From the IMG/VR virus record IMGVR_UViG_3300017971_000186: a stretch of DNA of 64,000 bases. The stretch is one strand, 5' to 3'. Shown one piece after another: positions 1-64,000 of this stretch. Numbering within the stretch: the stretch's first letter is position 1; the number at the start of each line of letters is the position of its first letter. The DNA comes from a virus (Duplodnaviria > Heunggongvirae > Uroviricota > Caudoviricetes). The notes below the pieces were generated by a model. The model searched no databases. It was given only the letters and a program-made list of their open reading frames with translations, and had not been told where the DNA came from. Position numbers and translations under genes: made by a program.

Positions 1-577
1 TTAATTTCTTTTTTGTATCAATTAATTGAACCGACCATGTTTGACCACCATTTTCAGTAGCTAGAATAAGCCCATTTTCCCCGACTGTCCAGGCACTATT
101 TTCAGTAACGGCATCAATAGCCATTAACGAATCTATAACCACTGTTGAATCAGGTCTGTTATTATCGGTTTCTGTATCTAATAAAGCTCTCCATACTTCT
201 AGGATTACACCATTAACAAGATTACCTGAGGTAGGAGGATCAGTAAGAGTGATCAAATTTGAATTTGTTTCAGAAGTACCAGTGTTAGTCACATAAAGAA
301 CCATACCATTCACAACAGCATATTCTGGAATAGCTGTGTCCGGATCTTGGGTATAAAATTGGTTTTCTAATAATGAACTTGTATAAAAGTCCTCTATATT
401 TAACCAACCAGAAGGCATTCCTTTTATATGTCTTTTTGCCAGTAAATTTTGTATCTCTTGAGCAAGATTTAATTCAGTATCTAAAGGTGGCTTTTGTTTT
501 TGGAAAACAACTTTATCATAATTATACCCATTACTCTCATCAACAAAAGAAACACCCGTTCCTAAATTCTCAGCCAT
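1..577 (-). CDS. Partial (runs off window) tail fibre/baseplate-attached protein: DUF4815-like N-terminus then a Ycf48/BNR-like repeat
   Basis: Manual translation from ATG at 577 with AGGAG RBS: MAENLGTGVSFVDESNGYNYDKVVFQKQKPPLDTELNLAQEIQ...AWTVGENGLILATENGGQTWSV; no stop before base 1; not in ORF track. Confidence 0.8.
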   Translation of the reverse strand, partial: MAENLGTGVSFVDESNGYNYDKVVFQKQKPPLDTELNLAQEIQNLLAKRHIKGMPSGWLNIEDFYTSSLLENQFYTQDPDTAIPEYAVVNGMVLYVTNTGTSETNSNLITLTDPPTSGNLVNGVILEVWRALLDTETDNNRPDSTVVIDSLMAIDAVTENSAWTVGENGLILATENGGQTWSVQLIDTKKKL

Positions 578-589
578 ACATAAAGCTCC

Positions 590-3500
590 TTATAACGAAG
601 GAAGTTGTTCTCGTGGTGTATCATAAGCAATTGTTAGAGTCCCAATTTTTAAAGACTCAACTGCTGCTACATTAATATCTTCAGAACCAGTTTCCCCTTC
701 CACATAATATGCTACTTCATAATTTTTCGTATCAGGTAACTGACCATCAATAGTACTTACGATTATTTTTCCATCACTCTGGATATAGGCACGTCCTGCA
801 CCTCCCGAAACATCAAGAGGATCATCCTGTAAAATAAGTGCAACTGTGTTCTCAAATACTCCTCTAAATTTATTCTCATCACCACCCTTATCAATAGTAT
901 TATAAGAAAGGACCGTTGCTGAAGTTATATAAGATCTTGTAACACCATCATTATATACTTCAAATTGTACTTGACCTATATCATCTCGTACAATCTGAGA
1001 GCCATCAGATTTTACCATACGAGTAAACGGAAGGACAACATAATCTACATCATCAACTTTTCTTATTTGATTATCCACATCACTTTGAGTAAGTGAGACA
1101 CCTATATCCAATTGACTTATAAAATTTGCTATCGAGGTTGTAATCTGAGAAGTCAATGTGTTAAAATCTACCACATTAGATTTCGGTACCACAGTAAAAG
1201 CAAAATCAACACCATTTTCTATGGCCTGTTTTGCTATGGCATCAGCACAGGCATGCTTATATTCATCCAATTCATCTTGAACAGTTTCTAATAACTCATT
1301 CGTTGTATAAGTTATAATAAAATTTTCAATTGCTACATAATTTATTAAAACCTGCTCTCCATTACTGATACTACCTGATTCTATCATAATAATTTCAGTA
1401 GCCTCAGTATCAGTACCAGGATCGATTCTGTAATCCACATTTAATACATAAGTAACAGTCTTAGCCAAATTTTTAACTACAATAGAAGTAGGGTCAGCCC
1501 CTAAAAAATCAAGAGGTTCATTTTTACCCAAAATCATTACATGAACCTCATCAGTAATTGTTTGAAAACCTGTAAGAGGTAAATTATTTGCAAATTTTAT
1601 TCTCACACTATCTTGTGCTATTGTAGACCGGCCTTCTGCCAAAGGATCTTCAAGTGTAACTAAATCCCAGTTATCAGAAGTTAATGTACCAGATAATTGA
1701 CCCACAATAGAGACAATATCATTTACAGGTTGATTCTGTAGAACAAAAGTATCCGAACTCCTAAATTTGTAATCGACTTTTATTACATCTGTAGCAGCTA
1801 AACCTATAGCAGCATTCTGAGCTTTAGTTTCATCAAGATCAACAGTATTACCATCACCTATGATTTGGTATCCAGAAATATCATATTCCTGTGCTCTCGT
1901 TGCATTATATACTCGACTTACTTCAAAGATGGGGGTATGTGATGTTACCCGGGGATTCGTGGTCTTAAACTGAAAGGCCACTGCATTTATCACAAGGAAT
2001 TGTTCTTCCGATTGAGCCCCTTGGCTCGATACTATACTTTCAAATGAAAAAGCTATCTGATCAGTTACTTGTCTCGATCTTGATCCTTGGATATAAACAT
2101 CCACCTTTCCACCAACATGTTTTTCTCTTATAGGATCATAGTCTCTGATCATTAGTGGATCACCGGCTTTTTCGATACGAGTTCTTCTTACACCAGAGAC
2201 ACTGGCAGCTATTTTAGCATAACCTCCCTCAGTACCGGTATCAGCAAAAAATGCCAACATTATCCTAGTGGCTAAATTATAATTTGATTCTATATCTTCA
2301 CCAAAACTTATAGGATTAGGATTTTCTACCTGAAAATTTGAATCGGCCCCTGAAGAAACTACTTTAACTGTATAAGAATCTGTATTCCCTTCTTCACCTA
2401 CATTTAATGCCTCAACATCAAGACTCATCTCATAGCGTCCTGTTGTCGAATTATAAAATCTTTCACGAGTTTCATAATCTAATATCTTTGTAGCTAATGT
2501 TCTATAAGATTGTGCCTGGATACCACTATCCAAATCACCTAAAGTAGAAACTATAGCACCCTCATTTACTACCATATCCCTTATAGGAGCTTCGGTGACA
2601 AAAAATGTAACCTCTCCCACTGCATATGTTGCAGATCTTCTTGTTGTATCAGCATTAGAAGCCAGTTTATCAAATTGAGCATCAATAACTGCCTGGACAT
2701 CGTCAGGATCAGTAAGCATAAGAGCAAGTTGTAAAGCTTTTTTCGGAATGGAATCCTCTACTGCATCACTCTCACCATCTCCATCAGCATCATCAAAATC
2801 CAATAATGAACTAACTGATAGAGATCGAGCGAGAAAATCCTGAATTACATAAACTCTAGCCATCTCCTCCGAGATGGGATCCATCATATCTCTTACCACT
2901 GTACCTGGCTTTGTATCAGTCCCAGTATTTGATAATAAAAGATCTTGACTAAAAGTAAGGATAATATCATTCTGAGTTCTAGCAGGGAGTGTTCTTATTC
3001 CTGTCGTAATAGTAACAGGAGAACTCTGAAGTTCAATCGAATTGGCACTTTCAGTTACCTGTCCAAGAACTGGATCATATATTATAGCTGTAACAACAAA
3101 AAAGAATGGAGTATTCTGATTAAAAGATACTGCTGGTAATAGTTCAGCTTCTACTAATTCAGTATAACGTTCCTGATCAAAAAAGACCGAATAATAATAT
3201 TCTCTGGTTATTTGTTCAGTTGTAACTGTCACACGTATATTACCAGTTGTATCAGTAACTGTATTTATGAGAGTTGCTTTATCTTCGTATGAAGTATATT
3301 CAGTTATGTAATCAGTATTGATTTTCGCATAAACTCCATCTATCCCACCACTTTGTGTACTAACATAGTAATTATACCCTATTGTATTGGGTTCAGGATT
3401 CTGAACATTCTTTATTTCGATTTTATCTTGATAACGTAATGTCTGTACTCCAGTAGGAGAACTAACCGTAATCACCTCATCTTCAGGTGGAATTAATGTT

Positions 3501-3763
3501 ATAGTAATCGTAGTAGCAGGACTAGGCAAACTTGTGACTTTCTCAATTGCTATTATATTGATTACATTACTACCTAAAGTCAAAGTACCTGTCCAGGACC
3601 AAATAGTTTCTCCTGCAGTATATGATACACCATGAACTGACCCATTTATCTGGATCTCTTGAGTATCAGCAGAAGTTGTACCAGATAAAGTCTGTGTGGC
3701 TATATCTGTTGCATAATCCATCCCACCTGTAGGAAGAAGTATTTCTGGAGCTGGTATTGCCAT
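590..3763 (-). CDS. Baseplate J-like wedge protein with extra N-terminal and internal Ig/FN3-like domains
   Basis: 1057 aa; DTKPGTVVRD, ATYAVGEVTF, ALNVGEEGN, GTEGGY and GGKVDVYI segments typical of baseplate J; follows gp25-like gene. Confidence 0.85.
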   Translation of the reverse strand: MAIPAPEILLPTGGMDYATDIATQTLSGTTSADTQEIQINGSVHGVSYTAGETIWSWTGTLTLGSNVINIIAIEKVTSLPSPATTITITLIPPEDEVITVSSPTGVQTLRYQDKIEIKNVQNPEPNTIGYNYYVSTQSGGIDGVYAKINTDYITEYTSYEDKATLINTVTDTTGNIRVTVTTEQITREYYYSVFFDQERYTELVEAELLPAVSFNQNTPFFFVVTAIIYDPVLGQVTESANSIELQSSPVTITTGIRTLPARTQNDIILTFSQDLLLSNTGTDTKPGTVVRDMMDPISEEMARVYVIQDFLARSLSVSSLLDFDDADGDGESDAVEDSIPKKALQLALMLTDPDDVQAVIDAQFDKLASNADTTRRSATYAVGEVTFFVTEAPIRDMVVNEGAIVSTLGDLDSGIQAQSYRTLATKILDYETRERFYNSTTGRYEMSLDVEALNVGEEGNTDSYTVKVVSSGADSNFQVENPNPISFGEDIESNYNLATRIMLAFFADTGTEGGYAKIAASVSGVRRTRIEKAGDPLMIRDYDPIREKHVGGKVDVYIQGSRSRQVTDQIAFSFESIVSSQGAQSEEQFLVINAVAFQFKTTNPRVTSHTPIFEVSRVYNATRAQEYDISGYQIIGDGNTVDLDETKAQNAAIGLAATDVIKVDYKFRSSDTFVLQNQPVNDIVSIVGQLSGTLTSDNWDLVTLEDPLAEGRSTIAQDSVRIKFANNLPLTGFQTITDEVHVMILGKNEPLDFLGADPTSIVVKNLAKTVTYVLNVDYRIDPGTDTEATEIIMIESGSISNGEQVLINYVAIENFIITYTTNELLETVQDELDEYKHACADAIAKQAIENGVDFAFTVVPKSNVVDFNTLTSQITTSIANFISQLDIGVSLTQSDVDNQIRKVDDVDYVVLPFTRMVKSDGSQIVRDDIGQVQFEVYNDGVTRSYITSATVLSYNTIDKGGDENKFRGVFENTVALILQDDPLDVSGGAGRAYIQSDGKIIVSTIDGQLPDTKNYEVAYYVEGETGSEDINVAAVESLKIGTLTIAYDTPREQLPSL

Positions 3764-3773
3764 TTTTCAAATC

Positions 3774-4496
3774 CTATACTGGTAATTGCAAATATTGTGT
3801 AAAATCCACATTCTGACCTGATTTGGCCAAAACAGTTACATCCGTTCTTAAAATAGTAGGATCACTCTCATCAAACCGGACCCGAACACTTTCAATAGTA
3901 TCAAAAAGCTCTCCATCCGTAGTAACACGACCTGTAGAGACATACTGATCCTGTAGACTTTTTAAAACCTCAAGAGTACTATTTATTTCCTGAGTAACTT
4001 TCGATGATATAAAAGAGACATCCGTTATTCTTTGCCCCAAAAGTTTTGTTAAAGAAGTTCCTATAAATGTGTGGAAAGCATTACTCTGAATTTCAGTAAC
4101 AGTAAATTTTTCCAAATTTTGAAGTAAAAGATTTTCATTTCTGATTTGCTTTAAATGACCTCTAATATCATATTGGACATCATCAATTACTTCTAACCCA
4201 GCACATTTTGGACAAAATCCTTTAAAAGTGATATAAACAACCTCAAAATAATCCTCAGTCTGTCTCCATCTATTTTTCAAATAAATCATTCTTGGCTGAT
4301 TAATTGTTGTTGTTAACGGGTCATAAATAATAGTATATGCTGTCTTAGGAACTAAATTCTCAGAAGCATATAAATCGATATTTGACGATGATAAAGGTTT
4401 CGAAAGTCGAATAGACCTTCTATCATCTTCAAGAGTAACCAATTCTCTATATATTCTGTGATCACAGACTGCTGTTATATTTAAATCGTATGACAT
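3774..4496 (-). CDS. gp25/GPW-like baseplate wedge protein with N-terminal extension and possible Zn site
   Basis: 240 aa; C-terminal IRNENLLLQNLEK...FIGTSLTKLLG...ILRTDVTV fits gp25 fold; VCDH plus CPKC; adjacent to baseplate J. Confidence 0.65.
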   Translation of the reverse strand: MSYDLNITAVCDHRIYRELVTLEDDRRSIRLSKPLSSSNIDLYASENLVPKTAYTIIYDPLTTTINQPRMIYLKNRWRQTEDYFEVVYITFKGFCPKCAGLEVIDDVQYDIRGHLKQIRNENLLLQNLEKFTVTEIQSNAFHTFIGTSLTKLLGQRITDVSFISSKVTQEINSTLEVLKSLQDQYVSTGRVTTDGELFDTIESVRVRFDESDPTILRTDVTVLAKSGQNVDFTQYLQLPV

Positions 4497-4506
4497 ATTA
4501 TTTCAC

Positions 4507-4520
4507 AAATATTAATTAAT
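4507..4520 (-). promoter_or_regulatory. Copy of recurring intergenic motif (about AATCWWTTAATATT), candidate phage late promoter
   Basis: ATTAATTAATATTT upstream of the gp25-like gene; similar copies at 30421, 33440, 51754, 54031, 54825 and 62363. Confidence 0.4.
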
Positions 4521-4529
4521 AATTACAAA

Positions 4530-6167
4530 TTAACCCCATTGAACATAAACAATCCATTCAGTTTGTTCTTCGATACTCCTTATAGGAGTTGTAACTGGTT
4601 GATTATCAAAGTTCTCTTTATTTTCAGGATAAACAAATAATTGTCTCCCATTTGTATAAGTAACAAGATAACCTGTTAAACTTACATAAGAGTATTCATC
4701 TTTTTTAGTTACTGTAGAATCTGCTGGAAAAGTAATTAATTTATCAGCATTTGTCTGTGCAGTAGCCTCATCAGCACCAGTAGCACGCCCCACAATAATA
4801 GTTGATCCCTCATAATCCAATGATCCCCTACTACTACTGCCATAAGATTCTGCATAAGTCTTAACCCAGTCAGGGGCAGTTGCTGGAAGATCACCAACAT
4901 TATTTGCTATATCTTCATCAATTTGAGCTTTTGCTTTTTCTAATGATTCTTTATACTTTTCAGTACCAGCTATAACTGCTTCTGATTTTGATGCTTCATA
5001 TTCATCAGTCTTCTCATCACCAGTTGTAGGATAAGGTTCAGTCACATTTGGACATTGGGGAAGACCAAAATATAAATCAGCATTACTTTTCTTCCACCAT
5101 TTTTTTATACATTCATCAAATGTGGGTATCTCAAAAGATCCTAAATAAAAATCCTGAAACCGTAATACAGCTCCAGGATAACTTTTTGTTTTTTCACTTA
5201 AAGAATTAGCAAGTGGAAGAGTTGCATCTGGTTTTCTTTCAATACCTTCTGAAACCAATGGATCATTAGCAATTGTATCTACCTGTTTCACATAAGCATC
5301 TACTTCAAGAGAAATCTTACTATTTGCTGATGTAGCCCGACCTTCAGAGACAGCAGCATATAATATATTCAAATTTTCTGAAGTTGCAGGATCATCAAAT
5401 GTTAATTCTTCTTTACGATCAAATTGTAAACCAGGAGCATTTGCATGAGACCAAAATATCTGACGAAGTATTTTTAACTGTCGAGGTAACTTTCTCTCAT
5501 CTGGATAAACCCTTTGCTCCGAAAAACCTGTAGAAAAACCAGAAAGAGGAACCCGACTCAGATCCCTATAATTAAGAGCTATTTTATAGAGCAATAGTAT
5601 ATTTGCCGTTCTCGCTCGGGCTATCTTATCCTTTTCTAAATCTTCCTGAGTTGGAGGCAATATCCGTCCAAGAGTATTTTTCAAATTTTTTTCTTTTTGT
5701 GCTTCAGCTAATCTAATACTATCTGTAATTTTCTGCTCTGAAACCTCATAAGCTCTAATATCTGCCTGAATAGATTTAATCTCTTTATCTATCCTGTTTA
5801 ACTCACAATCCATCTCCTTAACACCAATACCTACTGTATACATATTAAATTTCGAATAGGCATAGTTCTGATGAGGATCATTGGCACCATAGACTCTAGT
5901 ATAAGATTGTTGTGGATTAGTGGCTTGAGTTTTCCCTGCAGAATAATTAGCATCAATAAAAAGAGCATCAGCATTATTATATATCCGAGACTTTATAATC
6001 GATTCATTACTCCTTAATTCAACAAGACGACGTTGAAGAATAACGAGTCGTTTCCGGATTTTATCTAAAGCTCGTCTCATATTTCTTACGGAATTACCGT
6101 AAAGAGACTCTTCAATTCTAGTTATATCTTCTTTTGTTGTTTGTAAAATCTGATTTTCAGCCGACAT
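4530..6167 (-). CDS. Hypothetical baseplate-region protein with N-terminal coiled coils
   Basis: 545-aa ORF in operon; heptad-rich N-terminus; no recognisable family. Confidence 0.8.
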   Translation of the reverse strand: MSAENQILQTTKEDITRIEESLYGNSVRNMRRALDKIRKRLVILQRRLVELRSNESIIKSRIYNNADALFIDANYSAGKTQATNPQQSYTRVYGANDPHQNYAYSKFNMYTVGIGVKEMDCELNRIDKEIKSIQADIRAYEVSEQKITDSIRLAEAQKEKNLKNTLGRILPPTQEDLEKDKIARARTANILLLYKIALNYRDLSRVPLSGFSTGFSEQRVYPDERKLPRQLKILRQIFWSHANAPGLQFDRKEELTFDDPATSENLNILYAAVSEGRATSANSKISLEVDAYVKQVDTIANDPLVSEGIERKPDATLPLANSLSEKTKSYPGAVLRFQDFYLGSFEIPTFDECIKKWWKKSNADLYFGLPQCPNVTEPYPTTGDEKTDEYEASKSEAVIAGTEKYKESLEKAKAQIDEDIANNVGDLPATAPDWVKTYAESYGSSSRGSLDYEGSTIIVGRATGADEATAQTNADKLITFPADSTVTKKDEYSYVSLTGYLVTYTNGRQLFVYPENKENFDNQPVTTPIRSIEEQTEWIVYVQWG

Positions 6168-6170
6168 TTT

Positions 6171-8030
6171 TTAATCTCCAACAAAAAGCGAATAAATAAA
6201 ATCAAAAGCTCTTTTTAAAAGAGCCAATTGAGCAATCTGACTTCCAGAGGCCCCATAAACCAAAACCACTCCTATAGTTATTCCATTAGAACCACTAAAA
6301 TCTTCCCCTCCTTGAGCATTTTTTACTCTCTCAAGGAAAACAGGCATACCACCTTTTTCGGGGGGAACATTTAAATAGGCTGCAGATGGTCCTAATACCA
6401 AATCTTTCACTCTCTCAACTAAATAGGACACTGCTCCTAAAATATTGGTATATAAGGATACTTTTTCTTTTATCTGATCAAGAAAATCCGAAAAAGAATC
6501 AGAAGCACTTGTTGCCATTCCTTTTAATGTCTCTAAAAAATCATTTAATATTCCTACAATCTCCGTAAACCAAGGAATCATCTTTGTCAATTTTATAGAA
6601 GACCAATTATTTATCTTACCATATCCAATAGAAAAAAACTCAAATCTCCCATTAGGATGTTGAATTAAATCGGCAATACTAAAAGCATCATTACATGCTT
6701 TTATAGCAACTGATAATTCTTTAGAATTTGGCCCTTCTCCTTGACCACTCGCATTACAAGCCCGAATCATATAGTAATAATTACTGACAGGAACTTCTTT
6801 CCCCTCATCATCCACATAAATCGGAATTTCTATTTGATCTTCTGCATCTGCTTCCGGATTAAGAATTTTCGTTTGCATATTCGTATCAACATATTTTAAT
6901 CTGGAGTCTAAACCTGCTGGTACAAACACCGGTCCAGGGAAATCAGGATCTTCATAAACATATTCTAACCTTTCTGGTAGCTGAACATCTTCCCCAGCTC
7001 TAATATTAAGAATCCAATCACCCACAATAGACAAAAGACCAGGTTCACCAGTCTCTTTATTATCAACAAGAGAAGTAGGAATATATTCAACTAATTGTGC
7101 CTGCCCTCCTGGAACACGACTTCTATAGATGTTAAATCCTGAAGCAGAATAAGTCTGATCCCATTCAATCTGAACACCGAATTGCCATTCCCTGGCAGAG
7201 GACTCATCAGCACTATCTTCCGCTCGGGTTATATCATCTTGAACTTCATACTCTTCTTCTTCATCATCATATGAAAATCTTCCACTAAACCCACCCAAAT
7301 TAGTAGGGGGAGGAGGAGCAAGATTCAATCCAAAAAGAGTCATGAAATCAAACATTGATGCTAATTGTTGCATCCCTCTCCAAGCCACATCTAAAGATTC
7401 TGAATCTATGACAATAACAAGACCTCCAACATAATCATTCGTTGTAAATTGGGGCCTATTAGGATCTTGTACATTATATATTGAACTCTCTAGTCGAGTT
7501 AAAAAACCATTAAAACCTCCACGTAGCTGATTCCGAGAATCAACATCACCCACTAATTTTAATAAAGCAGGAGGCACAAGCACATTTGCCGAAACACCAA
7601 AACCCATTGTATCAAGAGCAAATTCATTTAATTTATTCTGAGCCAACTCTATTGCACTTATAATAAGTTTAGAAAAGGAATTAAAAGTACTGGTGAATAA
7701 TTCAATAATTTTTAAAATTTTAGTCAATGCTATAACTATTTTATCAATTTTCTGCAAAGCACTATTAAGTGGTGAAGTAATTCTTTCTACCCAACTTAAA
7801 TCCGCAATAGAAACACTTTGCCACTCATCCTGTCCTATTGAAGGTACAGGAGTTGATCCAGGACCGATTAAATCTGTGATATCATCAGGTACATTAGCTG
7901 ATATTTGTTCAAGAGCTGTAATTAAACTATCTAATGAACTATCTGTCCCACCACGACTTGTATCTAATGGAGGAGCGACATATGGAAAAGCTTTTAACTG
8001 AGCTGGTACATTTACTTGACTTGTTGGCAT
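6171..8030 (-). CDS. Hypothetical structural protein: two homologous amphipathic-helix domains flanking an FN3-like insert
   Basis: 619 aa; FN3-like LAPPPPTNL...IEWDQ...GFNIYRS...YYYMIRACN; N- and C-domains share a W..SFS..VPP..GG..FL.R..G.V pattern. Confidence 0.75.
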   Translation of the reverse strand: MPTSQVNVPAQLKAFPYVAPPLDTSRGGTDSSLDSLITALEQISANVPDDITDLIGPGSTPVPSIGQDEWQSVSIADLSWVERITSPLNSALQKIDKIVIALTKILKIIELFTSTFNSFSKLIISAIELAQNKLNEFALDTMGFGVSANVLVPPALLKLVGDVDSRNQLRGGFNGFLTRLESSIYNVQDPNRPQFTTNDYVGGLVIVIDSESLDVAWRGMQQLASMFDFMTLFGLNLAPPPPTNLGGFSGRFSYDDEEEEYEVQDDITRAEDSADESSAREWQFGVQIEWDQTYSASGFNIYRSRVPGGQAQLVEYIPTSLVDNKETGEPGLLSIVGDWILNIRAGEDVQLPERLEYVYEDPDFPGPVFVPAGLDSRLKYVDTNMQTKILNPEADAEDQIEIPIYVDDEGKEVPVSNYYYMIRACNASGQGEGPNSKELSVAIKACNDAFSIADLIQHPNGRFEFFSIGYGKINNWSSIKLTKMIPWFTEIVGILNDFLETLKGMATSASDSFSDFLDQIKEKVSLYTNILGAVSYLVERVKDLVLGPSAAYLNVPPEKGGMPVFLERVKNAQGGEDFSGSNGITIGVVLVYGASGSQIAQLALLKRAFDFIYSLFVGD

Positions 8031-8031
8031 A

Positions 8032-8268
8032 TTACATTCTCTTTAATTTTTTTAGTTGTTTTTCAGTCTTTTTTGTATACCCTAAAACAGAATGACCTAT
8101 TATTGCTACCAATTTATCTAGTTCTCGTATCAATGGATTATTCGGATTTGCTCGTTTCCAAATTAATTTTTCTCCCGTTGAATCTTTTAAAAGAAACTCT
8201 TGTTTATTTGAAGAGCTGACTCGTTTGAAGCTATTTGTTGCTCTATTTGTTTGAGTTTTGCGTAACAC
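8032..8268 (-). CDS. Small basic hypothetical protein overlapping the 3' end of the upstream gene
   Basis: GTG start preceded by AGGAG with 6-nt spacing; fills the gap, its TAA lies 1 nt before the next ATG; 82-nt overlap with 8187..13529. Confidence 0.55.
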   Translation of the reverse strand: MLRKTQTNRATNSFKRVSSSNKQEFLLKDSTGEKLIWKRANPNNPLIRELDKLVAIIGHSVLGYTKKTEKQLKKLKRM

Positions 8269-11200
8269 CCTTGTCTCCTATTAAATCTGTTATTTGCCCA
8301 ATTATAAAGATCACTGGGTTCTCCATTATCGAGTAAAAGTTGTTCATTTTTTATAGCATTTTTTATCTGTGTATTTCTAGTATTTGTTAAATAATCTATT
8401 CTGTTTACAAGAAAATTACTTCGATCACTGGCAAAATTAGTTCTGTCTGCAAGCATCATATCAGAAATTGTCTGATATGCTACTGTAGCATCTCTCAATC
8501 CTGGATAAACCGTGGCATCAGGAGTGATTGATTGAGGAGGCAATATTAAAAATGCTTTACAAATACTTGCATCATGTATTGCAGGTCCAGTAGCACTTAA
8601 TCCTGAAATAGTATTTAAAGCAATTTTCATACTAGAGACCGTTGCATAAGTTGCATACGGAAATGTTACTGTTGTCGTACTTGGTCCTACATCCCACAAA
8701 ATATTCAAAGCTGTACTATCAGTAATATATCTCTGATTAGTCCCAGCCATTGAAACGTTATTAAGAAAGATCATATTAGGTTGATCTAAAGTAAATGTAA
8801 TTTCATTGTTATTACTATAACCGTAAATGCCCCATCCTGTCCATGTCCCATCAAAAGGGATATTACTTGTAGCATCTACTATTGCAGGATAATACGTAAC
8901 AGAAAAAATTGTATTATTCAATATTCTTCGATCATATCCAGCAGGTGCCTGAAGAATAAAAGATTGCTGACCATCAATATTTGTAATGCCAGGTCCGGAT
9001 GAAACCGGAACACCAACATTGGTACTGTCTTTACCACGAATAAATACACTATGTTGTGTAAAATCTGAAACCCATTCCCAATCGGTTCCTTTCCCTTGCC
9101 AATCGGTAATAATTCCTGTAGCATCGATTAATGCAGCACTGGTATCAGCCAACATTAAAGTTGCATTTAAATGAGCTGTGGAAGTATCAGCAGAAGGAAT
9201 ATCTTCCTCTGCAATAATAAGACCTGTAGCAGTGATTTGTTCTTCTATTTTCGGAATCTCTTGATAAATTAGATCTACCTGAGATGAGGCAGAATTATAA
9301 ATCTCACTTGCAAAAATAAGACCTGCTGGACTTATTCGATTTAACTTATCAGGACTTCCTAAAGCAATTAATGAACTCTGATAACCTAATTCTTCACCGA
9401 TGGCATGCGCTTCACTCGAATCTAAAATTGCTTCAGGAGGGACTAAATTAAGTGAAATAGCAGATGAGCTATAATTTAATCTATCATAATTCCCATAAAC
9501 AGTATCATCTCTTACAAATCCTAATTTAGTTGTCGTAGTGGTATCACCAAGTTTCATATAATTAACAGTTGAATCTGTCCTAAAAACTAAAGTGGAACGA
9601 TAACCATAAGTTGTAGTAGGATCAAGAACCGACTCGTATGTACAACTTAAACCATTAATTGTTGATAATAATCCTGCTACCAATGGTCCATTTAAATTGG
9701 CTACTGGAAAAAAAGTATCTAAAAAAGTATATGTCTTCTTATGAGTTAAATCCGTCCCATCAAGAAATATTTCAAATGTGTCTCCATTTATTAAACCAAA
9801 ATTACTCGCTCTTGTCCCTATTATTCTTGCCCCTACAAAACCGTCATCATCATAAACTGGGTAATCAGTATTTACTGCAGTATAGCGTTCGCCATCATTA
9901 ACATTAGAGGAATTTTCTCCATAAGAGGTAGTCAATTCAAGTTCAGCATTATTAGTGATACTATTTATTTGATATCTTTTCGTTGAATCTGCGCTACCAA
10001 TATAACCCGAATTATTTAATTGTAATGTCCAAAGAGTATTACCTGTACTAGTCACAGTTGTTGAACCATTAACAAATTTTGCACCATTGTCAAAAAAGTA
10101 ACCTGTTAATGGGTTCACTTCCATCGGTTCAAAATTAGTATTATCAACATCTGGAAAAATTCTACTGACAGTTTTATTCGCAGCATCCTGTTCTTGCTGT
10201 GTAAATATACCATCATTATTAAATAATTTCAGACCTACAGATGCCTCCATTTCATCGCCATAAGCCTCTAATCGATTACTGAAAAAATCATAGATATTCT
10301 GGAATACACGACATTCTATTTCCATGTCCTGTCGAGCATATTCATCACCAGTGATTCCTCCAGAAGCATTATCGTTACCTTCATCACCAATAACTTCACC
10401 ACCTTGACCTACACTACCACTAAGTTGAATCGCTTCTTCCCTCATTCGAGGAATAGTCACTGAACTAAAGAAATCTCTCTGATCTAAAACCTGGATATAA
10501 AATTGATCTAAATTAACAAATTGAAAGGAAGCCTTTACTTCTGATTTTGCAGGTAATGAATCAAAATAACCTGCAGTATAACTGACTTGTTTATTACCAA
10601 GAAATTCCAAACCCATGTAATCAAGATTATATTTATCTCCTCTTACAAGAGGGTTATCTAAAATAACTGTACCTCTATTACTTATTGAATAATCCGTAGT
10701 ATCAACAAAAGCAGTAGCATCAATACTTTTATATCTTAAAGCATTTGAGACATTTAATACAGTACTTGAGTCCCTGAAAACAGACAATTCAGTCACTAGT
10801 TCAATTTTACTACTCTGCCACGCTGGGATATATGTAGTAACAGCCAACGACGGAATAACCGTCATAGCACCTGAAAGATCACTTAAAGTCGGATAAGTAT
10901 TATATGAGAAAGAGGTTCCATCAACAGTCAAATCAGATTCAGTAGTTGTAATTTCTATTATCTGATCACTATTATAATTCATTATGAAACCTGGTTGATC
11001 AGATAAAGTCGCTATCGTTTCTGAAGCATAAATCTCTGTATCACCTTCAAGATAATATGGGTTATCACTATATTTTAAACTTGATAAATCTGTAGAGTCT
11101 GTTCGATCATATAATATTCCTGATCTCAGATTAACCGTGGTTGTGGTAGTATCACTATCATACGAAGCACTTGCTACTTGATATAAATCATTACTTACAT

Positions 11201-13529
11201 CAAGAATTGTTTTACTTCGAAAAATATTTTGAATATTATCACCAAAAAAAGAAATATTGGTAGAACCACTTATAATAGGACCAGCCGTTAAAGGAACACT
11301 TAAATAAGTAGGAGCACTATCACCTATAAACATTTTTGGGTTTATTATATCTTCAAAAATAGGTGTTTCAATATTTATTCTTGTACCGTAATTATCATAA
11401 GAAGAACTTAAAATGGTATGATAATATTGCACAGCAGAATCAGGTCTAGCAAGAGTGAGAATCGAACTTGCATCTATAAATGAAGTCAGGTCAGACCCTT
11501 CTATATAAACAGTTTTTACCCCTTCAGTTATATTTAAATTATTTACAACAACCGGATAATATTCCGTTGATTCACTTTCAAAAGTATAATCAATTAGTAC
11601 AACATCAGTTGATTTTAATCCTATAGAAGTATTAGTAGCATTTTTCTCCAATAAAAGAGTCGGTCCCTCTGTCTGGATATTTGTTAAATCATAATCCCCA
11701 TCTCTTGTCTCATTATAAATGCGATTAATTTGGATCTCACCAGCATCCAGGCTAAGATTTATTAAACTAAATCTATAATTATCAGCATCTACTATTGTTA
11801 ACCTAGAATCATTTACTGTACAATACCAAGCGTTATCTGTATAAAATAAATTATTAACCTGTTTTGAAAGAGGAGTATAGCTTATAGAAAAATTATCCTG
11901 GGAAGTAAGAGTGTCTATAAGAGAAATTCTACCAGTTAAATAACTAACAAAATAATCCTCATCTTCTGTAAGAATTGTATCATTTTTTATTAACAAAATA
12001 GAATCTTGCTTTATCGGATAAGAACTCGTAGCAATGACAGTTCCACCATCAGTTCCTACAATAAGCTCATCAGAAACAGGATTTGATTCAACCATATAAT
12101 TTATTTGATAAATTTCACCAGGTCCCGGATGGTCCTTATCACGAGGTTTTAACCTTCCTATAGCAACCTGAAAAAGAATATCATCATCAATTTCAGCAGG
12201 AAAAGAAATTTTTTGTTCTATCCCATTTAAATAAACTTTAAAACCATAATCGATATAATCACTATAATCAGAACCTACATATTTTACTATCTCTTCATTT
12301 ACAGTTGAATCTATAATATTGATAGTCCCAGAATTCCCTTCCAATACATAATCTCTATAAGGAACCTGAGTAGTACCATCAACAGTCAATGAAAAAGATC
12401 CCGGATATATTCCTCCTATCGAATTACCAGAAGAATCAGTAATATTGAACTCTCCTAATGCTGTTAATTCTGTACTTGGGCTGTTTGATAATTCTGTTAA
12501 AAACATTATATTAGCCACAAAACGCTCATTTGGAGGAGGAGGTAAAACATATAAAGGATTCTGAGAATAGGATAATACATAATCTTGATACATCGTTTGT
12601 TCGACACTATTAATCCAAAGTTTCATAGAAGATTCAGGAAAAGGAACTACAGGAAGAGCAAACTGAAACGTTTCATATTTAGTCTCTCTGGCAAAAATGG
12701 TATTCTCTGTAACAGCCACATCCATTAAATCTGGATCATTAGTATTTAAGGCACGAGAAAATTTTAATGTAACTCCATCTACTAGAGGAGTAAAATTCGT
12801 AGAAGTAGTAAGATCATCAGCCTCTATAGCCCCATATTTCCACTTCGCTGCCTGATCATCATAAGTTATATCATTTTTAGCATACTGAATTCTGGTTCTA
12901 CCTATAACCCATTTCTTAGCAGTATAGGAACCACTCGTAGTATCACCTGAATAAGAATTCTCTAATGTTAATGATGTCCCAGAAGGTACCGCAGCTATTC
13001 TAAAATATTCTTGATATCCATCATGTTTTATAAAATCACCTGGGGCTATTATCCCTGACCAAGAAGGACCTGTATTTATTACAGTCTTATCTCCAGAAGT
13101 AAAGCTAGCTGTACCGGTCGAAGTATTTGTTATTGTATCTGGCTCTACAACATATTCTCTTTGACCCATATCAAATTGTATAGGATAAACCCCTGTCAGA
13201 CCCGAAGCACTTTCAAGTTGAAAACTGGTAGAAGAATCGATATTTGCTATTCTAAAAATAGTGGAGTCAGCAGTAAGATTATCTCCCACTTTTAATGAAG
13301 AAGTAGTTAAAGCACCATAGGGTGCTCCAAATGAAAATCCACTAACAGTATCATCACTAGCAAAAGTCCCACTTCCTGTGACATCACTCTTTCCTGGAAC
13401 ATATTGCCCGTTTACATAAACAACACCTGTTGTACGAGCATTATTGACTCCCGATCTTGATCCACGTATTTCAAAAAATTCAAGATCTATCGTATTATAC
13501 GATAACAGTGTATTTAAATCAGTACTCAT
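8187..13529 (-). CDS. Large baseplate-associated structural protein (multiple beta/Ig-like modules, helical C-terminus)
   Basis: 1780 aa Ser/Thr/Asp-rich; repeated ..DY.(L/V)....G.I modules; lies between spike and wedge genes. Confidence 0.75.
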   Translation of the reverse strand: MSTDLNTLLSYNTIDLEFFEIRGSRSGVNNARTTGVVYVNGQYVPGKSDVTGSGTFASDDTVSGFSFGAPYGALTTSSLKVGDNLTADSTIFRIANIDSSTSFQLESASGLTGVYPIQFDMGQREYVVEPDTITNTSTGTASFTSGDKTVINTGPSWSGIIAPGDFIKHDGYQEYFRIAAVPSGTSLTLENSYSGDTTSGSYTAKKWVIGRTRIQYAKNDITYDDQAAKWKYGAIEADDLTTSTNFTPLVDGVTLKFSRALNTNDPDLMDVAVTENTIFARETKYETFQFALPVVPFPESSMKLWINSVEQTMYQDYVLSYSQNPLYVLPPPPNERFVANIMFLTELSNSPSTELTALGEFNITDSSGNSIGGIYPGSFSLTVDGTTQVPYRDYVLEGNSGTINIIDSTVNEEIVKYVGSDYSDYIDYGFKVYLNGIEQKISFPAEIDDDILFQVAIGRLKPRDKDHPGPGEIYQINYMVESNPVSDELIVGTDGGTVIATSSYPIKQDSILLIKNDTILTEDEDYFVSYLTGRISLIDTLTSQDNFSISYTPLSKQVNNLFYTDNAWYCTVNDSRLTIVDADNYRFSLINLSLDAGEIQINRIYNETRDGDYDLTNIQTEGPTLLLEKNATNTSIGLKSTDVVLIDYTFESESTEYYPVVVNNLNITEGVKTVYIEGSDLTSFIDASSILTLARPDSAVQYYHTILSSSYDNYGTRINIETPIFEDIINPKMFIGDSAPTYLSVPLTAGPIISGSTNISFFGDNIQNIFRSKTILDVSNDLYQVASASYDSDTTTTTVNLRSGILYDRTDSTDLSSLKYSDNPYYLEGDTEIYASETIATLSDQPGFIMNYNSDQIIEITTTESDLTVDGTSFSYNTYPTLSDLSGAMTVIPSLAVTTYIPAWQSSKIELVTELSVFRDSSTVLNVSNALRYKSIDATAFVDTTDYSISNRGTVILDNPLVRGDKYNLDYMGLEFLGNKQVSYTAGYFDSLPAKSEVKASFQFVNLDQFYIQVLDQRDFFSSVTIPRMREEAIQLSGSVGQGGEVIGDEGNDNASGGITGDEYARQDMEIECRVFQNIYDFFSNRLEAYGDEMEASVGLKLFNNDGIFTQQEQDAANKTVSRIFPDVDNTNFEPMEVNPLTGYFFDNGAKFVNGSTTVTSTGNTLWTLQLNNSGYIGSADSTKRYQINSITNNAELELTTSYGENSSNVNDGERYTAVNTDYPVYDDDGFVGARIIGTRASNFGLINGDTFEIFLDGTDLTHKKTYTFLDTFFPVANLNGPLVAGLLSTINGLSCTYESVLDPTTTYGYRSTLVFRTDSTVNYMKLGDTTTTTKLGFVRDDTVYGNYDRLNYSSSAISLNLVPPEAILDSSEAHAIGEELGYQSSLIALGSPDKLNRISPAGLIFASEIYNSASSQVDLIYQEIPKIEEQITATGLIIAEEDIPSADTSTAHLNATLMLADTSAALIDATGIITDWQGKGTDWEWVSDFTQHSVFIRGKDSTNVGVPVSSGPGITNIDGQQSFILQAPAGYDRRILNNTIFSVTYYPAIVDATSNIPFDGTWTGWGIYGYSNNNEITFTLDQPNMIFLNNVSMAGTNQRYITDSTALNILWDVGPSTTTVTFPYATYATVSSMKIALNTISGLSATGPAIHDASICKAFLILPPQSITPDATVYPGLRDATVAYQTISDMMLADRTNFASDRSNFLVNRIDYLTNTRNTQIKNAIKNEQLLLDNGEPSDLYNWANNRFNRRQGCYAKLKQIEQQIASNESALQINKSFF

Positions 13530-14138
13530 TTATACAAGTTTCCCTATTCCTGGTGCAGCAGGTATCGTTACTGGGCCTGCAGGTGGTCCGGCTGCAGCTC
13601 CTATGTCAGTTGCATTTACTGTACCCGCCGACATTATATGATTACATATACCAAAAGCTATAGCTGATAATATTGGCCTTAATTTATCTCCTGAAATCAA
13701 TCTAAAAGCAGATTGAGCATATATTAAATTCTGAAGAGCAGAAGGAACTAAACCTATAATTTTCCCTGTCCCAGTCCCAGGACCAGCTCCTATGATTGTT
13801 CCTTGAAGTACAACAGCCTTCATAGCATTCACCACCCCAAAAGAAATAGAATCAAAAACTTTCTTTAAATCTCTTCCAGAAAGCCCATTAGCGGTTGCTC
13901 GTGCCATCATTAGTGCACTCATACCAGAAGGGACTAATCCTACCACTTTCCCCGTCTGTGTTCCACCTCCTGGCCCTAGTGCAATATTAGTACTATTTAC
14001 AGTTGAAGCTGAAAGAATATATTGACAAGTAGCACTAGCAATAGCTGAGACAAAATAAGATAATTTATCCCCTGCTATAGTTAAGGATGACGCCTTGACT
14101 ATTATAAAACTTTTCATTGTTTGTGGTACTAATGGCAT
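13530..14138 (-). CDS. Gly/Ala-rich protein of three about 65-aa tandem repeats; candidate spike-associated tip or cap
   Basis: 202 aa; units start (P/G)LVP and end G..G.G(K); immediately downstream of spike gene. Confidence 0.7.
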   Translation of the reverse strand: MPLVPQTMKSFIIVKASSLTIAGDKLSYFVSAIASATCQYILSASTVNSTNIALGPGGGTQTGKVVGLVPSGMSALMMARATANGLSGRDLKKVFDSISFGVVNAMKAVVLQGTIIGAGPGTGTGKIIGLVPSALQNLIYAQSAFRLISGDKLRPILSAIAFGICNHIMSAGTVNATDIGAAAGPPAGPVTIPAAPGIGKLV

Positions 14139-14148
14139 TTATTGATCC

Positions 14149-16080
14149 TTAAGCCGTTGCACTTACTTTTAAACTTCCTTTTAGAGGAGCACCTGTCACA
14201 TAATCCGCATGAGAAGGTATTCCAGGAAGACCTGTTACAACTCCTCCTATAGGTGCATTTTGTCCTAATTTTACTACTGGAGCATCAACACTTACAGAAA
14301 CTGAACCCTTTATCTCTACTGAAGTTCCCGAAACTGTTACAGTACCTAGTGCAGTTTTTATTTCTATCGATCCTGTCTTTACATCAAGAGTATAACTTCC
14401 TAATTTTATAAGAGTCTCATAAACTCCATTTCCAATGTTTTGTTGAATATTCCCACCGTTTACAGACAATTTCTTTTGACCGAATGTAGTTATTGTGTGT
14501 TGGATATCACCTGCATTAACTTCCAATTCATCATTACCTTGAGGAGTTATGACAGTCTTTCTACTCCCATATTTTTGTTGCTTCTCTTTCGAAACTGTTT
14601 CTGAATAAACTCCCAACACATTAACACTTTTGTCACTCTGTATAGATTGAGTATGAGAACCACCTATATTCTCAGTCTTCAACCCATTTATAACAAGAGT
14701 TAAATTCGAACTAACTTCAGTTTTGTTGCCCCCAACATTCTCATATGTATTCCCTTTGATCTTCTCTTTTCTGGCATAACCGTCATCATCATTCCCATTT
14801 ATTTCGACATTTATACCTTGAGAAGTCTTTATATCAATACTTCGACCTCTTAAATTAGTGTTATGAGCACCAATATTCCAACGAACTCCACCCGCTGTAG
14901 CCAAATCCCAAGAGTTATTTATTAAAGCTTCTCCTCCCCATATCTCTTTTAAATTACCTTGAGCCAGGGTAGACATCGATCTTCCGGCACCTAAAGGATT
15001 TGTTTTCGATGCTGGGAGATTCATATAATAATGGCCTTCTTTATCGATTCCAATAAAACACCCTGATTTCAAAGAATGTAAAGCATAAGCGAGACCTATA
15101 ATAGAAGGTTCATCCATGGCATTATCTCGTATCGCCTTTTCTAAACCGAAGTTTCCCTTTATATCATTTGGAGAAGAAAAAAGGACTGCTTTTAATATTT
15201 CTCCATACTGTTGAGGATTAGTTCGATCAGCTCCTATGTAATTACCCATTGCTAAAGTTATAAGAGGATCTCTTGTTGATAATGGAGAAGAACTATTAAT
15301 GTCATTAAGATCTAATTTTCCATCAACCAATTCATCTACATCAACCCGATATTCAGAATAGTATTGAGTATCATAAGTGATATCTTCACCATTAGGAACT
15401 ATATAAATGTTTTCTTTTCCATCCGGAAGAGATACGAGACTACCGTTATTTCTTATCTTTTTTCCATTTTTATCATAGAGTACAAGGCTATTTCTCATTG
15501 CGGGACCAGCACTTACCGCTACACCATCAGCAAAAATGAAATTATTTAGAGAAGTAGCAATAATTGATTGATCTTCATCACGGATTAAAAAAGTATCTTG
15601 AGAACCATCACGTAATTCTAAATTAGCATTTAAAGTAATTTCAGCTCCCGATGGGGAAGCTATGACCAAATCATTTAATCCCAATTTTCTGAATTTAAAT
15701 AAAATCTCATTTACATCACTCGTAGGAATAGCATCAGGATGTATCTTAACAACATTATAATTTAATCCTGCATCAAGACCTGCTGGAAGATAACTTAATA
15801 ATAGAGGACTTCCACCACCCACTCCAGAATTATACCATCCAAAAATTCCGAATGATCCTTTTTCTGGCAACATCCCAATAAATCCTGCCGGACCTGCGTA
15901 AGGAAAACTTATTGGGACATGGTCTCTACTACCATTACCTGGTTCCCATCTAACAGTCATTGTATATTTATCAAGATCGATTTCTTCAATAACACCCGTT
16001 CTAACATAAAAATATTGATTATTTCTATCTATGAAAGAACTATGAGGTTTTTCGCCAGGAGCATAATATCTATTCCTCAT
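14149..16080 (-). CDS. Baseplate central spike (gp5/gpV-like; OB-fold plus C-terminal beta-helix)
   Basis: 643 aa; TGVIEEID...TVRW...VPISFP...GMLPEKGS OB-fold; repetitive short beta strands at C-terminus; follows hub gene. Confidence 0.75.
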   Translation of the reverse strand: MRNRYYAPGEKPHSSFIDRNNQYFYVRTGVIEEIDLDKYTMTVRWEPGNGSRDHVPISFPYAGPAGFIGMLPEKGSFGIFGWYNSGVGGGSPLLLSYLPAGLDAGLNYNVVKIHPDAIPTSDVNEILFKFRKLGLNDLVIASPSGAEITLNANLELRDGSQDTFLIRDEDQSIIATSLNNFIFADGVAVSAGPAMRNSLVLYDKNGKKIRNNGSLVSLPDGKENIYIVPNGEDITYDTQYYSEYRVDVDELVDGKLDLNDINSSSPLSTRDPLITLAMGNYIGADRTNPQQYGEILKAVLFSSPNDIKGNFGLEKAIRDNAMDEPSIIGLAYALHSLKSGCFIGIDKEGHYYMNLPASKTNPLGAGRSMSTLAQGNLKEIWGGEALINNSWDLATAGGVRWNIGAHNTNLRGRSIDIKTSQGINVEINGNDDDGYARKEKIKGNTYENVGGNKTEVSSNLTLVINGLKTENIGGSHTQSIQSDKSVNVLGVYSETVSKEKQQKYGSRKTVITPQGNDELEVNAGDIQHTITTFGQKKLSVNGGNIQQNIGNGVYETLIKLGSYTLDVKTGSIEIKTALGTVTVSGTSVEIKGSVSVSVDAPVVKLGQNAPIGGVVTGLPGIPSHADYVTGAPLKGSLKVSATA

Positions 16081-18369
16081 TTAAAATCCTCCGATCCCAC
16101 TCAATGTTCTAGCTTCAGGCACACTGTCATCACGTAAATCCGATAATATCTTTTTACTCTCTCCAGGAGGAACATCGGATTTTGGAGGTCTCGCAGATGT
16201 AATATCAATTATTTTATCATTTGTTAATTCTTTTTTACTATCATCACCTTTATTTCTTCTTCTTTGCGATTCTGTCTGAACAGTACTTTCGAGATCATAT
16301 TCATTATCTAAATCAGTATCTTTAAATGCACCTAATATTCTAGGTAATTGGCGATTTTCTAGATTTAAATAATTTGGAACTGCACCATCTTTATCGTCAA
16401 AAAACAGAATATTCATACTTTCAGACTCATACTCATGAACAGGTCTTGCCATTGTAGTTAAATAAGTTTCTTTTAAATAAGGTAAATCATCTGTATTCGT
16501 AACAACACTTACTGGATTTAATGCCCGACCATAAGGAAAAGAACCAACTACTCTATAACCGAATTCATCAGTATAAGGTACTGTTGTCGATGTTGCAGAT
16601 AACTGACTATCACCTTGACGATCTACAAGAGCATATTTACCCTGTTGCATAGAATGTAAAACTCTTTCACCTACCATTAAATCCTGTTGCTTCTTTTCAA
16701 CATCTTGTGTCACTGCTATAGTAGGAGGAGTATCAACATTAGGATCTTTTTTCGGATCTTTCGGAGCTGCTTTACCAGTATAAGAATAAACTTTATCCAA
16801 ATATGGTTCCCAATTATCATCAGGATCATATATCTTTACTCTTTCAGTCTCAAGAGATAAAGTTGTTGTGAAAGTTCCACCATATTCAAAGGCATGATTA
16901 ATAGCTCTGACATAATGGAAACTATCCCGATGCTCTATGTAAACAGGATAACCTAATCGGATCTCAGGACGTCCAGGAATAGTGACACTTCCTGTTGTCG
17001 CTTTGGAATTAATTTTATTCATCTCTCCCAATGCAAGAGTTCTTGCCAAAGCCTGATTATTTATATATTCCATGGTCATTTCCTGATGTCGAATACCGAA
17101 TCTTTTTGCTAAATCAATATCCATATGGAAACCTTTTCCAAGAGCATATGTTGTTGTGCGTAAATTTTTATCTAAAGGAGTATTAACAGTCATCACTGTA
17201 ATTAAACCTTCAGTATCAGTGCTATGGGTATAATTTATTATATCACTAGGAAGAAGAGTATAAGGAAGGACACCTTTAACATTTAAATTATAAAAAGGTG
17301 GTTTAAATATAAAATTGCCATCGACATCTTGATAAAATTCAAAATCAGTTTTAGTTTTTACCTCAGTAGCAATCTGAAGTTTAGTCATGTATTCAGAATT
17401 ATCCCAACCACCCATATCATCATAATCAACAAATATCTCAAATTGACGAATATAATTTCTATCTAAACTAAAAAGACTTTTATCCTGAGGCTCAGTAGCT
17501 TTTTGTTGAAGAGAATTTCCGGGTTTTTTCGGAACATAGATTTCAGGTTGTCTTTCCTGAACACCATTCCGATCTACACGTTTACCATTTATTCCATACA
17601 TTTTTAGCAAACTACCCATATTAGCAAAACGCTGTTGCCAATACGCCATTATACCCTGAGTTACTTTTCTAAACAAACCCGTAGGATAAATGCTATTTAA
17701 AGGAGTTTTCTGACCGGCCCAAGCTGAGGTTACAAATTGATGCATTCCCATATCAGTAGTGAGTTTATACAAAATCTGATAAGGATTTAATCTTCTAAAA
17801 ATAGTGGAAAAAGCAGTTAATATTAAATTACCACCTGACATAATATTAGCTTCAGAAATAGGGTGAATATTAATAGTACTATAACCCCACCAATGAAGAG
17901 TATCAGCACAAGTCAGGTTGATCTTATACACACCTCCTGAATAATTTTCTTCCACATTTGTTATGAATCCCCAAAAAGCTGGATAATATTTTGGACTTCC
18001 ATTAACCATAAACCGACCCTTATAATAAATCTTTACTTCCATCATGGGAACAAATAAAGGAGCCCGAACTGGAGAATTACTATCGATCCCTTTAAAATAG
18101 GTCCAATATTTCGATTTTTCTCCATAAATAGGAGTAGTAATTTCAATGGTAGCTGTAGAAGTTCCTGGAGGATCAATATTATTTTGTACATTAACTGAAG
18201 TAATTCCATCATTAAATGAAACGGTATCATCTTTCCCACTTACCGGTGCAATGACAGATGTAGTTAAACTTCCTCCGATATAAACAAGGACATCAGGAGC
18301 TAATTTTATCACACCACGATTATAAAATTCTTTTAATGTAAATAATCCACTACTTAAAGTACTAGCCAT
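16081..18369 (-). CDS. Baseplate hub protein (gp27/gpD/VgrG N-terminal-like)
   Basis: 762 aa; FWGFITNV.ENY, FYQDVDGNFIFKPP, GSVTIPGRPEIRLGYPV, YVRAINHAF...FTTTLSL. Confidence 0.8.
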   Translation of the reverse strand: MASTLSSGLFTLKEFYNRGVIKLAPDVLVYIGGSLTTSVIAPVSGKDDTVSFNDGITSVNVQNNIDPPGTSTATIEITTPIYGEKSKYWTYFKGIDSNSPVRAPLFVPMMEVKIYYKGRFMVNGSPKYYPAFWGFITNVEENYSGGVYKINLTCADTLHWWGYSTINIHPISEANIMSGGNLILTAFSTIFRRLNPYQILYKLTTDMGMHQFVTSAWAGQKTPLNSIYPTGLFRKVTQGIMAYWQQRFANMGSLLKMYGINGKRVDRNGVQERQPEIYVPKKPGNSLQQKATEPQDKSLFSLDRNYIRQFEIFVDYDDMGGWDNSEYMTKLQIATEVKTKTDFEFYQDVDGNFIFKPPFYNLNVKGVLPYTLLPSDIINYTHSTDTEGLITVMTVNTPLDKNLRTTTYALGKGFHMDIDLAKRFGIRHQEMTMEYINNQALARTLALGEMNKINSKATTGSVTIPGRPEIRLGYPVYIEHRDSFHYVRAINHAFEYGGTFTTTLSLETERVKIYDPDDNWEPYLDKVYSYTGKAAPKDPKKDPNVDTPPTIAVTQDVEKKQQDLMVGERVLHSMQQGKYALVDRQGDSQLSATSTTVPYTDEFGYRVVGSFPYGRALNPVSVVTNTDDLPYLKETYLTTMARPVHEYESESMNILFFDDKDGAVPNYLNLENRQLPRILGAFKDTDLDNEYDLESTVQTESQRRRNKGDDSKKELTNDKIIDITSARPPKSDVPPGESKKILSDLRDDSVPEARTLSGIGGF

Positions 18370-19212
18370 TTAAAATCCCCCTAATCCTACTAGTGGTCTT
18401 ATTACCGAATTTTCAGTCACATTATTTACCAGTTTTGGCACATCTTCAGTTGAACCTACATCTTTTATAGGGACAAAATGGCCTCTTACTTCATTATAAT
18501 CACGACTTAATGAACTTACTACAAATTCAAAGTTATAGTCAAATAAATAAGGACGATCAGCAGATTCATCGATAGTAAAATTATTAAAATGGCCCATAAA
18601 ATTATGATTGTCATAAGATAATTCCACACCATGAATAACATTTACAACTCTTGTCAAAGTATCTTTAAAAGAGGTAAGATCTAAAAATTGATATCCATTA
18701 TTACGATAAGCATACATCAAAGACAAAAAATTCATATAACTAAAAGATCTTCGACGAGAGACATTAGTTAAACCCGTTCCTTCCACTATAAAGGCAGCGG
18801 TCTTTCCTATACATGAGATTAAATCTTGATTAGGTCCCCATAATTGAGTAATATAACCTCCACGAGTATAATCTGTGAATACAGAAGAAGTTTTACCATG
18901 ATTCATGTTCGAAGGATTTACTAATAATGTAAATGATAGTCGGAAACCATCTTTATCAGCAATAGCTATTTTCATAGGAAGGAGAGCTGTAAGAGCGCCT
19001 GTTAAATATGGGTTTGGTTGAGTTACTGAAGTACTATCCCCAAATCCAGGTAGACCTGATGTAAAAGTGGCTCCAGCTTGCCGAAGAACTTCATCAGCTC
19101 TATCAGATCTTAATTGTGCATAACCATTTGTGATTACTCCATCCAAAAATGTATCAGTTTCTTTTCGGATAATTACTCTGTCATCAACACCTTCTCGTCT
19201 TATTGGTTCCAT
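18370..19212 (-). CDS. Tail tube initiator/baseplate-tube junction protein (tube-fold paralog)
   Basis: 280 aa; LLVNPSN...YTRGG..TQLWG...ISC.G...FMGHFNNFTIDESA..PYLFDYNFEF; between TMP and hub. Confidence 0.6.
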   Translation of the reverse strand: MEPIRREGVDDRVIIRKETDTFLDGVITNGYAQLRSDRADEVLRQAGATFTSGLPGFGDSTSVTQPNPYLTGALTALLPMKIAIADKDGFRLSFTLLVNPSNMNHGKTSSVFTDYTRGGYITQLWGPNQDLISCIGKTAAFIVEGTGLTNVSRRRSFSYMNFLSLMYAYRNNGYQFLDLTSFKDTLTRVVNVIHGVELSYDNHNFMGHFNNFTIDESADRPYLFDYNFEFVVSSLSRDYNEVRGHFVPIKDVGSTEDVPKLVNNVTENSVIRPLVGLGGF

Positions 19213-19216
19213 TAAA

Positions 19217-19984
19217 TTACCTCAAAAAACTATAAATTGTTTTTTCCGCTTTAAATGTAATTGTATAAATAAATTTATATGGAGTTTCCGAATCTTCTGT
19301 GACATCAATACTTTCAAAATAGCCACGATAGGCTGCATAATCATAAGATAATTGAATATACAAACGTTCTCTCACTTGTCCATAGGCATCAAATTTGGCT
19401 GCATTGGCATTCATCATTTTCATGATACCCCTGAACTCATCATAAGATAAAGTTTCACGTCTTCTCTTTACTGTCAAGCCACTATGATCTCCTGGCTGGA
19501 TGGGTTCAGTTAAATTCAAATCAGGGATATTCATGTATTTATTTAACATCTCTCTGATCTCTTGTGAAGATTGAGTTAAAGGTGTACCATACTTCGGATT
19601 AGTTGAAGGAAGATTTGCTCCTTCCCATATAAATGAAGCACTGCTTCCCTGAAGGGATAAAGTATCAAGTTCTTCGCCCCAATGATCTTCTACCCATCCT
19701 GTCATTGTTTGTGTTCTACCTACTATCTTAGATAAATTAACACTTATACTCGAAGGATTGATTAATAAAACGAGTCCTAAAAATACTTGACCATCAATAG
19801 TATAAGAGACAGGTTTACCATTTAAATCCACTACTTGCATAAAAAATCTGACACGATTAACATTTTTTGAGACACCGTGAGCATTATATAAATAGCTATC
19901 ATAAGCTTTTACAAAATGACGGTCTGAGGCGTTAGTTTTTAATTCCTTCTCTAAAGCAAATGAGCGCCTATTTCTTAAAGCCAT
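19217..19984 (-). CDS. Tail tube initiator/baseplate-tube junction protein (second paralog)
   Basis: 255 aa; LLINPSS...QTMTGW.EDHWG...LSLQG...YRGYFESIDVTEDS..PYKFIYTITF, same pattern as neighbour. Confidence 0.6.
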   Translation of the reverse strand: MALRNRRSFALEKELKTNASDRHFVKAYDSYLYNAHGVSKNVNRVRFFMQVVDLNGKPVSYTIDGQVFLGLVLLINPSSISVNLSKIVGRTQTMTGWVEDHWGEELDTLSLQGSSASFIWEGANLPSTNPKYGTPLTQSSQEIREMLNKYMNIPDLNLTEPIQPGDHSGLTVKRRRETLSYDEFRGIMKMMNANAAKFDAYGQVRERLYIQLSYDYAAYRGYFESIDVTEDSETPYKFIYTITFKAEKTIYSFLR

Positions 19985-19985
19985 C

Positions 19986-22900
19986 TTATGCCACTCCTAT
20001 ATATTCCTGATTAATTACAGCCCTAACCTCATTGGCAATTTTACTAGCTAGATCCTTTTCAGTAGCAGTAACATTTATCGTAATTTCCTTTGCACCTCTT
20101 CCAACTCCACCACCAGGATGAACACCCATAGGTTCATTCATAGCTGGAACTGCTTTAAATTCAGAATAAGTCTTTGGAAGAATAAGTTCTCCTGGATGTA
20201 AAACAGCACTACCAGGTGAGGTTACCTGAATAGGTTTCTGTAAACCTTGATAGCCCATTTCTTTTCTATATGCAGCTTCCATAGGATCTACATATTTAAT
20301 TGGTTTTTGTGGCATTGAAGCTAAAGTTTTTTCTGTTTTTTTAAAAATTTTTCTTGCAGCCATTCTTTTTTCTATGCCTACTGTAGATATTTTTTTAGCC
20401 TCAAAAGCTCTTTTCACATCTCCAAGAGTCAACCCCATATTTGTAGCCATTTTTTCTATTTTATTTACATCTTCTCCAGCAGTAGCTTGAATTTGATCGG
20501 CAATTGCTATTAATGATTTTTCATCACCCATCAATTTTAATTTTTGAATCTCAAAGACTTTTTTATTTATATCATTCAGCTCCACTAATTTATTTTTGAT
20601 TTCTTCCTGTTTACCTCTTTCTTGTTTATTCCTTTCCAGAGTACTTCTGTTTGCTTCAGCTAAATTTTTAAAATATTTCTCTTCATCCAATCGGCCTTTT
20701 TTACGTTCTCTTAATGCTTCAAAATTCTTTTTCTCTTCTTTTAATCTATTAGCAAGTTTTTTATCTTTATCTTTCTCAGCAGCCATTATAGCATTTGTTA
20801 ATGCTTTAGAAGGATCAGTAGATCTCATAGCATTTTCAAAAGCTCCTTGGAGCCCCTCTTCTACTGCTATAGCACTTTGTAAATCTTTAAGATTTTGAGA
20901 GACATGCTGAACCATAGCCACCTGTGTTTTTGCAGAGATATTCCCTTCTCCTACATCTTTAAGAAGATTTCCGATACCCGCATTCTGTTGACCCATCAAT
21001 TTTAACTGTTCTTGGGCTAGTTTTTGTGATTGAGATAAACGAGTAGATTCACCCTGTAACCAATAATAAATATCAGCTACAGTTTTATTCATGATAGTCG
21101 CAACTTTCCAATTAGCCATTGTCCAATAAAGTTCATCTTTTCCCATTTTGACCATTTCATTATAGGAAAGAGTCCCTTTTACAATCTCATCAAAAGTCTC
21201 TTCTGATGATTTGGCTAATTCTTTATCAGTTTTTTCTTGATTTTTAAATGTAGCAATTTGAAACTTATTTATAAATTTTGATGCCATCAAAAGACCATCA
21301 ATACTTTTTAAACTATTCTTATCACCTTTTTCAATGCGAGAAGCTATCTTATTTGCTGTCTCTTTATCGGTTTTTATAATATTTGCCCATGTCTCAGCCA
21401 TACCCTGATCCATACCAAGAGATTCCTTTAATAGATCAACAAGAATCTGTGTATTTGCAGCTTGGTCCTTTCCAGGTTTCGATGCCTCCATTATAGCATT
21501 AGCAATATTTGCTCTATTCAATTGGAAATCTTTATTATTCTCCGCAAAGAAATTTTCTGATGAATCCAATAAATTCTCTAGGCTCTTTTTAGTTACTTTA
21601 GCTTGTTCAACCAATAAGCGTACTGTTTTCTCCTTAACACCAACATTTTCCAAAGCCTTTATTGCTACAATCATTCTCTCTCTGGAAATTTTAGTTAAAT
21701 CCCCTACATTAGTCATTCTTCTTATAGTTTCAATAAGAAGTTGAGGGGCTTCCTTTGCAAGCATACCTATTTCAGTTGTCTGGGAAACTGCATTTTTACC
21801 TACAACATCAAGAGCCCTTTGTGACTTAGATTGCGCTGAAGCCAATTCAGATCTCAATCTTTTTAACTGTGCAACATCTTCAGGAGTTTTTGTTCCTTTT
21901 GCTTCCATTAATTCTATTTCAGATTGTAATCTTACAGCCTGATCCTTAAATTCAGTACTCATATTTTTGAATATATCATCCAAATTTACCCCAGCCTGTT
22001 TTGCCATACTTAACAAAGTGGCCTGAGCCTTAAGGTTCCCCGATTTAAATACTGAATACATATCTTCAGTTGCTTCTGCTGCATCATCCGCTCCACCTAC
22101 CATGTCTTCTGTAAAACGTTTCATTGTTTTACTCGCAGCCCCAATAAATGTCCCATAAAGGGCCAGAGAAGCAGAGGCATTCTCAACAGTAGTCCAGAAC
22201 CGGTCAGTGGAAAGACCTGATTTCTGAGCATCAAATGCCACCTGAACAAAAGCTTTATCAATACTTTCTAAATCCATCCTGAAATTGGTTAATAATTTAC
22301 CGACCATACTACCTACTTGTGGTAAAGCCAATCCTAATGTTTTACTGGCTTTTCCTGCAATGTAAATAGCATCTCTATATGATAAAAGTCCTTTATTCAA
22401 ATTTTGAATATTTGCACCCGCCTGAACTACCGCTTCCATCAATTCTCTTATCTGAGTGACATCCAATCCAACCCGGATATTTTCACGAGCATTAAATATC
22501 TGGTCATTAAAAGTTTTAAATTGTTTTCTGACATCAGCAGTCATGATATCAGGTCCACGAACAGAAGCAAAAGCTTTGTTAGCATCTTTTACAAACTGGT
22601 CAGCAGCCATCCCTACATCCCATACTGCTTTTAATGCCATAAAAATTGCACCAGGCCACCCAGCTATAACCTTAGTAATTCCACCAAGTGAAGCACTGAC
22701 TCCTTTTGCAGCAGAACCGAACCCTTTCATTAAACCAGGCATTTTACCAAGACTATTACCAGCCTTATTAAACATTCCTTGGTAACTCTGAATTGTAGTT
22801 TGGCCTTTTTTAGAAGCTTTATTAAAAGAAGCCCACCCCTTCATAAAAGAAGGACCAGCATCTTCCATATGATCGGCAAAACTTTTAGCTGAATTTCTAG

Positions 22901-23294
22901 CAAGATTGGTCTTACTCCTCATCTGATCAATCATCTTATTTAACTTTTTAATCTCAGCTCTCTGTTCTGCCCAGGTCCTGTCTTCTTTTTTTATTTTTTT
23001 AATATGTATTAATTGTTTGGCAATTCTTTCCAAGCCTTTATTTAAATCAGTCGCTTCTTTTGTATCCAGGGCACCCGCTACATGGAGATCACGAACTTCT
23101 TTATTCATGTCTTTAATAGTATTGACACTTTTTCCGAGTAAATTATTTAGATTGCCAAGCTCTTTGACACTCTTTTTTATGGCATCTTCGGTTAATTCAC
23201 CAAATTCTTTAGCCTCTTTTCCACTTTCTTTGAGCTTCTTCTCTAAATCCTTTATTCGATCTAATGCTTCATCTAATTTTTGCCTAAGACTCAT
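19986..23294 (-). CDS. Tape measure protein
   Basis: 1102 aa, helical Ala/Lys/Leu-rich; directly after two chaperone genes and before initiators and hub. Confidence 0.8.
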   Translation of the reverse strand: MSLRQKLDEALDRIKDLEKKLKESGKEAKEFGELTEDAIKKSVKELGNLNNLLGKSVNTIKDMNKEVRDLHVAGALDTKEATDLNKGLERIAKQLIHIKKIKKEDRTWAEQRAEIKKLNKMIDQMRSKTNLARNSAKSFADHMEDAGPSFMKGWASFNKASKKGQTTIQSYQGMFNKAGNSLGKMPGLMKGFGSAAKGVSASLGGITKVIAGWPGAIFMALKAVWDVGMAADQFVKDANKAFASVRGPDIMTADVRKQFKTFNDQIFNARENIRVGLDVTQIRELMEAVVQAGANIQNLNKGLLSYRDAIYIAGKASKTLGLALPQVGSMVGKLLTNFRMDLESIDKAFVQVAFDAQKSGLSTDRFWTTVENASASLALYGTFIGAASKTMKRFTEDMVGGADDAAEATEDMYSVFKSGNLKAQATLLSMAKQAGVNLDDIFKNMSTEFKDQAVRLQSEIELMEAKGTKTPEDVAQLKRLRSELASAQSKSQRALDVVGKNAVSQTTEIGMLAKEAPQLLIETIRRMTNVGDLTKISRERMIVAIKALENVGVKEKTVRLLVEQAKVTKKSLENLLDSSENFFAENNKDFQLNRANIANAIMEASKPGKDQAANTQILVDLLKESLGMDQGMAETWANIIKTDKETANKIASRIEKGDKNSLKSIDGLLMASKFINKFQIATFKNQEKTDKELAKSSEETFDEIVKGTLSYNEMVKMGKDELYWTMANWKVATIMNKTVADIYYWLQGESTRLSQSQKLAQEQLKLMGQQNAGIGNLLKDVGEGNISAKTQVAMVQHVSQNLKDLQSAIAVEEGLQGAFENAMRSTDPSKALTNAIMAAEKDKDKKLANRLKEEKKNFEALRERKKGRLDEEKYFKNLAEANRSTLERNKQERGKQEEIKNKLVELNDINKKVFEIQKLKLMGDEKSLIAIADQIQATAGEDVNKIEKMATNMGLTLGDVKRAFEAKKISTVGIEKRMAARKIFKKTEKTLASMPQKPIKYVDPMEAAYRKEMGYQGLQKPIQVTSPGSAVLHPGELILPKTYSEFKAVPAMNEPMGVHPGGGVGRGAKEITINVTATEKDLASKIANEVRAVINQEYIGVA

Positions 23295-23296
23295 AA

Positions 23297-24349
23297 CTAT
23301 TTCCTAGCAGTTAAAATTTTTGCTCCGACTTTTTTAAAATATCGAGCTTGTTCTTCTTTCTTCTCCATACTATCAGAGATTAATAACAGATTATTAGAAT
23401 TTTTAGCCATTAATTCTTCAGTTTCTTTCTCGGATAACACTCTTTGAGAAGACACTATTGATGGACCACCCTCTTCTTTTCTCTTCTGGCGTATCTTTTC
23501 AAGCTTTTCCTCAGCCTCTTTCGCCTGTTTATCTGCCTTTTCCCGAACTTTTCTCAGATGCTCCTCTATAAACAAATCATGCTTATCTTTTTTTCCCTCC
23601 ATCTGACGCATTAATTCTTGTACGAGTTCCTCTGCAGTATCAACCGGTGCTGCCCATCCATCAGGTTTCCATTCTTGTTTAGCAGAAGAGCCTTCCCGAG
23701 CCAGTTTATCCCGACGTTCAGAGTTTCGTTGTCTATGGGCATCATGTTTAGAACTAACTGTTCTACATCCTTTAGGATTAGATGCTGAAGCGACTAAAAT
23801 TGCCAAAGAGAAATCACGATCATAACTCTCTTCATCATCGAGCATTTTATTTATCAAGAACCAATTTTCCTGATAAGCATTAAGACCAAGTATTCCCGTA
23901 CCAGGGATACCTGTTAAACTTTCTGAGGTAGGTAAGTTATTCTGGGTTAATTTCCACATTCTTCTTGAATGACTGGTGTAAGAAAATCCTTCCAGAAAAT
24001 CTACTGCTTCTTCAGCATTAACTCTTAATACCTTTAATTCTTCAGTTATTTTTGTATAAAGCAGATTTGGAAGATCATTTAAAAAATTATAGATATCCTT
24101 TATTTTTTTAGATCTATCTTGAAGAACATTTTCACCGTCGATTAAAAAAAGACTGAAAACTAAATAATACATATTAAATCGAGAGATGTAATTTTTATCA
24201 TTCACACCAGCATAAAGTTTAATTAAATCATATTCTTTTTCATTAACTGTTTTTAATACAATATTCTTACCTGCAATATCACAGGCTATTGTAAGAAAAC
24301 CTTTAGAGATTAAATCTGATAAACTCTGATACGCTTCTTTTTTAAACAT
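23297..24349 (-). CDS. Tail assembly chaperone (second)
   Basis: 350 aa immediately upstream of TMP; TAATG coupling with previous gene. Confidence 0.6.
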   Translation of the reverse strand: MFKKEAYQSLSDLISKGFLTIACDIAGKNIVLKTVNEKEYDLIKLYAGVNDKNYISRFNMYYLVFSLFLIDGENVLQDRSKKIKDIYNFLNDLPNLLYTKITEELKVLRVNAEEAVDFLEGFSYTSHSRRMWKLTQNNLPTSESLTGIPGTGILGLNAYQENWFLINKMLDDEESYDRDFSLAILVASASNPKGCRTVSSKHDAHRQRNSERRDKLAREGSSAKQEWKPDGWAAPVDTAEELVQELMRQMEGKKDKHDLFIEEHLRKVREKADKQAKEAEEKLEKIRQKRKEEGGPSIVSSQRVLSEKETEELMAKNSNNLLLISDSMEKKEEQARYFKKVGAKILTARK

Positions 24350-24918
24350 TATTTCTCTTCTGTAGCTTGAGTCATCCGCATTTGAGCTTCTTCAGCCTCT
24401 TTTTCTACTCTTTTATTTAATCTTTCTACATGAGTCAATCCTTCAGAAGTACCTTCTTCTATTTTCTGAAAATTTTCCTTTACCTCTTCTTCAACCTCTT
24501 CAGACAATTCAACTCTTTCGAACTTCACATTACTTTGTATTTTTTGTTGAAGACCCTTAACCATATTAGAATAAGCCTCAAAAAGAGTCTCAATTAAAGG
24601 AGAAGGAAATTGGTTCAAGTATCCTTGCATAAAAAGGAAATGGGATTTTACCTTTTCTTTGCCATCATCATCCATATACTTCACTTCATCATGAATTTCA
24701 ATACCATTGATATTTTTTAAAGCACATGCCAGAGTATGTCTCTTTAAAGCTTCAATATATTGAGCCCCGTCAAGGTCCTGAATCGATTCCATTATAATCA
24801 TTTCTTCCATTGAAGTAACAGGTTCGACTTCGAAATGAAGTTTCTCCTTTTCAAAATCAATAAATTTACGTGGGGAAAATTTTTTCTTGATATCTTTAAA
24901 AATCTCTTTTAAATCCAT
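24349..24918 (-). CDS. Tail assembly chaperone (first)
   Basis: 189 aa acidic protein between tube and TMP genes; LACALKNING-type motif. Confidence 0.6.
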   Translation of the reverse strand: MDLKEIFKDIKKKFSPRKFIDFEKEKLHFEVEPVTSMEEMIIMESIQDLDGAQYIEALKRHTLACALKNINGIEIHDEVKYMDDDGKEKVKSHFLFMQGYLNQFPSPLIETLFEAYSNMVKGLQQKIQSNVKFERVELSEEVEEEVKENFQKIEEGTSEGLTHVERLNKRVEKEAEEAQMRMTQATEEK

Positions 24919-25052
24919 AATACCTTCTCCTTACTTACATTTTATTTAGATCTTTATTATTTACAAAAACTAAAATGATACAATAAGCGAGAATATATCC
25001 TGAAGGAAAATCAGAAGAATTTTTGGAGTTTGTTATCTTATTTATATTTATC

Positions 25053-25087
25053 TAAATCTTATTTATTATGTAAATCTTATTTATTAT
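25053..25087 (-). repeat. Two 17-bp direct repeats (ATAATAAATAAGATTTA) in AT-rich intergenic DNA
   Basis: taaatcttatttattat at 25053 and 25071; exact TATAAATA on the minus strand at 25039..25046. Confidence 0.7.
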
Positions 25088-25091
25088 ATAG

Positions 25092-25121
25092 ACCGGGTTT
25101 CTCTTTTCAGAAAAACCCGGT
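25092..25121 (-). other. 13-bp stem with GAAA tetraloop after tail tube gene (terminator or mRNA stabiliser)
   Basis: ACCGGGTTTTTCT-GAAA-AGAGAAACCCGGT; no following U-tract. Confidence 0.6.
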
Positions 25122-25151
25122 TTTATCCTTTAGGAATATTTTCAGCTATAA

Positions 25152-25832
25152 TTAAGTTGTAACAATATCAAATCGTTTCGACTTAGCTGGATCTGTATCC
25201 AGTACTGAATAAGGTTCAATCTCATCACTCTTCCATGGGAACTCACCTGCATCAGCAAGAATATCAGACACATTAAGTGTCACAGTTTCTTGTACTAGAG
25301 CTGCATCAGAAGCGTATGATACTGAATAATCGGAAATCCAACATGCTTCATAGAAAGTCAATAAAGCAAATTCATTGTATTCACCTTTCTCATCAGTAGA
25401 TACTACCGCTGGTGTCTCTAAATACTCCGTACTACCACCAACACTCCTCGTAGCCAGTGCACTAAAGACCACCTCTTGACGGATATCAAAAGGCCATCTG
25501 TGATGTTTCAATGATCGACAGATACCATCCATACCAGCTTTATAACCAAATATCTGATAGATATTCGATAGATACAAAGCAGTTCTGGTTACCGATATTG
25601 TCATCGGATCTGTGACACTAGGCACTAGTTCGGCTACTTGGTCTCCAAAACCGATTCCACGAACAGGTTCTATTGTTCGAGCCTCCGAAGGATCAAAAGT
25701 TGCAACTACGCCTAGTTGTACCAATTGAGCCTGAGGGTTATACGCGAATATTCGATTTTTCGAACTTATAACCGAGAGGGTATTAGGCGTTACACCTTTA
25801 CGAAAGATATAGCTATCATTATCTCTAGCCAT
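25152..25832 (-). CDS. Tail tube protein (gp19-like)
   Basis: 226 aa; VRGIG.GD...ELVP...PMTISVTRTALY, FYEACWISDYSVSY...VQETVTLNV; downstream of sheath. Confidence 0.8.
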   Translation of the reverse strand: MARDNDSYIFRKGVTPNTLSVISSKNRIFAYNPQAQLVQLGVVATFDPSEARTIEPVRGIGFGDQVAELVPSVTDPMTISVTRTALYLSNIYQIFGYKAGMDGICRSLKHHRWPFDIRQEVVFSALATRSVGGSTEYLETPAVVSTDEKGEYNEFALLTFYEACWISDYSVSYASDAALVQETVTLNVSDILADAGEFPWKSDEIEPYSVLDTDPAKSKRFDIVTT

Positions 25833-25867
25833 TTTAAAACCCCCTTAGAGTTTATTTTCTACAAAGT

Positions 25868-27004
25868 TTATTTAAAAAGTTGACTTAAGCGTTCTTCTTC
25901 AGCTTTACTTAAATCTCCTATGTCATCACTTGTAATCAGACCTGCTTGTAATTCAATCCCATCAAATTGGGAAGAGGCATTTAAGATGTCTGTATCAACT
26001 TTTGTGGCTTCTTTTTCTTCTTTTTCTTCTTTTTTAGTACCACAAGAAGAAGCATTCTTTTCCACCTCTTCAACAACTTCTTCAGTTACTTCCTCTTTAG
26101 CAGGAGCTTTTTTAGCCTCTTTTTCCTCAGGTTTTTCTTCAGCTACTTTTTTCTCTGTAGCTGATTTTTCTTCTTCCTCAGGTTTCTCTTCAGCAGGAGT
26201 TTCTTTAGCTTCTACTTCTTTTTCCTCAGGTTTTTCTTCAGCAGGAGCTTCTTTAGCTTCTACTTCTTTTTCCTCAGGTTTTTCTTCAGCAGGAGCTTCT
26301 TTGGCCTCTTTCTCCTCTTTTTCTTCTTTATCATCACAAGCATCAGAAACTTCAGCGATAAGAGATTTTCTCACAGCATCAGTAGCTTCCTTATTCCAAA
26401 AATCCTTTATCTCAGCTTCCTTTTTCTTTTCAGAATATGGGCACTCTGGACTATCTTTCATGGGACCGGTCCCATCCGGAACTCCTGGACCTTTTACCTT
26501 TCCAGCTTCTTTTTCAACCGGTACTTCTTCTTCAGCTTTTTTCATTTCAGAAATCTTTTTCTTACAAGCTAAACAATAACCGGTTTTTTCCATGACATTA
26601 CCACCACACTTGGGGCATTTAACCATTTTTTCCTTCGATTCTACCAGTCTATTTTTAAGTTCTTCTTCACTCATTTTCGCAACGGCATAAGCCATCGTTC
26701 TGAGATCTTTAGCTATAGGATCGCTCTCGTTAAAGGTTTGAGAGAGCACATCCAAACTTGCTATAATAGTTTTACGTTCCATCGATGACGCCTCCCTAAT
26801 TGGTCGGTTTGGATAAAAATCGGAGTTATGTCTTTGATCACCATAGGCTTTATTTGAATCCGCCTTCGCATTTTCATAAAAACTATTGTCTAGGATTTCT
26901 TCCGGACGAAAATAGATATGACGTTCAGGTGGATATACCGTCGGATCAATTAAAAACTCCAAAATGTTATTTGCAACTTTAGTTTTCATTTCTTGTATAT
27001 TCAT
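25868..27004 (-). CDS. Acidic Lys/Glu/Ala-rich low-complexity protein with Zn ribbon and tandem repeats (possible internal virion protein)
   Basis: 378 aa; CPKCGG...CLAC; many KEA/KKA motifs; between sheath and tube genes. Confidence 0.8.
   Translation of the reverse strand: MNIQEMKTKVANNILEFLIDPTVYPPERHIYFRPEEILDNSFYENAKADSNKAYGDQRHNSDFYPNRPIREASSMERKTIIASLDVLSQTFNESDPIAKDLRTMAYAVAKMSEEELKNRLVESKEKMVKCPKCGGNVMEKTGYCLACKKKISEMKKAEEEVPVEKEAGKVKGPGVPDGTGPMKDSPECPYSEKKKEAEIKDFWNKEATDAVRKSLIAEVSDACDDKEEKEEKEAKEAPAEEKPEEKEVEAKEAPAEEKPEEKEVEAKETPAEEKPEEEEKSATEKKVAEEKPEEKEAKKAPAKEEVTEEVVEEVEKNASSCGTKKEEKEEKEATKVDTDILNASSQFDGIELQAGLITSDDIGDLSKAEEERLSQLFK
26174..26302 (-). repeat. About 2.7 copies of a 48-bp coding repeat (KEAPAEEKPEEKEVEA)
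   Basis: Near-identical units at 26255..26302 and 26207..26254, partial unit at 26174..26206. Confidence 0.9.
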
Positions 27005-27024
27005 TTGATTATTTCCTGTTTAAG

Positions 27025-27044
27025 GGGGACTCCGAAAAGTCCCC
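27025..27044 (-). other. UUCG-tetraloop hairpin after sheath gene
   Basis: GGGGACTT-TTCG-GAGTCCCC on minus strand; no U-tract. Confidence 0.6.
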
Positions 27045-27062
27045 TAATACCTCGTTAAACCC

Positions 27063-29864
27063 TTATATATTAGAACGAAGATTAAAAGTAATCACAATCC
27101 ATAACAACGGAAATACTGGGCTATAAAAAGCTTCCACATTAATAATCGTCGGATCATTCGGATCCAGTTCAGCCTTTACACCTGTCCAACCAGTAATAAT
27201 ATTAGCTTGCTGTAAGGCAGCTAGATAAGACTTAAGAGTCTGCTCTATTTCTGCTCTACGTTGAACTAATAGCTTGGAACCAATATAAGGCTGTAATACC
27301 GAACGAGCCCCTCTCTGAACAAATTGCTTTATTCTAATAACTGAAGGAGTTCTCGTTAATACCGATGATATATCAGTTGTCAAAGCAAATCTAACCTCAA
27401 TACCTGCAGCTAACTCTTCAAGAAGAGTTATACCAGCATTTGCCGTTTGTGCAGCAGTTACCGAATCCATTCTACGGAATAAACGACGGAATCCTACAAT
27501 AGGTTTTCTTGTCAATGGTTCTGCTACATCGAAAGCAGGTGAAGTATCTCTTCCAGCAATCGCTGCTGCCATATAAGCTCCATCTACCAAATATTCAGTC
27601 TCATTACCTAATTCATCCGTGATAGTTGTCACAGCACCATCAGGATAAACAGCTACCATCAACTCATTATTCATTGATCGAGCAAAAGTCTGAGCACTCG
27701 TTGGTAACGTATTTGTCGGGAAACCAAAATAAGAGAAACGTTCATTCGCATAACGTATACCAGATTGAATGGTATTTGAAGTTCTCAAATAATTGATAAC
27801 CGCAGATGAAGTTGTTACTGGTTGCATAAGAGCTGGTCTTGTACCACCTTCCATGGGCTCATTGAAATAATCAATACCCGCAATATACCTTGAATCAGGG
27901 GCATCATCAGCACCGGATGTCTTCTCTATCTGTAGTAAGGCAATTAAACTTGAACCGTTCAAAAAAGCAAGATGAGCGGCCATTCCAAGATTATTTGTTA
28001 TAGATAAAGGACCTGTATCAGCTATTACATTTTTCTCCTGACTGTATAATTTAGCTCCACCTATGAGAATACCATCAGAATCAAATTGTACAGCTTCAGT
28101 AAAAGAGACATAATAGAAATCTCCAACATTCGGTTCTTGTCCTGATAAATTATACGTTTTTACTAAACCTGTATCTCCTACCACTACATCAGTAGTATTA
28201 GATACTCTTACACGAACACCTGGTATTGCTCTTGTTGGTGTCGTAGAAGTGACAAAATCAGGATTAACAGTATAACCTAATTTATCACCCGCCTGATATA
28301 TAACTAATGTACCCTCATTAACAGTAATACGGAAACCCGTTACACTGTCAATGTAAGTTTGATTTAAATATCCTGTATTATCGCCACCTGAACCAGAACC
28401 AGTACTTGTCTGGTCTGAACTTACAGTATAAGTGGTAGCATCGGCAAAAGTTAAAGATACCGTTTCTTGAACAGCAAATCCAGGCGACACTTGAGCATCA
28501 CTGTTACCTGCACCGGTACCATTCGGATAAGTCACATTCTCAGAAGAGAAATCTGGATCAGCAACTGTTGTATCAGTTGTTGACCACTGAACGTCCATAG
28601 CCGTACCAGCATTAGTACCCTCAACATCATAAACTCCAATACCTGTAGCACCGGAAGTCTTATCAGTTAAAGTCCAAGTATCATCAGGAAGTAAATTGCT
28701 ATATTGAGTGATATAGACATTATTTCCTGCTGGAGGAGCAGATGCCAAAACAGCCGTTCTTGAAGAAGCTGTTAATTGAATTACATCTATAACTGTAGCA
28801 TCTGTTGGATTAGTACCATAATAAGCTGTAACAAGATCGGGATCATCAGTATCAATACCACGACCTTCACCACTCTTCGGAGTAGCTTCCATCACAAAAT
28901 TTGCATTAGTACCATCAACAGTACCTGTCATAGCTCTACGAAATGTCCGATTATCAAACAGAGTAGTAGTGATTTGTGTATCATCAAAAGCTTCACCACC
29001 TGTTGTTGTTGTACCGGCACTAACTTTTACTGAATGGCCCCAGTTTATTGTACTAAAATTCCCTGTTGTATCAAGAACATAGTCTGTCTCATCAATAAAA
29101 TCAGATGTACCTGGGCTATAACCTACCTGTGTTACTTCTGTAACATAAGGTGAAGGTAAGATATCTGCCGTATCTTGCCATTCATTAGAATAATAAGTTA
29201 CTTTCACTGTCTGACCAACCGATGGTGCAGAAGCTAGAGTAATTTGACCTGAATCTCCATCCACTGCAGAAACAGTAACCGCTGAATTGTTTACTAAAAC
29301 TGTAACATGAGAAGTAGTTGTTGTAGTTGTACCACTACCATCACCTGTTACAATCGGAGTATAATGTGTTTGAAAAACAGTACGTGTACCATCAACCTGA
29401 TCACTGAGATCTTCCAATGTATGTAATGTATCATTACGTTTGAAATAATAAGTGATAAGCACTGTACTTCCTGTTGGTGGGATACCTACTAGATAAATCC
29501 AACCATTCTCTCCGTCAACTGATGAGACTGCAACTGCTTCTCCATCAACCTCAACCGTTACATCGTTTGGATCTGTCGTAGTGGTACCATTACCATCCCC
29601 TTTTACAATAGGATAGTAAGAGACTCTAAAATTACGGTTACTACCTGTTACCTGACTGGAAACATTTTCCCTAACTATTTTATTATCGGCCAATGCACTT
29701 GAACCGCGAATCATTTCATAGTTATTAACAGGAACATTTTCATCAGCTACTCCAATAAAAGCAGGAATGCGGATATCTCCAGACGCAGTTACGGTAGGCG
29801 CTTCATTCAATGTTTTCGTATACACATCAGGAAACGAAAACGAATCAAAAGGGCCAAGTCCCAT
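27063..29864 (-). CDS. Contractile tail sheath protein with inserted beta-rich/Ig-like domains
   Basis: 933 aa; N-terminal FPDVY..T; C-terminal NERFSYFG, AAAIAGRD, YSPVFPLLWIVITF sheath core. Confidence 0.9.
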   Translation of the reverse strand: MGLGPFDSFSFPDVYTKTLNEAPTVTASGDIRIPAFIGVADENVPVNNYEMIRGSSALADNKIVRENVSSQVTGSNRNFRVSYYPIVKGDGNGTTTTDPNDVTVEVDGEAVAVSSVDGENGWIYLVGIPPTGSTVLITYYFKRNDTLHTLEDLSDQVDGTRTVFQTHYTPIVTGDGSGTTTTTTSHVTVLVNNSAVTVSAVDGDSGQITLASAPSVGQTVKVTYYSNEWQDTADILPSPYVTEVTQVGYSPGTSDFIDETDYVLDTTGNFSTINWGHSVKVSAGTTTTGGEAFDDTQITTTLFDNRTFRRAMTGTVDGTNANFVMEATPKSGEGRGIDTDDPDLVTAYYGTNPTDATVIDVIQLTASSRTAVLASAPPAGNNVYITQYSNLLPDDTWTLTDKTSGATGIGVYDVEGTNAGTAMDVQWSTTDTTVADPDFSSENVTYPNGTGAGNSDAQVSPGFAVQETVSLTFADATTYTVSSDQTSTGSGSGGDNTGYLNQTYIDSVTGFRITVNEGTLVIYQAGDKLGYTVNPDFVTSTTPTRAIPGVRVRVSNTTDVVVGDTGLVKTYNLSGQEPNVGDFYYVSFTEAVQFDSDGILIGGAKLYSQEKNVIADTGPLSITNNLGMAAHLAFLNGSSLIALLQIEKTSGADDAPDSRYIAGIDYFNEPMEGGTRPALMQPVTTSSAVINYLRTSNTIQSGIRYANERFSYFGFPTNTLPTSAQTFARSMNNELMVAVYPDGAVTTITDELGNETEYLVDGAYMAAAIAGRDTSPAFDVAEPLTRKPIVGFRRLFRRMDSVTAAQTANAGITLLEELAAGIEVRFALTTDISSVLTRTPSVIRIKQFVQRGARSVLQPYIGSKLLVQRRAEIEQTLKSYLAALQQANIITGWTGVKAELDPNDPTIINVEAFYSPVFPLLWIVITFNLRSNI

Positions 29865-29976
29865 AGTTAACCTCCTACATATTTTTGTTTTTACAATTTT
29901 AATTAAATTTTTTTATCTCTTATCTTATTTGGATTTAATAAAATTTTATTTGATATATTATTTATTATTTAAGAGG

Positions 29977-30396
29977 TTAAAATGAGCCAGTTTCACTAAA
30001 TTGAGACTGACCACGTTTTTCTCTATCCTGCCTATGTTGTTGCAGGGACTCAGAATACTTATTTCTATTTTCAATTGTCTTTTCACTTCCTAAAGCCATC
30101 ACAGGTCTATACTGACCACCTTTTTTTGATAACTTTACTTCTTTTAACTCTTTACCAGCACGCCTCTTTTCCTGGCGATTATGGTATAATTCCCATCTTT
30201 TATCTGCCTCCCGACCGATTTTAACATCAACCGATTCATTGGAACTTCCCTGAACTACTGATGAAAATGAACTCATCTTTCTTTCAGCTTCAGCTCCACA
30301 TCTCCTACATTTTATTAAAAGACTACCTTCCTTATTCAGGATGAGTTCTTCAAATTCAAATTCACATTTTTTACACTTATATTCATAAAGAGGCAT
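29977..30396 (-). CDS. FmdB-family zinc-ribbon protein with helical C-terminus
   Basis: MPLYEYKCKKCEFEFEEL...CRRCG..AERKMS signature. Confidence 0.8.
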   Translation of the reverse strand: MPLYEYKCKKCEFEFEELILNKEGSLLIKCRRCGAEAERKMSSFSSVVQGSSNESVDVKIGREADKRWELYHNRQEKRRAGKELKEVKLSKKGGQYRPVMALGSEKTIENRNKYSESLQQHRQDREKRGQSQFSETGSF

Positions 30397-30441
30397 TATA
30401 AACTCCTAACAATATGTATCAATTATTAAAAGATAATTAAA

Positions 30442-31788
30442 TCAAGTTAACCTCTCGAAATTGATGATCGGACCCTTTATGACTGGTCTTAAATCAGCTA
30501 TCATGTTAATATCTCTTAATCGATAAATCGGATTATATGGCACAAATCTCTGCCATTCAGATTGAAGATTTATGGAAACACCCGATTCGTAATAAAGATC
30601 ACCAGTTGATTCTACATGAGTCTCCTCTGTCTCTCCAGTAGGCTCTACTGAATTTAAAGCGATTCCCTCATACTCCAACCTATTTTTTCTCTCACCCCAC
30701 AAATAAGAGATAATATGATCAGTCATTTGTTCCATCTGCATCGGATCTTTAGCAATCACCGCTAAATCCAATGAAATTTCCCAATGACCACCATAAATTT
30801 TAGCCTGCAGTTCATTCGATTGAGAAACAATAACAGCCTGCTTATCACCCTTCTTAGCCCGACGACCAATTGAGAGGACTACTCCTGGAATTGCCTCATG
30901 ATTTTCTTGATACTCAGTAAATACATAAGGACCTGTAACATTTCCAGGAGGCTGATAACGATAATCAGCGTAAATACTATAATTGCTTTGTAATGGTTGA
31001 AGAAAAGTAATCAATCCAGTAGCATAATTAATACTGTAATCAACACCATTTTCCAAAGCCACTATTTTTGTACCATTTTTATAGGTCAACCAAATTTCTT
31101 CAGAATTAGTATCAACATTACTATTAACCAAATTAACCGTAGTCTCAAGCCCAGTCGTTTCTTCTATCAAAAGTTCATTATCAATCACATAAATCATACC
31201 TACTATAAACTGATTATCCTCAGTAAATTCAACAATATGAATACTAGGTGGTACAATAGCACGACGATTATACCATATCTTCGCAACCGTCCCAGCATTC
31301 GGAGCCTGTGTTAACCATACCTCGCTATCTTCACCATAAACAAATTGAGGCATCACCTTAGTACCATCTAGAGTCACTCTGACCTGTCCCGGACTAGTAG
31401 CATAATCAGTATTATTTGGTCCGGCAGTAATAGGATAATTCGTTGTAAATATCCTTCTAGTCGGATCTAACTGAGAAGAAACATCCTCCTCAACATATTC
31501 AGTAATATTTCCTTCATTCTCTCTCACCCATTCAATAGCTATTCCAGGATGAGTTCCTTGTTTAGCTATTTTGACATGAGAATAAAGATCTGACATAAAA
31601 TTATCAGCAGAAAGACGTATCAATGAAGAAGAAGCATTTCGGAGAATTATCCCAAATTGAACCCGTTCATCATAGGGAAATTTATTGTAAACTCTTACTT
31701 TTTCAGAAAAAGCAGGATGTTCTTTGAATGCATCTTCACTCTCATCCAAAATCCGTCTTTTTATTGCATACATCAAGCGTTGATACAT
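30442..31788 (-). CDS. Probable tail terminator/completion protein with inserted Ig-like domains
   Basis: 448 aa; upstream of sheath; C-terminal ISLDLAVIAKDPMQMEQMTD pattern typical of terminator fold. Confidence 0.55.
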   Translation of the reverse strand: MYQRLMYAIKRRILDESEDAFKEHPAFSEKVRVYNKFPYDERVQFGIILRNASSSLIRLSADNFMSDLYSHVKIAKQGTHPGIAIEWVRENEGNITEYVEEDVSSQLDPTRRIFTTNYPITAGPNNTDYATSPGQVRVTLDGTKVMPQFVYGEDSEVWLTQAPNAGTVAKIWYNRRAIVPPSIHIVEFTEDNQFIVGMIYVIDNELLIEETTGLETTVNLVNSNVDTNSEEIWLTYKNGTKIVALENGVDYSINYATGLITFLQPLQSNYSIYADYRYQPPGNVTGPYVFTEYQENHEAIPGVVLSIGRRAKKGDKQAVIVSQSNELQAKIYGGHWEISLDLAVIAKDPMQMEQMTDHIISYLWGERKNRLEYEGIALNSVEPTGETEETHVESTGDLYYESGVSINLQSEWQRFVPYNPIYRLRDINMIADLRPVIKGPIINFERLT

Positions 31789-32804
31789 TATTTTGACCCT
31801 TCATCATGGTTCATAGCGGCAATTAATAGACCCTGTGCTACTGCATTTAATGGTTGTTCTGCCATTCTAATCTCTGAAATCGGAATTGGGAATTTATCCT
31901 TTACTTCATTAAAACCGGCTTCAAAAAACTCTTTAAAATTCTTCGGCAAACTAGTTCCACCTGAAAGCACAATCGGAATAGCATTAGGTAATTCAATCGT
32001 ACCTTGACGTTTCAAAAATTCCTCTTTGATTTTATCAAGTACATATAAAACCAAACTTTTATAATAAATGATAATAGCTTCACGTTCCCGGAAAGTCTTC
32101 GGATCACCTTCATTAGGATCAAGAAGATTTATACCCTTTTCTTTTATTGACTGTATTCTACTGGAAGTAGTTCCCAGAGCCTGAGCAGCACCGTCATCAA
32201 TATTATCTCCAGCTTTATTTACACTAAAAGCCATACCAATAATCGTTTGATACATAAGACAAACATTTGTTAAACCGGCACCAAAAGAAATAGATATCGC
32301 CGAAAATTTTTCCTTTCCACAATTGCTATAAATGATTGCTGCTGCCTCATTTAAAGCAACTGGCTTGTAACCTAATGAACCAATAAGTTTACTAAACATA
32401 GCTTGGTGATAGATCACATCAGCTTCATGATCTATGGGCTCGGCAGGAACCGAATAATAACAAGTTTCATCCTGCACTTTACAATTCCCCAATATATCCT
32501 TTATCAAAACCAACAGAATTTTCTCAGCTTCAAGTTCACCAGGAGAAATAACACCCCGACTCAATGGTCTACGAGCTTCTTTCTGGAATATGTTTGCTAC
32601 TACCACTGAGGAATCACCAATTATGTAAAGAATGTCGTCAGATTCAATAAAATTTGCACCTGACATTTTCATCATGTTTTTGACTTGGGGGTTGTTCTCC
32701 ATGTCAAGAAAAGCATCCCGAATAGACTTTATTTGAATTTGATTATTATCATCATTTCTAGCACTTACAAGGAAACATGTTCCTATATCCACGCCACAAC
32801 TCAT
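31788..32804 (-). CDS. Actin-fold ATPase, volactin/FtsA/MreB-like
   Basis: 338 aa; phosphate-1 GVDIGT, LNEAAA connect, phosphate-2 SFGAGLTN, GDNID, adenosine VLSGGTS, connect-2 NAVAQG. Confidence 0.85.
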   Translation of the reverse strand: MSCGVDIGTCFLVSARNDDNNQIQIKSIRDAFLDMENNPQVKNMMKMSGANFIESDDILYIIGDSSVVVANIFQKEARRPLSRGVISPGELEAEKILLVLIKDILGNCKVQDETCYYSVPAEPIDHEADVIYHQAMFSKLIGSLGYKPVALNEAAAIIYSNCGKEKFSAISISFGAGLTNVCLMYQTIIGMAFSVNKAGDNIDDGAAQALGTTSSRIQSIKEKGINLLDPNEGDPKTFREREAIIIYYKSLVLYVLDKIKEEFLKRQGTIELPNAIPIVLSGGTSLPKNFKEFFEAGFNEVKDKFPIPISEIRMAEQPLNAVAQGLLIAAMNHDEGSK

Positions 32805-32854
32805 ACTATAACCTCCTTGATTGATTAAAAAATTTTATTTAGATTTATTATTTG

Positions 32855-33415
32855 TTATTTTTTCTTAATCTGACGAAGAATAGCAAGACTATCTGCTACT
32901 GAATCACCAGAGACTTCTTTTTCCTTTATTTTTATGTTACTCTTAAGACCTGTATCAGAGATACTTGGAGTATAAGTCGGAAATAGGAATTCACTACTTG
33001 TCGTTGTTTTCTTTGGTTTTACTTCTTCCCTGACTACACTCACTTTAGAAACTTCTTGCCGAACCATTTCGACTAATACAGGAATAACTTCTCTGACAGC
33101 ATCCTTTACTGATTTCTCAGTAGCCCCATTGTTCCCTTTCATCTCAGGGAGGACTTCACGTATCGCTGTCTTAAGATCACTGATACTAAGTGAATTGTTA
33201 CTCTCAACTATTTGATGGACAGATATTTCTCCCGAACCTCGATAGATCTCATTTTTATCTATCTTGATTAAACGGCCTTTATCTATTTCCCGTTTTAAAT
33301 CTTTAGAAAGTTCATACTGTTGATCTGTAAACTCTTTGATTTGACGGTAATAAACTACATCTTGCAGATCACGTATTTCAATCCGTTCCGGGGAGTTTCC
33401 TAATATTCTGACCAT
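32855..33415 (-). CDS. Hypothetical protein, candidate partner of the actin-like ATPase
   Basis: 186 aa; small N-domain, helical middle, C-terminal amphipathic/basic tail SLAILRQIKKK; directly upstream of actin gene. Confidence 0.75.
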   Translation of the reverse strand: MVRILGNSPERIEIRDLQDVVYYRQIKEFTDQQYELSKDLKREIDKGRLIKIDKNEIYRGSGEISVHQIVESNNSLSISDLKTAIREVLPEMKGNNGATEKSVKDAVREVIPVLVEMVRQEVSKVSVVREEVKPKKTTTSSEFLFPTYTPSISDTGLKSNIKIKEKEVSGDSVADSLAILRQIKKK

Positions 33416-33471
33416 ATATACTCCTATATATAGTCAGGGAAATATTAATACATTATCAAATTGGAGGAGGT

Positions 33472-33597
33472 AAAAGAAAAGGGAAAAATTGTGAATCTTT
33501 CCCTGAATCCCCGGAAAGAGCCGAGGGTATTTAATCATTTTCCGTACTTGAGAATCTGTGTGTGTGAGACAGCCCCGTAAAAGGACGGGGAGAAGTA
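33472..33597 (-). ncRNA. Candidate small RNA of about 125 nt
   Basis: Lies between a near-consensus sigma70 promoter and a hairpin plus U-rich tail; two internal hairpins (CCCCGT/ACGGGG, CC.CGG/CCGGG); CA-repeat linker. Confidence 0.4.
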
Positions 33598-33603
33598 TAT
33601 ATA

Positions 33604-33632
33604 ATTATAACTAATTTCTAAATGGAATACAA
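33604..33632 (-). promoter_or_regulatory. Sigma70-type promoter TTGTAT-N17-TATAAT
   Basis: -35 box at 33632..33627 and -10 box at 33609..33604, exact 17-nt spacer. Confidence 0.6.
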
Positions 33633-33667
33633 ATAAATACTACAATGAAGAAGTGAAAAACCACTAT

Positions 33668-33703
33668 AAGAAAGAAAAATGGAGGGCAACCACTCCCTCC
33701 ATT
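33668..33703 (-). terminator. Intrinsic terminator after 124-aa gene
   Basis: AATGGAGGG-N8-CCCTCCATT followed by TTTCTTTCTT. Confidence 0.75.
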
Positions 33704-33751
33704 AGAAGACCATCTTTTTAAAAACTGTATGTAAGAGAAAATCTAGCTAAA

Positions 33752-34126
33752 TTAGCTTGAATATCTTTTTAGTGAATCATAATCGATAGGTTCGGAAGCT
33801 TTCTTTTCTTTCTCTTCCTCTTCTTCACCGTTATCATCCTCAGCCTTTTTTTCAGTGTCAAGATAATAAGGAGCACTGGCTTCTGTTTCTTTGTAAGCCA
33901 TGACACCCTCACATGCAGGACAATGCACTTTGTCCTCAACTGTCAAAGCTGTTACAACTATCTTTTCACCAGCTTCTTTTGCTACAGCTTCTCTTTTCTG
34001 ATTTATTGTTGCCAGAGTTGCAGTATGATTACACTTATCACACACAAATTGAGTCACTTCATTTGCTTCTTTTTCAATTTCATCAGCAAGTTTTAGAAGT
34101 TCCTGGGATGCCTCTTTTAATGACAT
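33752..34126 (-). CDS. Small acidic Zn-binding protein with KEA/KKA motifs (possible internal head protein)
   Basis: 124 aa; CDKC and CPAC; strong AGGAGG RBS. Confidence 0.8.
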   Translation of the reverse strand: MSLKEASQELLKLADEIEKEANEVTQFVCDKCNHTATLATINQKREAVAKEAGEKIVVTALTVEDKVHCPACEGVMAYKETEASAPYYLDTEKKAEDDNGEEEEEKEKKASEPIDYDSLKRYSS

Positions 34127-34216
34127 ATATACCTCCTAGAATTATACAATTTAGTTATTTATAATCAATATTGGCAATATGCTACTATCAGCGTATTAGA
34201 AGATTATTAATTGAAA

Positions 34217-34894
34217 TTAAATAACAATATCTTTAATATGACCCACAATTATTCTCGGATCGATATAGATTTTATAACCCTTTTCTTTTATATCCCGACA
34301 GAACCCGACATCCTCCGAACAGAAATCAAAACAATCACCAAATTTATAGAATTTAGGTCTGAACCAAGGATATTTCAAAGATTCAAAAACACCCTTTTTT
34401 ACAAGCATAAAACCTAAACCAGTATAATCTACATCAATAAAACCTTTTCTACCCCTGATGTCTTCATCAGTAAGAAATTTAAAAGAAGCATTTTTTTGAA
34501 AATATTCTTCATCCCAATTTTCAACAATGGCATAATGTCTCCCATCAGCCATCTTATAAGCCCCGGCTATAATATCCATATTTGAGTTCAACAAAGATTG
34601 AAATTGAGCGGGTTTAAATGCAATATCATTATCAATCCACATTAAATGTGTGTAGTTTATCTTACCATCAAAGGGTTTCTGATTCTCCCCTCTCAAAACA
34701 TTTCCACCTAAACACATGTTTCGAACAAAATAAACAACAGGAGAATACCGCCTAATTATTGTATATCCGATATTCTGCCTGTTACAATAATCCAATAAAT
34801 TAAAAAAACAATCGAAAAACAAAGCTGGAAAAGATTCCCCTGAAAGGAGAAAGACTACATGAGGTGGTTGGACAATATTCAGATTTATATTCAT
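34217..34894 (-). CDS. GT-A fold (GT2-like) glycosyltransferase
   Basis: 225 aa; LMWIDND (DxD), DIIAGAY, TGLGFMLVKKGVFE, SEDVGFC, IYIDPRIIVGH. Confidence 0.85.
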   Translation of the reverse strand: MNINLNIVQPPHVVFLLSGESFPALFFDCFFNLLDYCNRQNIGYTIIRRYSPVVYFVRNMCLGGNVLRGENQKPFDGKINYTHLMWIDNDIAFKPAQFQSLLNSNMDIIAGAYKMADGRHYAIVENWDEEYFQKNASFKFLTDEDIRGRKGFIDVDYTGLGFMLVKKGVFESLKYPWFRPKFYKFGDCFDFCSEDVGFCRDIKEKGYKIYIDPRIIVGHIKDIVI

Positions 34895-34904
34895 ATGATT
34901 CTCT

Positions 34905-36407
34905 TTAAAATTTACGCTTACCTGGTAATTTCACCTCTTTCACTTTTGGTTCATTACCGAAATGATTTTTATATGTCATATTATACATGTCTTTACCACA
35001 AAGAAGAGCAAATGTAAATGGCATCTCTGTCTGAGCCAACATGCACATTCTAGTCACCACATTTTTTATATCCCATTGAGCGTGATTATCCTCTCTTAAT
35101 CGGGACATATGATATAACTCACGAGCATTTACCCGAATTATGACCCGTCTTTTATGAGCATTTGTTAATATATAAGGAGCTACCAATGGTAAATCTTCGT
35201 ATACCTTAAAAAATACATCATCTGTCTTTTTAATAATCTCCTGAAATCTCTTTTCCATACCAATCTCTTTAATCGATTCTGGAATAGTCACACCTCTGTT
35301 CGGATTGTATGGTTGAGCAATAATAGAAGACATACGATGACGTTTTAGTTGACCAAAACAAGAGGAAGATAAACAGACTTCATAGGTAAGATTGGCAAAT
35401 TCGTATTCTCTGAGGGCCGAATCATATAATTGGGCATCTTCCCAAACAGCATTAACAATTTTATCAGTATCCTCTTCACTCATATCATAAACAAATGTTA
35501 TGACATCTTTATAAGGGATATTCAGACCTTTATAAAGTAATGATGCAGCTATAGTTTCATCTGCTTCTTCATCAAATTCAATTAATGAGACATCTCCTTC
35601 CAAAAATGAGACATGGCTTCCATTAAATAAATCACGTCCTACTTTTTCAAGTCTAGGATATGTATCACGGTCATACTCATTACCTTCATGGAAAATAATT
35701 ATAGAAGGGGCAATTTTTTCCACCTCCTGGTAAATTTTTCTCCCCAGTTCCTGGACTTCCTGCAACGGATTAGAAGCAAATCTTCTTAACATCAGTTCCA
35801 AGTTTCGGGCATTGACGGTCACTCCAACCTGAGCTTCAGTCGCAATGCTTACTAAATACCTGGCATCTTCCTTTGCCCAACCTTCTAATAAATTCTTATT
35901 CTTTGGATCACTGGCAAGATCAGCATGCTTTTTAAAGATATGTTCTTTTAAAGCACCGTAAAATTCATGGTATGCTTCATTCTGCATTTTAATAGTTTCC
36001 CTAAATTCATCTTCAAACTTTGATCCAGCAATCTCAGGAGGAACAACATAGTCATCATCAAGGGTTATATAACGTTGAGATTTTTCTGTATATGAACATA
36101 ATCGAAATTTTTCCAACTCTTCAATAGCATATCGAGAAAGTCCTACAACATCAAGATTAAATACAGCATGCTCCGCTACAGAATGATGGCCCATTTTAAA
36201 AATGATACTTGAATTTGATTTCCGAGCTTTTTCTACTTCGTTTTTAGAATCTAATCTTAATTCACCAATTGGCCGAGGATCCCGACTTATCCGGGCATAT
36301 GAGGCAGATAAAACTTCTGGGGTAAGATCATCCCGTTTACCGGTGATTTCTTCCATCTCCCTAAGGACATTTGTATCGACATTAAATCCTGCTAATGTTA
36401 CATCCAT
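34905..36407 (-). CDS. thyX: FAD-dependent thymidylate synthase, tandem two-domain form
   Basis: 500 aa; GHHSVAEH, SYTEKSQRY, EDARY, NARNL in domain 1; KRHR, NARELYH, R...HAQWDI in domain 2. Confidence 0.9.
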   Translation of the reverse strand: MDVTLAGFNVDTNVLREMEEITGKRDDLTPEVLSASYARISRDPRPIGELRLDSKNEVEKARKSNSSIIFKMGHHSVAEHAVFNLDVVGLSRYAIEELEKFRLCSYTEKSQRYITLDDDYVVPPEIAGSKFEDEFRETIKMQNEAYHEFYGALKEHIFKKHADLASDPKNKNLLEGWAKEDARYLVSIATEAQVGVTVNARNLELMLRRFASNPLQEVQELGRKIYQEVEKIAPSIIIFHEGNEYDRDTYPRLEKVGRDLFNGSHVSFLEGDVSLIEFDEEADETIAASLLYKGLNIPYKDVITFVYDMSEEDTDKIVNAVWEDAQLYDSALREYEFANLTYEVCLSSSCFGQLKRHRMSSIIAQPYNPNRGVTIPESIKEIGMEKRFQEIIKKTDDVFFKVYEDLPLVAPYILTNAHKRRVIIRVNARELYHMSRLREDNHAQWDIKNVVTRMCMLAQTEMPFTFALLCGKDMYNMTYKNHFGNEPKVKEVKLPGKRKF

Positions 36408-36524
36408 ATATTATTCCTTTCTATTATTTTTTATATAGATCCTTATACTATATATACTGAATGAGCGAAGGATAAATTAAGATGTTTTTTGAGCAGTTCT
36501 TGTAACTTCTTCAAAATCAATTAG

Positions 36525-37892
36525 TTAATAGGTAATATTTTCGAAGGTTACTGTACGGCCTCTAATGATCTTGTCATCAGGAATTTCAGGCTTATCGTTT
36601 ATTGCTGGACTTGCATCAGTCGGAGCAGTTTCACGATAAGGATCATATGAAGAAGGCACACTAGTTTCCCCACCTTCAATCGGTATCTGATATCTAATAT
36701 CTCCTTGGTCAATATAGCTCATAGTAAAATGATGCTGATAAATACATCCTCGTGATCCCTGAGGAGTCACAGGACCTACAACATAACGCTCATTATTCTG
36801 ACGAACAATAACATCACGTTCATTTAGAAGCGGATAGGGACCCATCCAAGTTGCCCAATCGTAAGTAATATGAAGTCCCATGTCCGCTAATTCTATCATC
36901 TTCTCTGACTCTGGTGGTGCTATTATCACATCATAAGGACCATCATACCCACCTACAATATTAGTACCATAACAATCAGTACAATCATTATAGCTTTGTC
37001 CATAATTTGTCTGATGAGATGGACACTTTTCTCCCATCCATCTACGTATAAATATCTTCACTCTTTCACCGCTCTGCTCTAATAACCAACGATTACGTAA
37101 AATTCCTTCTCTCCAAATATAATCAATCGATTCTACATCAAAAGCAGTACGTGATGAAACCTCATCCAACGGAGTTTCAATAAAAGAAGCAGGATCATCC
37201 GGATCTACTGCTACTGTTGTCACTTTATAATAAATTCTTTGATTTAATACAGTAATTACCGAATGTTCTAAATATCTATATGTAATTCTGACGCGACCAT
37301 TAGGTGGATATGGTAAACGTGGAGGAACTATTTGGCTAACTTCGTAATTATAAACAGGAGTTCTTATAAGTACAATTTCACCTGTTTTTCCATTTACAGA
37401 AAAAGCTGGTACTTCAAGAAATGTACCATCACCATTATCTATTTCAAGTAAAATATCTTGAACTCTATCAGTTGTAACACCATTTGAATCAGGTCTTACT
37501 ATAGGTCTTCTTTGAGCCCATACAGACCATTTCTCTTCTGGAACTAAATCATGACGTATTGTAGGAGTAGCATTTTCATTTGTTACCAAAGTTTCTTTTG
37601 TCTCATCACGATAAAAAAGTACGGTAACGGGTGTCTCATTAATTTTTACAAATCTGAAAGGACTATCAATAGAACGGTATACATTACATCCTACAATATT
37701 TAATCCACTATTTTGTGGAAGAATATTAGGATTATCCCAACGAATATCCAATTTTCCAACATCATAAGGACTTGTTACCATAAGATTTCGGGGAGCCAAA
37801 GGCTTTGTTAAATCTGCAACCTGAGGTCTTAATGGATAATTCCATTCTGGCCTATCAGTATCTCTTAAATTTCCTGAATGATATACTGGCAC
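36525..37892 (-). CDS. Probable head-completion/neck protein with N-terminal FN3-like domain and Zn motif
   Basis: 455 aa; SGERVKIFIRR..GEKC...CTDCYGT..VGGY..PY, PLLNERDVIV..NNERYVV; placement inferred from synteny. Confidence 0.5.
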   Translation of the reverse strand: MPVYHSGNLRDTDRPEWNYPLRPQVADLTKPLAPRNLMVTSPYDVGKLDIRWDNPNILPQNSGLNIVGCNVYRSIDSPFRFVKINETPVTVLFYRDETKETLVTNENATPTIRHDLVPEEKWSVWAQRRPIVRPDSNGVTTDRVQDILLEIDNGDGTFLEVPAFSVNGKTGEIVLIRTPVYNYEVSQIVPPRLPYPPNGRVRITYRYLEHSVITVLNQRIYYKVTTVAVDPDDPASFIETPLDEVSSRTAFDVESIDYIWREGILRNRWLLEQSGERVKIFIRRWMGEKCPSHQTNYGQSYNDCTDCYGTNIVGGYDGPYDVIIAPPESEKMIELADMGLHITYDWATWMGPYPLLNERDVIVRQNNERYVVGPVTPQGSRGCIYQHHFTMSYIDQGDIRYQIPIEGGETSVPSSYDPYRETAPTDASPAINDKPEIPDDKIIRGRTVTFENITY

Positions 37893-37894
37893 TA

Positions 37895-40800
37895 TTACCT
37901 CTCTTCATATATAACTAAATTACGTCTCTCAGTTGAGACAGCCAAAGGCTTATCTAAACCTTGAATATTCTCAAAAGAATCAGCTATTGCCAAGAATTGA
38001 GACGCATATCCTTTACCATAAATGCAATTATGACTAAATTCTTCGTTAGGTGTATCCATTGTAAATGATACATTCCAGTTACCGGTATAATCTCCTACCA
38101 AACTTCTATTCATTAAAGTATTCCAAGTACCATCATAAGCCTTTAGAGTAAAGAGACCATTCTCAAGAGTGATGGAAGCAGTAACAGCCAATGATAAAGG
38201 TCGATCCAAGTAAACAGCTCTTAAAACTTCACCTGGTTCTATTTCACCATCCATTGTCATACCATCCCATTTAATTTTAGAATCTTGGACATAGAAATCT
38301 TCACCGAAATCCTGCGTATTACCCCCAACAACATTAAGAGCTAAATTGGTACAATCAGATCCCTCTGGAATATATGATAATTCGGCATATTTATTTCGAG
38401 TATGATCCGATGTTACAGGAATATATTCTACAACAAAAACATCTGATTCAGTAGTATCACCACTATGTGCCACAGCACTACATATAACTGTACTATCAGT
38501 ATTTATAACACCAGCAGTAAACTGTGATTCGTTATAACTAATAAAGGCTGTTGTATCAGGTGAAGTTACTCTAAGAGTTATTGGATCCACAGCATTTCTT
38601 AAATTAGCCCTTACTTCAAAATCACTGGTAAATTGAAAAGTCGATGTGGCTGTAGCACTGTTCGATCCGTCATAGGTAAAGTTTAAGAATCCTCCTCCTG
38701 CGAATACTTCTGAATTTCCTGTATAATCAAATTCCCATGGTGTTGGATCATATTCAGTTGTACCATAAGCTCTAAAATCTTTTTGTGCAAAGAAATCCTC
38801 ATAAACCCTTTTTGAACTATTGACTGCAGCGGTCCGGTCAAAGGCAGGAACGATTACCCGATCCTGAAGGCCATCAAATACTGGATACTCTCCAGCCATA
38901 GCTACAATGTTATCACCCGAATTTGATTGAGACAGAGCCATACTAATAGTTCTGTATGGTAAATCTCTTGATCCAGTTCCACCTGTATTGGTCCCGTCCC
39001 CTCCCAGATCAGTGCTATCACTTCCACTCGGTGATACAAAAATTGCCTGATTCTGGTTATAGTTACTATAATGCCCATGAAGAACAAAATTATTTAATGC
39101 TTTCTTTTGTAAAGGACCGTAGAAAATTACTCTTAAAGTATCTCCCGCTGAAAGGAAACCATCAAGATCATAAGTATCCCATACAAGATGACCCCATTCT
39201 ACTATGTAATCCTCTCCCTGAATTTGTGCCGAACTTCCTATGATATTCATAGCTACATGGGAAGCATCATCTGGTGCAACAAAACTTGGCAAAGGAACAT
39301 ATTTATTTGAAGCATCTTCTGCATCTAAAGTGATATATGAGACAAATTGTTGTTCCGGTCCTAAATAAATATAGAGTTGATTTAAATGTATATCCTGTGA
39401 TCTCAGATTAAGATAGAATGAATCATAATGACCACCATCAATACGGACAGTAGAATCAGCATCTACCATAGCTCTATCTAAAGTCCGGAATGGGTCAGTC
39501 TGTCTTCCGAAATTCCAATAATCATTACCATGACTTGATACATAATAGTCACTTGTTATTTTAGTACTGTCAATATATTGGTATGCTCCTATTTCAGCAC
39601 TACGAATATCAGCCCCATCAAAATCATAGAGATAATCATTATATGTAAGTGACCCTGTTCCTATATTAGGAGATCCAGTATTTAAATGGAAATCCTTTCC
39701 AATTCGGTCATAGTATAAAGGATTTGCAACAATATTGTTAGTAGCATCATCTGGGGTCCTATTATATTGTGTCGTATTAGGATAAAAGTTATTATAATAA
39801 GAACCAAACCATGAATCTGTTGAAACAATGACTGGCATAACACTATATGTCAAATTATTTGACGACATAATAATTGATGAACTTGAATCAATCAAGAAAT
39901 GGGTCTGATCATTGTCAAAAGTATTACATGAAAAAGTCATATCAGTTGTTAAATTAGCTCGAACTGCTACATCTGCATTTGATATAATATTAGCATAAGC
40001 ATAAGGAGCAATTCGACAAGATGTAAAATCAAGACCAAAATCTACATCCAAAATTTTATTTCGGATAATTCTAGGATCACATTTGACGAAGGTTACAGCA
40101 TTACTTGTATCTGTAATTGTGTTTCGAGATATTTCATAATTACCATTCTCAACTACAATACCTCTACTACTATCAAAAATATGCACATTTTCTACGATAC
40201 CTTGACTGCCATAAAATGAAAGAGCATCTCTTTCCCAATTAGAACCTGTTGAATCCTGGACATTTTTCGAAGTAATTCCAGCAATACTTCCTTCAGCTCC
40301 TCGTATGGTCAGGTCTTTGCGGGATACTTTAGTAGGATTATGAGTTCCATCATACAATACAACTGTACTTCCTTTTTTAGCCCAAGCCGTGGCTACAAAT
40401 AAATTTTTCAAAGGATCAAGCTGTCTTCCAGAACAGGTATCTGAGCCATAATTAGGATCAACATAGATAACCGGTTCAGTTGTTTCTGCATTACTTAAAA
40501 CTCCTTCATATACTCTTACATTATCGAAAGCTACAGTAACCTCATTTGTTGGCGGAGCATTATATTCATATTGATATCTGACAACATCACCCCACGCTGC
40601 AAGGGAAGCAAAATTAGAAGCTGTATAATCCCATTTCAAAAGATAATTATCTACATAAAAATCTTCTCCATAGTAATGAGATGTACCAGTAATAGAATTC
40701 ATAGCAACGGCTGATTGATCTATAGGAATCCCATCCATATAAAGATATTGATTTGAAATATCAAATGCAGTTAATCTTTGATATCTTGTACGTAGTGAAT

Positions 40801-43800
40801 CACCCAGTGGAGGTTTATCAACTGTTAACTTCACTTTAAATACACTATTTGCCAATTCTGGCAGATAATCCATATAAATAGTTTGAGGAGTTGATGTGGC
40901 ATCCCAAAATTGATATGTAAAAGTACTATCATTTTTAAGAATACGGAAAGTTACATTCGTATTATCAAAAGGCACTCCTGAAACAGAGACAGCCCCATTT
41001 ATAGAGGATATTCCAAAAAAGCCATTAAATTTCCGTGCCACTCCTGCCCAATTTAAATCATCGACCCACAATAGAAATGCTGCCGTATTCTGAGATGAGT
41101 CTGGAGTGAGTGAAGTATAATCTGCTTCAACATTTATTTCTTTTCCTGAAATATTAAATTCCGATAAAGTCTCCGGGAAATTATAATTATCATTTGGTGA
41201 ATCAAAAGTGAGTTCATTATCTATGGTTACAGAATTCGTAGTATCCCACCATTTTATATTTAAAATATCACCTGTAAAAGGCTCTTCTAAAATGGGCTCA
41301 ATTTCTTTTATAAATATCTTTCCATCTCCGGCACCATCATAACCATCAACAGTTGCAGTTCCATCATAAGTTATAGTTTTATGATGCCACATTGAAATAT
41401 AGCCACCACTTCCACCACCGGAATTACTTACCAATTGAGTCCTTCCACCATCTGCGCTTATTGTTCCAGTCCCATCTATTCTCCAACCAATAAGCCAGAC
41501 ACTTCCTCCAGCGGCACCCCCGGTCATAGTCCCATCCTGACCATCCATTCTGATTCTACCATTAATACTAACATTACCTGAATTTGCCACTAATTTAATA
41601 GCTCCACCACCTTTAGTTTCCTGCCCTAAATAATCAGCAGGCTTGTGGTAATAACCTGATCCACTTCCTAAGGAAACAGGTGTTTCATAATTACCGTAAA
41701 TAGGTAGGGGAGGAGGAAAAAGTCCAGAGGGTAAAAGAGATTCATAAGCTCCCATATCAACAGTAGCAGAAGATCTTGGATTACCATCATATCCAACCGA
41801 TGGAACTACAGAATAAGTCCCACTACCTATACCAGTTCTTATACAAGGACTATTACTTTGTAAACGGAGATTTGTAGAACTAATAAAAATTGGATCAACT
41901 TGAATACTATTTGGTCCTGGAGTGACTGCTCCAGAAACATAAGGTGTGCCAAAATTATAAACATTGTTATAATCAATGACACCGGCTGTAAATGAAGTTT
42001 CGATTCCAGTGGCAGCTCCCACAGTATCATCTCTATAAACGATATTATTGAGAACATAACTATTTGCACCACCACTAAGATATCTTATACCATAACCACC
42101 AACTGGGATATTTCTGATCGTATTATTTACAACACTCTGACCAGCTCCAGTGGTATAAATTCCTAAAGGTGCCAAACTTGAAACACTTCGAACGACATTA
42201 TTCCTAATAGCTACACTACTATTTATAGAAGTTCCAGCACATAAAATTGATCCTCCTACATCATTAGTTTCAATAGTAGCATCAGAAAGAGTATCGGGTT
42301 GTATATAAACAAATAAATATTTCCCTTCAAAAATATGATCTGATATATTTACACCCTGTATAGTTTTAGTAGTAGTATCAGTAATCCAAAGGGCACCGTC
42401 TACACCGGAAGAGTCACTATCCTGATAAGTAAAACTCTGATTGATATTACAATCATCAAGATAAACTCCTTGTACAGCACTTACAGCACCAGTTGGATCA
42501 GTCACTGAAAAATCACATCCAGTAACTTCTAAAGTATCGAAATCCCATGTTCGGGCGTTTATAAAGGGCTGACTTGGACTTGGACCTGATTTATATAATT
42601 GTAAATTTTGTATTGTTACAGCATCTGATGAATAAACAGTAGGATAGTTGTCCCAACGAAACTGGCTCTCTCTTGAAGCTCCAGTATTCTTTACATGAAT
42701 AACAGGTTTGGCTGTATTATTAGCATATGATCTAATTGTTACCGCAGCATTAATAAAATTAGGAAAAGCAGTCGAATCATCAATTGTACCACCAGCATTA
42801 CTTACTTCAACTGTATCCCAATTTGATAAAGTTATAACACCAAGTAATTGATTGAAATTAACAGCACCTTTTATTTCAGTATCAAAAGGATATGTAGCAG
42901 ATCCACCATTATTTACAAAATAAGTATTAGGAGTAGTTTCATAAGCACCAATATCACAGACAAGACTCTGTCGGGCAGTACCATCATAACCTGTTGTAGG
43001 TACTGAAGAATAGACTCCGTAACTTGCACCGGTTTTTATACAAGGACTTCCAGCTTGGAGATGGAGATTAGAAGTGCTATCATAAAGAGGATCCAATTGT
43101 GTATTACTTGTACCATATGTAATGCCACCACTTACAAAATATGGGTTTGTATAACCATAAATATTATTGTTATTGAAAGAAGCTCCTGCTGCAGCAGTAA
43201 CTTGAATAGCATAAATGAACCAAGATTCCGAGCCTCGACTTAGAGTATTATTAGCTACAACTAGATTAGCATCAGCATTATTTACAAATATACCCCCAGC
43301 TTGAAATAATGAATTATTAACAACACTTGAATTCGTCAAAGTAGGAGCAGCTAAATTTATGGTATTAAAATGAAATGAATCCATTGAGTTAATAACATTA
43401 TTTCTTATTTTAATGTCATCACAGGTTTGACCTGCAGTACCTGCCATAAAGACAAAAGTTAGTCCACTATCAGTACCATAATTATTATCAACAACAATTC
43501 TTTGTATAGTACTTAGAGTTCCGACAAGAAGAAAAGCTTTAATACTACCATAACTAATATCATTATACGTATTATAAGAAGCACTAAAATCTTCAAAGAC
43601 AGAACAATTGTCTCTGATATATAGTCCAGCACTCATCTTAGTTATTGTATTATATTCAAACCTGGAAGTTCCATGAAGATCAGAAGTGTCTAATTCCACA
43701 GCAGCTACCGAGCCAGCAGTTCCGGTTATTGAGAAGTTACAATTAGTTACTTCAAAATTTGATATATCACAAGTTAAAAACCAAATGAAAGCGATAGAGG

Positions 43801-45220
43801 TAGAACCAGTTCCGGCTTTATACATATCTATGTTTTGAATATAAACGCCATCTACTGTCACACCATTAAATAAAAATAAATAACTACTATCACGAACTTT
43901 AAAAGTTGGATTACCTGTATTTCCAGAATAAGACCTAATTGTTACTGAGGCATTTATATTACCCGGACTAGCAGCAGAGTCATCTATTGTACCACCTGCA
44001 TCAGAGACTTCTATTATATCACCATCATTAAGAGAAACACTATCAAGTAAATCTTTTAAATTAACAGCTCCTTTTGCTTCAGTATCGTAGGGATAAGTAC
44101 TTGATCCAGCGGCATTAATAAAATAGACCCCCGTAGTATCAGGTGCCAAGATATAAGTTGAAGGATCATTTTGATTATTAAATTCCGTTTGTTGCCAGTC
44201 ACCATTAGAATATATAGTTGCATCACTGACTATTCTTACTTCATCAATAATACCATCAAAATTTTGTATTGGTATACCTGTTTGCCGGTACCCAGCACCA
44301 ATCCTTGATAATTGAGCTAGATTATGTGTATTGTGATAATTTACAATATCTCCAAGATTACCTTCTGTAGAAGGTATCTGACTCCCATCAACAAATAACT
44401 TTACGACACGATTTGGAGTAGCTGTATATAAATTTTCAATATATGCTCCTACATGGATCCATTGATTTAATGAAACCGTATTATCAGAAGTATACCAATC
44501 AGTATGTTGTCCGGGCAATACACATCCAGAAAGATTTTCTCCACACATCCAAGACAGTCTTTGAGAACTATCAATACCAAAATTGAAAGCTATCCAATTC
44601 CTAAGTGTCGTCTGACAAATTACTTCACGACTAAATATACACGAGACACTATCAATAAATGTAGGCGATACTATAAGAGATCTTAAGTTTACCCAAGAAG
44701 AAATATAAAATGGGTATGTTTGCTGAAAATCAGGATTAGTAGTACATTGTAAATGATGAGTGGTTCCACTGAAATCATAACCTTTCTGTATTTTACTCGA
44801 TACAGATGAGGCATTATTTACAATTAAAGGATCGTGTAAAGTTCCTGAATCAGAAGCATCTTGTAAATGAAATACACGATAATGGTTTTGAGAATCCCAA
44901 ATAGTAAAATCATTAGCTGATGTGGCATCCCCCACTTCACAATAAAAAGTAGAATCACTGGAAGCAGATAATAATGGTATTTGAACCCAAGATTCAAATG
45001 TTTGAGCAGTAGTATCAACTGTTACTATTTCCCTACTATACTCTACTGATTTTGCTGCATCAGAATAATATCTAATATCTAAACCACTAGCATCAACAAC
45101 ATTCGAAAAGAATGAAGATGGAAAATTAGCTACTCGGTCATCAACAAGTAAAGGATAATTACTCTTATCCGTTCCGGCGACCATATCCTTGTCAACTGTT
45201 AGTCTAAACATAAAAGCCAT
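37895..45220 (-). CDS. Giant virion adhesin: DUF2341-LamG, two right-handed beta-helices, Gly-rich domain, DUF1565-like beta-helices
   Basis: 2441 aa; FDGIIDEVRI LamG end, DIGAYE beta-helix ends, three YV(D/S)..G.D...G....P..T motifs. Confidence 0.8.
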   Translation of the reverse strand: MAFMFRLTVDKDMVAGTDKSNYPLLVDDRVANFPSSFFSNVVDASGLDIRYYSDAAKSVEYSREIVTVDTTAQTFESWVQIPLLSASSDSTFYCEVGDATSANDFTIWDSQNHYRVFHLQDASDSGTLHDPLIVNNASSVSSKIQKGYDFSGTTHHLQCTTNPDFQQTYPFYISSWVNLRSLIVSPTFIDSVSCIFSREVICQTTLRNWIAFNFGIDSSQRLSWMCGENLSGCVLPGQHTDWYTSDNTVSLNQWIHVGAYIENLYTATPNRVVKLFVDGSQIPSTEGNLGDIVNYHNTHNLAQLSRIGAGYRQTGIPIQNFDGIIDEVRIVSDATIYSNGDWQQTEFNNQNDPSTYILAPDTTGVYFINAAGSSTYPYDTEAKGAVNLKDLLDSVSLNDGDIIEVSDAGGTIDDSAASPGNINASVTIRSYSGNTGNPTFKVRDSSYLFLFNGVTVDGVYIQNIDMYKAGTGSTSIAFIWFLTCDISNFEVTNCNFSITGTAGSVAAVELDTSDLHGTSRFEYNTITKMSAGLYIRDNCSVFEDFSASYNTYNDISYGSIKAFLLVGTLSTIQRIVVDNNYGTDSGLTFVFMAGTAGQTCDDIKIRNNVINSMDSFHFNTINLAAPTLTNSSVVNNSLFQAGGIFVNNADANLVVANNTLSRGSESWFIYAIQVTAAAGASFNNNNIYGYTNPYFVSGGITYGTSNTQLDPLYDSTSNLHLQAGSPCIKTGASYGVYSSVPTTGYDGTARQSLVCDIGAYETTPNTYFVNNGGSATYPFDTEIKGAVNFNQLLGVITLSNWDTVEVSNAGGTIDDSTAFPNFINAAVTIRSYANNTAKPVIHVKNTGASRESQFRWDNYPTVYSSDAVTIQNLQLYKSGPSPSQPFINARTWDFDTLEVTGCDFSVTDPTGAVSAVQGVYLDDCNINQSFTYQDSDSSGVDGALWITDTTTKTIQGVNISDHIFEGKYLFVYIQPDTLSDATIETNDVGGSILCAGTSINSSVAIRNNVVRSVSSLAPLGIYTTGAGQSVVNNTIRNIPVGGYGIRYLSGGANSYVLNNIVYRDDTVGAATGIETSFTAGVIDYNNVYNFGTPYVSGAVTPGPNSIQVDPIFISSTNLRLQSNSPCIRTGIGSGTYSVVPSVGYDGNPRSSATVDMGAYESLLPSGLFPPPLPIYGNYETPVSLGSGSGYYHKPADYLGQETKGGGAIKLVANSGNVSINGRIRMDGQDGTMTGGAAGGSVWLIGWRIDGTGTISADGGRTQLVSNSGGGSGGYISMWHHKTITYDGTATVDGYDGAGDGKIFIKEIEPILEEPFTGDILNIKWWDTTNSVTIDNELTFDSPNDNYNFPETLSEFNISGKEINVEADYTSLTPDSSQNTAAFLLWVDDLNWAGVARKFNGFFGISSINGAVSVSGVPFDNTNVTFRILKNDSTFTYQFWDATSTPQTIYMDYLPELANSVFKVKLTVDKPPLGDSLRTRYQRLTAFDISNQYLYMDGIPIDQSAVAMNSITGTSHYYGEDFYVDNYLLKWDYTASNFASLAAWGDVVRYQYEYNAPPTNEVTVAFDNVRVYEGVLSNAETTEPVIYVDPNYGSDTCSGRQLDPLKNLFVATAWAKKGSTVVLYDGTHNPTKVSRKDLTIRGAEGSIAGITSKNVQDSTGSNWERDALSFYGSQGIVENVHIFDSSRGIVVENGNYEISRNTITDTSNAVTFVKCDPRIIRNKILDVDFGLDFTSCRIAPYAYANIISNADVAVRANLTTDMTFSCNTFDNDQTHFLIDSSSSIIMSSNNLTYSVMPVIVSTDSWFGSYYNNFYPNTTQYNRTPDDATNNIVANPLYYDRIGKDFHLNTGSPNIGTGSLTYNDYLYDFDGADIRSAEIGAYQYIDSTKITSDYYVSSHGNDYWNFGRQTDPFRTLDRAMVDADSTVRIDGGHYDSFYLNLRSQDIHLNQLYIYLGPEQQFVSYITLDAEDASNKYVPLPSFVAPDDASHVAMNIIGSSAQIQGEDYIVEWGHLVWDTYDLDGFLSAGDTLRVIFYGPLQKKALNNFVLHGHYSNYNQNQAIFVSPSGSDSTDLGGDGTNTGGTGSRDLPYRTISMALSQSNSGDNIVAMAGEYPVFDGLQDRVIVPAFDRTAAVNSSKRVYEDFFAQKDFRAYGTTEYDPTPWEFDYTGNSEVFAGGGFLNFTYDGSNSATATSTFQFTSDFEVRANLRNAVDPITLRVTSPDTTAFISYNESQFTAGVINTDSTVICSAVAHSGDTTESDVFVVEYIPVTSDHTRNKYAELSYIPEGSDCTNLALNVVGGNTQDFGEDFYVQDSKIKWDGMTMDGEIEPGEVLRAVYLDRPLSLAVTASITLENGLFTLKAYDGTWNTLMNRSLVGDYTGNWNVSFTMDTPNEEFSHNCIYGKGYASQFLAIADSFENIQGLDKPLAVSTERRNLVIYEER

Positions 45221-45240
45221 AGATTAGATCCACCTTTTAG

Positions 45241-45588
45241 TTATGTTCTTAAAGCGCCAAGATTTGCATGTGAAGCCCCGAATCCAGGTAATAAATTTCC
45301 TGAAGAATCCTTTAAGGCACTATTCGCTCCAGGACCTCTGTCAGACTCAAAACCAAATCCTTCCCCATCAATTAGCCCATTTACAATAATATCTCCCGTA
45401 GTTGAGGTCATAGTTCTACTCTTCCCATTTGCCGTGATATAAGAATTAGATTGATATGAAAAGAATGTTTTCATTAAATCCGGATCAGGAATTGGATTGA
45501 CAATTCCAGCAGGACTCACTGTGATATCACCATCACAAGAGAGATCCCCATCTAAAAGAAGATGACCGTTTATATATGTTGTACTCAT
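45241..45588 (-). CDS. N-terminal fragment of a Gly-rich beta domain; its apparent continuation is inside 37895..45220
   Basis: 115 aa ending GLIDGEGFG..RGPG...GFGASHANLG; coupled to upstream stop. Confidence 0.65.
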   Translation of the reverse strand: MSTTYINGHLLLDGDLSCDGDITVSPAGIVNPIPDPDLMKTFFSYQSNSYITANGKSRTMTSTTGDIIVNGLIDGEGFGFESDRGPGANSALKDSSGNLLPGFGASHANLGALRT

Positions 45589-45589
45589 A

Positions 45590-47638
45590 TTAAAGCCCTA
45601 CTTGTACATTTAATCCATTCATATTAAAGGTCCCATCAAGAACCCAAAAATCCCCTTTTACTCTCAAAGGGCTACCACCATCACATACAACTTGTTCAGT
45701 GACATTTTTATTTACATAAAGTGTTGGAACTATACAACCTATTTCATTTTTAATTTGCTGTTGTTCTGTCCCATCTAAATATATCGTTAAATTATTAAAA
45801 TTATTCCACTGATTATAACCAGATCTACAAGATGCATCTCCTTTTAAATTAATAGAGGCACCCACACCAAGATGACGGGCACTTCCACTATTTAAAACCA
45901 ATAGATCGTTCACATCCATGCTCTGACTGACACGGGCTTGGTCCGCATTAAATTGTAAAGTAGATGCTCTCATACTAGGAGCTTCGATCATACAACCACT
46001 ATTATCAAGAGATATAATACCACTATTATGTTCGAAAAATGCAGTAGGATAATAAGTAAATGTAGAGTCGCAAGAAAGAGTTTGGTCAGTACTGGTAAAA
46101 TTAGCAGCTCCTCCTATATAAAGATTTCCTGCTATCCTAATATCATCTCCACTACCTTCAAAAACTCCAGACCAAAACAGAGCCCCACATGAATCCACTG
46201 AAATGGGAAAACCATTTTGACTGATAGTGTTTCCATAACCTGAACAATAAAATCCATTTACATCAACCGAAGTATCTATATCACATCTACCTATTCCACC
46301 ATTATCAAATACAACAGTATTATTGGAAATAGGAACTGGTGCTCCTCCTGGACCTCCAGAAAAATACGACCAATTAGCGGTATCATTCCATGTGGAATCC
46401 GATAGAGCAACCCAATATCGAGGATCTGTAATTATATATGGAGGTTCCTCCCCGATATTCCATTCACCAAATGTAGCTAACCAAGTAGAATCAGCAGGAG
46501 GATTAAAACCATCTTGTGCAATTCTATCTGAGAAAACATAAAAGGGTGTAGTACCACAAGTAAAAAAAGTATCAGGATCATTTTGAGAATTATAAGTGGC
46601 TTGCATCCATCCATCATCAAATAACAATGGATTCTGTCTATATATCCTCAATTCATCAATACGACCATCAAAAGGCCATCTTTGGCTAGGACCTCCTCCA
46701 CCCCACTCTTCAAATGTTGCACCAATTTGTGTTTGATGATTAGTAACAGTATCAAAAGTCAAAGCTATTAAAACATTTGATGCATCAGTTCTTTTTTCTC
46801 CATTAACATAAAAATCTACTTGTCTTGAAAACGAAGTATTATCTTGAGAGACAACCGCTACATGAGTCCATGTTGATAAAGGGACTATTGCATCTGAAGT
46901 ATAAGAATTAGTTCGAGATCCTGCAGTACATCCTGTAGAATAATTTAATTGAAAAAATGGATGTCCAGTTGAATCTATTGCAAAGATAAATTGAGATCTA
47001 CCCCTATACCAATTAACGCAATATGTACCTCTTGAGGCAATTGTGGCATATTCAAAATTAGGATTTGGGACATGGACTGGATAAGAATTTAAATAAACCC
47101 AAGCTTCCGCAACAATATCATCATTAAACATGATATTATTATCTAAGACTACATATTGAGTAGAATCTTTATCAAATTCTAAAGCTCTACCAAGTTTCCC
47201 TGTAGTATAAGTAGGGCTATTTACTAAAGTTCCATTATTTGCATTAGTTGAATCATCTAAAACATCATCTTCAAAATGCTGAATATTTTGTGCTTCTAAA
47301 TCTGTCCAGATAGAATTATCACTTGCTGTAGTACCAGAACCTACTTCACAAAAGATATTATTATTAGTGCTACTATCAGACCCATATAAAGTAGGAACTT
47401 GTACCCATGCCCGAATAGAAGTTGAAGGAGTATATTCTTCAATCGTTCTTTTATATTCAACAGTTTTTAATGGATCTGAATAAAACCGGACATCTAAAGC
47501 ACAAGAATCAGAAATATTAGGCCAAAATCCGGCAGGAATTGCAGATATACTCTCATTAAAAAGTACTGGGAAATTAGTTTTATTTGCACCTGGAACTTGT
47601 GTGTAAGGTACACAAAGTCTGAACATAAATGCTGCCAT
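45590..47638 (-). CDS. DUF2341-LamG lectin-like protein with C-terminal beta-solenoid
   Basis: 682 aa; FDGRIDELRI; YWV...W...NWS..SGG.GGA.VP....VVFD solenoid start. Confidence 0.8.
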   Translation of the reverse strand: MAAFMFRLCVPYTQVPGANKTNFPVLFNESISAIPAGFWPNISDSCALDVRFYSDPLKTVEYKRTIEEYTPSTSIRAWVQVPTLYGSDSSTNNNIFCEVGSGTTASDNSIWTDLEAQNIQHFEDDVLDDSTNANNGTLVNSPTYTTGKLGRALEFDKDSTQYVVLDNNIMFNDDIVAEAWVYLNSYPVHVPNPNFEYATIASRGTYCVNWYRGRSQFIFAIDSTGHPFFQLNYSTGCTAGSRTNSYTSDAIVPLSTWTHVAVVSQDNTSFSRQVDFYVNGEKRTDASNVLIALTFDTVTNHQTQIGATFEEWGGGGPSQRWPFDGRIDELRIYRQNPLLFDDGWMQATYNSQNDPDTFFTCGTTPFYVFSDRIAQDGFNPPADSTWLATFGEWNIGEEPPYIITDPRYWVALSDSTWNDTANWSYFSGGPGGAPVPISNNTVVFDNGGIGRCDIDTSVDVNGFYCSGYGNTISQNGFPISVDSCGALFWSGVFEGSGDDIRIAGNLYIGGAANFTSTDQTLSCDSTFTYYPTAFFEHNSGIISLDNSGCMIEAPSMRASTLQFNADQARVSQSMDVNDLLVLNSGSARHLGVGASINLKGDASCRSGYNQWNNFNNLTIYLDGTEQQQIKNEIGCIVPTLYVNKNVTEQVVCDGGSPLRVKGDFWVLDGTFNMNGLNVQVGL

Positions 47639-47673
47639 AAGCTAATCCAATAAGCCTTTGTTAAAAACAGTTA

Positions 47674-47699
47674 TATGGGGCAAGTTTCCTTACCCCATA
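47674..47699 (-). other. GAAA-tetraloop hairpin after 1305-aa gene
   Basis: TATGGGGTAAG-GAAA-CTTGCCCCATA; weak, delayed U-tract. Confidence 0.55.
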
Positions 47700-47702
47700 A
47701 TT

Positions 47703-50700
47703 TTAGAATGTTCTTGTTCTACCTGCGGTATCCACATGAACCCGAGTTAATTCTGTCGTATTATCACGTCTGAAGAATCTTATATCTCCTCCCGTTGGAT
47801 CATTAACAAGATATTTACCATTTACTCGTGCCATCATTAACATAAAGGCATATTCTAATGTGGTGCCATCAACTACAGTATCCAGAGTTAAGGCATTTAG
47901 AGTACCTCCTCCTCCACCACCAAGGACTTCAGTAGCATCAAGATCATGGCCTGTACCAACTCCTCTTAAGCGCATTCCAGCGCCGTCACCTGTCTGAGCA
48001 TAAGCATTAATACCATCACCTGTTGTATCTCCACCGATTGCCTCAATACCATGACCAGTAGATCCACCAATAGCAGCGATACCAGCACTGGAATCATGAC
48101 CAATGGCACAAATACCATTATAATCACCGTGGACGGCTTCAGCCAGAATACCGTGGCCACTTGGAGGAGGAGCAGCACCAGCACCACCGACAGCATGGAT
48201 TCCGTGGCCATGATCTCCACCCTCAGCATAAAAACCGTCACCTGTTGATCCACTACATGTTATATTCATACCACCCAAATCACCTGTAGCAATTAACCCT
48301 TGTCCTCCAAAACCTGTTATATTGACACCATGGCCACCAGTATTGCTAGCTCCTCTGATTTCCACACCACTACCAGAACCAGCAAATTGAGCAGCAACAT
48401 ATAGGCCACTTGCAGTCCCATTTCCTTGAATTCTAACACCATTATAATTACCGGCTTGAGCTTCAATTTGTAAACCATGCCCACCGCCCATAATATGGAG
48501 ACCGGCATCGAAAGAGCCACCAGCTAAAATCCGAGCACCTTCACTATTTCCACCACCTTGGACCAACAAACCTCTTCCATCAGAACTACCACCACGAATT
48601 TCCATACCTGCTTGTGATCCCGATCCTTGACTGTAGAAACCAGGATTACTTCCACCAGCTTCAATATGTACTCCATCATTGTCAGTACTTATGATATTTA
48701 AACCATTACCACCTATAGCATTAACATCAATACCTGGACCTGATAATCCTTGGAATCTTACTCCAGTGGTTCCGACAACGGTCATACCATAGGATGAAGT
48801 AGATTGTATATACATACCACTCTTCCCAGACCCATGAGCATCTATTTGAATACCATGTCCAGTAGTTGTTGTCATATCAAGCGCATTTCCAGTCAATCCT
48901 ACTAGTTGCATTGCTATACCACCCGTACTGACTATTCCTTTACCCGTAATAAGAGAACCAGTTGCTGAAATTCCGTTACCTGCTACCGGGGACTGAGCAT
49001 TTATACCATCACCTGCTGAATTACCACCTATTGCATAGATACCCATTCCGTTATTTAGAGCACGTGTATAGATACCACTTCCAGATGTTGATCCTCCTAT
49101 TATTTCAACTCCATGTCCTGATGTACCACCTTCAATATAGACACCTGAACTATTATCAGAACCCGTTATACTCAAGCCATTAGAATTGGTTCCATCTACT
49201 GCAAGAAGTAAACCTGCACCAGAATTATCCCCACCTCTAAACTCAACTCCATGACCCCATAAACCACCTTTACTATACATGCCACTTCCAGAGCCAAAAC
49301 CACCCGCGTAAATACCATAATGGTCTCCATGACGGGCTTCAGCATGAATACCGTCACCGCTTGGAGGAGCACCACCTTCACCACCAAGGGCATTTATACC
49401 ATGCCCATGTTCTACAGATTCAGCTTTTATACCGTCACCACTCGTAGAATTTTCTCCTCTTGCGTAAATACCCGCTGTCTCACCTGAAGCTCTGAGACCG
49501 ATTGACCCAGATGAAGCTCCTCCAACAAAGTTCACGCCATGCCCAGAACCAAATCCTTTAGCATAGATTCCATTAGAACCTGATCCGCTAGTTTCAATAT
49601 GTAAGGCATTATCTCCTGAAGAAATTATATGGAAACCGGTTCCCTGTAAGCCACCATTAGCATATATTCCGCTTCCGCTACTATTATTACCACCATAGGC
49701 ATATATTCCGCTACCATTGTTATTACCTGAAGCATCCAAACCATGACCATCAGAACCAGTTGAGTGAGCGACAATGGCTGATCCTGAATTATTAACGATA
49801 TTTAATTGTTTCAAATTAAGAGTTGCATTGTTACCACTTGTAGCCTGACCATCAATAGAGACTACATTTACATCTGTGGACATTCCTCCAACCTGACTAG
49901 AAATAGCAACTAAACTATCGATACTAGCAGTGAAATCAGAACCACCACTTGCATCAGACATTGCCGTAAGCATCGCATATATGCTTGGACTTGCAGTACC
50001 ATCAAAGATAGCTGGAGGCGTTCCGATTTCAGCCGTATCCAGCCCAACTGTGCCCGTACCTACCAATTTCAAACCAGCCTGACCTGTTCCACCTGTTAGA
50101 AGAACCGCTGCATTAGCACCACCACCAGAAGCATCTATGCCATGTCCAGTTCCAAATGATGCTGTACTAATTCCATGTGTTGCACCTAATATCTTTAATC
50201 CTTCATTTGCAAGACCCGTTAAACTGATACCTTGAGTACCAGCTATAACATTAATTCCAATACCGGTACCGGCAGAAATTGCCACTGCTTCTTGATCAGC
50301 AGTAATTCTAAGACCTTTGCCAGTACTCTTTCCATACATTGCTACACCATCTCCAGCAGTAGGGGATTGACAAACAAGACCTGTTCCAGAGGTAGAACCC
50401 GCTTTAGCAATAATGCCATTAGCTGTTGCTCCTCCTTCAGCATAGAGACCTTCACCTGTACCATCTCCGAGAACTTTTAAACCAGGATTTCCTGTACCAC
50501 CTTGTAGATGAACAGCAGCAAAAGTTCCACCTCCTGAAGCATCTATAGCATAACCAGACGTTGCAGTAAGATTCATAGCTGAACCTGATGTACCACCACC
50601 AACTATATTAACACCGTTTCCGGTACCATTACCATAAATCTCAATAGCATTTTGATTTGTACCAGCATTTACTTCAATACCTACACCCACTGCAGATACT

Positions 50701-51620
50701 ACATTGATTCCATTAAAATTAGAACCAGATCCAGAGATCTGTAATCCATGGCCATTAGAAGCTCCAAATAGGCTCATACCATGACCTGGATTTCCATTAC
50801 CTTGAGCAAAAATCCCTATATCTCCAACAGCATAAATACCTTCTCCAGTACCAGTACCTGAAGTCAGAAAACCATGGCCATTTGTACCTCCAAGACAAGA
50901 TATACCAGCACCACCGGTACCACCCTCACAACTAAACCCATGACCAGTACTACCACCTTCAGCATAAATCCCAGCGTTTCCACCTTCTCCGATACCTACT
51001 ATACCCTTACGAGATCCTGTACCGATACCAACAGCCTCACCATGAATACCATCTCCATAATCAGCACCTCCTTCTCCATAAAAGCCATGCCCGGTTTCAC
51101 CACCTTTAGCAAAAATTCCAACACCATCCGTATTACCACCTTTGGCATATATACCGTGACCTAAATCATATCCAGAGGCATCGATACCATGGCCACTACT
51201 ACCCGTTGAATGTGCTCTAAATGCAGATCCTGAATCATTCTGGATATCGATTTGTTTAAATTTCCAGGTCTCATTATAATCAGTTAAATCAGCACCAAGA
51301 TCAAAGGGGTGCATTGCTTGAGGATGTCCGTAAGTCTCAATCATTAAATAATCATCGAGCCAAGTTTTTGTACCTTGATCAACAATTCCAACAAATATTC
51401 TCTTAGCAGACAGTTCAGCAGAGGTAAATGCTATTGCATATGATGTAGTTTGATCTGTAAATCCATTTGTTGTATTTACTTCAGCACTCGTGTCTTTTCT
51501 TATTTTTGTGTCACCGGAGGCATGCGTTGCATCAGTTTTAAAGTTAATTCCATCTGTTTCGAATAGGGTAAAATCAACTGATGCTGCCACACCAAATTTT
51601 CTTAGGACTCTTTCAGGCAT
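47703..51620 (-). CDS. Gly-rich beta-solenoid fibre-like virion protein
   Basis: 1305 aa of about 13-aa G.G(hydrophobic).A.GG repeats; internal duplication KQ..I.N.SGSA..AHSTGS.GHG.DASG; non-repetitive termini. Confidence 0.75.
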   Translation of the reverse strand: MPERVLRKFGVAASVDFTLFETDGINFKTDATHASGDTKIRKDTSAEVNTTNGFTDQTTSYAIAFTSAELSAKRIFVGIVDQGTKTWLDDYLMIETYGHPQAMHPFDLGADLTDYNETWKFKQIDIQNDSGSAFRAHSTGSSGHGIDASGYDLGHGIYAKGGNTDGVGIFAKGGETGHGFYGEGGADYGDGIHGEAVGIGTGSRKGIVGIGEGGNAGIYAEGGSTGHGFSCEGGTGGAGISCLGGTNGHGFLTSGTGTGEGIYAVGDIGIFAQGNGNPGHGMSLFGASNGHGLQISGSGSNFNGINVVSAVGVGIEVNAGTNQNAIEIYGNGTGNGVNIVGGGTSGSAMNLTATSGYAIDASGGGTFAAVHLQGGTGNPGLKVLGDGTGEGLYAEGGATANGIIAKAGSTSGTGLVCQSPTAGDGVAMYGKSTGKGLRITADQEAVAISAGTGIGINVIAGTQGISLTGLANEGLKILGATHGISTASFGTGHGIDASGGGANAAVLLTGGTGQAGLKLVGTGTVGLDTAEIGTPPAIFDGTASPSIYAMLTAMSDASGGSDFTASIDSLVAISSQVGGMSTDVNVVSIDGQATSGNNATLNLKQLNIVNNSGSAIVAHSTGSDGHGLDASGNNNGSGIYAYGGNNSSGSGIYANGGLQGTGFHIISSGDNALHIETSGSGSNGIYAKGFGSGHGVNFVGGASSGSIGLRASGETAGIYARGENSTSGDGIKAESVEHGHGINALGGEGGAPPSGDGIHAEARHGDHYGIYAGGFGSGSGMYSKGGLWGHGVEFRGGDNSGAGLLLAVDGTNSNGLSITGSDNSSGVYIEGGTSGHGVEIIGGSTSGSGIYTRALNNGMGIYAIGGNSAGDGINAQSPVAGNGISATGSLITGKGIVSTGGIAMQLVGLTGNALDMTTTTGHGIQIDAHGSGKSGMYIQSTSSYGMTVVGTTGVRFQGLSGPGIDVNAIGGNGLNIISTDNDGVHIEAGGSNPGFYSQGSGSQAGMEIRGGSSDGRGLLVQGGGNSEGARILAGGSFDAGLHIMGGGHGLQIEAQAGNYNGVRIQGNGTASGLYVAAQFAGSGSGVEIRGASNTGGHGVNITGFGGQGLIATGDLGGMNITCSGSTGDGFYAEGGDHGHGIHAVGGAGAAPPPSGHGILAEAVHGDYNGICAIGHDSSAGIAAIGGSTGHGIEAIGGDTTGDGINAYAQTGDGAGMRLRGVGTGHDLDATEVLGGGGGGTLNALTLDTVVDGTTLEYAFMLMMARVNGKYLVNDPTGGDIRFFRRDNTTELTRVHVDTAGRTRTF

Positions 51621-51676
51621 AGTATCAGCTCCTTAATTATATAAAAGCCATTTGATTCTTTTTTCATGGCCATAAC

Positions 51677-51724
51677 AAAAAAAGATTAAGGGACCTTATC
51701 AACAATTGATAAATCACAGCCCTT
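51677..51724 (-). terminator. Terminator-like hairpin between the 741-aa and 1305-aa genes
   Basis: AAGGG..TTTATCAA-TTG-TTGATAAG..CCCTT then AATCTTTTTTT. Confidence 0.45.
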
Positions 51725-51786
51725 TCTTATTATTAAGGCTATTAAAGAAGGATGAATATTAATAGATTAATAAAGGAAGAATTTTT

Positions 51787-54012
51787 TTAAAAACCACTAC
51801 TGTTCACTTTTTGTCTTCTTCGCATTACAGGTACAGAAGTAGAAGGAGGAGTTGGAACATCCCCGCAAATAATAAACGTATTCGGATCATTTTGATTATT
51901 ATAATCAGTCTCTATCCAATCAGTATCAGGAGGCTCCCAACCATCATGAATCCGCAATTCATCAATAATACCATCTATTCGCCACTCATTAACACCTGAA
52001 GTTTTATACTGGGACCCAATTCTTGTTTGAATACCACCAGCGTATACCGGGGCAAATTCTGCAGTATAAACTTTTGTAGCAGCTACCGATTGACCATCTA
52101 CATAAAATGTCAGAGATCTTGTTGCACCATCTGTATAATTATTTATAACAGCCATGACATGATGCCAATTATAAAGACTGATATGTGTACTATCCGTTCG
52201 ATAGCCCCATGTAGTTGCTCCACCACCACAACTAACACTTGTCCTAACCCAAAAATCAAGTTCACCAGTTGGTGTAATATTAAAACTCATGGGAATCCAA
52301 CCTCTATAAGTGGTTGAACAGATAACTGCCGTATTGTAAATACTTGCACGGCCATAGTTCGGAGAACCTGTTAAAGAATTATTTGGCGGATAAGAATTAA
52401 GATTTATCCATGCACTTATTGCTACAGTATCATTATAAGCAGTACTCTCATAAATTTGGACATGGCTATCATTAAATGAATAAGCGTCATTTATTTTTCC
52501 TGTTGAGTCTAAAGAACCATTATTTGTACCATCCAGTCCTCTTGGAGAATAATCCATTAAACTCTTTTGAAGATGGTATATACCTCTAGCGCTAGAATCG
52601 GCCCAAATTTGATCATTAGCTTTTGTAGCATCCCCTATTTCACATACAAAAGTTGTATTTGAAGAAGCATTTAATGTAGGTACTTTTATATAAGCTTCTA
52701 CTTTTTGACCAGTCCGATCATAAAGAACAATTTCACGATCATATTCAACACTCTTTCCAGAATCACTATAAAATCTAATATCTAATCCATTTGTCGTATC
52801 CGAAACATGATCCCATAACTCGGAGGGTACATTGCTACAATCTTGAGTAAACATTACTGGAAAATTCGTTTTATCTGAACCAGGGACATAATCTGATATG
52901 ACATTCACATTAAATTGAAATGGAAGGGTACTACCAGAAAGAAATGAAGCTGGATCACTTTGAGTATTATAACTTGTCTCAATCCAACTAGAATCAAAAT
53001 CTGAACCATTAAATATTCTTAATTCATCTATTCGACCATTAAAATTTTGATAGTGTGCTCCCCCTATTCTATATCCACTACCAATTCGAGTTTGTTCACC
53101 TGGTCTATGAGTATTCGAATAGTCAACAGCGGCACTAATATTCTCTGTAGAAGAGACCAATTGACCATCTATATAAAATTTCACAATACGGTTAGGTGTT
53201 GTTTGTGAAATATCTTCAATCCAGACACCAACATGATACCATGTATTCATATTAATAGTGCTATCTGTGGTATACCTATCTTGATGATAACCTGCATTAG
53301 AACATACATTAGTTAAATTATCTCCAACAAAAAAGCCTACTTTAGCATCTCTATCAACACCAAAATCAAATGAGCATGATCCTCTTCCTGATACAGATTC
53401 ATTACACTTCTCTAATCTATTAAATATGGTAGCGAATTGATCCTCCCAACTTGGATCAGTTACTTTAGTGTTATCCATATTAATCCAGGCAGAAACATAG
53501 TAAGGATTAGAAGTTAAAAAGGTATAATTATCCATTACCATATAATTACTTGTACCGTCAAAATCGTAACATCTTCCTATTCTTCCAGTTATGGAAGTGG
53601 CATCACTATTTGTTGCATCTTTTCCATTATCAACAGAACTAGCAGTGTTTTCCATATGATAAATTCCAAGTGCCCCTAAATCAGTCCATATATCAGTATC
53701 ATTTGTTCGATCACCACCTCCAACTTCACAATAAAGATCAGTATCTGCACTAACACTTAAAGAAGGTATTTGTACCCATGATTCAATAGTTTCACCAGTA
53801 GCATCAACTGATACAACTTCTCTTGAATATTCAATTGATTTTGATGTACTATCATAAAAACGAACATCTAATCCATCTGTTACATCAGTGATATTAGACC
53901 AAAAAGAAGATGGTATATTCGAACAATTTTCATTAAATAAAACAGGAAAATCTGTTTTATCAGTTCCTATTATTTTGCTACTATCAACAGTCAATCGAAA
54001 CATGTAAGACAT
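51787..54012 (-). CDS. Protein of two tandem DUF2341-LamG modules
   Basis: 741 aa; two copies of DK(T)(D/N)FPV...DIRFY...VEY.RE...IDELRI...DP. Confidence 0.85.
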   Translation of the reverse strand: MSYMFRLTVDSSKIIGTDKTDFPVLFNENCSNIPSSFWSNITDVTDGLDVRFYDSTSKSIEYSREVVSVDATGETIESWVQIPSLSVSADTDLYCEVGGGDRTNDTDIWTDLGALGIYHMENTASSVDNGKDATNSDATSITGRIGRCYDFDGTSNYMVMDNYTFLTSNPYYVSAWINMDNTKVTDPSWEDQFATIFNRLEKCNESVSGRGSCSFDFGVDRDAKVGFFVGDNLTNVCSNAGYHQDRYTTDSTINMNTWYHVGVWIEDISQTTPNRIVKFYIDGQLVSSTENISAAVDYSNTHRPGEQTRIGSGYRIGGAHYQNFNGRIDELRIFNGSDFDSSWIETSYNTQSDPASFLSGSTLPFQFNVNVISDYVPGSDKTNFPVMFTQDCSNVPSELWDHVSDTTNGLDIRFYSDSGKSVEYDREIVLYDRTGQKVEAYIKVPTLNASSNTTFVCEIGDATKANDQIWADSSARGIYHLQKSLMDYSPRGLDGTNNGSLDSTGKINDAYSFNDSHVQIYESTAYNDTVAISAWINLNSYPPNNSLTGSPNYGRASIYNTAVICSTTYRGWIPMSFNITPTGELDFWVRTSVSCGGGATTWGYRTDSTHISLYNWHHVMAVINNYTDGATRSLTFYVDGQSVAATKVYTAEFAPVYAGGIQTRIGSQYKTSGVNEWRIDGIIDELRIHDGWEPPDTDWIETDYNNQNDPNTFIICGDVPTPPSTSVPVMRRRQKVNSSGF

Positions 54013-54077
54013 AATTATACCTTTTATAATAGATATTAAATTGATTCTATAGAGTATTATGATATTAGAAGAAAATT

Positions 54078-54109
54078 AAAAAAGGGCGACTCACCAATCG
54101 CCCTTTTTT
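54078..54109. terminator. Bidirectional intrinsic terminator
   Basis: AAAAAAGGGCGA-N8-TCGCCCTTTTTT. Confidence 0.85.
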
Positions 54110-54186
54110 AATTCTTTAACCTCAAAGTTCTACATTTTTAAATAAGAAGGAAAAAATGAAAAACCTATGAAACACATCATCGAGAG

Positions 54187-54465
54187 TCAGTTACCGTATT
54201 TGAGTAAAACTCTCTTGCAACCACAAACTAAACCAGAAGAAGGTACTTCATCCTTATTTTTATATTCATATTCTTTTTCACAGCTACATTTTATCACAAG
54301 ATAAGTATCAACTCTTCGAGAAGGCTTTATCGAATCAATATGATCAATAAATTCCTGCTTATCATTAAAATTCCTCGTAGAATTTTTTGATAACCTTTTT
54401 TGAACTAACGGAATATTTGTTCCAAAAGGTGTCTTGAGATCAATATAATTTACAATTGGATTCAT
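54187..54465 (-). CDS. Small hypothetical protein with two CxC motifs
   Basis: 92 aa; CSC and CGC; in operon after fibres. Confidence 0.7.
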   Translation of the reverse strand: MNPIVNYIDLKTPFGTNIPLVQKRLSKNSTRNFNDKQEFIDHIDSIKPSRRVDTYLVIKCSCEKEYEYKNKDEVPSSGLVCGCKRVLLKYGN

Positions 54466-54467
54466 AA

Positions 54468-54782
54468 TTAATTTTGTACTGGGTTTTGAGGTTGATTTTG
54501 TTGAGCCTGAGCTTGAGCCACAAGATTCTTTACATTTGCATCATAAATGTAAGCAGCTCTCTCACTCTTTAACTGGGCTACAACTGCCTCAGCCTCTCTT
54601 ATCTTTCTATCATATTCCAAAGCATTTAAATTGATTGCAGTAATTGGATCCACATTCAAATTTACTTTGGAATCAACTGTCTTGTTAACTGTTTCTTGCT
54701 TCTCTTCTGCCACTCCTGGGCCATCAACCACTGTTGGAGGTGGTATTTGTTCTCTTTGATCACCAGACATATAAAACCTCAC
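54468..54782 (-). CDS. Small coiled-coil protein, possible fibre assembly chaperone
   Basis: 104 aa; GGAGG RBS; heptad segment; directly downstream of fibre genes. Confidence 0.65.
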   Translation of the reverse strand: MRFYMSGDQREQIPPPTVVDGPGVAEEKQETVNKTVDSKVNLNVDPITAINLNALEYDRKIREAEAVVAQLKSERAAYIYDANVKNLVAQAQAQQNQPQNPVQN

Positions 54783-54848
54783 TTATTTTATTTAAATTTA
54801 AATTTAGATATTTACCTATATGTTAAATATTAAATGATTATTAAATTA

Positions 54849-57800
54849 TTAATGACTTACAGTACGAAACCAAACGAGTAACCTATAAGGATTAGCACCA
54901 TCCATATCAGCTCCACGATTAATAAGAATAACAGCAGGGCCACTTGGAATTTGAAAACGTGCATCATAATGTTTGATAGTACCAGACGAATCATAACCTG
55001 GTGGATACCAGACATCTCCAAAACCAAGATGTTTAACAGATAAGTCAAAAGCAATAAAAGTATTATTGTTAATCTGACTACTGCGACCACTTAAATCTAT
55101 TAAACCACTAGTTCCTGAACCAAGAGTCCCATAAACTTCAATATTCTGAACTCTATTTGTAGTCATATCTCCTGCACTATCAACACATAGATCGAAATGA
55201 TAACCATCTCCACCACCTGTATAAGGATGAGCTTCGTATGCTGAATAATGGATAAGACCACTACTATATAAATTCATTGTGTTGGTTGATGGATATGTCC
55301 CAAATCTGAGGCCATCTGAACCACGAATGTATAATCTTTGATTAGTGGCATTATATTGAATAGACGCTTCATTATTACCCTGTTCTTGAAAAAATATTTC
55401 ACTCTCCTGATTATTACCACAATCAAGCCTTAATCGGGCATTATTATCATCTGATTCAATTTTTGCTTCAGTAGATCCAGAACTTCTATACATATGCAAC
55501 AAATAACCTGGTGTAAAAGTATCACCATAAGTAAGACCTACACCTGCACTTGAAGCACGCAACACTCCTAAACTAGGAGACAAAACAATCTGACCTGCAT
55601 TATTAAACACAGTAGTATCAGTAAAACCAGTTTGTTGAATACCTGCAAATGCTCCAAATTCGATAATTGCATTAGAACTAAATTGCGGAGTAAATGTTAA
55701 TTTAGCATTTCCTACTGTGGACTCAATTTTCGCATCAGCTAGTCCAACTGTACTCTTAACATGTAAAAAAGCGGTAGGAACATCAGCTTGAAAAATTCCA
55801 ACTCCTGTACTTGTAGCATAAAGCATATTAGAACTTGGAGTTAAAACAATTCTTCCGATATTATTAAACATGGTCATGTCTGTAGCACCTGTCTGCTGAA
55901 TACCGGAAAATGCAGTCATATTTAGAATAGCATTAGCATTAAATTGAGGAGTAAGATCTAATTGAGCATTTCCTACTGTCGATTCAATCTTAGCATCAGC
56001 AGCCCCTACAGTACTCTTTACATGTAGAAAAGCGCTAGGGACATCCGCTTGAAATATACCAACACCAGTACTTGTTGCATAAAGCATGTTAGTACTGGGC
56101 GTTAAAATGATCTTGCCAATATTATTATATACCGTAGTATCAAGAAAATGAGGTTGATGAATACCTGCATAAGCTAAAAAGGTATTACCAAAGTCTAAAT
56201 TTATGCTATTAGTTGGACCACCTCGAAGATTCATTGTTAAATTACCTGATGTACTAACATCGACTCCTGGTGAGTCCACTTTTAATACTGGTTGACTCCC
56301 AATATTCACGCTCGTATAACCTATAGAGTTGTTTATATTCATATTCCAACCCTTATATTCTATCGAACCACCAGGATTACCAGCAAAATAAAAATCTACT
56401 GTAGAAGCATTAGCAGCATCCCCTGAATCCACTACTATAGATGCATCTCCACCAATACCATTTGCTCTCACTCTAAAAAATGCATTGTTTCCACCAGAAC
56501 CAGCCTGAAGCTGAGCAGCCACAGCACCAGAACTTCTCACATCTAATAAATTGACAGGAAAATCTGTTCCTATACCTACTCCACTTGGAGTGACATATAA
56601 CATCGGGCTCCCACTAGGCGCTATTGTTAAACCCGTAGAACCTGTGTTAACTGTCGAATCCATATAAATAGTACCAATCCGACGAGTAGAACTACCTATA
56701 TTCGAAGCACTTGCAGTAGGCTTTCCTAAAAAATCACCTTCTACTTGAATATTACCTTGAACTTGAAGTCTTTGTGCGGGGGTTTGAGTACCTATACCTA
56801 CATAACCTAAAGTAGCACCAGCACTTAAAATCGAAATGGCTCGACGTGTTGGACCGCCACTACCATAAGTAATATGTGTCTGTCCACCGTCAGTAGCACC
56901 CATTTCCACAATTCTGCTTGTAGTAGGTGAAGCAACATAATAAGTCTGGACTTTGAATGCAGGAAAACCAGCTCTACTAATTTCCATATAAGTATCAGTT
57001 GTAGCTGGGGTCGTAACTGAAAAAGGGCCAGCAAGTGAAGTTGGCCCTGAGGTTATATTTAAACTCGATGCCGTAATTGTACCTAATGGAGCAGCTATAT
57101 CCCCTGCAACCGCTGTCATATCTCCCAAGGTTGCTATTATATTTCCTGTAGAAGCTGTAATATTACCAGTTGAAGCAATAATACCTGTACCACCCGTTAC
57201 TGTCGTAGTTCCTACAATAGCACCACTTACATGAAGAGGATATGAAGGAGAAATCCCGATACCAACATTTCCAGTAAACTGGGAAGGTCCTGTATTTATA
57301 GTTAATGTTGCACCCTGTATATTTGCACTACCTAAAATATTTCCAACCACATCCAGGGCCTGAGTAGGAATAGTCGAACCTATACCAACATTACCACCCG
57401 TGGCAAAGGTAACATTATTTCCACCAGAATAAAAATTTAAATTTGTTTGATAATCTACAGTGGAAGCCATCCAGAGAGTACCAATTCGATGAGTGGTGTC
57501 TCCGATATTATACCCATTAGCAGTAATTATATCTCCTTGAACATGAAGAGGAGCAGCCGGAGTTAAAGTACCAATACCTACATTACCAGAATCTACGGTT
57601 AAAGCATGACCCGAACCTGCATTTTCGATTCTCATTACAGTAGCCGTGGCACCTGCATTATCTTGACTTACTATTAACGCAGCCTGATCATCTGTTTGAT
57701 TAATTTCGAGCTGATCAGCTACTACTATTTCTGTATTTATTACAGTAACAGTACCGTTAATCTGAAAATTACTATCGAAAGTTGCATCACCTGAAACTGT

Positions 57801-58325
57801 CAAAGTACCTGTATTAGCAATTTGAAATCTATTCACATTACCTGCATCAACATCGATAATCTTAAAAGCACCATCGGTATCAGAAACGACACGATAAGAT
57901 CTTCCTGCAAATCCATCATCGGTATCTAATCGTAAAGCTGAAGCAAGTACAGTTGATCGTGCATGAATAGTGTCTTGAGGAGAATAACTATTTACTCCTA
58001 AGCGCCCTACTGAAGGAACAGAATATAAAGTCAATCGATCAACATCGAGATCTCTATCTCTTACATTTAAAAAGCCACTTTGATCTGAAGTTATTTGATA
58101 AGATCGTCCTGAACCTCCATCATCAAGATCCATTATTATACCAGCAGAAGTATCAGTCCTCCTAATATGAATAGCATCTAATGGACTGCTTAATCCCATT
58201 GCTATTCTTCCTACGGCATTCGTCTCATCGACTCTCAATCCTGTAATTGTATAGGTATCGGTAGGATCTATTTTATCATTATTAACGGCTTGATCAGCTA
58301 TCCATTTTCTCAACACTTGTGACAT
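54849..58325 (-). CDS. Tail fibre protein (paralog 2)
   Basis: 1158 aa; repeated GNVGIGT..P...L(H/D)V.G fibre motifs; N-terminal third similar to 58356..62042. Confidence 0.85.
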   Translation of the reverse strand: MSQVLRKWIADQAVNNDKIDPTDTYTITGLRVDETNAVGRIAMGLSSPLDAIHIRRTDTSAGIIMDLDDGGSGRSYQITSDQSGFLNVRDRDLDVDRLTLYSVPSVGRLGVNSYSPQDTIHARSTVLASALRLDTDDGFAGRSYRVVSDTDGAFKIIDVDAGNVNRFQIANTGTLTVSGDATFDSNFQINGTVTVINTEIVVADQLEINQTDDQAALIVSQDNAGATATVMRIENAGSGHALTVDSGNVGIGTLTPAAPLHVQGDIITANGYNIGDTTHRIGTLWMASTVDYQTNLNFYSGGNNVTFATGGNVGIGSTIPTQALDVVGNILGSANIQGATLTINTGPSQFTGNVGIGISPSYPLHVSGAIVGTTTVTGGTGIIASTGNITASTGNIIATLGDMTAVAGDIAAPLGTITASSLNITSGPTSLAGPFSVTTPATTDTYMEISRAGFPAFKVQTYYVASPTTSRIVEMGATDGGQTHITYGSGGPTRRAISILSAGATLGYVGIGTQTPAQRLQVQGNIQVEGDFLGKPTASASNIGSSTRRIGTIYMDSTVNTGSTGLTIAPSGSPMLYVTPSGVGIGTDFPVNLLDVRSSGAVAAQLQAGSGGNNAFFRVRANGIGGDASIVVDSGDAANASTVDFYFAGNPGGSIEYKGWNMNINNSIGYTSVNIGSQPVLKVDSPGVDVSTSGNLTMNLRGGPTNSINLDFGNTFLAYAGIHQPHFLDTTVYNNIGKIILTPSTNMLYATSTGVGIFQADVPSAFLHVKSTVGAADAKIESTVGNAQLDLTPQFNANAILNMTAFSGIQQTGATDMTMFNNIGRIVLTPSSNMLYATSTGVGIFQADVPTAFLHVKSTVGLADAKIESTVGNAKLTFTPQFSSNAIIEFGAFAGIQQTGFTDTTVFNNAGQIVLSPSLGVLRASSAGVGLTYGDTFTPGYLLHMYRSSGSTEAKIESDDNNARLRLDCGNNQESEIFFQEQGNNEASIQYNATNQRLYIRGSDGLRFGTYPSTNTMNLYSSGLIHYSAYEAHPYTGGGDGYHFDLCVDSAGDMTTNRVQNIEVYGTLGSGTSGLIDLSGRSSQINNNTFIAFDLSVKHLGFGDVWYPPGYDSSGTIKHYDARFQIPSGPAVILINRGADMDGANPYRLLVWFRTVSH
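55600..56130 (-). repeat. Two 87-aa (261-bp) diverged tandem repeats in fibre 2 (approximate bounds)
   Basis: NMLYATSTGVGIFQADVP.AFLHVKSTVG.ADAKIESTVGNA occurs twice. Confidence 0.85.
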
Positions 58326-61300
58326 GAGTATTTAACTCCTTTTTACAAAAGAAATTTAGACAGAAATGCCATGCTCTTTTTTATAATCATCTATTTCTTC
58401 TTGTGTTTTGTTCTTTTCTACTTGTATTCTGTTGCTCTCAGCATAAGTATCATGGCGAATGGCTGAGATAGTCCAGGAAAAAGTACAGTCTCCATCCAAT
58501 GAAGAGACTTCAAATTGATTGTTCTCTATTTCTTTACTAATAAATAATCTGCTGTATTTACCAATAGTAGTTAAACTATAATTATACTCTTCCTTATTAG
58601 ACCCATTTAATGTAACCCACCAATCCGGAAGACCTATAGATGCTGTCCCATCATGAGTCACAGCCCGTCCATAATAGACATTCCTCATCTCAGGGCTTTC
58701 AACAAAACTATGAACTAAATTCTTTGTCTCAGGTTCAATTGGATGATCAATTTTAAAACCACCCGCAGTTTTAGAAAGAGTACCCGCAATATGTACATTC
58801 CCAGTAAAATAACCGGCAAATCCTGATGCTGAAACACAGTAGCCATTAATAGCTCTTCCAGTTCCAGAGACACCCGGCATAAAGCTGTTAATACCAAAAC
58901 TAGCACCCGCTGCATTGGAGTTAACAGTAAGACCTGTACCACTACCTGAATGATTGCAAACTAAACAATTATTATTCAGTGATGTTGTATTACTACTTAT
59001 TTCAACTATAGTACCATTAAAACTGGTATTAGAAGTTTCGAATAAAGCAGCTCTACCTGTAGTTCCTGAATTAGTCCCATGATAAACTGTTCCTGCACTT
59101 TGGTATGCTTCAATACCATAGCCACTACCACCGTTTACTTCTATAGCATTACCAGAACCGGTATAATTAACTAAGATCCCTTTTGAAGCTCCTGTACCTG
59201 AAGTCACTTCTACCTCAACAGCATTGTATGCATAAGATCCAGCATTACACCTAAAACGTCCTGCTCTACCAGAGGTTCCTGCTTGAGACCCATAAATAGC
59301 AGTACCATTAGTGTTTGACCCTTGAATAGTAGTTCCAGTTCCTGCGGTTGCCTGAATAGCTTTTCCACCTCCCCAATTTTGAGCAAAAACTGCTGCTGAA
59401 GTGGCACTCGATCCAGCATTTGTACATATTGCATGTACAGCATAATCACCACCTCCAGTACCACTCACTTCTGACCTAAGAGTTGTATAGCCCGTACTTT
59501 GGAAAAATCCTGCAAAAGAATTTAATCCTAATCCAGTAGCGAAAAGCCCTTTACCAGTATTTAATTGTTGCACAAACATAGATGTTGAATCTGAACCACT
59601 ATTTTCAAACCAGCCAGCTACCGTTGATGCTCCTGCTATTGCACAATAAGCTCCTACATAATTCGTATTATTAATCGAAAGAGCAAAAGCAGAATTAGCT
59701 CCTTCTATAGTTACACTACCTGAAACCCATAAATTTTTCGAAGAGGCACCTGTGCCTACCTCAACGCGCCCATTTGAGACAGCACTTCCAGGAAGCAGCA
59801 AAATGTCTCCTCCTGTAGATCCACCACCTGAAGCCGTTCCTCCAGTAATAGTTACTGCACCACCTGTACCAGCTCCTCCCGAATCACCTGCATTCAGATT
59901 GAGTGCTCCACCAACTCCTGATCCGGTGTTATTTCCAGAGGTCACATTAATCGCACTTGGCGTACCACTGTTATTAGTAGTAATTGAGACAGCGCCTGAA
60001 CCTCCTGACATAGTTGCACCACTGGTTGAAACAATATTTACGGTAGAAGCAGATCCAATCTGTCCTCCACCAGACATATGTTGACCGAAAGTTAACCAGC
60101 CTGGTCCGATATTTGTTGCACCAATTGCACTTACAGTAAAACTGCCACTACCTACATCCAAAGTATTTGTATCTACTTGACCTGAACAATAAGCGTTTCC
60201 TTGAACATGTAATACATAACCTCCTGCAATAGAACTGGTTGAAATTCCTACTTTACCCGTTTGGGCAAATATATCACCCCCTGCTGCTATAACGCCAAAA
60301 CCTACACTTACAATTCCATTTGGAGCGACAAAACTACCATTTGAAGCAGTGATATTTCCAGCCGTAGCGGTTACACCACCTGTAGTCGCTATTAAACCGG
60401 TGCCTCCTGTTACCGTACCATTTGTAGCAGAAATATTTCCATTAGAAGCAACAATATTACCATTCGTGGCTGTTATATTAGTATTAGCAGTTACAGAACC
60501 AGCCGAAGCAGAGATATTACCAGCTAAAGCGGTCACACCCCCTGTGGTAGCTATTAAACCGGTGCCTCCTGTTACTGTACCATTCGTAGCAGAAATATTT
60601 CCATTAGAAGCAACTATATTTCCATTCGTAGCGGTCACACCCCCTGTGGTAGCTATTAAACCGGTGCCTCCTGTTACTGTACCATTCGTAGCAGAAATAT
60701 TTCCATTAGAAGCAACTATATTTCCATTCGTAGCAGTTACATTTGTATTAGCAGTTACAGAACCCGCAGAAGCGATGAGATCACCCAAGGTCGCTGTTAT
60801 ATTTCCAGCAGAGGCTATAACACCACCTGTAGTAGCTATTAAACCAGATCCACCTGTCACAGTTCCAGCAGTGGCTACAATATTACCTGTATTGGAATAA
60901 ATGTCTCCACCAACATGAAGAGGATAAGACGGACTTGTAACACCAATTCCCACTCTTCCTTGGAAAGTCGAATTTCCAGTAGTTATCGTTAAATAAGCTC
61001 CTCTTATTAAACCGGAAGGATAAGAACCAGTTGTTATGATATCACCTGTATTTTCTATAGTTCCAACCACATCCAGGGCCTGGGTAGGAGTACCAGAACC
61101 TATCCCGACATTTCCACCGGTTGCAAAAGTAACATTTGTTCCACCTGAACTAAAATTAAGGTCAGTCAAATAATCTACAGTAGAAGCCATCCAAAGAGTA
61201 CCAATTCTATGAGTGGTGTCTCCGATATTATACCCATTGGCAGTAATTATATCACCTTGAACATGAAGAGGAGCAGCCGGAGTTAAAGTACCAATACCTA

Positions 61301-61328
61301 CATTACCAGAATCTACGGTTAAAGCATG
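57535..61328. repeat. 74-bp identical direct repeat at 57535..57608 and 61255..61328, inside about 500 bp of high similarity between the two fibre genes
   Basis: Base-by-base comparison at an offset of 3720. Confidence 0.9.
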
Positions 61329-62042
61329 GCCTGTGCCAGCATTTTCAATTCTCATTACAGTGGCTGTAGCACCACCTGTATCTTGACTTACTATCAATGC
61401 TGCCTGATTGTCAGTTTGATTTATTTCTAATTGATCTGCAATGACAATTTCAGTATTAATAACTGTAACAGTACCATTAATTTGAAAATTACTATCAAAA
61501 GTTGCATCACCTGAGACAGTTAAAGTTCCTGTATTAGCAATCTGAAGTCTATTTACATTACCCGCATCAACATCAATTATCCTAAAAGCTCCATCTGTAT
61601 CTGAGACAAGACGATAAGCTCGACCATTGAGTCCATCATCTAAATCAAGTCTTAACGCAGCATCTGTTAAAGGGGAACTTACATGAAGGTGATCTTGGAT
61701 AGATGCGGTATTGATACCAACTCGACCTATCGAACCTGATTCACCATAGGTGAATATGCCCCCATCTGTAGCATCAGTAAAATTCAGTAAACCATTAGCT
61801 CCTGAATATATCTTATAAAGTTTACCATTTGTACCATCACTAAGATCCAGCATCATTCCAGAAGAAGAATCAGTTCGTTGAATATGAAGAGCATCCAAAG
61901 GGCTAGATAAACCTATTCCTACTCTCCCAATGGCATTGGTTTCATCAACTCTTAAACCTGTAATGGTATAAATATCAGTGGGATCTACTTTTTCATTGGA
62001 AATTGCTTGGTCCTGGATCCATTTTCTTTCTACTTGAGCCAT
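58356..62042 (-). CDS. Tail fibre protein (paralog 1) with heptad beta-repeat shaft and FKIDHP-type C-terminal domain
   Basis: 1228 aa; GNVGIG motifs; A(T/S).G(N/T)(I/V) repeats; C-terminal FKIDHP..P..K.LVHSFVESP. Confidence 0.85.
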   Translation of the reverse strand: MAQVERKWIQDQAISNEKVDPTDIYTITGLRVDETNAIGRVGIGLSSPLDALHIQRTDSSSGMMLDLSDGTNGKLYKIYSGANGLLNFTDATDGGIFTYGESGSIGRVGINTASIQDHLHVSSPLTDAALRLDLDDGLNGRAYRLVSDTDGAFRIIDVDAGNVNRLQIANTGTLTVSGDATFDSNFQINGTVTVINTEIVIADQLEINQTDNQAALIVSQDTGGATATVMRIENAGTGHALTVDSGNVGIGTLTPAAPLHVQGDIITANGYNIGDTTHRIGTLWMASTVDYLTDLNFSSGGTNVTFATGGNVGIGSGTPTQALDVVGTIENTGDIITTGSYPSGLIRGAYLTITTGNSTFQGRVGIGVTSPSYPLHVGGDIYSNTGNIVATAGTVTGGSGLIATTGGVIASAGNITATLGDLIASAGSVTANTNVTATNGNIVASNGNISATNGTVTGGTGLIATTGGVTATNGNIVASNGNISATNGTVTGGTGLIATTGGVTALAGNISASAGSVTANTNITATNGNIVASNGNISATNGTVTGGTGLIATTGGVTATAGNITASNGSFVAPNGIVSVGFGVIAAGGDIFAQTGKVGISTSSIAGGYVLHVQGNAYCSGQVDTNTLDVGSGSFTVSAIGATNIGPGWLTFGQHMSGGGQIGSASTVNIVSTSGATMSGGSGAVSITTNNSGTPSAINVTSGNNTGSGVGGALNLNAGDSGGAGTGGAVTITGGTASGGGSTGGDILLLPGSAVSNGRVEVGTGASSKNLWVSGSVTIEGANSAFALSINNTNYVGAYCAIAGASTVAGWFENSGSDSTSMFVQQLNTGKGLFATGLGLNSFAGFFQSTGYTTLRSEVSGTGGGDYAVHAICTNAGSSATSAAVFAQNWGGGKAIQATAGTGTTIQGSNTNGTAIYGSQAGTSGRAGRFRCNAGSYAYNAVEVEVTSGTGASKGILVNYTGSGNAIEVNGGSGYGIEAYQSAGTVYHGTNSGTTGRAALFETSNTSFNGTIVEISSNTTSLNNNCLVCNHSGSGTGLTVNSNAAGASFGINSFMPGVSGTGRAINGYCVSASGFAGYFTGNVHIAGTLSKTAGGFKIDHPIEPETKNLVHSFVESPEMRNVYYGRAVTHDGTASIGLPDWWVTLNGSNKEEYNYSLTTIGKYSRLFISKEIENNQFEVSSLDGDCTFSWTISAIRHDTYAESNRIQVEKNKTQEEIDDYKKEHGISV
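60369..60734 (-). repeat. 102-bp (34-aa) repeat: two identical tandem copies (60531..60734) and one diverged copy (60369..60470)
   Basis: ATNGNIVASNGNISATNGTVTGGTGLIATTGGVT three times. Confidence 0.95.
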
Positions 62043-62079
62043 TTGCTCTAACTCCTTTAAAATCGATTAGTTATAGGTG

Positions 62080-62325
62080 TTAGGATCTATCGTAGATAGC
62101 TCTCATTTTGTCACCAGTAGCAAGCAGTCCATTTAAATTATAGGATGTACTATCCCATACAATTCTTGTTCCATCAACGGCAAAATCATTCGTTAATGCT
62201 TGGGCTGTACCTCCCACAAGATCTATTGCAACATTATCAGCAACCACTGGAACACCCCCTAATGAGACATACTCATTTGTTGCATCGCTCGGTGACAATT
62301 CAAAATATTCAACTTCAAAAGCCAT
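62080..62325 (-). CDS. Small stand-alone beta domain homologous to three modules in the 2441-aa protein
   Basis: 81 aa; VEY..L...DATNEYV.L...VA..LVGG.AQ....DF.VDG..IVWD.....G.L..GD.MRAIY. Confidence 0.8.
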   Translation of the reverse strand: MAFEVEYFELSPSDATNEYVSLGGVPVVADNVAIDLVGGTAQALTNDFAVDGTRIVWDSTSYNLNGLLATGDKMRAIYDRS

Positions 62326-62406
62326 TTTTTGCTCCTTATCAGATAGTCTTTAAAACAGAGCTAAATATCAATTGATTATTACATTGAATAGAGTATTAGA
62401 AGTTTA

Positions 62407-63132
62407 TTACGATTGAAAGAACATTTTGTAGACAGGAACATCTTTTAATTGTAAGTAATTGATATAATCTATTATTTCATTTTTATGGGAAATAAAGAAA
62501 AAAGTTAATTGTTCGAAGGTCTTTTTGTCTAAAGGGTTTTTAACATCAAAAGCAGTTTTATAAATTTTATAAATAAATAATACGATTCTAGTTTTTACTT
62601 TAAATCTTATATTCCATATCCATCTTAATTGTCTTTCTGATATACCACAATCAGAAGCCCAGTCAGTTACTCCACTAGGATTTCTTTCAATTAATTTTTC
62701 AGTGGAAACAGATAAAATATCTTCGAAACCTCTTCTATAGAATGGATTAATAACATTCCTAAGAGAAAAATGATTAATTATTTTTATCAAAGAGAAGTTA
62801 ATACTACCTTTGTCAATTAGAGTCTTAACTCCTAATTTCACATAATTAAAAATCTCATGATAATTTATATCATCAATTACAAATATTATAAACGAAGTAT
62901 ATAAATATTTATTTATAATAGCAAATTCTTTAAATTCAGAACCCAGAAGACAGAGATGAACTCTTTCTTTGTCAAGAACTTCCTGTGCTCCTTTAACCGA
63001 ATTAACTATTGTGATATTATAAATATAAGTAGGCTGAATAAACCTTATAATCTTTTTAACAACTGTAGGATCTTTTAAAACAATCAGAATCGAAAGAGTA
63101 TCTTTTAAACACCCGAAAATTTGTTGTTGCAA
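62407..63132 (-). CDS. Pseudo-receiver domain plus AraC-like HTH regulator (start uncertain)
   Basis: Receiver-like alternating beta/alpha N-terminus with no acidic residue at the phospho-acceptor position (CLLGSE); WASDCGISERQLRW HTH. Confidence 0.55.
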   Translation of the reverse strand: MQQQIFGCLKDTLSILIVLKDPTVVKKIIRFIQPTYIYNITIVNSVKGAQEVLDKERVHLCLLGSEFKEFAIINKYLYTSFIIFVIDDINYHEIFNYVKLGVKTLIDKGSINFSLIKIINHFSLRNVINPFYRRGFEDILSVSTEKLIERNPSGVTDWASDCGISERQLRWIWNIRFKVKTRIVLFIYKIYKTAFDVKNPLDKKTFEQLTFFFISHKNEIIDYINYLQLKDVPVYKMFFQS

Positions 63133-63172
63133 GATTTAGCCCATTTCTACAAAACTGTATCAAAAAAATAGA

Positions 63173-64000
63173 TCATTTATCGATATTTATATAATGATGT
63201 TCTTTTTTACCATTCTTTGTTTCAGCTATTCCCACAAACCCATAACTAGGTTTTAATAAATTAACACCATCAATGATCTCATGAGTCCATCCAAAACAAG
63301 ATCCAGTTATAGAAAGTCTATCGATAGCTTCAATATTTAAGAATTCATCAACTTTTCGAGAAGCGATTTCATTATACTCTTGTTTAGCTAATATTAAAGC
63401 GTCCTTAATTAAAATGCCATTCTTTATATTTTCACATTTTTTAAATTTAGGCCATTTAATCTCGACTTCAATCAAATCACCAAGTCCATCCAGAGTTAAC
63501 ATTATATAGGAAATATTCTGTAAGACAATACCATCATTAAAAATACGCCTATATCGAATAGAGTATTTACTTATTTGGTTTAAATTCGTATGACCCCTTG
63601 TATACTCTATTTCCGTACATTGAAATTCTATTTTATTCTTAAAAATGGCAAAGAGCTTTTCACCTAAAGTCAATCCTATATTTTTTAATTCTGCCTCTGT
63701 TCTAGTATTAATCAAATCCCTGACAATCTGTGCGGATACTTCACGGCCACCATTAGGATGATTAAATACCAAAAGGTTTGACTGATCCATATACTGATAT
63801 TCAGTCAATCCTTCATATGCAAAAAGATCTCTAAATTTATCAGCACATTTCGACATCTTTGAATAATCTATTATATAATTAACCTTTTTCTTAGTTTTCC
63901 ATAAACTTTCATCTTCATCATCGACAAATTCTATTGGTAAATCAACATGGTCTGGAATAACTTCATATTTCAACAATCTAGATCTGAAAGTCTTTGGATT
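63173..64000 (-). CDS. Hypothetical protein, 5'-partial
   Basis: Frame stays open from the track start (63976) to the window edge (NPKTFRSRLLKYE...). Confidence 0.7.
   Translation of the reverse strand, partial: NPKTFRSRLLKYEVIPDHVDLPIEFVDDEDESLWKTKKKVNYIIDYSKMSKCADKFRDLFAYEGLTEYQYMDQSNLLVFNHPNGGREVSAQIVRDLINTRTEAELKNIGLTLGEKLFAIFKNKIEFQCTEIEYTRGHTNLNQISKYSIRYRRIFNDGIVLQNISYIMLTLDGLGDLIEVEIKWPKFKKCENIKNGILIKDALILAKQEYNEIASRKVDEFLNIEAIDRLSITGSCFGWTHEIIDGVNLLKPSYGFVGIAETKNGKKEHHYINIDK

Follow-up and report, generated by a model that had tools for sequence, protein, structure and literature searches.

The fibre-like virion proteins of a 470-kb tailed phage carry a pronounced excess of a short motif, Asp followed by a small residue and Thr (D-[SAG]-T), which correction for composition does not remove. 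Across the relatives that could be aligned, the density of the motif is maintained in the whole clade while the individual sites turn over. We tentatively favour the explanation that it represents a tag, upheld by selection and read in trans, most plausibly as an acceptor of cytoplasmic O-glycosylation. Within the window, the entire stretch of 64,000 nucleotides analysed here, four proteins are carriers:

8187..13529 (-), fibre-like virion protein of 1780 aa; 7 DST, 16 D-[SAG]-T against 3.3 expected
37895..45220 (-), fibre-like protein of 2441 aa; 9 DST, 21 D-[SAG]-T against 4.3 expected
45590..47638 (-), LamG_3 (PF13385) protein of 682 aa; 6 DST, 8 D-[SAG]-T against 1.0 expected
51787..54012 (-), protein of 741 aa with two DUF2341+LamG_3 modules; 4 DST, 10 D-[SAG]-T against 1.5 expected

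The exact recount reproduces the by-eye numbers of the original prediction, 7, 9, 6 and 4 DST with an expectation near 4: the 5,644 aa of the four carriers hold 26 DST, where composition predicts 4.26 (4.3 when rounded) and a first-order Markov model 7.27. Of the 8,000 tripeptides, DST takes first place in these proteins, with a P of 1e-12 under the Poisson and 6e-8 under the Markov model, and it keeps that place when all 31 proteins of the window are pooled (31 against 9.7 expected). The claim that DAT, DTT and DSS are common as well was equally borne out, with DAT at 14 against 2.5 and DSS at 14 against 4.5 in the four proteins, and DTT at 19 against 8.0 in the count that puts DST at 52 against 7.7; in the four proteins DGT is raised too (15 against 3.3), and D-[SAG]-T in total reaches 55 against about 10-12 expected. 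Thus, the excess of DST proposed at the outset stands, but DST alone is not the motif, the enriched form being D-[SAG]-T.

Could composition, repeats, paralogy or a word at the DNA level produce such numbers? D, S and T abound in the carriers, four modules of which are paralogous, and the sole outliers among control phages are tandem-repeat proteins. Nevertheless, the enrichment depends on residue order, as DST occurs 26 times against 3-9 for its five other orderings, DAT 14 against 0-3 and DGT 15 against 0-6, and it survives shuffling in blocks of 10, 20 and 40 residues, with z of 9.5-10.8 for DST in the four proteins and 13.4-19.3 for D[SAG]T and for a ten-protein set. The codons at the motif sites follow the general usage of the genes, with serine codons from both families, which argues for selection on the protein rather than on a DNA word. 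BLAST among the carriers detects a single shared module and no further repeats; the N-terminal ~360 aa of the 2441-aa protein form a DUF2341+LamG module that has paralogues in the 682-aa and 741-aa proteins, and between the four copies the motif lies mostly at differing positions. Moreover, the enrichment recurs in two families independent of each other, one with 39 and one with 51 sequences. Shuffles, codon usage, module comparison and the two families together refute an artefact, an origin we consider vanishingly improbable.

The carriers extend beyond the region between 8187 and 54012 to which they had been assigned, into other parts of the 470-kb genome: an unbiased scan of all 599 ORFs recovered the same four together with about seven other fibre-like virion proteins, and the seven proteins at P<1e-4 are all fibre-like or virion proteins. 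These are unrelated proteins within one functional class, peripheral and fibre-like. The 1780-aa protein (DST at residues 88, 407, 811, 1181, 1319, 1501 and 1604) weakly matches the tail-fibre family phrog_1980. Three small motif-dense virion proteins are also encoded in the genome. As anticipated, the N-termini of the carriers do not resemble signal peptides. The rest of the 470-kb genome shows no excess of DST (25 against 28.5 expected), and within the tail region the following proteins are free of the motif or poor in it:

590..3763 (-), Baseplate_J-like protein of 1057 aa; 0 DST, 0 D-[SAG]-T against 1.9 expected
14149..16080 (-), gp5-like hub/spike of 643 aa; motif-free, 0 DST
19986..23294 (-), tape measure of 1102 aa; 0 DST, 0 D-[SAG]-T
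27063..29864 (-), tail sheath of 933 aa, motif-poor; 0 DST, 4 D-[SAG]-T against 2.2 expected
47703..62042 (-), span holding three large proteins without assigned function among the carriers, none enriched in DST

The reported lack of DST in tape measure, hub, spike and baseplate J is therefore exact, and a 762-aa tail protein (16081-18369) likewise has none. The three large proteins, of 1305 aa (47703-51620), 1158 aa (54849-58325) and 1228 aa (58356-62042), contain 0, 1 and 1 DST, in a span that also includes the 741-aa carrier (51787-54012). Hence a tag would not sit on every large protein of the module and, the sheath being without enrichment as well, marking of all exposed surfaces, the capsid among them, is not established.

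The enrichment is a property of the clade. The 1780-aa protein has 39 orthologues, picked by homology, and every one is enriched (4.1x overall); 51 relatives of the 191-aa virion protein hold 162 motifs against 17.0 expected (9.5x), and the orthologue of the 2441-aa protein in G001, a 95-kb relative, has 12 against 2.7. In an alignment of 36 sequences, 474 motif sites are spread over 141 columns, 66 of them singletons, and no column is filled in at least 30 of the 36; the composition-matched control gave 122 sites, spread over 55 columns of which 30 were singletons. The surroundings of the motif sites are slightly more variable. Such behavior resembles the N-x-S/T shields of HIV Env and influenza HA, where density is kept while single sites in variable surface loops come and go, and D-x-T is built like N-x-T. 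Unlike in these shields, N-x-[ST] shows no excess in the phage (123 against 131.5 expected) and no oligosaccharyltransferase is involved; to our knowledge, Asp cannot be N-glycosylated.

The grammar of the motif, as read from the sequences, is typical of an enzyme sequon. It takes the form D-[S>G~A]-[T>S], and neither N nor E substitutes for D. Among the 39 orthologues, D-[SAG]-x is in excess only with T (4.1x) or S (2.8x) at x, the rest staying at or below 1.3, and x-[SAG]-T only with D (4.1x), the rest at or below 1.2. The controls T-[SAG]-D (126 against 123.5) and N-[SAG]-T (98 against 100.9) are at expectation in the same set, and N-[SAG]-T amounts to 9 against 17 within the 470-kb phage, even though dipeptides of N and a small residue are frequent (141 cases). 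D-[SAG]-Y is not in excess in the clade either (58 against 71.4), and DGY is not raised in any of the genomes examined.

This grammar bears on the proposed analogy to the D-(S/T)-(A/I/L/V/M/T) sequon of Bacteroidota, written in the phage by the GT-A enzyme at 34217-34894. In Bacteroidota, O-glycosylation is periplasmic and acts on exported substrates, with the acceptor directly after Asp and an aliphatic residue or Thr in third position. Both are Asp-containing three-residue motifs with a hydroxyl residue, and DST and DTT, which formally fit, are enriched (52 against 7.7 and 19 against 8.0). However, the phage motif has Asp at -2 of a conserved Thr and allows Gly or Ala in the middle: DAT and DGT, as enriched as DST, make up about half of the sites and have no S/T after Asp. 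An aliphatic third residue brings no excess, D-[ST]-[AILVM] being at 33 against 43.6 and DS[AILVM] at 14 against 21.6. The carriers are furthermore cytoplasmic proteins without signal peptides, and the consensus is that of Bacteroidota, which may not be the phylum of the phage's host. The identity with this sequon is thus largely refuted, and together with the named writer we rate it as very improbable.

The proposed writer itself is genuine:

34217..34894 (-), soluble GT-A glycosyltransferase of 225 aa (phrog_1574), with the DxD motif in an invariant W-I-D88-S-D90

Its location in the tail module and its conservation in the clade count in favor of a tag and of the Bacteroidota-type scheme alike. 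The best Foldseek matches are STIV A197 (PDB 2c0n) and further small GT-A enzymes of viruses, LH3, COLGALT1 and mimivirus R699 (E 2e-10 to 3e-8), several of which act on proteins and all of which share the DxD motif and GT-A fold, and the nearest solved folds include collagen hydroxylysine glycosyltransferases and polypeptide GalNAc-transferases. This is not a close fit, though, as TM scores of 0.55-0.6 and identities of 11-19% do not allow acceptor specificity to be inferred; a PF13640 oxygenase partner is absent from the 470-kb genome. The suggested co-occurrence of enzyme and motif did not hold up. Three phages of other lineages that possess the phrog_1574 enzyme show no DST excess, namely S-TIM5 (21 against 18.6), P-SSM2 (30 against 27.6) and the 735-kb LR756501 (45 against 60.3), resembling cyanophages that lack it. 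In G001, the gene lies ~70 kb away from the tail and fibre genes, so it does not keep a fixed place with respect to the tail. Both observations count against a tag written by this enzyme, which is a candidate writer not tied to the motif, and no distribution of any glycosyltransferase or other enzyme tracks the motif. Of the idea that the phage glycosylates its own surface, the enrichment, the restriction to fibres and the GT-A enzyme thus persist, while the Bacteroidota sequon and the link to this particular gene do not.

The structural position of the sites brings in the main alternative, in which nothing is attached and Asp(i) and Thr(i+2) form a capped turn of the Asx-turn type in cis, with a small residue at i+1. 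Such a turn would close beta-hairpins or arcs, as the clade's preferred turn or aggregation-gatekeeper solution in fibre proteins. As had been recommended, DST was mapped on a predicted structure: in the confident half of an AF2 model of the 741-aa protein, the sites fall at strand/loop boundaries, exactly at strand ends and in hairpin loops of 2-4 residues, rather than in cores. The tests named in the original prediction thus mostly favor a tag, since the enrichment also survives correction for composition, although sites at strand ends suit a turn as well. Hydrophobic or aromatic residues are in excess at -3 to -1 and V/A at +1, a context that fits a cis-acting turn and hence counts against a tag, and G, S and A are all turn-compatible. 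Some columns are well conserved (22-29 carriers), one of which keeps D and T around a variable middle residue (S, W, R, A, T), and this again speaks for a turn. A slight, general excess (1.15-1.44x only) is seen in beta-rich proteins of cyanophages, and the tandem repeats of S-TIM5 use a fixed DGT turn.

On the other hand, the physics of a turn is universal, yet the motif is mostly missing from LamG/DUF2341 homologues of the 741-aa protein in other lineages (29-41% identity), which have 0-1 sites and G/S/N/E-small-T at the aligned positions; the motif is therefore not intrinsic to the fold. Fibres of T4 have it at expectation only, whole cyanophage genomes do not go beyond 1.15-1.44x, and it is absent or scarce in the sheath, the hub and the baseplate of the phage itself, whose proteins are equally beta-rich. 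Asn, the commoner Asx-turn residue, shows no excess, and the majority of sites are evolutionarily labile. We consider a turn acting purely in cis somewhat less probable than the tag.

A tag may also be read by something other than a glycosyltransferase: through phosphorylation, sulfation or acylation, by a fibre-folding or assembly chaperone, or as a multivalent site that weakly binds a ligand such as cations or host surface polymers. The sequon-like grammar, lineage specificity and turnover fit such a reader equally, the failure of any glycosyltransferase to track the motif agrees with it, and a sulfotransferase (PF03567) is encoded at genome positions 337032-337610, at a distance of 2 kb from two motif-dense proteins, of 125 and 191 aa. 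However, neither a kinase nor a chaperone turned up as a candidate, three residues make a small site for a chaperone or a ligand to bind, and the preference of T over S together with viral precedents favors glycosylation, making this class of readers rather unlikely.

Precedent for a phage modifying its own particle comes from mycobacteriophages, whose capsid and tail-tube subunits are glycosylated by phage-encoded enzymes (Freeman et al. 2023, Cell Host Microbe, PMC10527164, via PMC12619734), and we count this toward the O-glycosylation reading. The 470-kb phage would likewise modify its own virion proteins in the cytoplasm, with glycosyltransferases beside structural genes. According to the summary in PMC12619734, the mycobacteriophage glycans are placed on C-terminal parts of the subunits and a tripeptide sequon is not reported, unlike the dispersed D-small-T of the 470-kb phage, which is known from sequence and lies on fibre-like proteins. 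A promiscuous cytoplasmic enzyme reading a tripeptide might impose avoidance of the motif elsewhere; the non-virion proteins of the phage show none (DST 25 against 28.5, D-[SAG]-T about 96 against 83), which counts against a tag.

Aggregated, we still lean towards D-[S/G/A]-[T>S] being a short linear surface tag, its high density kept by selection on peripheral fibre-like proteins and read by a trans-acting factor during virion assembly in the cytoplasm. As its reader, an enzyme encoded by the phage itself seems most plausible; it would recognize Asp at -2 and modify the hydroxyl residue, the favored chemistry being O-glycosylation of Thr. Candidate writers are the enzyme at 34217-34894 and, near the three small motif-dense virion proteins, a GT2 enzyme (genome 327085-327759) and the sulfotransferase. 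The resulting sugar coat on the fibres would serve shielding, stability or adhesion.

The window represents the minus strand of positions 346021-410020 in a complete IMG/VR virus record (469,617 bp, direct terminal repeats, 34% G+C, 35 tRNA genes and one tmRNA), and is filled by a myovirus tail module with every large ORF on the minus strand, several very large proteins of which match no family. The genes of concern are located as follows, in window coordinates:

590-3763, minus strand, Baseplate_J protein
8187-13529, minus strand, fibre-like protein of 1780 aa
14149-16080, minus strand, gp5-like hub/spike
19986-23294, minus strand, tape measure
27063-29864, minus strand, sheath
34217-34894, minus strand, glycosyltransferase of 225 aa
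37895-45220, minus strand, fibre-like protein of 2441 aa
45590-47638, minus strand, fibre-like protein of 682 aa
51787-54012, minus strand, fibre-like protein of 741 aa

The original prediction had singled out the four fibre-like virion proteins for an excess of the tripeptide DST, read as a possible phage-directed O-glycosylation sequon resembling that of Bacteroidota, with the glycosyltransferase in mid-module. Our recount of DST was identical to the earlier one, with 7, 9, 6 and 4 copies in the 1780-, 2441-, 682- and 741-aa proteins, giving a total of 26 where composition predicts 4.26 and a first-order Markov model 7.27. DST ranked first among the 8,000 tripeptides of these proteins (P ~1e-12), followed by DAT (14 vs. 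2.5) and DGT (15 vs. 3.3), while the five other orders of D, S and T occurred 3-9 times each, and the alternative orders of D, A, T and of D, G, T 0-3 and 0-6 times, respectively. The excess persisted against shuffled proteins, with z = 9.5 to 17 following 10-residue block shuffling, and such local shuffling rules out local compositional heterogeneity as the cause. A DNA-level word was also ruled out, as the site codons mirror gene usage, with both AGY and TCN serines present. DST is absent from the tape measure, hub/spike and Baseplate_J proteins, as had been claimed, and its count is zero in the 762-aa tail protein and the sheath as well.

When the genome was scanned without bias across its 599 ORFs, the same four proteins came out on top, and further carriers of the motif were recovered outside the window (genome coordinates where available):

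227040-234053, plus strand, tail fibre of 2337 aa with collagen repeats and a Ycf48/BNR propeller, DST 13 vs. 1.7
246251-255487, plus strand, collagen-repeat protein of 3078 aa, DST 6 vs. 0.7
outside the window, tail-fibre-like carrier of 1017 aa
outside the window, carrier of 1104 aa
332-335 kb region, small carrier of 213 aa
332-335 kb region, small carrier of 125 aa, phrog_3758, virion structural
332-335 kb region, small carrier of 191 aa, 7 sites

In the rest of the genome (131,727 aa) DST is at expectation (25 vs. 28.5). The 3078- and 2337-aa proteins together hold 47 Pfam Collagen matches, and the D-small-T sites of the latter avoid the collagen segment, with 1 of 31 D-[SAG]-[TS] sites inside it. 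A check by hydropathy alone agreed with the earlier view that the carriers lack a signal-peptide-like N-terminus: none of the 11 has a hydrophobic N-terminal segment, their maximum 10-aa hydropathy being at most 1.9 as compared to 3.6-4.1 in two secreted-looking phage proteins. Paralogy or tandem repeats were rejected as the cause, since BLAST detected a single module shared among the carriers, an N-terminal DUF2341+LamG unit of ~360 aa (one copy each in the 2441- and 682-aa proteins and two in the 741-aa protein), and the sites differ between copies: across the four copies the motif falls in 13 alignment columns, 3 of them common to two copies and none to all four.

Pooling of the carriers defined the grammar of the motif.

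Tripeptide counts in the pooled carriers (observed / expected)
D-S-T: 52 / 7.7
D-G-T: 27 / 7.3
D-A-T: 24 / 4.7
D-T-T: 19 / 8.0
D-S-S: 22 / 7.6
N-[SAG]-T: 9 / 17
E-[SAG]-T: 4 / 9.4
N-x-[ST]: 123 / 131.5

DAT, DTT and DSS are thus common alongside DST, as first noticed. Hydrophobic or aromatic residues are preferred at positions -3 to -1. In the family of the 1780-aa protein, the middle residue over 141 columns is S in 66, G in 43 and A in 32; T (4.1x) and S (2.8x) are the only residues favored after D-small, and D (4.1x) the only one before small-T. D-[SAG]-Y shows no excess in this family (58/71.4) or in the genomes examined, and [ST]GS is slightly above expectation in clade or control genomes. 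Avoidance of deamidation at N-G, N-S or N-A was rejected as an explanation for the preference of D to N, as N-[SAG] is common (141 cases without a following T) and the NG, NS and NA ratios are lowered only to 0.80-0.92.

This grammar does not fit the Bacteroidota sequon, which places the Ser/Thr acceptor directly after Asp and A, I, L, V, M or T third. DAT and DGT are as enriched as DST, and D[ST][AILVM] (33 vs. 43.6) and DS[AILVM] (14 vs. 21.6) are not enriched. Moreover, substrates of the Bacteroidota system are exported and glycosylated in the periplasm, whereas the carriers have no hydrophobic N-terminus. With about half of the sites lacking S/T after Asp, no enrichment of aliphatic third residues and substrates that are not exported, we consider this sequon excluded.

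The motif is maintained in the clade while individual sites turn over. In relatives identified by way of the sheath (61-86% identity), the orthologous fibre proteins are enriched (18/3.1, 12/2.7 and 18/3.9). The 1780-aa protein has 39 orthologues at 35-100% identity, every one of them enriched, with D-[SAG]-T at 508 vs. 123.5 and DST at 222 vs. 53.3, the controls T-[SAG]-D (126/123.5) and N-[SAG]-T (98/100.9) being at expectation. Alignment of 36 of these orthologues distributed 474 sites over 141 columns, 66 of them singletons; no column holds the motif in at least 30 sequences, and the three kept in at least 18 contain 14% of the sites. In the same alignment, 122 sites in 55 columns were counted for the control T-[SAG]-D. 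Among well-aligned columns, the motif occupies 44 as compared to 11-26 for controls, and 6 vs. 0 have at least 10 carriers, representing a longer persistence. Conservation of the motif's D and T exceeds that of D and T elsewhere only moderately, and flank conservation is slightly under average (0.525 vs. 0.559). A second, unrelated family of 51 representatives akin to the 191-aa protein behaves similarly, with the motif at 162 vs. 17.0 and N-[SAG]-T at 9/10.7; two columns are occupied in 27-29 of 41 sequences and the others are variable. Comparison of the window DNA and the 741-aa protein with named phages (blastn, tblastn) gave no matches, nor did scanning viral contigs with the 1780- or the 2441-aa protein singly.

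Beyond the clade the pattern is lost, the motif being neither intrinsic to the fold nor general to fibres. Most counterparts of the 741-aa protein in other lineages (29-41% identity, identical Pfam domains) carry 0-1 sites, the aligned positions often being G/S/N/E-small-T. T4 lacks the enrichment (DST 12/12.1; D-[SAG]-T 0.93x), and five cyanophages have D-[SAG]-T at 1.15-1.44x with DST not enriched. A plausibility check of the method on T4 returned HSH as its top tripeptide; T4 fibres contain His-x-His metal-binding motifs. Across seven control phage genomes, the only proteins to stand out strongly were built of tandem repeats, with DGT at one constant place in the repeat. One is a 3487-aa protein of the 735-kb huge phage LR756501 (LR756501.1 399879-410342, minus strand), with G-T-S collagen-like repeats and 27 DGT; the other is a 407-aa protein of S-TIM5 (NC_019516.2 159352-160575, plus strand), with seven repeats of ~52 aa and one DGT in each. 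Their excess is ordinary repeat-driven enrichment.

To locate the motif structurally, we consulted an AF2 model of the 741-aa protein (mean pLDDT 66.5, 80-94 across most of the first 360 residues). Within the first ~360 residues the motif is predicted at a strand/loop boundary in every case:

D54, just past strand 50-53
D70, at the end of strand 64-70, with a 4-residue hairpin next
D137-A138, a 2-residue turn, T139 starting the next strand
D152, at the end of strand 147-152

In the model D54, D70, D137 and D152 (pLDDT 80-94) lie at strand ends or in hairpin loops of 2-4 residues, as Asx-turns would. Such positions, together with flanks that resemble strands and some conserved columns, would suit our main rival explanation, an Asp-Thr capped turn peculiar to the clade and bearing no attachment, which we regard as possible but rather unlikely. 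Asn and Asp should be interchangeable in an Asx-turn, but Asn does not substitute here, as N-[SAG]-T is at or below expectation in both families and in the carriers; the lineage-specific occurrence and the turnover of sites also speak against it. Rather, the strict D and T>S with a small spacer, the limitation to one virion protein class across unrelated folds, the same fold without the motif in other lineages, and a density maintained while sites turn over point, at the sequence level, to selection by something that would read the motif in trans.

The glycosyltransferase encoded at 34217-34894 has no Pfam family match, even at E<=1, and matches phrog_1574 (1.5e-63; function unknown to PHROG) and, weakly, phrog_34859 (glycosyltransferase, 1.5e-5). 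Its assignment as a GT-A enzyme was nevertheless borne out by fold and DxD motif. W86, D88 and D90 are invariant over 27 homologues (50-100% identity), the segment W-I-D-S-D representing the DxD motif, which follows strand 83-87 in the predicted structure. The AF2 model (pLDDT 91.7) and an Atlas model (pTM 0.91, GT2/Anp1-like neighbours) were complemented by Foldseek, where the best 50 of 264 PDB matches at E<=0.001 are all GT-A, STIV A197 first, congruent with a real GT-A enzyme. The best solved matches, at TM 0.55-0.6, comprise STIV A197, the GT domains of LH3 and COLGALT1, Mnn9, mimivirus R699 and polypeptide GalNAc-transferases. Many of these structural neighbours glycosylate proteins; the acceptor cannot be read from a fold match.

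The family of the enzyme is common among T4-like cyanophages and also occurs in the 735-kb huge phage. In the clade it is present in the relatives G001 (95 kb) and G004, a 424-kb contig and, probably, a 512-kb contig bearing a 1780-aa orthologue, to which a 512,380-bp contig with the gene corresponds in length; its absence from five relative fragments is uninformative, as they are 7-26% complete. The gene lies between sheath and fibre genes in the window and in G004, while in G001 synteny is lost, with ~70 kb separating it from the tail and fibre genes. The anticipated co-occurrence of DST enrichment with the enzyme failed: S-TIM5 (21/18.6), P-SSM2 (30/27.6) and LR756501 (45/60.3) are all positive for the enzyme, and the negative phages T4, S-PM2, Syn9 and P-SSM4 have similar DST levels. 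As positive phages of other lineages lack the motif, the enzyme does not suffice for it, nor are the two specifically linked; in the clade the enzyme is a candidate writer. Alternative candidates are a GT2-family glycosyltransferase (PF00535; genome 327085-327759, minus strand) and a sulfotransferase (PF03567; genome 337032-337610, plus strand), which flank the region of the 213-, 125- and 191-aa carriers.

In P-SSM2, the homologue is flanked by two 2OG-Fe(II) oxygenase genes (NC_006883.2 70230-72597), directly upstream of the baseplate genes gp25/gp6/gp7, reminiscent of the hydroxylase-plus-glycosyltransferase logic of collagen modification. Collagen hydroxylysine glycosylation is unsupported as a role in our phage, which has two collagen-repeat proteins but no PF13640 oxygenase, the sole oxygenase family searched. 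Directly upstream of the glycosyltransferase in the window lies a 500-aa ThyX (34905-36407, minus strand; PF02511 in two matched stretches), ~2x the usual ThyX length and in an odd location for a nucleotide-metabolism gene, within a tail/fibre module. A DNA-hypermodification pair of ThyX and glycosyltransferase was set aside, this being an ordinary Thy1/ThyX and no ThyA-type hydroxymethylase.

Other features of the module and genome are recorded here. An actin-fold protein between tail genes (31788-32804, minus strand) gives a full-length Pfam Volactin match (1.2e-63) and has zinc-ribbon neighbours at 29977-30396 (Zn_ribbon_8, 1.4e-11) and 33752-34126. The Volactin and A197 matches raised an archaeal-virus origin, which was dropped given the tmRNA (genome 111873-112282) and T4-like features. 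A search for the major capsid protein with PF07068 was uninformative, its controls staying silent. A tRNA with a CTA anticodon (genome 149116-149189; Pyl per ARAGORN) would read TAG; the window genes are clean under table 11, and recoding is therefore not evident there. A 1305-aa protein (47703-51620, minus strand; 24% glycine, local G+C 42% vs. ~35%) has 19 GHG, 9 HGI and 4 HGV, and accounts for all 19 GHG (3.6 expected) among the 27 non-carrier window proteins, a separate repeated motif with a possible metal-binding role; its 1158- and 1228-aa neighbours have 4 LHV each. The first ORF of the window (2-577) encodes the C-terminus of a 1358-aa protein (genome 409444-413520), which reaches ~3.5 kb past window position 1 and is not enriched (D-[SAG]-T 3 vs. 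2.2).

What, then, may be attached? The GT-A enzymes of STIV and chloroviruses are viral precedents of glycosylation. Considering these together with the phage precedent of Freeman et al. 2023 (as cited through PMC12619734) and with the phage's own transferases, a modification directed at the hydroxyl, O-glycosylation being the most plausible, appears to be the likeliest single mechanism, a preference that we hold tentatively. As in mycobacteriophage-type virion glycosylation, a phage glycosyltransferase resides next to structural genes, here and in P-SSM2; unlike in that system, its presence does not predict the acceptor feature across phages. A more specific and more doubtful proposal is that D-small-Thr serves as acceptor sequon for a hydroxyl-directed system so far undescribed, most likely for O-glycosylation, within a wider 'Asp/Ser-small-hydroxyl' family of virion tags, each with a lineage-specific phage transferase. 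Asp at -2 would then act as the determinant for an enzyme acting on the hydroxyl residue, and the modification would occur in the cytoplasm and coat the tail fibres of huge phages.

Even if purely structural, the motif would represent a clade-specific turn useful for annotating peripheral virion proteins, where structural genes mostly have no family, and its grammar, with Asp at -2, a small spacer and Thr preferred over Ser, is sharp enough for peptide tests and metagenome mining. Should the motif mark sites of modification, the tail fibres of huge phages would be decorated by a sequon-directed system of the phages' own, the equivalent among bacterial viruses of the glycan shields that animal viruses carry, with bearing on how hosts are recognized, on resistance to proteases and defences, on adhesion, and on phage engineering.
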